Assembly (NCBI GenBank): GCA_049521795.1
Contig: JBEKOM010000013.1
Span: 1 to 43,527 of the forward strand
Source of the DNA: Candidatus Bathyarchaeia archaeon
GTDB lineage: Archaea > Thermoproteota > Bathyarchaeia > Bathyarchaeales > Bathycorpusculaceae
Length of the DNA: 43,527 nucleotides
Direction of reading: 5' to 3'
In this document: positions 1-43,527 of the stretch, piece by piece
How positions within the stretch are numbered: the stretch's first letter is position 1
Layout of the letters: the number at the start of each line of letters is the position of its first letter
Program-made: the position numbers and the translations under genes
Notes under the pieces: model-generated
Database searches by the model: none
Seen by the model: the letters and a program-made list of their open reading frames with translations, nothing else
Told to the model about the DNA's origin: nothing

Positions 1-428
1 TACAAGCTTACGGGCTGGATTTTCTGTGGGTCACCTTATCAGACGGGCAAGCCAGTTAACCCATTACCTGTTTCAATATTCCAAGCGTCTGAAACTTTGC
101 AGCCTGTTTTCACAGCAACGGCGCCTTAAACCTGTCAACCCCAGAATTCGCGGAAACAAACGCGCGCGGGACTCGCGAAGAACAACCTCCACCAAAGCAG
201 GGTCCTTCCCAAACCGTTCCTCCGAAATGAATAAGACGCTCGCACCTTAGGGAAACAAACAATTGCACAGAAATCTCACGTGATGGCCCTTCATCCACGG
301 ACAACGCTTGCCTTTTTCACGGTTTAGACATAACGCGCGCCCAAATATCAATAGGTCTCACAATACGGCAAAACCCTTTAGCTACCGCCACAAATGATAC
401 ATACCGACTACAACACAAGGGAAAAACC

Positions 429-548
429 ATGACCAGAACATGGAAGATCCTTCTGCTAACGCGCGCGCTGTTGCCGTCTTTCTCATGCGCATGGTATGCG
501 AAAGTTTACTGTGAATTGTTAGTGAAAGAAGAGTTGATGGAACGTTGA
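429..548 (+). pseudogene. Chimeric relic ORF: a gene start (MTRTWKILLLT) joined through a (GC)n tract at 460-468 to an unrelated 3' end (KVYCELLVKEELMER*)
   Basis: Manual translation. Purine-rich leader AAGGGAAAAACC before the ATG. The tail resembles GT4 C-termini. Confidence 0.3.
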
Positions 549-756
549 CTCAGCTAAGCTTATCTAGGGGGTGATCGACACTTCATCTCGTAGGGATCGA
601 GAAAGACGACAGTGGAGAGGGCAGGTTTTGTTCTTCAATAGCTTCTCCTTTCTTGTCTGCCCCCGCCAGGGGGAGACTGTCTAGTGCTAGCTGGAACACT
701 GTCGTACGGTTCTGATCACGCGCGCGCGCGCTCGTTTGGTCATTAGGTGATATGCT

Positions 757-1449
757 ATGTTGGCTCCGGCTGTTTCGGTCGTCATTCCTGCGTTCAATGA
801 AGGAAAGTCTATAGGCGACGTCATAAGCAAGGTGCGAACGGCGTTAGGATTGAGCTCGGTGCCTTATGAGATAGTTGTTGTTGATGATGGCTCTTCTGAC
901 GAGACAGGGATTATTGCCAGAAGCCAAAATGTGAGAGTTGTAAGCAATTGGAAGAATCGGGGTAAGGGAGTTGCTCTTAGGAGGGGTTTCGAGTGTGCTC
1001 TTGGCCACATAATAGTCACTATTGACGCTGATGGCTCTCATGATCCGAGAGACATAGGCAAATTGGTTCGTCCAATATTGGATGGTGCTGACGTGGTCTT
1101 GGGCTGCAGGTTCTTGGACGGACAAGGTCGAGAGACAACGACGAGGCTCAATGTTTTTGGGAATTCTATCATCAATTTCGCGATTTGGCTTGTCACAGGG
1201 AAAAAGGTTAGAGATAGTCAAACCGGTTTTCGAGCATTCAGAAGGAAAGTCCTTCAAGAGTTCGGAATTTCGGCAGAAGGGTTCCAGGTGGAGGCGGAGT
1301 TGACTGTGAAGATGCTCATGAACGGAAATGATGTTCGCGAAGTACCCATCACAATCAGAAAGCGCATGGATGGGGCTTCTCGACTGAATCCGCTACGTGA
1401 CGGGTTAAAGGACCTCTTAGTTATTATGAAAGCTGCATTTGAGGCTTAA
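757..1449 (+). CDS. GT2 glycosyltransferase, DPM1/polyprenol-phosphate glycosyltransferase-like
   Basis: Motifs VVIPAFNE, VVDDGSSD, GKGVAL, IDADGSH, DSQTGFRAF. AGGTGA RBS upstream. Confidence 0.93.
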   Translation: MLAPAVSVVIPAFNEGKSIGDVISKVRTALGLSSVPYEIVVVDDGSSDETGIIARSQNVRVVSNWKNRGKGVALRRGFECALGHIIVTIDADGSHDPRDIGKLVRPILDGADVVLGCRFLDGQGRETTTRLNVFGNSIINFAIWLVTGKKVRDSQTGFRAFRRKVLQEFGISAEGFQVEAELTVKMLMNGNDVREVPITIRKRMDGASRLNPLRDGLKDLLVIMKAAFEA

Positions 1450-1825
1450 CGCTGAGTCAGAAGGGATTTCACGAGACATTAGAACCCTAGAAACTATGAT
1501 GTTATACGCTAGCGCGCGCTCAGAGGGCTTGACACGCGACATAAGAATCTAGAAACAGTTGAGTGCGCTAGAATCTAGAATCTTAAGGATCAATGACTCA
1601 CTGAAACTCTGACTGCTGAACTCAAAAAAACTCACTGTTACATCTAGCGCGCGCTCGCACGTTAAGCTGTTACAGATGCAGGCGCCTTTGGACAGGCGCG
1701 CGCTAACCCCAGACGTAGAAGTATGAACAGGTCGCGCTAAGCAAGAATACGCACCCAGAAGCATACACGATAAAACTTGGTGCGCGCCAAAGACAAACTC
1801 AGACGAAGAGTTTGGTGTTCACAAA

Positions 1826-2818
1826 ATGGCAAAAGCAAGCGTGATAATAGTCACGCACAATCACAGGGAATACATCGGAACCTGCATTGGGTCAATCCAG
1901 CGGCAGAAATATCCTCACGAAATAATAATTGTCGACGGTTGCTCAAGTGACGGAACTGCAGAGCTCGTGAAGAGAGAATTCCCTAATTTGAAAGTGATAG
2001 AGTGCAGTCGGAATATAGGCTATGGCGCAGGAAATAACTTAGGGGTTGAATACGCGAAGGGGAGCCTAGTAGTCATACTTAATCCTGATGTAGTTGTCGA
2101 AAGCGGATGGCTTAGAGAACTTGTAAGCCCGCTAGAAAACAAGGATAGACTAATAACAACACCGAAGATACTGACCTATGACGGCTCAAAGATAAACACT
2201 TGTGGAAACATAAACCACTTCACAGGGTTAACATTCACCATGGGATTTGGCGAGAGTCCAAAGAGTCGTTCAGAGCCAGCATGCGTGAGTGGTGTCTCAG
2301 GCTGTTGTTTCGCTATGAGAAGAGAGGATTACTTCGGTTTTGACAGCACTTTTTTCCTGTACAATGATGATTCTGATTTTTCATGGAAAGCGCACCTTAA
2401 GGGTTTCACGATTTTGTATGTTCCATCATCTATAATAAGGCACGACTATGCCCTGAGAGTTTCGCCAACAAAAATGTACTATCTAGAGAGAAATAGGTAT
2501 CTTATGTTAAGAAAATATCTGCGTGAGGAGGATCTATTGCCCATACTGCCTTCCCTACTTATCGCAGAACTCTTAACTTTTGGCTATGCAATCAAGCGCG
2601 GACGCATGTGGCTCATCTGTAAAATAAACGCGGTGACAGACGGCCTACGGGCTCGAGTTGACAAAGTAAATGGAGACAAAAGGAAGCTAAACATGTCTCT
2701 GAGCGTTTCAATTCCTGTAGACCTTCTTACAGATAACAATTTCGAGAGACTACTCAAAATTCTTGCCAACAAGATGTTCAGATTGAATTTCAAAATAGTT
2801 AAACTGAAATATCTTTAG
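1826..2818 (+). CDS. GT2 glycosyltransferase (WbbL/rhamnosyltransferase-like)
   Basis: Motifs SVIIVTHN, IVDGCSSDGT, NIGYGAGNNLG, LNPD, FFLYNDDSD. The TAG stop runs directly into a (GC)n tract. Confidence 0.92.
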   Translation: MAKASVIIVTHNHREYIGTCIGSIQRQKYPHEIIIVDGCSSDGTAELVKREFPNLKVIECSRNIGYGAGNNLGVEYAKGSLVVILNPDVVVESGWLRELVSPLENKDRLITTPKILTYDGSKINTCGNINHFTGLTFTMGFGESPKSRSEPACVSGVSGCCFAMRREDYFGFDSTFFLYNDDSDFSWKAHLKGFTILYVPSSIIRHDYALRVSPTKMYYLERNRYLMLRKYLREEDLLPILPSLLIAELLTFGYAIKRGRMWLICKINAVTDGLRARVDKVNGDKRKLNMSLSVSIPVDLLTDNNFERLLKILANKMFRLNFKIVKLKYL

Positions 2819-2944
2819 CGCGCGCATAGCATTCCGCATGCCAAAATCCTAGCATATACTGATTTGTTCCGAATGCCACAGTACTTTATTCGTCGTCGAA
2901 GATCTGTGCGCGCGCGAACATGGCGGCATGAGGTTCGTGATAAA

Positions 2945-4093
2945 ATGAAAGTAACATTGATCCGTTCACGAGCGATAACTCCAAACATACGCAAAGTGGC
3001 TCGGGTCCTGTCAAAGAATGGGTATGATGTAAAACTCCTGTTGTGGGACAGGCAAGATACTCTAAAAAATGAAGAAGGCGCCAAATATAGAGTTTTCAGT
3101 TTCAATTTGAGAGCGCCTTATGATAAATTTAGCGTATTGTTCTACCTCCCACGCTGGTGGATGTTTGAGTTGCTTTTTCTCCTGAGAGACGATTCTGAAG
3201 TCATACATGCATGCGATCTAGACACACTCATGCCAGCAATTCTGGCAAAATGGGTTAGGCGAGCAAAAATCTCTTATACAATTTATGATCTCTACGCTGC
3301 CAACTTTCAGGGATGGATTGCTAGAAAGCTACTTGGATTCATTGAAAGACTTGCAATAAGATCCACGGACCTCCTAATCTTAGTGAATGAATTACAATAC
3401 ACAACGGTTCAGAGAGCCAAGATCAAGAATGCTGTTATCATCTACAATTCTCCACGAGATTGCTTTGATGGAACAAATGGACAACTACTCCGCCATAGAT
3501 CGAAAGAGCTAGATGAATTCAAAATATTCTACGCAGGTGCGATTCACGAATCACGTGGCCTGCGCTACATGATAAAAGCCATAAGAGACCTAGATGATGT
3601 TAGACTGACAATAGCCGGCATGGGACCTGCAAAAAGCCTCCTTGACGACCTCTTGCCCAGTATGAGGAAGAAGATTCATTATATTGGATATATCCCATAT
3701 AAAAAAGTCATTGAGAAAACAATGGAGGCGGATATGTTGTTCGCGTTCTATGATACTGCGTTCCCCTTCAGCAAATATGCTAGTCCCAACAAGTTGTTTG
3801 AGGCTATGATGTGCAGTAAACCGATAATTGTTAGCGATGGGGGCCTCATGGCTGACATTGTGAGAAAAGTGAACTGTGGGCTCGTTGTGCCTTATGGAGA
3901 TACTCAAGCGATTAGCGAGGCTATAGTAAGCCTGAAGATGAATGAAAAACTCCGGCAAGAGCTCGGCGAAAATGGAAGAAAAGCCTATGAAACCCAATAT
4001 AGTTGGGCCCTAATGGAAAAGAGGCTGATCGATAGTTATGGCAGACTTCGCTCGAAAGAACAAGTGCTGCAGCTGAACCGGGCGCGACAATAG
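2945..4093 (+). CDS. GT4 (GT-B) glycosyltransferase
   Basis: Motifs YAGAIHESRGL, SPNKLFEAM, ENGRKAYE. Start placed at ATG 2945 (MKVTLIRSR) because the upstream ORF extension crosses a (GC)n tract. Confidence 0.9.
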   Translation: MKVTLIRSRAITPNIRKVARVLSKNGYDVKLLLWDRQDTLKNEEGAKYRVFSFNLRAPYDKFSVLFYLPRWWMFELLFLLRDDSEVIHACDLDTLMPAILAKWVRRAKISYTIYDLYAANFQGWIARKLLGFIERLAIRSTDLLILVNELQYTTVQRAKIKNAVIIYNSPRDCFDGTNGQLLRHRSKELDEFKIFYAGAIHESRGLRYMIKAIRDLDDVRLTIAGMGPAKSLLDDLLPSMRKKIHYIGYIPYKKVIEKTMEADMLFAFYDTAFPFSKYASPNKLFEAMMCSKPIIVSDGGLMADIVRKVNCGLVVPYGDTQAISEAIVSLKMNEKLRQELGENGRKAYETQYSWALMEKRLIDSYGRLRSKEQVLQLNRARQ

Positions 4094-4254
4094 GGAATTT
4101 GGTACCCCAAATTATGATGAAGAAGTGTTGGCTTCTGCAATGCTTTCGTTATGCGAGAATTAGGCTCTCAGGGATGAAATTTCCCTGATTGTTCTAGATT
4201 ACGCACGATAACATAACTACTTCATGAAGAAGTGGAAACATGATCTGCTAGAAA

Positions 4255-4467
4255 GTGCTAGCAATAGCGGCTCTTTGTTCCATCGTGACAGCGCTCGTCT
4301 TCTTCTTAACGCAGCGCGCGCGCCTCTGGATACAAAGGCGTGTGCGCAAAAGTGTTGGAGCACGTGCGTGGTTTTTGCTTGAGAATATGCTACCTAATGC
4401 GTGCGCGTCTAGCACGCTTCATGAAAACGGCAAGAAAACATTTAGAACAAAATACACTTGGAAGTAA
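4255..4467 (+). pseudogene. Mosaic relic: hydrophobic signal-like segment, (GC)n tract at 4314-4323, then a GT4-like C-terminal fragment
   Basis: The tail LHENGKKTFRTKYTWK resembles LGENGRKAYETQYSWA of the upstream GT4. Confidence 0.35.
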
Positions 4468-4519
4468 TCGGAGATAGATTAAAGGCTTTTATGAATCAGT
4501 TTTGCAGAGGTCATGAAAA

Positions 4520-5642
4520 ATGAAGATTGGCAGAGTGGTCTCGATTGTGGGAGTGCGTCCGAATTTTGTTAAATTGGCAGCTTTGCATGAGAGTTTGTCT
4601 GAGAAAATTCAACATGTAATTGTCCATACTGGGCAGCATTACGATTATGAGCTTTCCAAAGCCTTTTTTGAATGTTTTGAACTCCCCTCCCCTGATTACA
4701 ATCTTGACGTAGGGTCGGGTAGTCACTGTTATCAATTGGGCGAGGTGATCGAGAGAGTTGAGCCGCTTTTGTTGAAAGAGAAACCCGATCTGGTCATAGT
4801 TTATGGCGACACCAATTCAACGTTCGCGGGAGCTTTGGCTGCAGCGCGACTACATTTCAAAGTCGCGCATGTTGAAGCTGGATACAGAATTTATGATAAA
4901 CATATGCCTGAAGAAGCAAACAGGGTTCTTACGGACCATGTGTCCGATGTACTGTTTGCGCCAACGAAAACAACTCTGCGTAATCTTAAAAGAGAATGTA
5001 CAAGGAAAAGTCCATTTAACTGGAGATGTTATGGTTGATGTTTTGCTAAATTACTTGCATATTGCAGAGGAAAAGTCAAATATTCTTGAGAAACTCGGGG
5101 TCTCTTCGAAAGATTACATCTTGCTGACGTTTCACAGGGAAAAAAATACAGAAGACATCCATACACTGAATAACATAGTCAGCGCTCTTCTGCGTCTTAG
5201 AGATTTCAAAATCGTTTTTCCGACACATCCAAGAACTGAAAAAGCTCTTAAAGAAACCGGCCTGTTCAAAAAAATAGAAAACTCGAAAAACATACTGGCC
5301 ACACCTCCATTGAATTATTTGGATTTCGTGAAGCTTGAAAACAATGCGATCAAGATAATGACTGATTCCGGCGGGGTGCAGAAGGAAGCTTACGTTTTGG
5401 GAATACCTTGTATTACTCTAAGGGATGCAACAGAATGCACTGAAACAGTTCAAGAAGGATGGAACTTGCTTGTGGCAGTCTGCCCTGAAAAGATTGTAAA
5501 TGCGGTACGCAATTTCGCTCCTGAGAAAAAATCGGCACGGAAAGCTTTGGGTGACGGAAAAGCTGCAATCAAAATAGCAAGTATACTCCTCGAAAATCTG
5601 GGGGGCATGCGGAAAATGACCACTTCGCGCGCACGAGCGTAG
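4520..5642 (+). pseudogene. wecB: UDP-N-acetylglucosamine 2-epimerase (non-hydrolysing), frameshifted near 4991-4997
   Basis: N-half (GVRPNFVK, HTGQHYD, GDTNST, HVEAG, MPEEANR) lies in ORF 4520..5038. C-half (TGDVMVD, TDSGGVQKEA) lies in ORF 4803..5642. The halves join as NLKRE/NVQGKV. Confidence 0.85.
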
Positions 5643-5718
5643 TCAAATGCAACAGAATTCTAAACGAAATCTGCAGGATAGTCCTATTGAGTTCACACAA
5701 AATAATTAGGGTGATAGT

Positions 5719-5952
5719 ATGAGAATCTGCTACCTATCTGATGGCATCAGCGTCCACGATTGGAGATTTCTGCGCTCACTGGCTAAAAGGAATCATGAGG
5801 TGCACCTGGTGTCTTTTTTCCCAGAGGCTCTCCCGTCTTCGCTCAAAGAAAATGCGCCCGTGCGCGCGGCTGTGGAGATTAAAGAGGAATTCGGAATCCC
5901 TAGCGCGCGCTATGAAAGTTTTATAGAGGGGAATATGCATGACAGATCGTAG
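5719..5952 (+). pseudogene. Miniaturised GT4 gene: N-terminus, middle piece and C-terminus joined in frame by two (GC)n tracts
   Basis: MRICYLSDGISVHDWRFLRSLAKRNHEVHLVSF matches the start of 17751..18839. EIKEEFGIP matches a GT4 mid-region. YESFIEG resembles a GT4 end. Confidence 0.75.
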
Positions 5953-7825
5953 CGCGCGCGAACTTGATAAACTAGTTGCATATGTTGGCCTTGTCTTCTC
6001 GTCTGGCCTTACTGTTTGGTCGGCAATCAAGGCAAGTCACTTTACATATTTCATAGCGGGGTTCCTTGTGTTCGTTGCTTGTTCTATTTACCTCTTCATA
6101 AGAAGAACCTTGTCCAGCTCTCAATTGTCTTCCATGTTCTACGCGGAATCGTCTCGTCGCTTCTACTTGTTCTCAAACCTTCTCTTTTTTGCTCTGTTCT
6201 TGTCTTCGATTCTATTCTGCCTCTTAAGACCCGAAGAATACAGTAGGCCTTTAGCCTATTTCATGACTATCGGGTTGATGGCTTCTGTTCTGGCTGTGGA
6301 GATCTTGTTTCTTCCTGCGGGAAAATCGCAGGAGCGTTTAGCATTATTGAAGATAATACTACTCAGCGTGAATATTGAACTGTCACAAGTTTTTGTGTTT
6401 CCTTCTATCGTCGGGATAGATCCGTGGTTACATCAGTCGTTCACTTTAGACATTCTGAAAAGCGGAGTCATACCAGGAGGATTCTCATATTCTGGGATTC
6501 CCTTAATGCATCTTTTGGTAGGCTCATTTTCATTGATTACAGGATTGGACTACAAGATTTCCGCATTTTTGTCAATATCTATTGTTCAAGCAGTTTCTGC
6601 TTCAACTTTGGTCTACCTCATTGGAAGCCGTGTTTTTAACAGCAGAATAGGCCTACTCGGCGCTCTTTTGTTAGGCACAGCAAACTACGAGCTTTCAATG
6701 GGCTATTGGGCCATCCCTAATACAATGGCAACAGTCTTTGCACTGGCCATAGTATTTCTGCTATTCAGAACCACTCAAGAAAAACCAAGCACCAACCTAT
6801 GTGTCACCTCTCTCATAATGCTCTTCAGTGGGGCTCTAATCCTGACTCATACTGTGACCTCAGTATTCATGCTTCTGCTTCTTGTTGTGTTTTGTGTAGG
6901 ATTTGAAGTTCGCAATCGCGTGCATCACGAAGGAAAGAACCCCGTACAACCTAGCCTTCCAATCTTTTTTGCTGCAGGAATGCTTGCATGGTGGACCTAC
7001 GTTTCCGGTCACTTGGGCCTACTAGCCACCTTTTTGGAAGAGGGATTCAGCTTGTCCTTCCGCTTAGGAAACGTGCCGAGTCAGGTAAGCCAATATTCAA
7101 ACAGAGTTCCGATATTGGAGCAACTATTCAACTCCGGGGGAAGCTATCTTTTCTTGACTATATCATTTATCGGATGCTTGTACATGTTTTCAAAGTATGG
7201 AACTTCTCGAGCCTTCGTAATTGCAGCATCGGGAGTCATTACTACAGCCATGGCTTTTTTTGCTCCAATTGCAAATGTGTGGATTATAACCCAAAGATGG
7301 TTCTATTTTTCTCAAATCCTCATGTCATTGCCACTTGCCTTCGGATTGATGATGCTTTGCTGGAAAATGAAGAGCAGACTGGTCAAATCTATCCTGCTCG
7401 CATCCCTCGTCTTTCTACTAACGTTCCTTATGATTCTAAGTCCTACTGCCAACCTGGACAATCCAACTTTCTCACCAAACACGCAGATTCGATATGCTTT
7501 CACAACTTCTGAACAGCAAGCATTAGAAACCGTCGCAGGTATGGGAAGCAAGAAGATAGCCGTCGACGATTACTACAGTCTTCTAGACTATCCTCTCTAT
7601 CCTACTGAGAGTATAGGAGAACGGATCTACAACGGAAGTTTTACCATGTACAATGGAGAACCAATCCTGATCAGACAGGAAATTGTAAACCATCCTTTTC
7701 AATCAATTGCCGGATCAACCGCGTACAAATTGGATTACGATCCTCGAGAAACACTGACGACTCAGATTTTCTCTAGAATATATGACAGCAATTCTGTCAG
7801 TGGCTTCATCCGCTTTTCGCACTAA
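5939..7825 (+). CDS. Multi-pass membrane protein, probable GT-C fold glycosyltransferase or glycan polymerase
   Basis: Many hydrophobic helices, a GIDPWLH loop after the N-terminal helices, an LILTH motif, and location in a glycan cluster. Confidence 0.65.
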   Translation: MTDRSARELDKLVAYVGLVFSSGLTVWSAIKASHFTYFIAGFLVFVACSIYLFIRRTLSSSQLSSMFYAESSRRFYLFSNLLFFALFLSSILFCLLRPEEYSRPLAYFMTIGLMASVLAVEILFLPAGKSQERLALLKIILLSVNIELSQVFVFPSIVGIDPWLHQSFTLDILKSGVIPGGFSYSGIPLMHLLVGSFSLITGLDYKISAFLSISIVQAVSASTLVYLIGSRVFNSRIGLLGALLLGTANYELSMGYWAIPNTMATVFALAIVFLLFRTTQEKPSTNLCVTSLIMLFSGALILTHTVTSVFMLLLLVVFCVGFEVRNRVHHEGKNPVQPSLPIFFAAGMLAWWTYVSGHLGLLATFLEEGFSLSFRLGNVPSQVSQYSNRVPILEQLFNSGGSYLFLTISFIGCLYMFSKYGTSRAFVIAASGVITTAMAFFAPIANVWIITQRWFYFSQILMSLPLAFGLMMLCWKMKSRLVKSILLASLVFLLTFLMILSPTANLDNPTFSPNTQIRYAFTTSEQQALETVAGMGSKKIAVDDYYSLLDYPLYPTESIGERIYNGSFTMYNGEPILIRQEIVNHPFQSIAGSTAYKLDYDPRETLTTQIFSRIYDSNSVSGFIRFSH

Positions 7826-7893
7826 CGCCAACGCTTACGAAAATCAGGCGGTGCTTGGCAACGGTCGGGCAATAAAATACTTGAGGCGCGCGC

Positions 7894-8038
7894 TGAAAAT
7901 AGTTGGGCAGATAGAAGAGAGAAAATACAATCGAAAAGACGACATGTCCAAGATGGGGACATTGTACAGACGGGGTCACTATCCGTTCATGAGTTGGAGT
8001 GCACTCTCGTGCCCCAGCTAATCATTCAGGGATGGCAT
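7894..8038 (+). pseudogene. 3' fragment of a GT4 gene paralogous to 11152..12378, bracketed by (GC)n tracts
   Basis: KIVGQIEERKYNRKDDMSKMGTLYRR versus KISRHIAEEKYNRRDNMTKMETLYGR. The downstream TCATGAGTTGG is shared. Confidence 0.75.
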
Positions 8039-8118
8039 GCGCGCGCTACTCCATCACGCGCACTAAAGGCAATTGAGCAAACGACAATAGTATCTCTTTC
8101 CAACGTGAGGAGTAACAT

Positions 8119-9225
8119 ATGAGAATCACAATTGTTCTGGGGGCGCGTCCTCAAATAGTCAAGTCTTCACTTTTCATTCATTTGGCAAGCAAGGACAAGA
8201 GGATAATCTTGCAAATAGTCCACACTGGCCAGCACTATGATTATGAGATGACCAAAGTCTTTTTTGAAGGGCTCGATTTGCCGGAACCCAATTCAAATCT
8301 GGGTGTAGGCAGTGGTACTCATGCACAACAAACAGCGAAAATGATGTTGATGTTGGAGGAAATGTGGAAAAAACAAAGACCAGACGTGGTTTTGGTGCCA
8401 GGCGATACTAATTCCACTCTTGCGGGGGCTCTAACGGCGGCAAAGCTTACGATACCTGTGGCCCATATGGAAGCTGGGGCCAGGAGCTATGACATGGAAA
8501 TGCCTGAGGAGATAAACAGACGTCTAACGGACCATTGCTCTGCTCAACTCTTTACGCCGACCAACAACTGCACTAGAAATCTGCTCAGAGAAGGAATCCC
8601 CAAAAAGACCATCTGCGAAGCAGGAGATACTATGTACGATGTCCTTTTGCAGCAACTGCCGAAGGCTGAGAGAACAACAATCCTAGGCGATCTTGACCTG
8701 AAAGCGAAGAAATATGCACTTTTGACGACGCACAGACCCGAAAATGTGGATGCCCCTCTAAAGCTTCGAAACATTGTTGAGGCAATGGTGGAAATGGCGC
8801 CTTTGAAGATAGTCTTTCCGGTTCATCCAAGAACTCAGAAGATGCTGGAGACAATCAAGCTCTTCGACAGAATTGCAAAGCAGAAGCACATCAAAATCAT
8901 CAAACCAACAGGTTACCATGAGACGCTTAAACTGATACAAAATGCCTCGGTTGTTGTAACAGACTCTGGTGGAATGCAGAAGGAGGCTTTCTGGCTAAAG
9001 ACACCGTGCGTTACTATTCGCAAGAACACGGAATGGACAGAGACAATAGAATTAGGAGTAAATACTCTCGTTGGAAACGACGTCCAAGAAATTGTGAGAA
9101 CCACAAAAAAAATGATCGAAGAGGGAGACCGGATTATAGAAAAAATCGCAAAGACTCGAAATCCGTTTGGAGATGGTAGGGCCTCACGTAGGATACTCGA
9201 AGCTCTCAAGAAGCTGCAAAAGTGA
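8119..9225 (+). CDS. wecB: UDP-N-acetylglucosamine 2-epimerase (non-hydrolysing), intact
   Basis: Motifs GARPQIVK, HTGQHYD, GDTNST, HMEAGARS, MPEEINR, TDSGGMQKEA, PFGDG. Confidence 0.96.
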   Translation: MRITIVLGARPQIVKSSLFIHLASKDKRIILQIVHTGQHYDYEMTKVFFEGLDLPEPNSNLGVGSGTHAQQTAKMMLMLEEMWKKQRPDVVLVPGDTNSTLAGALTAAKLTIPVAHMEAGARSYDMEMPEEINRRLTDHCSAQLFTPTNNCTRNLLREGIPKKTICEAGDTMYDVLLQQLPKAERTTILGDLDLKAKKYALLTTHRPENVDAPLKLRNIVEAMVEMAPLKIVFPVHPRTQKMLETIKLFDRIAKQKHIKIIKPTGYHETLKLIQNASVVVTDSGGMQKEAFWLKTPCVTIRKNTEWTETIELGVNTLVGNDVQEIVRTTKKMIEEGDRIIEKIAKTRNPFGDGRASRRILEALKKLQK

Positions 9226-9338
9226 TAGCTCCGAGTCCATCAAAAATCATTAGCAAATCGCGCGCGTTAGACCGAATAATCTCATAATAGACAAGTTCCT
9301 AAGAAATTCTTTGCATCAGGACATTCGCAGCGCGCGCG

Positions 9339-9619
9339 AAGTACGAACAAATTTATGAAGCTTTGACGTCGCAAAGCTGAAAACCCTATCTAGTAATTGA
9401 CCTAAAATATTATCCCAAAAATGATGTGGATCAATCGCTTTAAGAAAGTGGCTATGAGAATTCTTCAAAACAGTGAGCAATAGAGGTTAGCTCGCGCGAA
9501 AAAGAGGTGTCCACATTGTTGGAAATAAGCAGAAAAAGCTACATGTTTAGGGTAAAGGACCATGCGAACGTCGATGGAACGAATTTCGGACGGTTTTCTG
9601 TGGACAAGTTCAAAAAGGA
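9339..9619 (+). repeat. Diverged duplicate of 12623..~12841 fused to ~13726..13792, bounded by (GC)n tracts
   Basis: Direct alignment: AAGTACGAACAAATTTATGAAGC...GTGTCCACATTGTTGGAAATAAGCAG matches 12623 onward, then GATGGAACGAATTTCGGACGGTTTTCTGT matches the AsnB-like gene. Confidence 0.9.
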
Positions 9620-9707
9620 GCGCGCGCTTCACACTTGAAGTTCACACACGGCGGGCTCCGCGAACTGTCATGCGGGTTCGTTCTTAGACTAAGCAACGCT
9701 GCGATGG

Positions 9708-10931
9708 TCAGGGTGTGTAAGGCTGTCCGTTTACAAAGATGTTGGTTAAAACGTCTGAAGCCCCAGGCGCGACACGATATATTGGTTGATAAATAGCGTT
9801 GTAGCTGTAGAAGTGGTCAATCATGGCTGTGCCGCCAGCATATATTTCTGAAAGCAGAGAAATGTAGGACCCGTAGTCCGTGCAGTTACTTATTGTCAGT
9901 ATATCGCCTACTTGCGTGTCTTTATAGTAGAATCCTGCTCCTGAACAGTTTTGGGAGATGCAGTTAACGGCGGTTGTTCCGCTGGAAAGCAAAAATCCAA
10001 AGTCATACCACACCACGTTTGGAGAACCAGTTCCACGTCCAACTTGCCCATCATCCTCTGCTAAACAGCCACTTAGAATGATGTTGCTCTTGATTGGAGC
10101 AAACTCAAAGTGGAATCCTTCCCGCCAACAGCCCGCAGCCAAGCAGTCAGTCAAGAAGACATTTTGTATAAGATGCAGGTTTTCAAAATCGAATCCGCCT
10201 ACCCAATCGGTAGAGTTTCCGTAGCGTCCACAATTTATGGCTTGGCAACGTGTAAGCCAGACATCTTTGATAGTGCCTACATTAGGGGGGGCTGTCTCAA
10301 ATATCCATCCATATCCAGTACCATTCACTGTTTTGCAGTCAATGAACTTCAAGTTTTGAACAGTAGTATTTCCAATATACACAAAGAATGATTTCGTTGT
10401 ATTGAGAGAATCACAGTCCACATTCTGAACCGTAATATTCTCTCTACCTGTGTAATAGGCCGAAACATAAATAGCAGCATCCTGGGGGTTACCGACACAT
10501 TTGAGATTGCGAATTACCGTGTTATTGCCAACAATTATGCTAGTGCTGTTTATGATTGTCGCGTCATTTTCGCCTTCCAAGACGATGTTACCAATTTGAT
10601 GAGGATTTATTTGTTGATTACTTGAATCATTGCTGTACGTTCCAGCCTTCAGAAATACAGTTCCACCATTCGTCAAGTTGCCTATTGCGTAGTTTATGGC
10701 TGGAATTGCGTTTGTGCTTGAGAAAGCTACGTTGCCGTTTGCAATTTGAGCATAATACATTGAGCCTTCTTCATAAATAGTATATCCTGGTTTGTAGACA
10801 ATCCTCCCGTTACTTTGCAAGGAGACAGAGGTTCGAGATGCGGCCAAGGCAAAGACTGTTGGCAGAACAATCGAAATCAGTATTACTGTAATTAACACGT
10901 GTAGTCTGCCTATGCGCTTCATGAAAGCCAT
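9708..10931 (-). CDS. Secreted or membrane-anchored right-handed parallel beta-helix protein (pectate-lyase-like fold)
   Basis: N-terminal TM/signal, AINYAIGNL...GGTVFLKAGTY cap motif, repeated N-V/I-x-L-x-x-C-x-A strands. Start moved to MAFMKR. Confidence 0.75.
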   Translation of the reverse strand: MAFMKRIGRLHVLITVILISIVLPTVFALAASRTSVSLQSNGRIVYKPGYTIYEEGSMYYAQIANGNVAFSSTNAIPAINYAIGNLTNGGTVFLKAGTYSNDSSNQQINPHQIGNIVLEGENDATIINSTSIIVGNNTVIRNLKCVGNPQDAAIYVSAYYTGRENITVQNVDCDSLNTTKSFFVYIGNTTVQNLKFIDCKTVNGTGYGWIFETAPPNVGTIKDVWLTRCQAINCGRYGNSTDWVGGFDFENLHLIQNVFLTDCLAAGCWREGFHFEFAPIKSNIILSGCLAEDDGQVGRGTGSPNVVWYDFGFLLSSGTTAVNCISQNCSGAGFYYKDTQVGDILTISNCTDYGSYISLLSEIYAGGTAMIDHFYSYNAIYQPIYRVAPGASDVLTNIFVNGQPYTP

Positions 10932-11151
10932 ATGGATCGTACGATTCAATATGAAACACACTGCCGCATTTAACGAGCGCGGTCTGTTAAAGCTTCCGAC
11001 ATAAGTGTCCAACGGCAGTACACTTACTGATTGAGTTATTAAGCACGAGCTTGAGCTGCCAAACATGGTTCAGAGGCTTCTACCGTAACAGTCAATGTCT
11101 TCGGCACAATATCGCGCGCGCTCATTACTCTGAAGCAGGAAAGGTGACTTG

Positions 11152-12378
11152 ATGAAACTTCTATTCTTGGGTCCAATGTCTCTACACATGAAAACATGGT
11201 GTTCATTTTTCATCAACCGCCATGAGGTCTTGTATGCGACGATTCCAGATAACGCGCGCGCTACGAATCTAAAAATCTGTGATGACCTATTTGCTGAAAC
11301 TCCTCCACGTTATTTAACAAAGAAAGGTATCGATAACCCGAGTAGTTTCCAAGGCAGAGTCAGAATTGCAGCGCGAATAGTAGACGGAACAAGAAATCTC
11401 GTTGGGGCAAACACAATACAAACTTCATACATGAAAACAGTACCAGACACTGCGAGTTCGCCTCTTCGTCTTGCGTTTCAATTTGCTTATCTTGACAGGG
11501 TAAGAAAGCTTGTCAGAGAAGAGAACCCAGATGTGATTGAAGGACATTATCTGTTCCCATATGGTGTACTAGCAGCCTTTTCACGCCACCAAAAAATCGT
11601 GGCTTGCACTTGGGGCTCGGATCTTATGGTAGATTGTGTTCACTACTCCTATTATAGAATGCTCGCCAAGAAGGTGTTTGAGAAAGTGTACTTCGTTCAC
11701 GGACCATCTGCCGCGCTTAAAGCATACTCATTGAAACTAGGTTGTCCTGAGGATAAATTCTTTGTCGTACCCTGGGGCGCCGATCTCGATTTGTTCAAAC
11801 CACAGAATAGCGGTAATGAAATTCGAACAGAATATGGCATCGCAGATGATGTTCCTGTAATTATTAGTTGCAGAGCCTTGGAGCCACTTTATAGAATCAA
11901 CGAAATAGTAGAAGGATTCGCAATAGTCAAGAAAAAACTTCCAAAGGCAAGACTTATGATACTGAACGATGGAAGCGAGAAAACGAAGCTCTTGAGCTTA
12001 TGCAAAAACCTTGGCATTTCTGGCTCGGTGCATTTTGCAGGCAGGATTCCTCACGAACGATTGCCCTTCTTCTTAGCCGCATCAGATTTATACGTACAGA
12101 TGCCCACCTCAGACGGTCTACCCGTATCCCTGCAAGAAGCTATGGCATCTGGGCTTCCAGTTGTAACATCAAATGTCGGCGGAAATTCTGAGGCTGTTTG
12201 TGGCAACGGTTTTTTCGCCACTGATCATCTGGAGTTGGCCGAAAAGGTTTTACTCATACTCAGAAAGAACATGGCAAAAGACCTGGGAAAAATAAGTAGG
12301 CACATAGCAGAAGAGAAATACAATCGAAGAGATAACATGACCAAGATGGAGACATTATACGGACGCTCTGGCCTGTAA
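11152..12378 (+). CDS. GT4 glycosyltransferase
   Basis: Motifs TWGSD, PWGADLDLF, RALEPLYRI, DGLPVSLQEAMASGLP. GGTGA RBS upstream. Confidence 0.93.
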   Translation: MKLLFLGPMSLHMKTWCSFFINRHEVLYATIPDNARATNLKICDDLFAETPPRYLTKKGIDNPSSFQGRVRIAARIVDGTRNLVGANTIQTSYMKTVPDTASSPLRLAFQFAYLDRVRKLVREENPDVIEGHYLFPYGVLAAFSRHQKIVACTWGSDLMVDCVHYSYYRMLAKKVFEKVYFVHGPSAALKAYSLKLGCPEDKFFVVPWGADLDLFKPQNSGNEIRTEYGIADDVPVIISCRALEPLYRINEIVEGFAIVKKKLPKARLMILNDGSEKTKLLSLCKNLGISGSVHFAGRIPHERLPFFLAASDLYVQMPTSDGLPVSLQEAMASGLPVVTSNVGGNSEAVCGNGFFATDHLELAEKVLLILRKNMAKDLGKISRHIAEEKYNRRDNMTKMETLYGRSGL

Positions 12379-12430
12379 ACATATTTGGGTTACTATTCAC
12401 TCATGAGTTGGCGCGCGCGCACTGTACTAA

Positions 12431-12611
12431 TCACGTAGGTTGCGGTTGAGTTGGAACTGTGAAAAGTTTGCCCTCTATACGAATGTTTGCTAAAATGTCT
12501 GAAGCCCCAGGGGCGACGAGGTATGGAGGCAAATAAGTAGCGTTATAGCTGCAAAAGCCATCAATCACGGCTGTTCCACCACTGTAGAGCTCTGAAAGTA
12601 TACAAATATAG
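12431..12611 (-). pseudogene. C-terminal fragment of a beta-helix gene paralogous to 9708..10931, between two (GC)n tracts
   Basis: YICILSELYSGGTAVIDGFCSYNATYLPPYLVAPGASDILANI versus YISLLSEIYAGGTAMIDHFYSYNAIYQPIYRVAPGASDVLTNI. Confidence 0.85.
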
Positions 12612-12789
12612 GCGCGCGCGGTAAGTACGAACAAATTTATGAAGCTTTGACGTCGCAAAGCTGAAAACCCTGTCTGGTAATTGACCTAAATATTCTCTCA
12701 AAAATGATGTGGATCAATCGCTTTAAGAAAGTGGCTATGAGAATTCTTCAAAACAGTGAGCACCAGAGGTTAGCGCGCGCGAAAAAGAG

Positions 12790-13596
12790 GTGTCCACATT
12801 GTTGGAAATAAGCAGAAAAAGTCACATGCTTAGGATAAAAGAAATCTGGTTCAGTGAGTGTCCCTTTGATGTGGATGACTGCGATGTAGTTATGTTCTCA
12901 GATTGCAGAAATAAAGTTGATCTAAGTGGTTTTACTTGCAAGCCAAAAACAACTTCTATCATAAATCTGACGCAGCCGTTAGAGCAAATTTGGAAAAACA
13001 TGAGTAAGTCTTCATGCAGATATGCCATTAGAAGAGCAGAGAGAGACGGGGTTATAGTTAAAGTCAACCAAAACTACAGAGAATTCCAAGAAATTAATAC
13101 GTCTTTCAGATTAGCAAAACGATTACCAGAATATGTATATTCAAAGAACTTAATTGACATAATCAAAAGATATGGGGTTTTATTTATTGCCAAATATAAC
13201 TGGGGAATATTGGGTGGATTAGCCTTTTTGACAGATGGAGACACTTTCAGATGGTTAGTAGGAGCCTCTAAGCGTTTACAAGTTGATGGGGAGAGAGCAA
13301 CACTAATAGGGAATGCGAATAAATTGATGATTTGGGAGGCGATAAAATACGCAAAAGCTTTGGGTGCGAAAGAATTCGATATGGGCGGTATATATACAGG
13401 AGAGAACAAAGACGATCAGAGATACACGATAAGTAAATTCAAACTGGGTTTCGGAGGAGAGGTTAAAACCCATTATGACTATCAAAAAGTCTACTTTAAA
13501 CTTTACAGTTTCGCCTTAGCACTTTATCAATTGAAGCAAGCTTGCGTTGCCCGCGCGCGCGTCAGGAAGGTTGCAGCCGCGCGCTATCAGCTATAG
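12790..13596 (+). CDS. FemAB/GNAT-fold acyl or aminoacyl transferase
   Basis: Motifs INL...IWKNMSKSSCRYAIRRAERDGV, MIWEAIKYAK...FDMGG, FKLGFGG. Confidence 0.85.
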   Translation: MSTLLEISRKSHMLRIKEIWFSECPFDVDDCDVVMFSDCRNKVDLSGFTCKPKTTSIINLTQPLEQIWKNMSKSSCRYAIRRAERDGVIVKVNQNYREFQEINTSFRLAKRLPEYVYSKNLIDIIKRYGVLFIAKYNWGILGGLAFLTDGDTFRWLVGASKRLQVDGERATLIGNANKLMIWEAIKYAKALGAKEFDMGGIYTGENKDDQRYTISKFKLGFGGEVKTHYDYQKVYFKLYSFALALYQLKQACVARARVRKVAAARYQL

Positions 13597-13631
13597 CGAT
13601 CAATCGAGTGATATTTCAGGAAGAGGATTGT

Positions 13632-15383
13632 ATGCCTGGCCTTTGGGGGATAATTACCGAGAACAACACGAAGATGAACGAGGATTTTTCAGATGCTTTT
13701 CATGAGGAACGGAGCGTCAAATATCTAAGGGACAATGCGAACGTGGATGGAACGAATTTCGGACGGTTTTCTGTAGACAAGTTCAAAAAGGACAAGATTT
13801 TCAGAAAGGTTGGGCAAACGTCTGTTGTCTCAGAAGGTATAGTTCTTAACATGACGACTCTTCTGCGACAATATCATGCACGAGACTTTGCTGAACTTGT
13901 GACAAAAGTATATGAGCAATTTGGTTTGAGATTTATTAATTTGTTAAGGGGAAATTTTGCTGTTTTCCTCTGTTTCCACAGTGATAACAAGGCGCTCCTT
14001 TTCACTGACCACTTAGCTGCAAAACCAGTTTACTATTATTGGGATAAGAGGTCACGTACACTTGTCTTTGCATCGGAGTTGAAAGTCGTTTCAAGAATCA
14101 TGAGACACATGGGTTTTGCTTGTCACCTCGATGTCAACGGGGCTTACTGCCTGCTAACATTTGGATATATGCTCGGCGACCTCACGTTGATTAGAGAAGT
14201 AAGCAAGATACCTCCTGGACATGCGCTAGTCTACGACAATGGAGAAATAGAGGTCGAAGAATACTATCGATTCTCGAACAAGCCATATGTAGAAGATGCT
14301 GAAGCCCAAATAGTGAGGGAGCTAGACCAAAGATTTCGAGAAGCTATCCGATTAGAGTACAACAAAGACTCTGAAAACGGATACTCACACCTGGTTACGC
14401 TAAGTGGGGGACTTGATTCACGAACAAATGTGGCGTATGCAGAGAAGATTGGCTACGACAATATTACTTGTTTTACTTTTAGTGAAAGCAACTATCTGGA
14501 CCAAAAAATCGCAAGACAAATCTGTTCAGACCACCACTTCCGATGGGTTTTTTACGCCCTAGATAATGGTGATTATTTGGCAACCAATCTTGATGAAATA
14601 GTAGCTTCAAATGATGGTATGGTTCTCTACGGCGGTTCCGCACACTTGTACAGTTGTCTACGAAATCTGTCATTTGAAGACTACGGATTGGTCCATACGG
14701 GAATGCTGGGAGATGCAATGTACAAATTCCTCGAAGCACCTTACCACACACACATCACAGATGACTTGGGGGCATATTCGAACAGACTGTTAGCACGTAT
14801 TCAATCGAAAGTCAAGGAAGAGCTTGCAAAATACCCAACCATTGAACTATTCAAGTATTACAACAGAGGCATAAACTGTGTCTTCAATGGATATCGTATG
14901 ATCGAACAGTTCACAGAATTTTCCTCTCCGTTTTTGTACAAAGATTTTCTTGACTATGTTCTTAGAATTCATCCAAAGTACAGATACAAGGCATCTATTT
15001 ACTTGAAATGGATAAATTCGTATTTGCCAGAATACTCGGGATACATATGGGAACATTGTGGCGTGCCCCCCAAATATCCGCGCCCAATTCGCACAGTTTC
15101 TTGGTCAATCAGAGCAGCTGCTGGAAGAATATTCAGAGAGCAACCACGAAACGTAGCAAGAACTCTGAGCATGAATCCGTTCGATTGCTGGTGGAGACAC
15201 AACGATAGTTTGCGGAAAAGAATCCAGTCTATCTTTGAGCAAAGAATCCTGAATATCGATATGGATCAAAATCTGCGAGAGGACAGTGAATTCTTGTTCA
15301 GAACAGGCTCCCTGTTGGAGAAAACGCAAGTCCTGACTCTAATAACCGCAATCAAGACTCTGGGACTCACAAACGATGTGTGA
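13632..15383 (+). CDS. Asparagine-synthetase-like amidotransferase (glycan modification)
   Basis: Motifs LRGNFA, TDHLAAKPVYY, FASELK, LSGGLDSR. Starts MPGL rather than MCGI. Confidence 0.88.
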   Translation: MPGLWGIITENNTKMNEDFSDAFHEERSVKYLRDNANVDGTNFGRFSVDKFKKDKIFRKVGQTSVVSEGIVLNMTTLLRQYHARDFAELVTKVYEQFGLRFINLLRGNFAVFLCFHSDNKALLFTDHLAAKPVYYYWDKRSRTLVFASELKVVSRIMRHMGFACHLDVNGAYCLLTFGYMLGDLTLIREVSKIPPGHALVYDNGEIEVEEYYRFSNKPYVEDAEAQIVRELDQRFREAIRLEYNKDSENGYSHLVTLSGGLDSRTNVAYAEKIGYDNITCFTFSESNYLDQKIARQICSDHHFRWVFYALDNGDYLATNLDEIVASNDGMVLYGGSAHLYSCLRNLSFEDYGLVHTGMLGDAMYKFLEAPYHTHITDDLGAYSNRLLARIQSKVKEELAKYPTIELFKYYNRGINCVFNGYRMIEQFTEFSSPFLYKDFLDYVLRIHPKYRYKASIYLKWINSYLPEYSGYIWEHCGVPPKYPRPIRTVSWSIRAAAGRIFREQPRNVARTLSMNPFDCWWRHNDSLRKRIQSIFEQRILNIDMDQNLREDSEFLFRTGSLLEKTQVLTLITAIKTLGLTNDV

Positions 15384-15423
15384 GACCATAGGTGGCCAGC
15401 TTGCCTATTCCGTGGCTTGTGTT

Positions 15424-15684
15424 TAGCGCGCATGCGTGTTCCTAAAATGGTCAAAAATGGTTTTAATTCCGCTCTGCCCGTTTATCCTGTGCTCGAGAAA
15501 GACAAAATACCCAGAGAAATCAATAGCAGGCACGAAGCCCAAAGCCGTCCCTAGATCATGAAGGCGGATAAAAACCATTTTAGGCCAATTTCGGAACAAG
15601 CATGCACGCTACTCGAAACCTGCAGAAGTGCCAAAAACGAATTGAAACCATTTTTCACCATTTTCGGAACAGGCATGCACGCTA
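15424..15684. mobile_element. Non-coding MITE-like element with 45-bp imperfect terminal inverted repeats and a second internal right end finishing at 15611
   Basis: 15424-15468 matches the reverse complement of 15640-15684 at 40/45 positions. Both ends terminate in TA. Confidence 0.75.
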
Positions 15685-15782
15685 CGTCGTGATTACCATT
15701 CCTCTGTCTAATGCGAGCGTAGTCGATTCACACTGAGGCGTGTGAATATGCGTGAGAATCTGATTATTGGGCTCTGGTTCCT

Positions 15783-16853
15783 ATGGTTGAAAGACTTCTA
15801 GTCTTCACCACTTCCAATCTTCTTGGTTCGAGCGACAGGCTCAGAGGAAAGAATGTAGTCGATGCCCTCAACAAAGTTGGCTTTGAGGCAACTTGGTATC
15901 CTGGTATCGGTGAAGAGTCAAGTGACAAGCGTGTGTTGACATTTGTACATGTGGTGATGGATGTTCTTAGGAAAACGATTACGCTGGTCAAAAATTCAGA
16001 ACAATCCACTGCAGTGCTGATCCAAAGACATATTACGCAGGATTGGTTTACTGGCAGTTCATTCTTGTTCGCCTTTTTGACGAAATTTGTGTTCAAGAAG
16101 AGACTCCTATACGACATTGATGATGCGCTCTTCCTGCAGAGTCCCTCTGAAGTCCCCCTGCTGATCAGTATTTCTGATGTGGTGCTGGTTGCGAGTCACG
16201 AGTTGTACCAATACGCCAAGAGATACAACAGGCATGTGATATTCATGCCGACATGTTCTGACAGAGAAGTAAGCCGCGAGACCAAGGAACACAAGAAGCG
16301 GCGACAGATCACTCTTGGTTACGTTGGGTCTCCTTCTACCACAGTTTTCCTCCGCGAAATTATTGACCCATTGGCGGCACTGGCAAGAACCCATGACATC
16401 GAGCTTGTAGTGTCCTCGGCCAAGAGCGCCGAGGAATATGAGCCATTCCTCGCAATCTTTGAGGAGTTCAGAAGAAAAGGGGTGAAGGTTCGTTCCTTGC
16501 TGTGGAGCCTTGAACGGGAGGGTACCATACTGGAGGAATTGGACATCGGCTTGGCCCCCCTTTCAAATAGTGAGTGGAACAAGTACAAAGGAGGATTCAA
16601 AATCATCAATTACATGACGGCGGGAATACCAACTGTCGCAAGTGCCGTCGGCGAAAACAATATCATAATCGAAAACGGAGTTAATGGTCTACTATGTAGA
16701 AATCAGAGCGAATGGGTTCAGAAGCTTCAGCATCTGATCGAGGACAAGAAGCTCAGACAACTAATCTCGAAAAATGCCAGAGAAACTGTCTTAGCTCGGT
16801 ACTCTTTGCAGGCAAACGCCAAGCGACTTGCAGAACTTTTGATCAGGATCTGA
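15783..16853 (+). CDS. GT4 glycosyltransferase
   Basis: Motifs YDIDDA, LGYVGS, DIGLAPL...KGGFKIINYMTAGIPTVAS. Confidence 0.92.
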   Translation: MVERLLVFTTSNLLGSSDRLRGKNVVDALNKVGFEATWYPGIGEESSDKRVLTFVHVVMDVLRKTITLVKNSEQSTAVLIQRHITQDWFTGSSFLFAFLTKFVFKKRLLYDIDDALFLQSPSEVPLLISISDVVLVASHELYQYAKRYNRHVIFMPTCSDREVSRETKEHKKRRQITLGYVGSPSTTVFLREIIDPLAALARTHDIELVVSSAKSAEEYEPFLAIFEEFRRKGVKVRSLLWSLEREGTILEELDIGLAPLSNSEWNKYKGGFKIINYMTAGIPTVASAVGENNIIIENGVNGLLCRNQSEWVQKLQHLIEDKKLRQLISKNARETVLARYSLQANAKRLAELLIRI

Positions 16854-16871
16854 CAATGGAAGCGCGCGCGC

Positions 16872-17091
16872 CTTCTATGAAAATTTCATAGGGAGAAATA
16901 TGCATGACAGATCGTCATTCACACGAACTTGATAAAATAGTTGCATATGTTGGCCTTGCCTTCTCGTCTGGCCTTACTGTTTGGTTGACAATCACTGCAA
17001 GTCACTTTACATATGTCCTAGTCGGGTTGCTTGTGTTCTTTGCTTGCTCTATTTACCTTTTCATAAGAAGAACCTTGTCTAGCTCTACATT
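16872..17091 (+). pseudogene. Truncated 5' duplicate of the 5939..7825 membrane gene with its upstream region, bounded by two 10-nt (GC)n tracts
   Basis: MTDRHSHELDKIVAYVGLAFSSGLTVW...YLFIRRTLSSS matches the N-terminus of 5939. Homology stops at the tract at 17092. Confidence 0.9.
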
Positions 17092-17101
17092 GCGCGCGCG
17101 C

Positions 17102-17713
17102 TTGAGTCACGTCCAAGCTTAGGAGGTGAATCCTAACGGGACAAGATGAACACGAGACCCTTGAAACCCTCTTCAGAAACGTAGACTTAAGTTTTGCTAG
17201 AGCAGCGTTGCTCAGATGCTTCCACACGGTCGAACCCGGTAGGCCTCTCAGAAACCCATTGGGACTTTTCAGAACATTCATCGTCATGAGAATGAAAAGC
17301 GTCCGCAGCCTCAGAGAAATGACAAGACTACTCGACACGGACCTGCGGCTCAGAAAACTATGCCTCATCAAACCAGCCGAAGCAGGCTATCCCAGAAGCG
17401 TTCTCAGCAGGTTCATCCGCAAGGTCGGAGAAGACAAACTCACCAGAATAATCGAGGAGAAAGTAGTTAAACTGTTGAAACAAACGCCGCAAAAGAGGTT
17501 GATGCCGTACTAGGTACCTCGTTCATAAAGGCCTGGAGCACACGCCATCCCGCGCGCGGTACAGCCTAGTCGTCAACAAGGTCAGAGCTTTGAGAAATGT
17601 CGCTTCCTACGCGCTCTACAGCCTGCTGTGTTTAGTTCTGAACAGAGAAGCGGCAGAAAACCTCAGAAGACCCGACAAAGCCGTCTCACCGACCTACTTC
17701 AACACATAATAAA
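17102..17713 (+). mobile_element. Decayed DDE transposase gene (IS4/IS5/IS1182-like), frameshifted with its core deleted at a (GC)n tract
   Basis: N-terminal PGRP...SLREM..LL.TD.RLR.LC...P.SVLSRF, then DAVLGTSFIKAWS, tract at 17551-17558, then C-terminal NKVRALRNV...PTYFNT*. Confidence 0.75.
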
Positions 17714-17750
17714 GCGCGCGCGCTACGATATTGTTGCTGGTTGACCTTTG

Positions 17751-18839
17751 ATGAGAATATGTTACGTATCAGGAGGAACAAGTGTACATGATCAGAGGTT
17801 TCTCATTTCCTTGGCAGAAAGAGGACATGAAATGCATCTCGTTTCGTTTTCTCGAGCGAATATGCCTAGCATTTATGAAAAAAGCAAGGTATACGTGCAC
17901 CACACAAAATGCCCTATTGAATGGTTAAACCCCTTGGTTCCCCCCATGCTTAACAGAATTATACATAAGGTTAAACCCGACGTAATTCACAGCGGTTTTC
18001 TTCAATCATACGGATTCTACGCTGCATTGGTGAACCATCATCCTTTGCTCTCAATGCCGTGGGGTTCTGACGTACTTGTCTATCCCAAGTCTCCTTTGTA
18101 TGGATGGATTACACGGTTCACCTTATCAAGGGCAGACATGATCACATGCGATTGTCGCAGAATGAAGAGTGAAATCTTGAGACTTGTCGATTTTCCTGAA
18201 GTAAGAATCGTTGTTTTTCCTTGGGGAATTGACCTAGCAAAGTTCAATCCTCTCAAAATCGATCCAGAAATAAGAGAGCAATTGGGATGGGAAGACAATT
18301 TGGTCGTGATTCATGACCGAATGTTTGAGAAGATATACGGGCCAGAGTATCTTGTTGATGCAATACCCGGAATAGTGAAAGAGATTCCAGAAGCAAGATT
18401 TCTCTTCTGCGGGACAGGTCCCTTAGAGAGAAAAATGAAAAAAGAAATAGCCAGACTTGGGCTTTCTAGTTATGTCCATTTTGCGGAATTCGTGAAGAAC
18501 GAGGACCTCTCAAAGTACCTAAACAGCGCTGATTTGTATGTTTCATGTTCTTTGTCCGATGGATCATCAATTAGTCTGTTGGAAGCGATGGGTTGCGGTT
18601 TGCCCGTGATCGTCACAGACCTCCCGGCCAACTCGGAATGGATCACAGATGGCAGAAACGGGTTGGTGGTCCCTCTTCGCAACTCTCAGGTGTTAGCTCA
18701 GAAAATAGTAGAGTTGCTGAAGGACACTGCGCGTAGGGAGCAATTCGGATTAAGAAACCTCGAAATTGCCAGGGAAAAAATAGACTGGGAAAGGAACCTT
18801 GGAATTCTGGAGAAGATCTATGAACACCTTGTAGGCTGA
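17751..18839 (+). CDS. GT4 glycosyltransferase
   Basis: Motifs PWGSDVL, PWGIDL, SDGSSISLLEAMGCGLPV. Confidence 0.94.
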   Translation: MRICYVSGGTSVHDQRFLISLAERGHEMHLVSFSRANMPSIYEKSKVYVHHTKCPIEWLNPLVPPMLNRIIHKVKPDVIHSGFLQSYGFYAALVNHHPLLSMPWGSDVLVYPKSPLYGWITRFTLSRADMITCDCRRMKSEILRLVDFPEVRIVVFPWGIDLAKFNPLKIDPEIREQLGWEDNLVVIHDRMFEKIYGPEYLVDAIPGIVKEIPEARFLFCGTGPLERKMKKEIARLGLSSYVHFAEFVKNEDLSKYLNSADLYVSCSLSDGSSISLLEAMGCGLPVIVTDLPANSEWITDGRNGLVVPLRNSQVLAQKIVELLKDTARREQFGLRNLEIAREKIDWERNLGILEKIYEHLVG

Positions 18840-18995
18840 GGCAAGCCGTTTAGGCAAGAATCTATCAAATCAACGCCCGCCTCACAACTATTGCAGAGAA
18901 ATCACTAGCAGAAGTTGCGGACTGAATGGCATACAGCTGCCTCGGAGGACTAATCCAAATCTTGTGGATCTTCGCACGTGTCTTCACCGAATGCC

Positions 18996-20150
18996 TCACA
19001 GTCGCCGTGGATAACGTTTCAAGGTGTCTCGCACTGCGTCAATGACATCCCACACGTCCTTTTCAGTCATCCTTGGGTATAAAGGCAATGAAACTTCTCT
19101 CTCAGAAACCCATTCAGTAACGGGAAAGTCTCCCTTTTTGAAGCCGAACTTCTCTTTGTAAAATGGTTGTAGATGTAAGGCCAAAAAGTGAACACTACAT
19201 GAAATGCCGTTCTTTGCCATTTGTTCGATGAATTTGGTCCTGTTGTGTTTCTTCAGAAGAATAGGATATAGATGGTAGGGATGCTTGACGTTCGTTCCCT
19301 CATATGGTGTTACAATGCCCTCTAGCTTGCTCAACTCATTGTTGTAGATTTTGGCATATTCTCTTCTAATGTTTATGAATTTGTCCAATTTCTTGATCTG
19401 ATGTATCCCCAAAGCTGCTGAGATATCAGTCATATTCTCTTTGAAGCCAGGCTCCTTGATCTCGTAGTACCAATTCCCTTTGGACGAATATCTCTTCCAT
19501 GCATCCTTGCTCATGCCATGCAAACGTAGACTCCTGAGCCTCTCTTTCAGTTCTTCATTGTTGGTCGTAACAGCTCCACCTTCACCAGTAGTAATGTTCT
19601 TGGTAGCGTAGAAACTGAAGCACGTTGAATCACTGAAAGTTCCAATCTTTCGGTTCTCATATTCGGCGCCTATTGCATGGGCGGCATCCTCGACAACCTT
19701 GAGGCCGGTTTTTTTGGCTATCCTATTGATGGCTTTCATGTTGCAGGGTTGTCCTGCATAGTGCACTGGAATAATTGCCTTGGTCTTCTTGGTTATGGCT
19801 TCTTCTATTTTGTCAGGGTTGATGTTGTATGTATCTGGTTCAATATCGATAAAAACTGGCTTTGCTCCAGCATGAATAATAACGTTGGCCGTGGCTGCAA
19901 AGGTGAATGGAGATGTTATGACTTCATCGCCTACTCCGATTCCGAGAGCAACAAGAGATAGGTGGAGGGCAGCAGTGCATGAACTTAGAGCGACTGCATG
20001 CTTCGCTTCTGTGTATTCCGCAAGCAGATCTTCGAACCTTTCAACTTTAGGGCCAAGCGTAAGCCATCCAGATCTTAGAGTTGCCGCTACTTCCTCCAGT
20101 TCTCTCCGGTCAATCCATGGTTGATTGTACGGTAAGAGTTTTCGCTTCAA
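18996..20150 (-). CDS. DegT/DnrJ/EryC1/StrS PLP-dependent sugar aminotransferase
   Basis: Motifs SSCTAALHL, PVHYAG, EDAAHA, SFYATKNITTGEGG. Confidence 0.96.
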   Translation of the reverse strand: MKRKLLPYNQPWIDRRELEEVAATLRSGWLTLGPKVERFEDLLAEYTEAKHAVALSSCTAALHLSLVALGIGVGDEVITSPFTFAATANVIIHAGAKPVFIDIEPDTYNINPDKIEEAITKKTKAIIPVHYAGQPCNMKAINRIAKKTGLKVVEDAAHAIGAEYENRKIGTFSDSTCFSFYATKNITTGEGGAVTTNNEELKERLRSLRLHGMSKDAWKRYSSKGNWYYEIKEPGFKENMTDISAALGIHQIKKLDKFINIRREYAKIYNNELSKLEGIVTPYEGTNVKHPYHLYPILLKKHNRTKFIEQMAKNGISCSVHFLALHLQPFYKEKFGFKKGDFPVTEWVSEREVSLPLYPRMTEKDVWDVIDAVRDTLKRYPRRL

Positions 20151-20374
20151 CGTTCCCTCAACCTGCTGTGATAGACGCTATGTGTGTTTTGTCCACTCTT
20201 CAAACCTAAAGTTCGCGCGCGCTTGAAATTCCTGTGGTTCAATAAACCACGTATGTTGCCTAGATTGCCGGTCATGAAGTTGTCCAGACAGAGTACAACG
20301 TGTCCTTCAGTAGCATATTTCTCGCACAAATAACTCCCGATGAAACCAGCCCCGCCGGTTATCATGATCTTCAT
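20147..20374 (-). pseudogene. NAD-dependent epimerase/decarboxylase reduced to 51 N-terminal codons and a short tail, joined at a (GC)n tract
   Basis: [14 protein letters not shown]...LDNFMTGN breaks off at the tract at 20214-20222. Confidence 0.85.
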
Positions 20375-20490
20375 GTTACATCCTTCTTCGACAGAATACT
20401 TATATGACTTTCGCGAATGCGCGCGCGCAGCCTATTCTTCGCATACTTGATTAGAGCGCGCGCTACTTTCTAGTCTCTGGGTGATTATGG

Positions 20491-21714
20491 TTGACGAAGA
20501 ATGCGTGTGTTTTATGCAGAGGTTGCCCAGAAAGTGCGATCGATTCTGCGCGAGTAGAGACCTTTCTGAAAATAAACGGGTGGAACATGGTCAGAGACAT
20601 AAAAGACGCTGATCTCATACTATTCAGAGCGTGCGGACTGACACAAGGACAGACTGAACAGTCCATTCAGGTAGTCAAAACGATCTATAGCGAGAAGAAA
20701 AGAACTGCTCGCGTCATAGTTTGGGGTTGTTTACCAAAAATCGATCCTGACGCTCTCAGAACAGTTTACGGGGGTGTCACGTTCGGCGAAAAAGAAATTT
20801 CGACACTGAATGAAATTCTACAAGCGAAAACGCCCATAGAAGAAGTCACTGCAAACCGCGTTAATCAGATTTTCACACCCAACAGGCATGGTCTGCGTGG
20901 TGGTCTAGCACGTGCCTTCGATAAGCTGCAAATTCCAACCATGGACACATTGTCACATGCTCACAGCATATTCCGAAGCAAGTCCATTTTCCAGATAAAG
21001 GTGTCAACTGGGTGCCTTGGAAATTGCAGCTATTGTTCTACGCGCATTTCGAGAGGAACGTTGAAAAGCAAGAGCATTGACAACATCCTCGGCGAATTCA
21101 GAAATGGGCTGAACAAAGGCTTCCGCTACTTCGGCCTGCTAGGCACCGAAGTCGGCGCATACGGAAGAGACTTAGGATACACGCTTGTGGATTTGCTTGC
21201 GGAAATGACGAAAGAAGGAGGCAACTACAAGATTGGTCTCAGAAATATCAATCCGTTTTATCTCAACGAAATGTTTGGGGAGCTCAGACCATTCTTCTCA
21301 AGAAGGAAAATCTGGTTCTTACTCTCTCCAGCTGAGTCTGGAAGCGACAGGATTCTAGAACTAATGTGTAGAAAATACAGGATTGAAGAGTTCAAGAGAT
21401 GTATCAAAACTATCAATGAGGAGTTTTCCGATATCTTTTTGAGAACCCAGCTGATGGTTGGTTTCCCAACGGAAACCGAGGAAGACTTTGAGAAGTCAGT
21501 GGATTTGCTGGACTATCTGAGATTCGACTGGGTCGAAGCGTACAAGTTTTCTCCTAGACCTGGAACTATCGCCGCCGAGATGGCTGATCAAATCCCTGAA
21601 AAAACGAAAGAAGATAGGTATCGTCGACTGCTTGTTAAGGCACTGATGCAACGCCCCCGCAAGAAAGTCAAGTATCTATTACAACATATATTGAACCTTG
21701 AAAAGCGAGTCTGA
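20491..21714 (+). CDS. Radical SAM methylthiotransferase-like protein (MiaB/MtaB family) without a TRAM domain
   Basis: N-terminal Cys triad (RGCPES, RACGLT, WGCL), CLGNCSYC, ESGSDRIL, MVGFPTETEEDF, FSPRPGT. Confidence 0.85.
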   Translation: MTKNACVLCRGCPESAIDSARVETFLKINGWNMVRDIKDADLILFRACGLTQGQTEQSIQVVKTIYSEKKRTARVIVWGCLPKIDPDALRTVYGGVTFGEKEISTLNEILQAKTPIEEVTANRVNQIFTPNRHGLRGGLARAFDKLQIPTMDTLSHAHSIFRSKSIFQIKVSTGCLGNCSYCSTRISRGTLKSKSIDNILGEFRNGLNKGFRYFGLLGTEVGAYGRDLGYTLVDLLAEMTKEGGNYKIGLRNINPFYLNEMFGELRPFFSRRKIWFLLSPAESGSDRILELMCRKYRIEEFKRCIKTINEEFSDIFLRTQLMVGFPTETEEDFEKSVDLLDYLRFDWVEAYKFSPRPGTIAAEMADQIPEKTKEDRYRRLLVKALMQRPRKKVKYLLQHILNLEKRV

Positions 21715-21973
21715 AGCACTAGCGCGAGCGGGCACTAACAAGAAACGGTGCTAAGGAGAACGCGGGGATCTTGGCGCGTGCGTCAATCCTGATATAACAA
21801 TAGGCCAAAATGTCCTACCAGACAAATTAACCAAAATCTAATTTGGGTTCGCCAGGCAGCCCCTAGATGCGAGCGCATGTTTCTGCTGAAGTAGCATGCG
21901 GCGAGTGTTTCTATCTGTGCGTTATGTTCATCGAGATCATCTTCCAAATAGATTCCAATAGCTTTGCTGAGAA

Positions 21974-24781
21974 GTGCGGAAATTGACTATTTCGAATATG
22001 GGACGCGAGGCGCGCGTTCTTGTGGCTGCGGGAACCCTCACGGTGAACAGTTCGCCAATCACAGGTATTGCAATCACAGTCGATGGGACTTCGTACACAA
22101 CTAACACTTCAGCAATCACGCTTTCAGTGGGAGCACATGCTGTCGTTGTTCCAGCGACCTTCACATCGGGCAGTGTGCTCTATGGATTCCTGCATTGGGA
22201 AGATAACTCGACAAGTCTTTCTAGAAGCGTCAGCGTAACGACAGGCGCAACGACGATTACCGCCACATATGGCGTTGTGATGCATAACCTTGTCGTGAGC
22301 AGTACGCCAGTCACTGGAATCCCGATAATAGTTGATGGCGCCGCATATACCACTAATACACCATCGATTTCGCTCCAAGAGGGAACACACACAGTCATCG
22401 TTCCAGCAAGGTTTACCTTAGGCACGACCATCTACGGCTTTGCGAGCTGGGAGGATGGCATCACTTCTACAACAAGGAGCGTCGTACTCAATGCGGACAA
22501 GAGCATAATCGCGACCTACGCTCTCGTTAACCATAATCTGACGGTAACGAGTACACCCATAACGGGAATACCCATCACAGTCGACGGAACGTCTCGTACG
22601 ACCAACAGTGTCGCCATCTCTCTAACAGAAGGCACTCATTCCATAGTCGTTCCACAAAGGGTTACAACGGGAACAAGTGTCTACCAATTCCAGCAGTGGG
22701 AAGACGCCTCTACGAGCCTGACGAGGAGCGTGTTCCTCACAGCAGACAAAACGGTCACGACTACCTATTTCTTGGTCACACACACCATCACCGTAAGCAA
22801 CACGCCCATAACGGGCATACCAATTACGGTTGCTGGAACAGCATACGTGACGAATACGGCGGCCATTGCTCTGCCTGAGGGCACCCACACGGTTATCGTT
22901 CCAGCCGCTTTCGTTTCGAAACCGACAACGTATGCGTTCCAGAAATGGGAAGACAACTCTACGAGCCTGAGGAGGAGCGTGTCGCTCACCGCAAATATGA
23001 CCCTGACGGCTACATACGTAGCGGTTCACCCAACTCTGACACTCGCCTCCAGTCCCACTGGTCTAGGTACGCTGACCGCTTCGCGTTCGCCACCATACGA
23101 TCTCAACGAGACCGTAGTCCTAAGCGCGACAGCCGTCGACCCAGTAAACTACACCTTCCTGAAATGGACGAAGGAAGACGGCTCTGCGCTCGCCACGACT
23201 GCATCGGCTTCCATAGTCATGGACACAAACCACACATTGACCGCCGTGTTCGGTAGCATAACCCACCCAAAGCTGACGCTACAGGTCAACCCCGCAGGAA
23301 GCGGAACAATCGCGACCGAGCAACCACCGTATGCCGTGGGTCAGGTCGTGCATGTAACAGCATCGCCAACAGGTGCCTATCAGTTGACAGGATGGTCCTT
23401 GGATGGGGGCACGTATGATGGCACGGCTGCATCAGTAACTGTCACGATGGATGTTAGCCATGTACTGACGGCACAGTTCACCCTGAAGACGCATAGCTTG
23501 AAGGTAAATTCCGTTCCTACAGGCGTCTCAATCACAATCGATAGGGCGTCTCACACTACCAACACCTCAGCGCTTACGCTACAGGAAGGTACCCACGCCA
23601 TAATAGTGCCAACATCGTTTGTCGCCGCGTCTGGCACGTACAACTTCCAACATTGGGAAAACAACTCCACGAGTACGACAAGGAATGTCTCGCTCACAGC
23701 GGACACGACCGTCACCGCTACGTATCAGTTAGCAACGCATAATCTGACCATGAACTCGACACCCATAACTGGCGTAGCAATAACGGTCAACGGAACGCCA
23801 TATGCAACGAATACTGCTGTTTCGCTACCTGTAGGTTCTTACACTGCCAGCGCACGGACCAGCGTAAGTAGCGGAGCATCTACCTACACCTTTCAGCATT
23901 GGGAGGACGACTCGACATCGGTATCAAGAACCATCAATCTGACGACTGATACGACGATAACGGCCACATATGTACCGACCATTCCGACGCATGGGTTGGC
24001 ACGTGCGCGAGAGACAAGACACGTTGGAGTCTATGCTCAACACTTAGTCCCGTACATATTTCTCGTATTCGGACTCGCGTCTCTGTTTTCATCGGCTTTT
24101 TACTCCTCGTACGTTCTGGCTTTTGTCGGCTTAAGTCTGACTTTTTGGGGAGCACTGTTCCTTTACGTGAAATCCACAAAATATGTGAAGCTAGACCTGC
24201 TCAACGCCGCGTCTTCTTCAGGTCCTTACAACATTGAAAGAATCCTAGCGACCACTAAAACGGGCCTAAGGGGAATATACCTTCCACCAAAAAACCTCCA
24301 AGACCACACGTCGAGCCTCGTGTTCATACCTACAGAGCCAAACTGGCCTCTTCCAACATCAGCGGAAACAAACCCGCAAAAACTGGAATCCAAAAACGCA
24401 ATGGGGATCCTCTTGACCCCTCCAGGGCTGGCACTTTCAAAACTCTTCGAGAAAGAACTCAAAAAACCATTCACAGAAACCAGCCTCGAAGACCTACAAA
24501 CCCAACTTCCAGAACTCTTCGACGAACTCCAAATAACCAAACACCTGACCATCCAACCCCAAGACAACCTCATCACAGTAACGATCACGAACCACGTTTT
24601 CGAAGACCTATGCAAAGAAACAGCCAAACTTGAACTCACACACAGAACAGTAGGCTGCCCATTGTCAAGTGCTCTCGCGTGCGCCTTTGCCAAGGCAACC
24701 GGAAAACCAATAATAATAGCAAGAGAAGAAACAGGTCCAGACGAGACAACAACCATAAAATACAAAGTACTAGAGGACTGA
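21974..24781 (+). CDS. Thr-rich beta-sandwich repeat protein fused to a TM-hairpin domain paralogous to 35917..36744
   Basis: Six ~80-aa repeats (S.P.TG..ITV.G...TN...F..WE...T..R...TATY) and two B-repeat-like units. The C-terminal LAFVGLSLTFWGALFLYVK, IYLPPK, LTPPG and AKATGKP motifs are shared with 35917. Confidence 0.8.
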   Translation: MRKLTISNMGREARVLVAAGTLTVNSSPITGIAITVDGTSYTTNTSAITLSVGAHAVVVPATFTSGSVLYGFLHWEDNSTSLSRSVSVTTGATTITATYGVVMHNLVVSSTPVTGIPIIVDGAAYTTNTPSISLQEGTHTVIVPARFTLGTTIYGFASWEDGITSTTRSVVLNADKSIIATYALVNHNLTVTSTPITGIPITVDGTSRTTNSVAISLTEGTHSIVVPQRVTTGTSVYQFQQWEDASTSLTRSVFLTADKTVTTTYFLVTHTITVSNTPITGIPITVAGTAYVTNTAAIALPEGTHTVIVPAAFVSKPTTYAFQKWEDNSTSLRRSVSLTANMTLTATYVAVHPTLTLASSPTGLGTLTASRSPPYDLNETVVLSATAVDPVNYTFLKWTKEDGSALATTASASIVMDTNHTLTAVFGSITHPKLTLQVNPAGSGTIATEQPPYAVGQVVHVTASPTGAYQLTGWSLDGGTYDGTAASVTVTMDVSHVLTAQFTLKTHSLKVNSVPTGVSITIDRASHTTNTSALTLQEGTHAIIVPTSFVAASGTYNFQHWENNSTSTTRNVSLTADTTVTATYQLATHNLTMNSTPITGVAITVNGTPYATNTAVSLPVGSYTASARTSVSSGASTYTFQHWEDDSTSVSRTINLTTDTTITATYVPTIPTHGLARARETRHVGVYAQHLVPYIFLVFGLASLFSSAFYSSYVLAFVGLSLTFWGALFLYVKSTKYVKLDLLNAASSSGPYNIERILATTKTGLRGIYLPPKNLQDHTSSLVFIPTEPNWPLPTSAETNPQKLESKNAMGILLTPPGLALSKLFEKELKKPFTETSLEDLQTQLPELFDELQITKHLTIQPQDNLITVTITNHVFEDLCKETAKLELTHRTVGCPLSSALACAFAKATGKPIIIAREETGPDETTTIKYKVLED

Positions 24782-24785
24782 GACA

Positions 24786-24998
24786 ATACAAATTCCTTTT
24801 GACCTCAACAACGTAAGCCTCTGGCTCGCAGTCACAGCCATAATACTCCTCATCACCGCGCAACTAGCATCCTCATACGACGGCCCAGCAACCCTGCTTC
24901 TAAACATAAAAAGACTGAAACAAGCCGCCATCATCCTAGGCCTCCTCTTCCTAGTAACCGTCGCCGTACAAATCTATCAGATAATAACCACTTCATAG
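24786..24998 (+). CDS. 70-aa two-TM protein paralogous to 36749..36961, ATA start, missed by the ORF track
   Basis: IQIPFDLNNVSLWLAVTAIILLITAQL...LLLNIKRLK...LFLVTVAV. Same 213-nt length and same 4-nt gap to the upstream gene as its paralogue. Confidence 0.75.
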   Translation: MQIPFDLNNVSLWLAVTAIILLITAQLASSYDGPATLLLNIKRLKQAAIILGLLFLVTVAVQIYQIITTS

Positions 24999-25041
24999 CT
25001 GCCCGCGCGGCTCATATTTTTTCTAGAATTTTCTTCACGAC

Positions 25042-25104
25042 TAGCGCGCATGCGTGTTCCCAAATTCGTTTGTGAGGTGGCCTGTGCTTCCGGCTTGGCT
25101 GACG
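25042..25104 (+). repeat. Solo left end of the MITE-like family
   Basis: TAGCGCGCATGCGTGTTCC is identical to 15424. The continuation resembles 39943 onward. Confidence 0.65.
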
Positions 25105-25189
25105 CCCGCGAAGTCTGCTATCCTATGTAGCGCGCGAAACTAAAAGTACCTTAAAACGATGGTAAAGCGCGCGCGCTAAAACTTAACAG

Positions 25190-25206
25190 CGTTAAACATA
25201 TAAACA
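25190..25206 (+). promoter_or_regulatory. Putative TATA box for a leaderless regulator transcript
   Basis: CATATAAA lies about 25-30 nt upstream of ATG 25229. Confidence 0.4.
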
Positions 25207-25228
25207 TTGTTCTCTCACATTATATACA

Positions 25229-25588
25229 ATGTCAAAGTTGAAGCCGCCATGCGTGGTCGTTGTCCAATATGTGCTGCCTGCGGTCAGAGTGTTGATAATG
25301 AGAGAACTCATGGAAAAATACGACATGCGGAAAACCGACGCGGCTGCAAAAATGAAGTTGACTCCCGCGGCGATAACACAGTACGTCAAAGGCGATAGGG
25401 GAGCGATGCTCGTGTCGGAAGTAACGAAATCTGAAGAAGCGATGGGAATTCTGTCAGAACTCTGCAAAGTCTTAGTGAAGGGCACTGCGCCTGAAGAGGC
25501 AGTTATAGAAAAGCTGTGCAAAGCCTGCATGACCTTGAGGTCGAAAGGAATTTGCTCATGCCCCAGTCTAAAGCGCACGCGCAGGTAA
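25229..25588 (+). CDS. Archaeal HTH transcriptional regulator (COG2522-like)
   Basis: PPC..VV..VLPAVR..I.REL, AAAKMKLTPAAITQYVKGDRG, C-terminal CxxC. Confidence 0.85.
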   Translation: MSKLKPPCVVVVQYVLPAVRVLIMRELMEKYDMRKTDAAAKMKLTPAAITQYVKGDRGAMLVSEVTKSEEAMGILSELCKVLVKGTAPEEAVIEKLCKACMTLRSKGICSCPSLKRTRR

Positions 25589-25594
25589 ATAGAA

Positions 25595-26167
25595 ATGGGT
25601 GAGCAATCTCGGTTCTGTCAGTATTATTATCTGGACATGGAAGAGAGCACCTTGCCTGACACTCGTTTGGCTCTGCGACTGCGGAGATATTGGTGGGCTC
25701 TGAAGAGGGAGATATGGCACTTTCAGGTTCTGGGTCCACGCGGGCTTGGGCCAAGAATACTCGCTTCAATAGGGCTGAGAAAATACGCGTCAAAAAGAAG
25801 GTTCGGGTGCATTGGTGGAAACGTTGAGGTCTTGGACTTGCAGCGTGACGAGTGGGTTGAAGTGCGATCGGCAAGGGAAATTTTCGCCACGCTGGACAGA
25901 CGAGATAAATTGAAGGGTTTGCGTTTCACTCCTGAAATGGCAAAGTTCTGTGGAAAGCGGTTTAAGGTCTACAAGAGACTCGACAAGATAATTCTAGAGG
26001 CAACGGGGGAACTGAGGAGGATAAAGACCCCCACCGTCTTGCTGGAAGGCGTGTTTTGTGACGGTGCGGCCCATGGAGAATGCGACAGATCTTGCTTCTG
26101 TTTCTGGAGAGAGCACTGGCTCAAAAGAGTGACTTCTCAGGTTTCATCAAGCAAGAGTTTGAGATGA
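25595..26167 (+). CDS. Conserved hypothetical protein with a Cys-rich C-terminal domain
   Basis: WVEVRS.REI.ATLD...GL.F.PEM..FCG...CDG..HG.C.RSC..FWRE.WL pattern, which I recall from polysaccharide loci. Confidence 0.7.
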   Translation: MGEQSRFCQYYYLDMEESTLPDTRLALRLRRYWWALKREIWHFQVLGPRGLGPRILASIGLRKYASKRRFGCIGGNVEVLDLQRDEWVEVRSAREIFATLDRRDKLKGLRFTPEMAKFCGKRFKVYKRLDKIILEATGELRRIKTPTVLLEGVFCDGAAHGECDRSCFCFWREHWLKRVTSQVSSSKSLR

Positions 26168-26171
26168 GAGC

Positions 26172-27221
26172 GTGATTGTAAAACATTCAAAGCCAATGAT
26201 CGATCAGGATGATATCAGAGCTGTGTCTGAGGTCTTGGCCTCAGGAAATATTGCGCTTGGTGAGAAGGTTGAGGAATTTGAAAATAAGCTTGCGCAGCTA
26301 ATTGGAGCTAAGCATGCTGTTGCATGTTCTTCAGGTACTTCAGCTCTTCATCTTGCGTTGTTGGGTTTGGGACTGGGCGTTGGGGATGAGGTTGTTGTCC
26401 CGAGTTACGTGTGTTCGTCGCCGTACCATGCAACCTTGCACGCTAGTGCCGTCCCTAAGGTTGTTGATGTCGACCTTTCAGATTTTAACGTGTGCGCTGA
26501 GACCGTAAAGCAGCAACTTTCCTCTAAGACAAAGGCGTTAATCGTACCTCACATTTTCGGTATGCCAGCCGAACTTGACAAACTGCTCGAGCTTGGTATT
26601 CCAATAATTGAAGATTGTGCTCAGTCGCTAGGAGCAGAGTATAAAGGTCGAAAAGTTGGATGCTGGGGGGAGCTGGCTATATTTTCGTTCTATGCCACGA
26701 AAATGATTACGACCGGCGAAGGTGGCATGGTGCTAACCAACAACAGCGAGTTTTACAGCAGGATGAATGATGCCAGAGACTGTGACAATAAACCACCGAT
26801 TCCGACGAGATACAACTACAAGATGACTGATTTTCAGGCATCTTTGGGTCTCAGTCAGTTGAAGAAGCTACAATGGTTTGTTGAGCGCAGGAGGCAGATT
26901 GCTTCCCTTTACACTGACAAATTTTCGCAGTATGATATTACAGTGCCGCGTGAATTTTCAGATAGGAAATCTGTATTTTTCAGGTATGTTGTTCTAGTTG
27001 AAAAGTTGGGTCATGTTCAGAAAAATGCAAAAGAGAGAGGTGTAATGTGCGAAAGACCCATCTGGAAACCTCTTCACAAGAGTCTGCCCGGCATCGCTTG
27101 TCCAAATTCTGATTACGCTTACGACCATGCTCTGTCCCTTCCACTCTATCCAAGCCTTTCAGAAGAAGAGGTTCAATACTTGGTGGAGAATTTGGAAATA
27201 ATCTTCAGAGAAATGAAATAG
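26172..27221 (+). CDS. DegT/DnrJ/EryC1/StrS sugar aminotransferase
   Basis: Motifs SSGTSALHL, EDCAQS, SFYATKMITTGEGG, YNYKMTD. Confidence 0.95.
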   Translation: MIVKHSKPMIDQDDIRAVSEVLASGNIALGEKVEEFENKLAQLIGAKHAVACSSGTSALHLALLGLGLGVGDEVVVPSYVCSSPYHATLHASAVPKVVDVDLSDFNVCAETVKQQLSSKTKALIVPHIFGMPAELDKLLELGIPIIEDCAQSLGAEYKGRKVGCWGELAIFSFYATKMITTGEGGMVLTNNSEFYSRMNDARDCDNKPPIPTRYNYKMTDFQASLGLSQLKKLQWFVERRRQIASLYTDKFSQYDITVPREFSDRKSVFFRYVVLVEKLGHVQKNAKERGVMCERPIWKPLHKSLPGIACPNSDYAYDHALSLPLYPSLSEEEVQYLVENLEIIFREMK

Positions 27222-27260
27222 TAAGCAAGCGATATACTAGCCCCTTAAAATTGTGACTAT

Positions 27261-27524
27261 GTGGCAGGAATTGAAGTTGAGCGTGCGCTAAGTCTTGAAA
27301 TAGCTAAAACACAATTCAAGGATTATAGCGCGCGCGTTCTATATGTGATAGCAATTCTGGTAAGCCTGCTAGCTATGAGCGTCGCGGACGCGCGCAGCAA
27401 AGTCATTTTCACATATCTTGGAGTGACCCTAATGATTATCGGTGTCTTCATGACTTTACCCCCCATTCTGGCTCTGACAGACACCGAGGAATTGCCTTCA
27501 GATAGTGCGGATATGACGGACTAA
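27261..27524 (+). CDS. Small two-TM hypothetical protein containing two in-frame (GC)n tracts
   Basis: Two hydrophobic helices, GTGA RBS-like sequence upstream, oligo-T run downstream. Confidence 0.5.
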   Translation: MAGIEVERALSLEIAKTQFKDYSARVLYVIAILVSLLAMSVADARSKVIFTYLGVTLMIIGVFMTLPPILALTDTEELPSDSADMTD

Positions 27525-27927
27525 ACAAGCGTGCGCTTCGCGCCCTTCTTTTTTCGTTTGACTCATTTCACAGTTTTTGAAGTTGTAAGGCGTGAAGCTT
27601 TACAGCCCTCAGAAAAGCTTACTGCGAGTTTGTAAGCTTTCCCATAATAACCTTACTTTTTACTTTCGCGCGCTTTCTTGGGTTATTAAATGGCTTAACC
27701 TTGTTGAGATTTTGAGTTGCGTGAGCTTCGGGCTTAAGCACTCTTGCCTCAAGCAACTTTTTTCCTGAGCGGTCAAGTCCCTTGAGTTTCGCGGGCGCTC
27801 AGGAGCCTTGAGGCCTTGAGTTGTGAAGAGCGGCCAAAAGTCTCTACGAGATAGAGGCACTTCTACGCTGTTTTCCCATTCTTTTCGAGCCGAGCCAGCG
27901 CGCGTTACTAGTAAAAACTTATTTCAC

Positions 27928-27999
27928 ATTCGAACGATTCGAACAATTCGAACAACGCGAACAATTCGAACAACGCGAACAATTCGAACAATTCGACCG
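27928..27999. repeat. Eight tandem 9-bp units, consensus ATTCGAACA
   Basis: Read directly: ATTCGAACG ATTCGAACA ATTCGAACA ACGCGAACA ATTCGAACA ACGCGAACA ATTCGAACA ATTCGACCG. Confidence 0.95.
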
Positions 28000-28128
28000 T
28001 GGGCGTACAAGAAGACCCAAAAGGCTTGGCAGACACCGCACACGCCCGTTCAGAAAGTGAACAGGATTGCAGTATTTTCCATTATTTCCGCTTTCTGCCG
28101 GTCTTGTTGATCTCCGTGTTTTCAGAGC

Positions 28129-28158
28129 ATTCAAACTATTCGAACGATTCGAACAATT
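28129..28158. repeat. Second block of about three units of the same 9-bp repeat
   Basis: ATTCAAACT ATTCGAACG ATTCGAACA ATT. Confidence 0.85.
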
Positions 28159-28405
28159 ACATGCACGGTCAAACTGGAGAAAGCTGTATTAGGCGAGGTT
28201 CCTAGATGTTGTTGGTGAAGTGAATGCGCGAGTTTTCGAGGCGCGCGCGCTGACAATGGCCCTACTTTTCCTCGCAACAATAGCTATACGCATCTATGAA
28301 ATAGTAATGTCAAAATAGGCAGGATGAGATGGCCAAGTAGCCAACGGGAGCCAACAGCCGCAAGAATGGCCACTAAAGAACTAAGCGCGCGCGTTTAGTG
28401 CTGTC

Positions 28406-28762
28406 TTATTTTAGCTCGCCTACATAGCGAAAGTTCATCTTTCCACCGAACATGCTGGCCATCATCTCAGCAAGCATAGTCCGGCAGCTTTGTTCAGCCT
28501 TCTCTTCCTCGCTTACCAGAACCACATCGTCGTGAACTGCCTCTGATGAGACGCGTTCCATCCATTCGTAAGCCTCTTGGCTCCTGAGCCTCATTTCATA
28601 ATTCAACGCGAAACCCTTTGGCGTCATCACTCCATTTCGGTAAAGGTCAAGATCATGCTTGTCAGGAGCGACCGCGTCATTTCCATGGCCGCGCATAATA
28701 AGATAGTACTTCATCTTTTCTGACATCTTTTCCGCAGCCGAGGTTGAACACGTATAAAGCAT
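28406..28762 (-). CDS. DUF488-like protein
   Basis: AP...L...F...Y...L pattern and VVLV.EE....SCR..LA at the C-terminus. Confidence 0.6.
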   Translation of the reverse strand: MLYTCSTSAAEKMSEKMKYYLIMRGHGNDAVAPDKHDLDLYRNGVMTPKGFALNYEMRLRSQEAYEWMERVSSEAVHDDVVLVSEEEKAEQSCRTMLAEMMASMFGGKMNFRYVGELK

Positions 28763-28863
28763 CGATTCTCAGCCTCAATCTTTTTTACTCACCATACTAA
28801 TAAAATCTACTAGACACGAGAGCATATGCCCAAGAGAAAAACAGCATAGCCTGATTAATCTTT

Positions 28864-29568
28864 GTGATAAGAATGCCCGTTGAAAACCTGTCTGACGAAA
28901 TCAGGGCGCTGGCCCTGAAAACAGGAGCGGAACTAGTAGGCTTCACATCATCGGAAAAGATGGAAAAAGAATCTCCACCCGGTCATAGACCATCTGACCT
29001 TTTGAAAGATTCCAGAAGCATAATAACTCTCGCATGCGGAAGAAGCCTCAACGAGGACAGAGAATACATTTACAATTGGGGTCCAGATTTCAGTCTCACC
29101 TACATCCGGCTAAAGGACGAAGTGAAGTGGCGTCGAAAACAGGCAAGAGGATGTATGGACGCTGTGAAAAGCCTCCTTCAACAGAAAGGCTTCAACGCGG
29201 TCACTGAACCTCACGGATGGTCAGGAATACTATCATTCAAGACGGCTTCATACCTATCTGGGCTTGGCGTCTTCGGAAAGGGTAGCTTCATCATCAACTC
29301 GAAACTTGGGCCGCTGAATGTTTTGGCCTGCATTCTCACAGAAGCTCAGCTAGAATATGGTGAACCGCTGAACGCTGATCTATGCAAGGATTGCGTGGAA
29401 TGCATAAAGGCCTGCAAATACGGGGCCTTCAAAAGAGTGGGCAGTAGCCATGAATGGATTGGAGAAAAATGCAGATGCTATGATCTAATAATGAACCCTG
29501 TAACTCTCAAATGGACCTACGGCCCGTGCAACTCAAAATGCGTCACCGCTTGCCCATATGGGAAATAG
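28864..29568 (+). CDS. QueG/epoxyqueuosine-reductase-like 4Fe-4S protein
   Basis: GAELVGF, SFKTASYLSGLGVFGK, CKDCVECIKAC, C...KCVTACP. Confidence 0.78.
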   Translation: MIRMPVENLSDEIRALALKTGAELVGFTSSEKMEKESPPGHRPSDLLKDSRSIITLACGRSLNEDREYIYNWGPDFSLTYIRLKDEVKWRRKQARGCMDAVKSLLQQKGFNAVTEPHGWSGILSFKTASYLSGLGVFGKGSFIINSKLGPLNVLACILTEAQLEYGEPLNADLCKDCVECIKACKYGAFKRVGSSHEWIGEKCRCYDLIMNPVTLKWTYGPCNSKCVTACPYGK

Positions 29569-29611
29569 CGCACGCCAGATCAGCCGCAGATCTTCGTGTG
29601 ACGGCGATTTG

Positions 29612-30175
29612 ATGGTGAAAACCTTGGAGTTTCTCGACGTAGGATGCGGCGACGTGCCCAAGGGAGATGTTAACTTGGATCTTTTCTATTATGGGAGAGG
29701 CAGGAACTTCGTTTTTGGAGAAGCACACCATCTACCGTTCAAGGATGAAACGTTTACCAAAGTGTACTCCAAACACTGCCTAGAGCACCTTGAAAGCCCA
29801 CTTACCTTCTTTGTAGAGGCCAAAAGAGTATTGGCGAAGCAAGGCGTATTGGAGTGTGTCTACCCGTCAGACACCATGCTGACAAAGAAAACCATGCACA
29901 ACCTTCTCAATTTGCAGTGGTCCTCGGCTTTTAAATGGAAAAGGAAGCTAACAGGAGCCGACAAAATCAACTACGGCGGACACAAGTGGCAGCTGCCGGA
30001 TGACAGAGTCCTCAAATTGCTACAGAAAGCAGGCTTCAAAAGAGTGGAATTTGAGAAGATACGCTTCCCAACGATAAGAACCGACAAGGATCAGAAAAGA
30101 AGAAGATGGAAAACCCTAATCAACAAGTATCTTCCAAAGTGGCAAATAGAAACTAGATTTGTAGCGAAATCTTGA
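29612..30175 (+). CDS. Class I SAM-dependent methyltransferase
   Basis: Motifs LDVGCG, HLPFKDETF, HCLEHL. Confidence 0.85.
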   Translation: MVKTLEFLDVGCGDVPKGDVNLDLFYYGRGRNFVFGEAHHLPFKDETFTKVYSKHCLEHLESPLTFFVEAKRVLAKQGVLECVYPSDTMLTKKTMHNLLNLQWSSAFKWKRKLTGADKINYGGHKWQLPDDRVLKLLQKAGFKRVEFEKIRFPTIRTDKDQKRRRWKTLINKYLPKWQIETRFVAKS

Positions 30176-30198
30176 CAAAACGCGCGCACAAAGCTGGA

Positions 30199-31025
30199 TC
30201 ATTTCTTTCTTGCCATGGCGATGTACTGACCTCCTGCCGAACGCAGTATTGGATATCCACTGTCAGCGTATTGCTGCAGTTTCTGCTGGATCTTGACCCC
30301 ACTCTGATAAGGAAACATGTCATGATTAAGGATCCTGAACGGCCCAAACCCAACATTCGTACTCTTTACGATCGTCAGACCAGCGTCGCAGAGATATTGG
30401 TCGATTTCCTTGGGCAAATACATGTGTGAGGGGGCAACACTTCGCGAGCTATGCGGAATAGCTCTTTCAAATTCCTGCTTCATCCTCTCTAACACGGACT
30501 CAACTGCGGGAATCGCCAAGGGATTAAGCAGCGCGTGAGCGCGTGCACTGTTTAAAACAGCATATCCTCCTAGTTTTAAGACCCTCGTAATCTCGCTCAG
30601 TGCCCTCCTCAAGTCATGAAGCCAATTAATTACCCCCAAGGAAACGACAAGATCAAATGACTCATCTTCGAAACTGAGTTCATGAACATCTTCGACGGCC
30701 GCATGAACCCGAGTGTCCATGCCAGCCTGTCTTGCATGTCTCTTTGTTAGCTCAATCATCGCGGGAGCATGGTCTACCGCCTCCACTGCAAATCCTCTTC
30801 GAGCCAGAGCTACTGCCAAGAAACCTGCTCCGCAGCCGACTTCGAGAACATGGGAATTCTTTGGAAGCGACAATTCGTCGACATACTTGAACGCTGCAGC
30901 CTGCCTTTGTCGATTGATGAATCCAAGGGCATTCCCTGTTGATAAGTGTCCCGCCAGAATGCTGATTGGGCATCGAAATACTCATCCACGAGCTTCTGCT
31001 CACGGTTGTGAGTTGTCTCGCCCAA
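30199..31025 (-). pseudogene. Class I SAM-dependent methyltransferase with a one-base frameshift near 30934-30936
   Basis: MGETT...FWRDTYQQG (ORF 30810..31025) continues as NALGFINRQRQAAAFKYVDELSLPKNSHVLEVGCGAG in the frame of 30199..30873. Confidence 0.75.
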
Positions 31026-31171
31026 TCTGCTGTGCCCACCCTCGCTAACCCATTCTACTCATTATTCGAAAACCAATCGCACTCTAAAAACAGTTTCTCT
31101 GCGCATGGTTAATAACCTCTTGAAACTATTAGTTTTGAACGGGTCTTCACACGAAAAAAGGAGTTGGCCAA

Positions 31172-32218
31172 ATGTCTGGAGAAGTAGTTTCCATAGAAAA
31201 AGCGTTGAACTCGAGATGCTCAAGCGGCTTTGGTCCTAGGAAAAGTCACTTCGGCACGTTCGTCAACAAGCGTCCGCCAGAAACAGTGATAGATCAGATC
31301 ATCAACTGCCTTAATATCCCAAGGTTCTCAACGGGAAAGCTTCTACACTGGTTGGAAGATGAATATCTCTTTCTCGGCTTCGAGAACCCGAAAAATCCAA
31401 GTGCCGAACGTGTACTACACGTCGAAAGTGGCATGCAACACGAGGCGGTTTACCTCGCCTGTGCTGCCGAAGCGGTTGGAACATGTGCACACAATCTAGG
31501 AACAGACGGAACGTCAAAAGAAGGAAAAACCACGACCACGAAACACCGAATCTTGGAAATCATTGATCCCTACGGGGCAAGCAAGTTCACAACAAGAGCT
31601 CCCGGACCTGAGAAACCTTTCTTCCTTGGCAAGAACTTGACCACTCCTTCTAGAGATAGCGGAATCGAATGTGTGACACAACTGCCGAAACTCACAACGT
31701 CAAGTCGATCAGGTCCCCCAGCAACGGAAAGAGATATGTCCCAGCTATTATGGGCCGCAAGGGGAAGAACGCCTCACTTCATCACAATCGACAGATGGAA
31801 ACACATGTGGGGCTTAACCGTCCCCACTTGGGGAGGTGTCCAAGATTACACGAGCGTGTACCTGGTGAAGAGCAGGAAGCTGTACCGCTACGTGAACTGG
31901 ACCAAAGAATTTTCTTTAATGAACAGGACTTTGCGTGAGAAACTCGGATGGACTAGAGGAAATCCGACCCATGACATCCGATTTGTTGGAAACGTTGATG
32001 CTAGCCCTCACTTGAATGGGCATGAGAAAGCAATCGTACTATGTCAGAACGAGGGGACTGGGCGAGCACTCTGGGAAATAGGTTACATGCTCGAGAACAT
32101 GCTTCTCCAAGCCACGAGCCTCGGTATATCCTATGAATCAAAGGTCTTCTCGGTAGACGAAGCGTCTGAGCTGAATGAGATAGGAGTGGCGAACGCCGTC
32201 GCAGCAGTCTTTATGTAG
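31172..32218 (+). CDS. Tandem nitroreductase-fold protein (SagB/ThcOx-like)
   Basis: SIEKALNSR, ESGMQHEAVYLAC, SQLLWAARG, TVPTWGG, EIGYMLENMLLQATSLG. Confidence 0.6.
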   Translation: MSGEVVSIEKALNSRCSSGFGPRKSHFGTFVNKRPPETVIDQIINCLNIPRFSTGKLLHWLEDEYLFLGFENPKNPSAERVLHVESGMQHEAVYLACAAEAVGTCAHNLGTDGTSKEGKTTTTKHRILEIIDPYGASKFTTRAPGPEKPFFLGKNLTTPSRDSGIECVTQLPKLTTSSRSGPPATERDMSQLLWAARGRTPHFITIDRWKHMWGLTVPTWGGVQDYTSVYLVKSRKLYRYVNWTKEFSLMNRTLREKLGWTRGNPTHDIRFVGNVDASPHLNGHEKAIVLCQNEGTGRALWEIGYMLENMLLQATSLGISYESKVFSVDEASELNEIGVANAVAAVFM

Positions 32219-32259
32219 AACGAGAGGTAATTCCTCCATCAGAGTTGTCGGTGTCTCAG

Positions 32260-33246
32260 ATGACGAACAGTGCTAAGTACCGGCGGATTCTTGTGACGGG
32301 CGGAGCAGGTTTCATAGGAAGCCACGTCGTGGACAAGTTGATGGAAGACGGTTATGTAGTGACCGTGATAGACAACCTTCACACTGGAAGCCTCACAAAT
32401 ATCGATCGACACACGGACAACCCAAACCTAAGCTTCATAAACGGCGACATTCGAGACATCGATCTGGTCAAAAAAGCCCTGAAAGACGTCGATGTCGTTT
32501 TTCATGAGGCCGCTCTAGCGAGCGTCTCTCTCTCTGTGAAGGATCCGATTTTCACCGACCAGATAAACGTTGAAGGAACACTGGATCTTCTGAAAGCCTC
32601 ATGTGACCAAAACGTCAAGCGTTTCATATACGCCTCCTCAGCAGCGGTCTACGGGAAGACAAAATCCTCCTGCAAGAAAGAGGACGACCACCTGAGTCCA
32701 GCTTCGCCGTACGGAGTTTCAAAGCTGGCAGCTGAAAACTACGTTCAAGTCTTCCAAAGACTGTACGGTATCGAAACAGTCTGCCTGAGATACTTCAACG
32801 TCTACGGCCCAAGACAAAAAGTCGACGTACACGGTAGCTACGGAGGTGTCATATCGATATTCATAAACAGAATCCTGAAGAACATGCCTCCGATCATAAA
32901 CGGAGACGGAGAACAAACCAGAGACTTCGTCTACATCCACGACGTAGTCAAAGCCAACATGCTGGCCATGAACACCGAAAAGGGCATAGGCGAAGCCTTT
33001 AACATAGCAACAGGCAAAGGCGCAAGCATAAACAAAGTTGCAGAAACCCTAAAGCAAATTATGAACAAAAAAGAGTTGAAAGACATCCACACCGAACCCA
33101 GACCCACCGACATAAAACACGGATACGCAGACATAAGCAAGGCAAGAGAAATCCTAGGTTATGAACCGCAATTCTCCATAGAAGAAGGGCTAGCTGATCT
33201 TGTCCACTGGTACACTAAGAAGAATTCGAAATACGAGCAAAAATGA
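32260..33246 (+). CDS. NAD-dependent NDP-sugar 4-epimerase (extended SDR)
   Basis: Motifs [42 protein letters not shown]. Confidence 0.95.
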   Translation: MTNSAKYRRILVTGGAGFIGSHVVDKLMEDGYVVTVIDNLHTGSLTNIDRHTDNPNLSFINGDIRDIDLVKKALKDVDVVFHEAALASVSLSVKDPIFTDQINVEGTLDLLKASCDQNVKRFIYASSAAVYGKTKSSCKKEDDHLSPASPYGVSKLAAENYVQVFQRLYGIETVCLRYFNVYGPRQKVDVHGSYGGVISIFINRILKNMPPIINGDGEQTRDFVYIHDVVKANMLAMNTEKGIGEAFNIATGKGASINKVAETLKQIMNKKELKDIHTEPRPTDIKHGYADISKAREILGYEPQFSIEEGLADLVHWYTKKNSKYEQK

Positions 33247-33424
33247 ATGAATCAACACAACCAAAATCAACGTTGTCAGGTTTTCCGCAAGAAATAGTAT
33301 GCGCATGGAAACAAAGGCTAAAAGCGGCCGTTAGCTTTTTGGACAAGAAGGAAAAAAGCTACGAACACAAGAAAACAGGTCTTCTGAGCCTTTGGAAACC
33401 CTGAATCCCTAATCGGGTGAAGAA

Positions 33425-35518
33425 ATGAGAGCCCAGCACTTACATCTCAATATGCGCACTAAGAGCAATCTAGTCTTAGGCTTCAAAATTGCAGTTGTCG
33501 CTGTCGCAACTCTAGCGATCTTCTATCAAGACCTGGTGATATTGGCAAACGACGCCTTGCAGAGCGACTTCATGAGCTACATCTTCGCTGTACCACTCCT
33601 ATTCGTCTACCTGTTGTATCGCAAAAGAAAAATGCTGACGGCAGCAATCGCTGAGAGGCAAGATGAACAAGGAACAACGCGATACTTGCCGGCGATTGCT
33701 GGAATTCTTCTTTCGGCCACAGCGATATTGCTCTACTGGCATGGCTCGTACACGTTTACTCCGTTAGAATACCACATGATGACCTTGCCCCTTCTTGCAG
33801 CCGGCTTAATCCTCGTCTTTTTCAACGCAAATACACTTAGACAGTCTATCTTTGCAATAGCTTTCCTCTTCCTGTTGACACCGCCTCCTTTGGAAACCCT
33901 CTACAGTTGGGGCTCCACGCTGTCGGTAGTAAGCTCAGAAATCTCCTATAACCTTGTGAGGCTGTTTCAGATACCAGCTACTCTCACAAGCGATTCCGGC
34001 ACTCCAGTGATACAGATCACTAGGGCCACCGGCGCAACAATCCCCTTTCCCGTTGACGTTGCATGTTCGGGAATCTACAGTCTGATCGGATTCCTAGTGT
34101 TCGCAGTGTTCACTGCCTACATGATAAGAGACAAACTCTGGAAGAAGCTCTTCCTTTTTGTTATCGGGTTCTCTCTGATTTACGTAATTAACATAGCAAG
34201 GATAACCACGATTCTCATGATAGGCTACGAACTCGGCGAACAAACAGCACTTCAAGTCTTTCACCTATTGGGAGGATGGATCCTGATATTCATAGGAACA
34301 TTTGTTCTGCTAATATTCGCAGAGAGAATACTGCACGCTCAGATCTTCTCCAAATCAACCGAAAAATGCTCAGGATGCAACCCGAAACCTGAGAAAGATC
34401 AAGACTTTTGTCTTTCATGTGGAAGAATCCTGAAGCCAGTCCGCATCAATTTTCGCAGACTTGACACTGTAAGAATAGTTGCAGTAGCTGCTGTCGTGAT
34501 TCTGCTCTTGTCAATTCAAGTGCCTGTATTCGCATTAACGAACGGGCCAGCACAAATAATGATTCAAACCCCAACGGGAGAGCAGGGAAACAAACAGCTA
34601 CTGCCACAGATACCCGGTTACGAACCGACATTCTTGTATCGTGACACAGACTTCGAAAACTTATCAGGGCAGGAAGCTTCGCTCGTGTATGCTTACGAGT
34701 CGTTAGATAAGACAAAGAAACCCGTCTACGTGGCGATCGGAATAGCGTCCACAACAGGTCCCCTTCACCGTTGGGAATATTGCCTAAATGGACCCGATAG
34801 ACCGGTCTACGGCACCAGTTTAGATTTGAAAGATACGCAGATTTTGGATAATCCACCTATCATCGCAAGGTACTTCGCTTTTCAATGGGTGAGCACAAAT
34901 CAAACCGAAGTGGTCCTGTACTGGTACGAAAGCGCGATTTTCAAAGCAAATGACACAGCCCAACAGAAGCAGGTAGAAATAAGCCTGATCACGTACCCAG
35001 ACAGCCCACAGAACCTGACACGAATAGAGGAGTTGCTGCCATTCGCCACGGCAATAGCCCAATACTGGGAACCCATCAAAACATGGTCACAGGTAGCTCT
35101 AATACTGTCCCAACAAAGCTTAACGCTCGCGGCAGCAACTGGCATACCAATTCCAGTTATCGCAGTTCTGTATTTACTGAGGAAGAGAAAAGAAAGAAAA
35201 GCAAACACAAAGGCCTATCTAAAACTCGCAAAGCCGACTAGAGACATCATCGACGCCGTCTCAGAGACCGAGAAAACAGAGTCGCCCACGCTAGCTGCAA
35301 TTGCTGCCGCATTCAGAAACAGAATGGGCGAGTCCGTAGAAGACGAAAAATTGCTTGAAAGACTCACAGAAGCGGAGAAAGTGGGCGTAATAAAGAACGA
35401 GATTGCAAACGTACAGGACCAGCCAACACGAATATGGAAAACTCAAATGACATCAAGATTTCACTTGGCCAGCGTAACTCGTTTCATCAGACTTCGCTTC
35501 TCAAAACCCACACACTAA
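33425..35518 (+). CDS. Exosortase/archaeosortase-family transpeptidase with a zinc ribbon and an EpsI-like domain
   Basis: Multi-TM protein with VACSG, NIARI and FH...GW (Cys/Arg/His triad), CSGC...CLSC, and a later LHRWEYCL...VLYWY domain. Confidence 0.85.
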   Translation: MRAQHLHLNMRTKSNLVLGFKIAVVAVATLAIFYQDLVILANDALQSDFMSYIFAVPLLFVYLLYRKRKMLTAAIAERQDEQGTTRYLPAIAGILLSATAILLYWHGSYTFTPLEYHMMTLPLLAAGLILVFFNANTLRQSIFAIAFLFLLTPPPLETLYSWGSTLSVVSSEISYNLVRLFQIPATLTSDSGTPVIQITRATGATIPFPVDVACSGIYSLIGFLVFAVFTAYMIRDKLWKKLFLFVIGFSLIYVINIARITTILMIGYELGEQTALQVFHLLGGWILIFIGTFVLLIFAERILHAQIFSKSTEKCSGCNPKPEKDQDFCLSCGRILKPVRINFRRLDTVRIVAVAAVVILLLSIQVPVFALTNGPAQIMIQTPTGEQGNKQLLPQIPGYEPTFLYRDTDFENLSGQEASLVYAYESLDKTKKPVYVAIGIASTTGPLHRWEYCLNGPDRPVYGTSLDLKDTQILDNPPIIARYFAFQWVSTNQTEVVLYWYESAIFKANDTAQQKQVEISLITYPDSPQNLTRIEELLPFATAIAQYWEPIKTWSQVALILSQQSLTLAAATGIPIPVIAVLYLLRKRKERKANTKAYLKLAKPTRDIIDAVSETEKTESPTLAAIAAAFRNRMGESVEDEKLLERLTEAEKVGVIKNEIANVQDQPTRIWKTQMTSRFHLASVTRFIRLRFSKPTH

Positions 35519-35916
35519 TTGCGCCCTCATTTTCGAGGCTATCCCGCCAATGCGTAACTCCCCCTGGCTCTCGAAATCAAACCGCGACTACAAAACGTTT
35601 GAACAAGCATGTCGTAGCGTGACACGCTAGCGATGTGCGACCGCGCTCTCAGAGTATTTGTCAACCTAACGATTTCTCGCATTTTCTTGTATTATCATAC
35701 ATGATATATTGCTATTACTGAAATACGCCTTTTAGTCCATGCAGTTGTTACTACAGTTATCCACTAACTGGTGAGTGACAATGGCAAAACTTGCCCTGCT
35801 TAAACCTCTCCACGACAACAGCGCAATGCAAAAATGGCGAGTCAAGGCTGAGCATATGCTTTCAACTTGGTCGCGCGCGCTTATTTGCGGTTCAAAATAG
35901 AAAAGGGGAATCCGAA

Positions 35917-36744
35917 GTGCACGTAACAATCACCCTGGTAGGCTCAGCAGTCGCTACAATGCTTGTACTGGGCACGGTCTCACTAGTAGCCTCAATAGGC
36001 TATAATTCATCCATACTTGCGTTCATAGGCCTCGGCTTGGTCTTCTGGGGAGCAGTTCTTCTCTACGTCAAACCTGAAGAGTACACGAGAGAAACCCTCC
36101 TGGAAGCTGCATTGTCACCTCCTCTCAGAGCATTGAACCAGATGATACTAATAATGGGCTACAAAGGAGACGCCACGTACCTGCCTCCAAAATACTTCAC
36201 AGATCCAGAAGCAACTCGAATATGCGTGTCAAAGTACAAGTATGCAAGCCTTCCAACGCCAGAACAAATCCAACCATACGAGGACCAACCCTTAACCCGA
36301 ACCGCGCATGGCCTGTTGCTCACACCGCCCGGCTTTGAACTGTCAAAACTGCTGGAAAAGTCACTCGGAAAGAGCTTCATCAAAACAGACCTCGAAAGCC
36401 TTTTGCAGAACCTCCCAAAAATCTTCATCGAAGACTTGGAAATCGCCCAGAACCTAGAACTGCAAAAAGAAAACGGCACTTCCAACACGAAAAAGGATAA
36501 CACTGTATCCCTCACGCCGGTGAAGAACACCACGGTCCACGCAAGAATAACCAAACCAATCATCAGAAACACAATCAAAGAAGCCGAAGGTTCGCAGATA
36601 ACTAGCTCAATCCTCTTCCCGCTCTGCAGCGCCATCGCCATAGCTGTAACCAAAGCCACCGGCAAACCCGTAAGAATAACAGACACCAAGAGCTCTGAAG
36701 ACGGCAATGTCTTAGAAGCCAACTTCGAAATCGTGGAGGAATAG
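35917..36744 (+). CDS. Conserved hypothetical protein with an N-terminal TM hairpin
   Basis: Paralogous to the C-terminal third of 21974..24781. Start placed at GTG downstream of the tract at 35872. Confidence 0.75.
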   Translation: MHVTITLVGSAVATMLVLGTVSLVASIGYNSSILAFIGLGLVFWGAVLLYVKPEEYTRETLLEAALSPPLRALNQMILIMGYKGDATYLPPKYFTDPEATRICVSKYKYASLPTPEQIQPYEDQPLTRTAHGLLLTPPGFELSKLLEKSLGKSFIKTDLESLLQNLPKIFIEDLEIAQNLELQKENGTSNTKKDNTVSLTPVKNTTVHARITKPIIRNTIKEAEGSQITSSILFPLCSAIAIAVTKATGKPVRITDTKSSEDGNVLEANFEIVEE

Positions 36745-36748
36745 CTCA

Positions 36749-36961
36749 ATGGATTTTCCCCTGTCATTCTGGGACATAAGCCTATGGCTAGCCATCACAG
36801 CCGTAATACTACTCGTAACCTCAGAAGTCATCTCACCATACTATGGAAAAACAAACCTGCTCATCAACAAGAAAAGACTGCGAAACGTAGCACTAACCGT
36901 TTCAACACTCTTCCTCGTAACAGTGGCTGTAAGAATAGTCACCCTCATAATCAGCCCATGA
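36749..36961 (+). CDS. Small two-TM membrane protein
   Basis: Hydrophobic 70-aa ORF with a paralogue at 24786. Confidence 0.8.
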   Translation: MDFPLSFWDISLWLAITAVILLVTSEVISPYYGKTNLLINKKRLRNVALTVSTLFLVTVAVRIVTLIISP

Positions 36962-37186
36962 AGCGCAAAGAAACACGCAGATCAACGCGCTTGCAACCCA
37001 CATTCTATACAGCGACAAACATGAAGGCACGTTTGGATTCCAAGCAGGCTGGAAATTCTGCGGCCGCACGTGCCTCCAGTGGAAACGCTGCTTTTACGAC
37101 AGCGAAACAACGTTAACATAGAAGCATAAACCCTAAAACCTACGACAAACCTAACAAATCAAGCGCGCGCGAAGGAGCCGACACAT

Positions 37187-37846
37187 TTGCCTGAAAAACC
37201 CGACGAAGACGAACTGGACCAGCAGATAATCCGCACCGTTGAAACGGCAAAACCGGAAAACGTTCAACAACTAATCGACCAGGTACAGGCAGTGTCATCA
37301 AGACCCAAACGGGAAATTCTGGATCGAATACTGCAACTGCAGCAAACAGAAAAAATCCACCTCAAACCGCCCCAAACACCTATCCCAGAAAAGCTCACAA
37401 GCTACCTGCGCTCAAACCAAGCCGTCTGGTACTGGATCACCATGACACTCACGATAGCTACAGCCATAGTCGTGTTCACCGTCCCAGAAGACACCTTCCC
37501 ACTAGTGTACCTAAGATACGTCCTAGGCACAATATTCATCCTGTGGCTGCCAGGCTACGCGTTCATAAAAGCCCTCTTCCCTCAAAACCTTCCATTCGCC
37601 AAAGCCCTTTCACACTCACTCGACACGTCTGAAAAAGGCTTGGACGCCATCGAACGCACAGCCCTGAGTGTCGGCATGAGCTTAGCACTCGTGCCCGTCG
37701 TCGGCTTGCTCCTAAACTACACGCCGTGGGGCATCCGTCTAACACCAATAGTCTTAAGCCTACTCGCGTTGACCACAGTCTTCGCCACGGCCGCAATCAT
37801 AAGAGAACACCAAACCAGAGCCCCAGAAAAAAGCAAACCTCAATAG
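37187..37846 (+). CDS. DUF1616-family membrane protein
   Basis: RYVLG..FIL.LPGY..I.ALFP, D.IER.ALS.GMSLA, GLLLNYTPWGIRL. Confidence 0.85.
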   Translation: MPEKPDEDELDQQIIRTVETAKPENVQQLIDQVQAVSSRPKREILDRILQLQQTEKIHLKPPQTPIPEKLTSYLRSNQAVWYWITMTLTIATAIVVFTVPEDTFPLVYLRYVLGTIFILWLPGYAFIKALFPQNLPFAKALSHSLDTSEKGLDAIERTALSVGMSLALVPVVGLLLNYTPWGIRLTPIVLSLLALTTVFATAAIIREHQTRAPEKSKPQ

Positions 37847-37969
37847 CCATCAGTGAAACGAGTCTATCTAACCTCTATAACACTCTTTCATAAGATTATT
37901 CGATAAGAATATTCCTTAACCGTTTATAAGATTCAATGAGAACACTTCTTTCGTCGAAGGGAGAAAGAA

Positions 37970-38494
37970 ATGAAAAAGAAAATCTTACTCGCAACGTTGG
38001 GGTTGATGATTTCTGCAATTCTCATAGGCGTTGCAAGAGCCCAGATCAACGTTACAATCACGCTCACAGACGCTGGCAACAACAGCATCCCCAGCACGGT
38101 GCCCATCGGCACAACCGTCTACGTCCACGGCTTCTACCAAGATATAAGCGATGGCGCGTCAGCCAAAGCCCTGATGGAAGTGTACTACGACAACGGCTCA
38201 GGATTAACCAGCAAAACAACGTTATACTCGGGCAGCATCGACAGTGGCCAAACAATAACAAGATCAACAACGCTGACACAACCAGGATCCTACGAATTCA
38301 GGTGGACATGCACGCAAATAGTCATCGCAGACAGCCTCGGAAACACGGGCTTTGGAACACAGTGCGTGGTAAAAAGAGGATTTATCACCGTAACACTGGT
38401 GACACTACCCGTACCAGAACCCGGAACATTTGCAGGCTTGATCATGGCACTCTCAGCATTCGGCCTACTGGCAGTCAAAAAGGCGAAACGCTAA
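37970..38494 (+). CDS. Secreted protein with a PEP-CTERM sorting signal
   Basis: Signal peptide MKKKILL...VARA. C-terminus VPEPGT, TM helix, KKAKR. Confidence 0.88.
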   Translation: MKKKILLATLGLMISAILIGVARAQINVTITLTDAGNNSIPSTVPIGTTVYVHGFYQDISDGASAKALMEVYYDNGSGLTSKTTLYSGSIDSGQTITRSTTLTQPGSYEFRWTCTQIVIADSLGNTGFGTQCVVKRGFITVTLVTLPVPEPGTFAGLIMALSAFGLLAVKKAKR

Positions 38495-38619
38495 CCTCAA
38501 AACACTTTTTCACGGCGCGCGCAAAGAAAACTCACGTTTTATTCATAAGTCTGACGCCCTCGCTCTCTCTTCTGCTCTGTGTGAATAAAGCACGCGATTC
38601 ACGACACTAACCTTGCGCG

Positions 38620-39246
38620 TCAAGTCTTCCTGCGATGGACGACGACGAAAACCGTGGCAACTGAAGCCAGCAGCAAAGCGCCAACCGTGAACACGCTGAC
38701 CGCGCTGGACGGAATCGAATCTACCACGCGTCCGCCGACGCAGATCTCCCCGTATATTTTCAAGTGAAGATGGCACTCGTTGTTTCCGGTATTGTGGTCC
38801 ATCCAGTCCACGATTGCAAAGGTAATAGGGGCACCTGCTCCATTGTAATAGATGCTGTACGTATGATTCGTGTCCCCATTACTGAATGGCCCCCAATCTA
38901 CGTCGGTCCCGTTGATCTGGAGAAAAGAGTGACTACCTGGACGATAGTCATTCAGCCACTCCCAAGTGTCTATGCTGCTGGTCGTGTAATACTGAGCGTC
39001 AGCCGCCAGCCAGCTCGAATTATCATAAAACCACATCTCTGACGCCACAATCCGATACGATATGCCCGACGCCAAAACCGGAGAAGCAACCGGCACCCCC
39101 GAAGAGTACACGTCGCCTTCCCACACGAGATTCTCACCTGGATTAAGAGCCACGCCCATGGCTGACGACAGGCCCACGACGAGCAGTATCGAACAAAACA
39201 GAAGAGACGCTACTACTAGGCATCCTCTCACGGAACTACACTCCAA
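38620..39246 (-). CDS. Secreted protein with a C-terminal TM anchor and basic tail
   Basis: N-terminal signal-like helix. Ends VGGRVVDSIP, TM helix, HRRKT. Confidence 0.75.
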   Translation of the reverse strand: MECSSVRGCLVVASLLFCSILLVVGLSSAMGVALNPGENLVWEGDVYSSGVPVASPVLASGISYRIVASEMWFYDNSSWLAADAQYYTTSSIDTWEWLNDYRPGSHSFLQINGTDVDWGPFSNGDTNHTYSIYYNGAGAPITFAIVDWMDHNTGNNECHLHLKIYGEICVGGRVVDSIPSSAVSVFTVGALLLASVATVFVVVHRRKT

Positions 39247-39461
39247 AACGAGGCATATCTACTCTAGGCGTATAAAGATTTTTCGATAAATCGCCACACT
39301 GCACCGGCCCCCACTGAACGAAACCAAAACAATCAATGTCGAACAAACCCCGTCAAAGCTCGAGCGCGCGCTTCTGGAGTGAACCTGACTTGAGGCTACC
39401 ATGCGTTTCCGCTTTCAAATTTATTAGTCGGATCCACATCTGTAATACTTGAGTGATTTTA

Positions 39462-39680
39462 ATGGCGAGGGTTGCATATTTAGATGAGGAAGACCGAAAG
39501 CTCCTCTCCGAAACCAAGCAGAAGCTTGACGAAGCCACAAAGGTAATGGGCGAGCTCTTGGAGACCATTGAGATTTTAAGCGATCCAGACATGATGAAAG
39601 ACATCCGCAAAGGCCTCGAAGACATCAAGACTGGAAGAGTCAAGGAACTGCGCAGTCTTCTAAAGGAAGAAGCCCATTGA
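39462..39680 (+). CDS. Putative antitoxin for the RelE toxin
   Basis: LLETIEILSDPDMMKDIRKGLEDIKTGRV motif. Overlaps the toxin start by 4 nt. Confidence 0.8.
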   Translation: MARVAYLDEEDRKLLSETKQKLDEATKVMGELLETIEILSDPDMMKDIRKGLEDIKTGRVKELRSLLKEEAH

Positions 39681-39931
39681 AATACACGATTCTCTTATCA
39701 AGACAAGCCGAGAAATTCTATAAAAAGCTACAAGAAAAGGTCAAAACCCAAGTTCGAGAAAGTTTAATCGGTTTAGAGATTCAATCCTACGCAGGAAAAC
39801 GACTTCACGGAGACTTGAAAGAAAACTATAGCCTACGAGTTGGGAAACTCAGAATAATCTACACCATTTCAGAGAAAGACAAGACCATCTACATTATAGC
39901 CATAGGCCCAAGAAAAACGATTTACCAATAA
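39677..39931 (+). CDS. relE: RelE/ParE family toxin
   Basis: KRLHGDLKENYSLRVGKLRIIY...IGPRKTIY. Confidence 0.9.
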   Translation: MKYTILLSRQAEKFYKKLQEKVKTQVRESLIGLEIQSYAGKRLHGDLKENYSLRVGKLRIIYTISEKDKTIYIIAIGPRKTIYQ

Positions 39932-40134
39932 TATCGCGCGCATAGCGCGCATGCTTGTTCCGAAATTAGTTTGCGAAGTATCTGATGCTTCTGGAGTGAA
40001 CCTGACTTAGAGAAAAAAGAGAGGATTCCAAGAATCCCAAGAGCCGCAATTTAATGCGGCTACCCTCGCGGTGTAATTTAGGATTGAAGATAGGTTCATA
40101 TAGATGTCGCGAACATTGCATTGCTGGCGGTTTT

Positions 40135-40368
40135 ATGGTTACCCGTAGGTTCACCGTTGTTTTGGAGGCTGCTGAGGAGGGCGGATTCGTGGTTAAGTGT
40201 TTGGAGCTTCCAGTGGCCACTCAGGGCGAGACAAGGGAGGAAGCCTTAAAAAACATCAGTGAAGCTATATGGGGCTATTTGGAAGTTAAGGCAAAGCTTC
40301 TTCATGGCAAGATTCGAGGAGAAAGGGTTGAGGTGGTTGTCGAGGCTCCCTCTGCTCTCTTGGCGTGA
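40135..40368 (+). CDS. hicB: HicB-family antitoxin
   Basis: FTVVLE..EEGGFVV.C.ELP..TQGETREEAL.NI.EAI..YLE. Confidence 0.9.
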   Translation: MVTRRFTVVLEAAEEGGFVVKCLELPVATQGETREEALKNISEAIWGYLEVKAKLLHGKIRGERVEVVVEAPSALLA

Positions 40369-40399
40369 AGTCGTTAAAGTCCTCGCAAAAGCGGGCTTA
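40337..40399 (+). pseudogene. hicA: HicA toxin 5' fragment truncated at a (GC)n tract
   Basis: GAGGTGG RBS and TTG start give MSRLPLLSWREVVKVLAKAGL, then the tract at 40400-40407. The GSH motif is absent. Confidence 0.8.
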
Positions 40400-40469
40400 G
40401 CGCGCGCCGGTTGCGTCAGCCTTGGATATTATCTGTAGGAATAATGCTTCGCTGTGTATCCTTGCACTC

Positions 40470-40913
40470 TTATTGTGTTCCTGTTATGGTTATGTCGAAG
40501 CTGAAGCTTGTGACTCCGCTGGTGCTTGACGAAACCGAAAGTGTCAGCACGGCCTGAACAACTTGGCTGGCTGGCAGCACGTACTTCTCTTGGTTCCAAG
40601 TCAAAGAGATGTAGGTCGAAGCGGATGTGGGGTTCCAATTACCCACGGTCATGTTTAACGTTACCGGCACGTTGCCCGTGTTCTTCACGTACATCGTGTA
40701 AGTCTTCACATCGCCAGGGTTCAGGGTTCCCCAACTGATGCTCGAGACCGCAGTTGTGCAGGTGTTGTCCGTGTATAGGCCTACTCCTACGGCTGTAACG
40801 CTCCCGCTACTAGAAATCGTGCGAGTCGCAACAAGTGTACCTAGGGCGCTTGCCATCAGGCCCATAACCGCTATTGCTAAGACTGCTCCTAAGGTTGCTT
40901 TTTGCATGGCCAT
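40470..40913 (-). CDS. Small secreted or surface beta-rich protein
   Basis: N-terminal hydrophobic helix, ISWGTLNPG, YVKNTGNVPVTL. Confidence 0.8.
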   Translation of the reverse strand: MAMQKATLGAVLAIAVMGLMASALGTLVATRTISSSGSVTAVGVGLYTDNTCTTAVSSISWGTLNPGDVKTYTMYVKNTGNVPVTLNMTVGNWNPTSASTYISLTWNQEKYVLPASQVVQAVLTLSVSSSTSGVTSFSFDITITGTQ

Positions 40914-41153
40914 ATTTTTTCACTAAGCCGAAGCATGAGTCTTGAGTCTTAATAAACATTATTGTCTACATTATCAACACAAATACACATCGCAAAATGT
41001 ACACACAAGCAAAAACAACCTCAAAACCCTCAATAACGTTCAACACACGACAAGACACATCCCAACTAGTTATCCCAGCTTCATAAAGCTTTAACGACGC
41101 ATAACACGACTCAAACGTTCGACCTCCAAAAAAGGCCGCTCGTGGTCAACCCT

Positions 41154-41348
41154 ATGCACAACAAAGTAATCAGGCTACTTTTCCTACCAATCGCAATACT
41201 CATCTGGATAATCGGATGGACCATGCTCTGGGCAGGCACGCGTAAAGAACAAGAGACCCAACGAACCCAAGCCGAAACCGCCACAGAAGACGAGTCCATA
41301 ACCATAATACCCATGATACCCGAAGAACAAGAACAATGTGAAGGCTAA
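41154..41348 (+). CDS. Small single-TM protein
   Basis: LLFLPIAILIWIIGWTMLWAG helix followed by an acidic tail. Confidence 0.6.
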   Translation: MHNKVIRLLFLPIAILIWIIGWTMLWAGTRKEQETQRTQAETATEDESITIIPMIPEEQEQCEG

Positions 41349-41471
41349 CCCGCACGCGTGCCCACTGCACCTACAGATAAACTTTTCAGCACAGGCAAAC
41401 AACCAAACCATTAAACCGTTAAATAGGTTCCAGTTCCCTTCTTGAACAGATCCTGAAAGGATAGAGAAACC

Positions 41472-43088
41472 ATGGAAAAAGCGCTTCAGATGGGCAAGAC
41501 CTCGGCCGTTGGAAGCTTCCAGCTGCTCATAGGCGTGGCAGCATCCACTATAATCATGGCGGCAGGATCCATAATCCTGGGCAGGCTTCTCACGACCGAC
41601 GAGTACGGGCTTTACGGCATCGTGCTCATCCCAGCGACCCTGATAAACCTGTTCAGAGACTGGGGCATAAACAGCGCCATGACCAAGTACATCGCAAGCC
41701 TCAGAGCTTCACAAAGAGACGAAGAAATACACGACTTCATCGCTGCCGGGCTCATCTTCGAAGTTGCATCCGGTCTCGCCCTCTCATTCCTCTCACTCGC
41801 CCTAGCAAGCTTCATCGCCACAACAGTCTTTAACAGGCCTGAATCCGCAGGCTTCATAGCGATAATGTCGGTTTCGATAATCTCCGGATCGCTGCTCGCA
41901 GCCTCCCAATCCGGCTTCGTAGGCTTCGAAAGAATGGAACTCAACAGCTTCACACTCGTCTGCCAAGCCGTCGTGAAAACCGCAGTGGGCCCAGTGCTAG
42001 TCTTCTTAGGATACAGCGTCCTGGGGGCAATCATCGGCTGCACCTTGGGCGTCGTAGCCGCCGGAACCATCGGCCTAGCAACCTTCTACCTCGTCCTATT
42101 CAGGCCTCTTAGAAAAAAGCGAACAATAAACTCTAACATAACCAAAACGCTCAGAACAATGCTAAACTACGGAGTGCCGCTCTCAATAGGCTCCATCCTA
42201 GGAGGCATCCTAGCGCAGATTTACGCTTTCATGATAATTCCTCTAACCAGCAACACGATGTACGGCAATTATGTCGTGGCAATCAACTTCTCCGTCCTTC
42301 TAACCTTCTTCACCACCCCAATATCGACAGTGCTGTTCCCAGCGTTTGCAAAACTCGACGGTCAAAACGAGCATGAACTCCTAAAAAACGTCTTCACATC
42401 CTCAGTCAAATACACGTCCATACTGCTGATACCAGCAACGATGGCAATGATGACTCTGTCAGGCCCAATGGTCGGCACACTGTACGGAGAAAAATACGTT
42501 TACGGACCCTTCTTCCTAACCATATACGTCATAGGCAACCTGTTCGCCGTCTTCGGAAGCCTAAGCTCAGGCGGCCTCCTATACGGCCTAGGAAAAACGA
42601 GAATACTCATGATACAGAGCATAATAACACTGGCCATCGGCCTTCCACTGGGCATCGTCCTTATCCCAATGTTCGGAATAACAGGCCTCATCATCGCAAG
42701 CGTCGTCGCAGGATTACCAAGCATGTTCTGGGTCCTCTACTGGATATGGAAACACTACAAAGCCAAAGCGGACTTCGCGTCATCAGCAAAGATCTTTGCA
42801 GCATCGGCGATTGCCGCCGTCCTTGCATACTTGCCCACGGCCTTCCTTAACACACCCAACTGGACAAAACTCATAATCGGCCTAATCATCTTCCTAGCCG
42901 CCTACATCTTCGGTGCACCCATGATCGGCGCAGTGAGCCTGACAGACATAAACAACCTCAGAACTATGTTCTCCAGCATGAGCATCATATCAAAGATAAT
43001 CAACATCCCACTAAAAGCAGCAGAAAAAGCCGCCCAGACGAGAGCGCGCCACACGACGCCAGAAGAACCAGAACACCGCGAAGCCTAA
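41472..43088 (+). CDS. Oligosaccharide flippase (Wzx/MOP family)
   Basis: About 14 TM helices, RLL..DEYGLY, DWGINSAMTKYIA, VLFPAFAKL. Confidence 0.92.
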   Translation: MEKALQMGKTSAVGSFQLLIGVAASTIIMAAGSIILGRLLTTDEYGLYGIVLIPATLINLFRDWGINSAMTKYIASLRASQRDEEIHDFIAAGLIFEVASGLALSFLSLALASFIATTVFNRPESAGFIAIMSVSIISGSLLAASQSGFVGFERMELNSFTLVCQAVVKTAVGPVLVFLGYSVLGAIIGCTLGVVAAGTIGLATFYLVLFRPLRKKRTINSNITKTLRTMLNYGVPLSIGSILGGILAQIYAFMIIPLTSNTMYGNYVVAINFSVLLTFFTTPISTVLFPAFAKLDGQNEHELLKNVFTSSVKYTSILLIPATMAMMTLSGPMVGTLYGEKYVYGPFFLTIYVIGNLFAVFGSLSSGGLLYGLGKTRILMIQSIITLAIGLPLGIVLIPMFGITGLIIASVVAGLPSMFWVLYWIWKHYKAKADFASSAKIFAASAIAAVLAYLPTAFLNTPNWTKLIIGLIIFLAAYIFGAPMIGAVSLTDINNLRTMFSSMSIISKIINIPLKAAEKAAQTRARHTTPEEPEHREA

Positions 43089-43301
43089 CTCATAGCGCGC
43101 GCTGACCAGTTCATTCTCTCGGCAGCCTTTCAGCCCGAACACTTGAAAAAAGGGCGGCCGCCCGACAGCTAAGGGACAGCATGGAACGATTTTTCCCGAT
43201 TCTTCCAACAAGCCGCTCCTGGACAAATCCTAAATACTATCCTAGCTCACAAACCTTCTCAGAACATCGCCTGTATCGGCCAGGATGCGAGATGCACCAA
43301 A

Positions 43302-43527
43302 GTGATTGAACGCACAATACTTGTCACGGGCGGAGCCGGTTTCATAGGCAGTCATTTGACCGAAGAGTTGCTAAGCCAGGGACACAAAGTAACCATACTC
43401 GACAACTTCTCAAACGGAAAAATGAATAACATTCAACACTTGCTGGGCAACCCTTCCCTAACCATGGTAAAAGAAGACTTGAAAAGACCCAAGAAACTGG
43501 GGAAAATCATGAACGCCTCGGACACAA
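43302..43527 (+). CDS. NAD-dependent epimerase/dehydratase, running off the window end
   Basis: Manual translation [24 protein letters not shown]...LDNFSNG. Confidence 0.88.

Follow-up and report, generated by a model that had tools for sequence, protein, structure and literature searches.

Free-standing TA(GC)4-5TA palindromes in Bathyarchaeia as possible DNA joints and hot spots of breakage and rejoining

Alternating GC tracts recur throughout a 43,527-nt stretch of Bathyarchaeia DNA (hereafter the window, meaning the whole stretch analyzed), which raises the question of whether they are scars left where DNA was cut and rejoined, as a sequence-only reading of the window had proposed. An exact count of maximal alternating G/C runs of at least 6 nt between positions 161 and 43102 (listed without strand) gave 57, of which 39 were at least 8 nt long, the same figures as had been estimated by eye; runs of 6, 7, 8, 9, 10 and 13 nt numbered 7, 11, 16, 13, 9 and 1, respectively. 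Their density was 1.31 per kb in the window, as compared to about 0.3-0.6 per kb on the remaining large contigs. A genome-wide count against a Markov background ranked GCGCGCGC first among all 8-mers of the 2.44-Mb genome, at 11.6 times the order-3 expectation: 834 occurrences were observed on both strands versus about 59 expected from base composition and 72 from the order-3 model, or, counted as sites, 417 versus about 36 at order 3. Scaled to the window, the order-3 genome expectation is well under one site, in agreement with the earlier estimate of fewer than one 8-mer by chance. An order-3 chain fitted to the window, which already takes up part of the tract signal, yielded a mean of 5.5 and a maximum of 11 runs of at least 8 nt in 200 simulations, against the 39 observed.

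The tracts lie predominantly outside genes. In the window, 48 of the 57 runs fell outside the listed ORFs despite an ORF coverage of 76.5%, consistent with the claim that enzyme cores are nearly free of them, and several of the nine in-ORF runs were located within doubtful N-terminal extensions. In G000, ORFs make up 86% of the genome, yet 287 of 389 tracts of at least 8 nt fell outside them; these gene maps, on which the genome-wide counts rest, are crude longest-ORF calls. Convergent spacers were the richest in tracts (1.28 per kb), followed by tandem (0.88) and divergent ones (0.59). G068, a member of another family with a GC content of 39%, showed the same order of spacer densities (convergent > tandem > divergent) and identical size classes, flanks and extragenic bias. 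Multiple tracts per spacer were common.

Tract size is discrete, with a mode at 8 nt, a second class at 10 nt and a ceiling at about 10-12 nt. Runs of 6, 7, 8, 9 and 10 nt numbered 543, 198, 219, 107 and 56 in G000, and longer ones were rare (three of 11 nt, three of 12 nt and one of 13 nt). The 8-mers were in the GCGC phase in 191 of 219 cases, CGCG being rare. Position −1 was A in 59% of tracts and position −2 was T in 36%; farther out there was no conservation, and a search by flank conservation for a longer repeat around the tracts revealed none beyond −2. The excess of AGCGC-N(k)-GCGCT was confined to k=0 (92 cases), k=2 (24 cases, with GC as the spacer in 19) and k=4 (7 cases versus 2.2 expected, with GCGC as the spacer in 3). 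The typical tract is a free-standing A(GC)4T or TA(GC)4TA palindrome. Growth of a dinucleotide microsatellite by replication slippage, or tolerance of Z-DNA-prone sequence solely in non-coding DNA, would account for the 2-nt length steps and for the small indels and point changes by which orthologous tracts vary. We find this explanation hardly credible, as it does not predict the separate mode at 8, the stop at about 10-12 without a long tail (seen in G000, G001 and G068), the strong GCGC phase with A/T flanks, or the fact that most new tracts accompany structural change rather than appearing in conserved spacers.

Alignment of paralogues within the window showed what the tracts border. As the sequence-only reading had stated, alignments of truncated gene copies stop at the tracts at 9620, 12612 and 17092. 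The tract at 9330-9338 starts a 230-bp gene-fragment copy (9330-9559 is 93.5% identical to 12612-12842), and that at 9620-9627 ends a fragment copy in which 9553-9619 corresponds to 13726-13792. Two paralogue alignments meet at the tract at 12612-12620, namely 12483-12612 with 9739-9868 and 12612-12842 with 9330-9559. The tract at 16862-16871 is on the left edge of a copied segment, 16864-17092, and the (GC)5 run at 17092-17101 ends the copied fragment and is at the same time the left tip of a decayed IS copy. The 225-bp counterpart of this segment has as its left edge the perfect 12-bp palindrome TAGCGCGCGCTA at 5901-5912, present as described; position 5903, which had been taken for an internal deletion, is the start of the duplicated segment instead. 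The longer paralogues had been said to be tract-free at the matching points, and indeed each continues past that point (13792, 9868 and 6127 for the tracts at 9620, 12612 and 17092, respectively) without one.

Junctions of this kind could be created by assembly. Logan contigs from four public runs (X1-X4) were compared with the window; the three with crossing contigs (X1-X3) are labelled peat metagenome, and one of them may be the source sample. Contigs from these runs crossed the tracts at 9620 (X1 and X3), 16862 (X1, X2 and X3) and 17092 with no differences there, whereas the tract at 12612 was crossed by a contig from X1 only, and no contig crossing 17551 was among the matches listed. Since public-run contigs span three tracts unchanged, an assembly artefact was rejected.

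The IS copy that begins beside the 17092 tract is a decayed IS5/IS1182-like element at 17102-17710 (plus strand), 79-81% identical to the intact copy in G004, which is 307 aa long. Its transposase was recognized by Pfam as DDE_Tnp_1 and DUF772, and its best NCBIfam scores were 84.5 and 139 bits for IS1182 and 71 and 103 bits for IS5_4, below the respective cut-offs of 270 and 140. As had been read from the sequence, the copy has an internal deletion at 17551: CGCGCGCG at 17551-17558 sits exactly on the joint, in place of 427 bp present in G004. It is absent from the intact G004 and G007 copies, and in the latter neither breakpoint bears a tract. The right tip is a (GC)5 run at 17714-17723 (G004 counterpart, GCAGCTGCGCGCT). 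A MITE-like element at 15424-15685, with inverted ends of about 46 nt beginning TAGCGCGCATGCGTGTTCC, is multicopy in congeners and reaches a summed contig depth of 400-6400 in the peat runs; a solo inverted-repeat end of the same family, TAGCGCGCATGCGTGTTCCCAAATTC, lies at 25041-25096 (plus strand).

To determine whether tracts coincide with rearrangements beyond the window, we used a congener about 90% identical. Of 448 homology-block ends, 49 had a G001 tract no more than 5 nt away, versus 7.5 expected if tracts were placed at random in non-coding DNA, although a tract gained in one genome can itself break a weak intergenic alignment, so that the BLAST block ends there; the excess vanished beyond 10 nt. 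Among large indels, 16 of 75 joints carried a tract; random non-coding windows gave a mean of 3.9, and none of 400 simulations reached 16. Both flanks were collinear in G000 for 7 of 65 non-ORF tracts, as compared to 269 of 600 control positions. The prediction that breakpoints coincide with tracts more often than by chance is thus borne out. The stronger wording, that scars marking junctions are pervasive, holds as an excess over chance but not as a rule, since counting tracts in either genome brings the block ends to just 78 of 448, leaving 370 block ends and 59 indel joints without a tract. In addition, for 7 of the 16 indels with a tract, one end of the long allele was tracted as well, so the tract may predate the indel, and a tract was present in both genomes at 17 of the 49 block ends. 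The association may therefore partly reflect fragility or targeting of pre-existing tracts.

The direction of change was resolved at two deletion joints and two IS copies, with outgroup support for the two G000 deletions only and with long alleles that are sister-genome sequences, not the direct ancestor. At C2:78185 of G000, an 11-nt tract stands in for about 700-765 bp, and the long allele is found in all six other congeners (in G002, a tract is located 45 nt inward of the breakpoint). At C2:102796, about 700 bp common to G001 and G002 has given way to GCGCCCGC, with loss of the 5′ end of a gene. The IS copies at window position 17551 and at C4:135658 are shortened, and a tract caps each. 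The proposal that the tract is created at the junction agrees with these four loci, where it is the shortened allele that bears the tract, but may not extend to the indels with tracted long alleles, and tracts with conserved flanks are inherited and decay through point changes. At several derived joints, the long allele contains no GCGC.

We tentatively favor, at somewhat less than an even chance, a reading in which TA(GC)4-5TA is a free-standing, fast-turnover extragenic palindrome that acts as a DNA joint and as a hot spot of breakage and rejoining. Sealing of a double-strand break would leave a short self-complementary block of GC at the joint, either newly deposited or retained. As any block could pair with any other in either orientation, each would serve as universal GC microhomology and as a later target, where deletions could start, the DNA beyond could be exchanged, bounded fragments could be copied and transposons could insert. 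Re-use of sites is seen in a solo tract of G001 that matches a MITE at C10:33811 of G000, two sites with different MITEs in the two genomes, a G002 MITE whose counterpart in G000 is a decayed tract, and two indels that adjoin a tract retained by both alleles. The writing activity would be patchy in Bathyarchaeia and encoded outside the window. Because no tract-writing enzyme was found among the families surveyed, this central step is one that we infer, and we know of no enzyme system that accounts for the placement of the tracts.

An alternative is that the tracts are an iterated functional or repair-biased palindrome, such as a protein-binding site or an RNA 3′-end element, kept by selection or biased mismatch repair, the link to junctions being secondary. 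Their extragenic location, their concentration in convergent spacers of both G000 and G068 and the occurrence of several in one spacer would suit such a role. A precedent is HIP1, the highly iterated palindrome of cyanobacteria, for which a link to orphan methyltransferases and evolutionary conservation are reported (PMC4390886, PMC5861425). The tract resembles HIP1 in being an 8-bp GC-rich palindrome, the most over-represented word of its genome and patchy across lineages, but differs in being extragenic, unconserved, located at indel and synteny joints and without a methylase or Vsr link. Identity was 81.3% within tracts versus 87.3% in their flanks, 24 of 243 tracts were in an alignable context, and only 6 of these 24 were identical. 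Of the 11 congeneric genomes, only G000 and G002 yielded the C5-methylase PF00145; G001, a single contig with 464 sites, yielded none, and no Vsr scored above the cut-off in the genus sample. REPs are another precedent, being targets of IS elements and located at the borders of variable regions. Like REPs, the tracts are extragenic, present in hundreds of copies and lineage-variable. However, a REP is a conserved stem-loop of 20-40 nt accompanied by a single-copy RAYT, whereas the tract is 8-12 nt long and loopless, and the Y1/RAYT transposase PF01797 did not track it, occurring in 2 of 5 tract-rich genomes (absent from G001 and G068) and 2 of 5 tract-poor ones. REP, BIME and REPIN palindromes with RAYT transposases are the subject of two reports (PMC2817692, PMC3116915). 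Given also that the flanks show no T-run or other signal and that tracts capping derived deletions would go unexplained, we regard a functional palindrome as unlikely.

Cut-and-paste excision of Tc1/mariner and P elements leaves short palindromic remnants at former insertion sites, and the tracts could likewise be transposon footprints. An IS5-like element or MITE inserting at GCGC with a 4-bp target duplication would, upon excision that keeps both duplicates, leave GCGC+GCGC, that is, (GC)4, and transposon-mediated deletion followed by excision would place tracts at joints. In the genus, members of the IS5-like family and its MITEs are tipped with GCGCGC and use tract sites for insertion; the tips read (T)A-GCGC-GC..., with the A/T and TA flanks of solo tracts, and the mode of 8 and ceiling of 12 would correspond to two (GC)3 tips. 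The solo tract C-GCGC-GCGC-TAAT of G001 equals the filled site of G000 minus its MITE. MITEs are also distributed like tracts (of 21 in G001, 7 had no conserved flank, 8 had one and 6 had both), and the inverted-repeat pattern was found in 10 of 11 congeneric genomes versus 0 of 20 neighbours. The nine orthologous MITE sites examined comprised one solo tract, two other MITEs (both genomes having a MITE, but different ones), four shared MITEs and two sites with other DNA, with no plain AGCGCT empty site among them. The joints whose long allele lacks GCGC speak against a footprint.

The survey of 251 Bathyarchaeia genomes also bears on this explanation. The abundance of the IS5-like family did not track the tracts: the tract-rich G068, G139, G086 and G073 had 0, 0, 1 and 4 inverted-repeat hits, whereas G176 and G126 had 39 and 29 with little or no A(GC)4T excess, and tract-poor genomes also contained GCGCGC tips. 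Within the genus, hits numbered only 2, 2 and 0 in G009, G008 and G005, against 359, 254 and 128 GCGCGCGC sites, and G068, with the full tract signature, had no GCGC-tipped repeat family within the 400 kb examined. This argues that the IS5-like family uses the tracts rather than writing them, and to our knowledge no excision footprints so uniform and numerous are known in prokaryotes; we consider a footprint origin rather doubtful. The sequence-only reading had seen no candidate enzyme in the window, which overlooked the decayed transposase gene and three GCGCGC-tipped inverted-repeat ends (15426, 25044 and 39945), but the survey speaks against their being the writer. The check it had suggested, a correlation of tract enrichment with candidate enzyme genes, gave none for the IS5-like family or Ku across the class; C5-methylase, Vsr and RAYT did not track the tracts in the smaller samples either.

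Ku matters for a further explanation, in which staggered cleavage of (R)GCGC(Y) or AGCGCT by a restriction-type nuclease is followed by fill-in and religation, possibly by Ku/LigD, which duplicate GCGC and destroy the site. Mycobacterial Ku/LigD end-joining yields fill-in outcomes, and filling in an overhang can duplicate 4 nt. G000 has a complete operon of LigD-PolDom, Ku and ligase/PE, Ku was detected in 8 of the 11 congeneric genomes, the tracts have the GCGC phase with mostly A...T flanks, and, by inspection, A(GC)4T no longer includes RGCGCY. NHEJ polymerases can anneal and extend 3′ overhangs in trans (PMC3898472). However, within the class sample tract richness neither required Ku nor followed from its presence, Ku being found in 4 of 15 genomes with at least 25 A(GC)4T, equal to the background of 71 of 251. 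AGCGCT was not avoided (observed/expected 0.90, with 1.13 for GGCGCC and 0.98 for AGCGCC; 71 non-coding AGCGCT sites versus 69 A(GC)4T), and the RE_HaeII model matched none of the 11 genomes, nor any of 14 control genomes. In G068, 8-mers are as frequent as 10-mers, yet the drop from 4-mers to 6-mers is about 14-fold, which misfits a simple +4 rule, and at several joints the long allele lacks GCGC. We judge a nuclease origin very improbable.

Further tracts lie toward the right end of the window. A toxin-antitoxin insert there is bracketed by a 21-nt direct repeat, and the tract at 39364-39371 immediately precedes the first repeat copy. The tract at 39935-39941 closes a 552-bp block that is shared with two congeners at 99%, G001 having CGCGCGCGC at the same end, and a solo inverted-repeat end of a second IS family (39943-39995, plus strand) abuts this tract across the 3 nt ATA.

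The window holds exactly the number of alternating G/C runs that had been counted in the sequence-only reading, with 57 of at least 6 nt and, among them, 39 of at least 8 nt. ORFs occupy 76.5% of the window, yet 48 of the 57 runs fall outside them, and four paralogue alignments within the window start or stop at tracts, as had also been described. The excess over chance extends to the whole source genome (G000; 2.44 Mb in 69 contigs, the window contig being 43.5 kb), where GCGCGCGC is the commonest 8-mer, with 417 sites or 11.6 times the order-3 Markov expectation, and where its A/T-flanked extensions rank next among over-represented words. On a crude map made, like those behind all genome-wide counts, from our own longest-ORF calls rather than with a gene finder, 287 of 389 tracts of at least 8 nt fall in the 14% of G000 outside ORFs. 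Convergent spacers are densest in tracts (1.28 per kb), followed by tandem (0.88) and divergent ones (0.59). Intrinsic terminators were rejected as an explanation, as no T-run lies beside the tracts. The same tracts occur in independent contigs and independent genomes, which rules out an assembly artefact. Many small G000 contigs (C21, C22, C30, C32, C33, C38, C41, C44 and others) have a GC content of 0.60–0.65, the genome as a whole having 0.486; this DNA is possibly mis-binned, and it adds a number of chance GC runs to the totals for the genome.

When all tracts were aligned, A was found at position −1 in 59% and T at position −2 in 36%, with background composition beyond. Since the flank signal is confined to these two positions, the unit is a free-standing A(GC)4T or TA(GC)4TA, and the background past −2 rules out that the tract is the tip or part of a longer repeat. 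Runs of 6, 7, 8, 9 and 10 nt number 543, 198, 219, 107 and 56 in G000, those of 11, 12 and 13 nt only 3, 3 and 1, and the length distribution shows a second mode. GCGC phase is seen in 191 of the 219 8-nt runs. AGCGC-to-GCGCT pairs at spacings 0, 2 and 4 exceed the 2.2 expected, and GC repeats make up most of their spacers (19 of 24 at spacing 2; 3 of 7 at spacing 4). Replication slippage as the origin of the tracts, against which the second mode speaks, is in our judgement extremely unlikely.

Because the window shows no synteny with any of the five congeners searched, so that orthologous tract positions could not be compared, core contigs were used for the comparison of genomes. The congener G001 is a single contig, about 88–93% identical to G000 in the syntenic core, and 1.2 of its 2.35 Mb were analysed. 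The association of tracts with rearrangement joints that had been proposed from the window was borne out both at the ends of homology blocks and at indel joints. The 224 best homology blocks have 448 ends, of which 32 lay inside a G001 tract and 17 at 1–5 nt from one, against a chance expectation of 7.5 when 243 tracts were placed at random non-coding positions; no excess was found more than 10 nt from G001 tracts, and 78 of the 448 ends qualified when tracts of either genome were counted. Both 150-nt flanks were collinear in G000 for only 7 of 65 non-ORF G001 tracts in the first 400 kb, compared with 269 of 600 random non-coding control positions. In 75 clean large indels, the joint of the short allele carried a run of at least 6 nt in 16 cases and of at least 8 nt in 10, whereas random non-coding windows of equal lengths averaged 3.9 and 1.9, and the observed counts were reached in none of 400 simulations.

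The direction of change could be read at several sites. At C2:78185, G000 has an 11-nt tract in place of about 700–765 bp that are extra in G001, G002, G004, G005, G008 and G009, and at C2:102796 it has GCGCCCGC in place of about 700 bp common to G001 and G002, a deletion that, on our reading, takes away the start of a gene. In the decayed insertion sequence (IS) copy of the window, CGCGCGCG stands exactly at the point where 427 bp of the intact G004 copy are absent, and the intact G007 copy has no tract at the matching point; the sole other fragment of this IS in G000 is truncated and its end is capped by TAGCGCGCGCT. From the two C2 sites and both G000 IS copies, it follows that tracts sit on derived, shortened alleles. 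At C8:67286–69550, every congener is differently rearranged, so no direction of change can be assigned.

The sequence-only reading had taken the tracts to be scars created at junctions. The tract-capped shortened alleles agree with this, but of the 16 indels with a tract, 7 already have one at one end of the long allele. A pure written scar is also at odds with the 17 of 49 block ends where the tract is present in both genomes, and with the G002 long allele at C2:78185, which carries a tract of its own, lying 45 nt inside the breakpoint. Tracts with conserved flanks are inherited and decay: identity is 81.3% within tracts compared with 87.3% in the flanks, and 6 of 24 spanned tracts are unchanged. 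An iterated palindrome maintained by selection or biased repair, against which the low conservation of the tracts and the derived alleles speak, seems to us an unlikely account.

The broken window gene at 17102–17710 encodes a DDE_Tnp_1/DUF772 transposase, distantly IS5/IS1182-like and below NCBIfam cut-offs. Inverted ends starting (T)AGCGCGC are shared by two related families, in their intact copies, and by dozens of 160–210-bp miniature elements (MITEs). Ten of the 11 genomes of the genus show this inverted-repeat pattern, and none of 20 neighbouring genomes does; a loose 11-mer search for such ends gave 704 matches, mostly random, and was dropped. A solo tract in G001 corresponds exactly to the filled MITE site C10:33811 of G000 with the element removed, a site that has no outgroup state because G002 lacks the whole 3.6-kb segment around it. 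Two sites hold different MITEs in G000 and G001, and a decayed tract in G000 matches a G002 MITE. Across ten genomes, inverted-repeat counts and tract counts show opposite trends. Thirty-one genomes, many of which are tract-poor, contain related transposases, whose tips are GCGCGC there as well (IS-B-like search at E ≤ 1e-40, a threshold that G000, having fragments only, itself fails). The family does not track the tracts across the class and was rejected as a general writer; IS5-like elements and MITEs of the genus use tracts and are not their general source. That tracts are footprints of transposons, as the solo tract matching a MITE site might suggest, is accordingly a rather improbable reading.

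Some further observations concern these elements. In four runs labelled peat metagenome, summed contig depth was 110–6400 at window 15321–15621 and 250–430 at 17127–17427, compared with about 2–25 elsewhere, and from this raised depth the MITE and the IS are multi-copy in peat communities. The 3.6-kb segment of G000 (C10 ~30362–33950; locus L188 5362–8950) is bordered by the 3′ end of a tRNA on one side and by a MITE on the other. G001 has at least part of it; in G002, which lacks it, the tRNA sits immediately next to the right flank. The segment resembles an island integrated at the tRNA, with a tract or MITE as its boundary. A tract-poor genome (locus L173/L261, G023:C52) has a related transposase with homologous inverted ends whose tips are CGTGC, not GCGCGC.

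We surveyed 251 Bathyarchaeia genomes that were at least 85% complete, using raw A(GC)4T counts without GC-content normalisation and the reversed word as control. In four other families, scattered lineages are likewise hyper-rich in A(GC)4T (16–131 copies, against 0–5 of the reversed word), and the word is as abundant as in the window's genus in the unrelated G073, G068, G086 and G078 (family f32), G099, G105 and G139 (f26) and G208 (f36). In G068, with a GC content of 39%, the tracts fall into the same size classes, are flanked by TA, favour extragenic DNA and follow the same order among spacer types; no repeat family lay beside them in the 0.4 of 1.98 Mb analysed.

G000 carries a complete end-joining operon at C5:41155–44209 (locus L232 4155–7209), with a LigD primase-polymerase domain, Ku and an ATP-dependent ligase fused to a 3′-phosphoesterase domain, and 8 of the 11 genomes of the genus have Ku. 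Across the survey, Ku occurs in 71 of 251 genomes but in only 4 of the 15 richest in A(GC)4T (two survey tables read side by side), and Ku/LigD was rejected as a required factor. The survey thereby overturned our earlier favoured model, in which transposon excision breaks were sealed by Ku/LigD end-joining. RAYT was rejected as a source, as tract-rich and tract-poor genomes contain it equally often (2 of 5 in each group). Methylation to m5C with very-short-patch repair was likewise rejected on smaller samples, with 2 of the 11 genomes of the genus containing C5-methylase and no Vsr above cut-off among the 31 relatives searched. G000 shows no avoidance of AGCGCT or RGCGCY; a restriction-type cut followed by fill-in and religation is, in our judgement, very unlikely.

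We conclude that the tract stands on its own as a joint and hot spot. That it is a written or retained break-rejoin joint, with a putative writer other than the systems tested, is the reading we tentatively prefer, at somewhat less than an even chance. A bolder form, which we consider doubtful, is that several Bathyarchaeia lineages possess a horizontally patchy, undescribed activity that would seal DNA breaks with a fixed-size self-complementary TA(GC)4-5TA; the block would be written as a ‘staple’ and then serve as a universal, orientation-free recombination joint, through which gene fragments would be shuffled, islands exchanged and transposons targeted within non-coding DNA. A dedicated writer at breaks would be a new way to repair and reshuffle prokaryotic DNA, and a readable mark per event would make rearrangements countable and datable directly in uncultured archaea. 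Among known kinds, cyanobacterial HIP1 and bacterial REP elements come closest; their defining features, as far as testable, were not found here. The accessible portions of the literature on intergenic palindromes and repeats in archaea and Bathyarchaeia contained no description of the GCGCGCGC motif. Even as only a hot spot and transposon target, the tract is the smallest hyper-abundant extragenic palindrome known to us, and we know of no other in archaea. In practice, tract density with the A...T flank offers a simple lineage marker, and repeats adjoining tracts are places where assemblies break.

As a hot spot and transposon target only, the tract would still explain gene-fragment mosaics in variable islands such as the glycosylation cluster of the window. 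This surface-glycan island encodes GT2 and GT4 glycosyltransferases, an exosortase-family gene, a flippase, two DegT aminotransferases, an NAD-epimerase, an asparagine-synthase-like gene, a radical-SAM gene, methyltransferases and two UDP-GlcNAc 2-epimerases, the first (4520–5642) split into overlapping frames at 4520–5038 and 4803–5642 and the second (8119–9225) intact. Every one of the best related loci is titled Bathyarchaeota or Bathyarchaeia, and Rfam and tRNA scans of the window gave no matches. A toxin block at 39390–39941 comprises a small ORF and a ParE-family toxin gene (PF05016; ORFs 39462–39680 and 39677–39931). Because its 552 bp are 99% identical to G001:C1:22850–23401 and G002:C32:9333–9884, in genomes elsewhere only about 90% alike, it looks to have been recently exchanged between genomes. 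In the window it is flanked by a 21-nt direct repeat (39371–39391 and 39988–40008).
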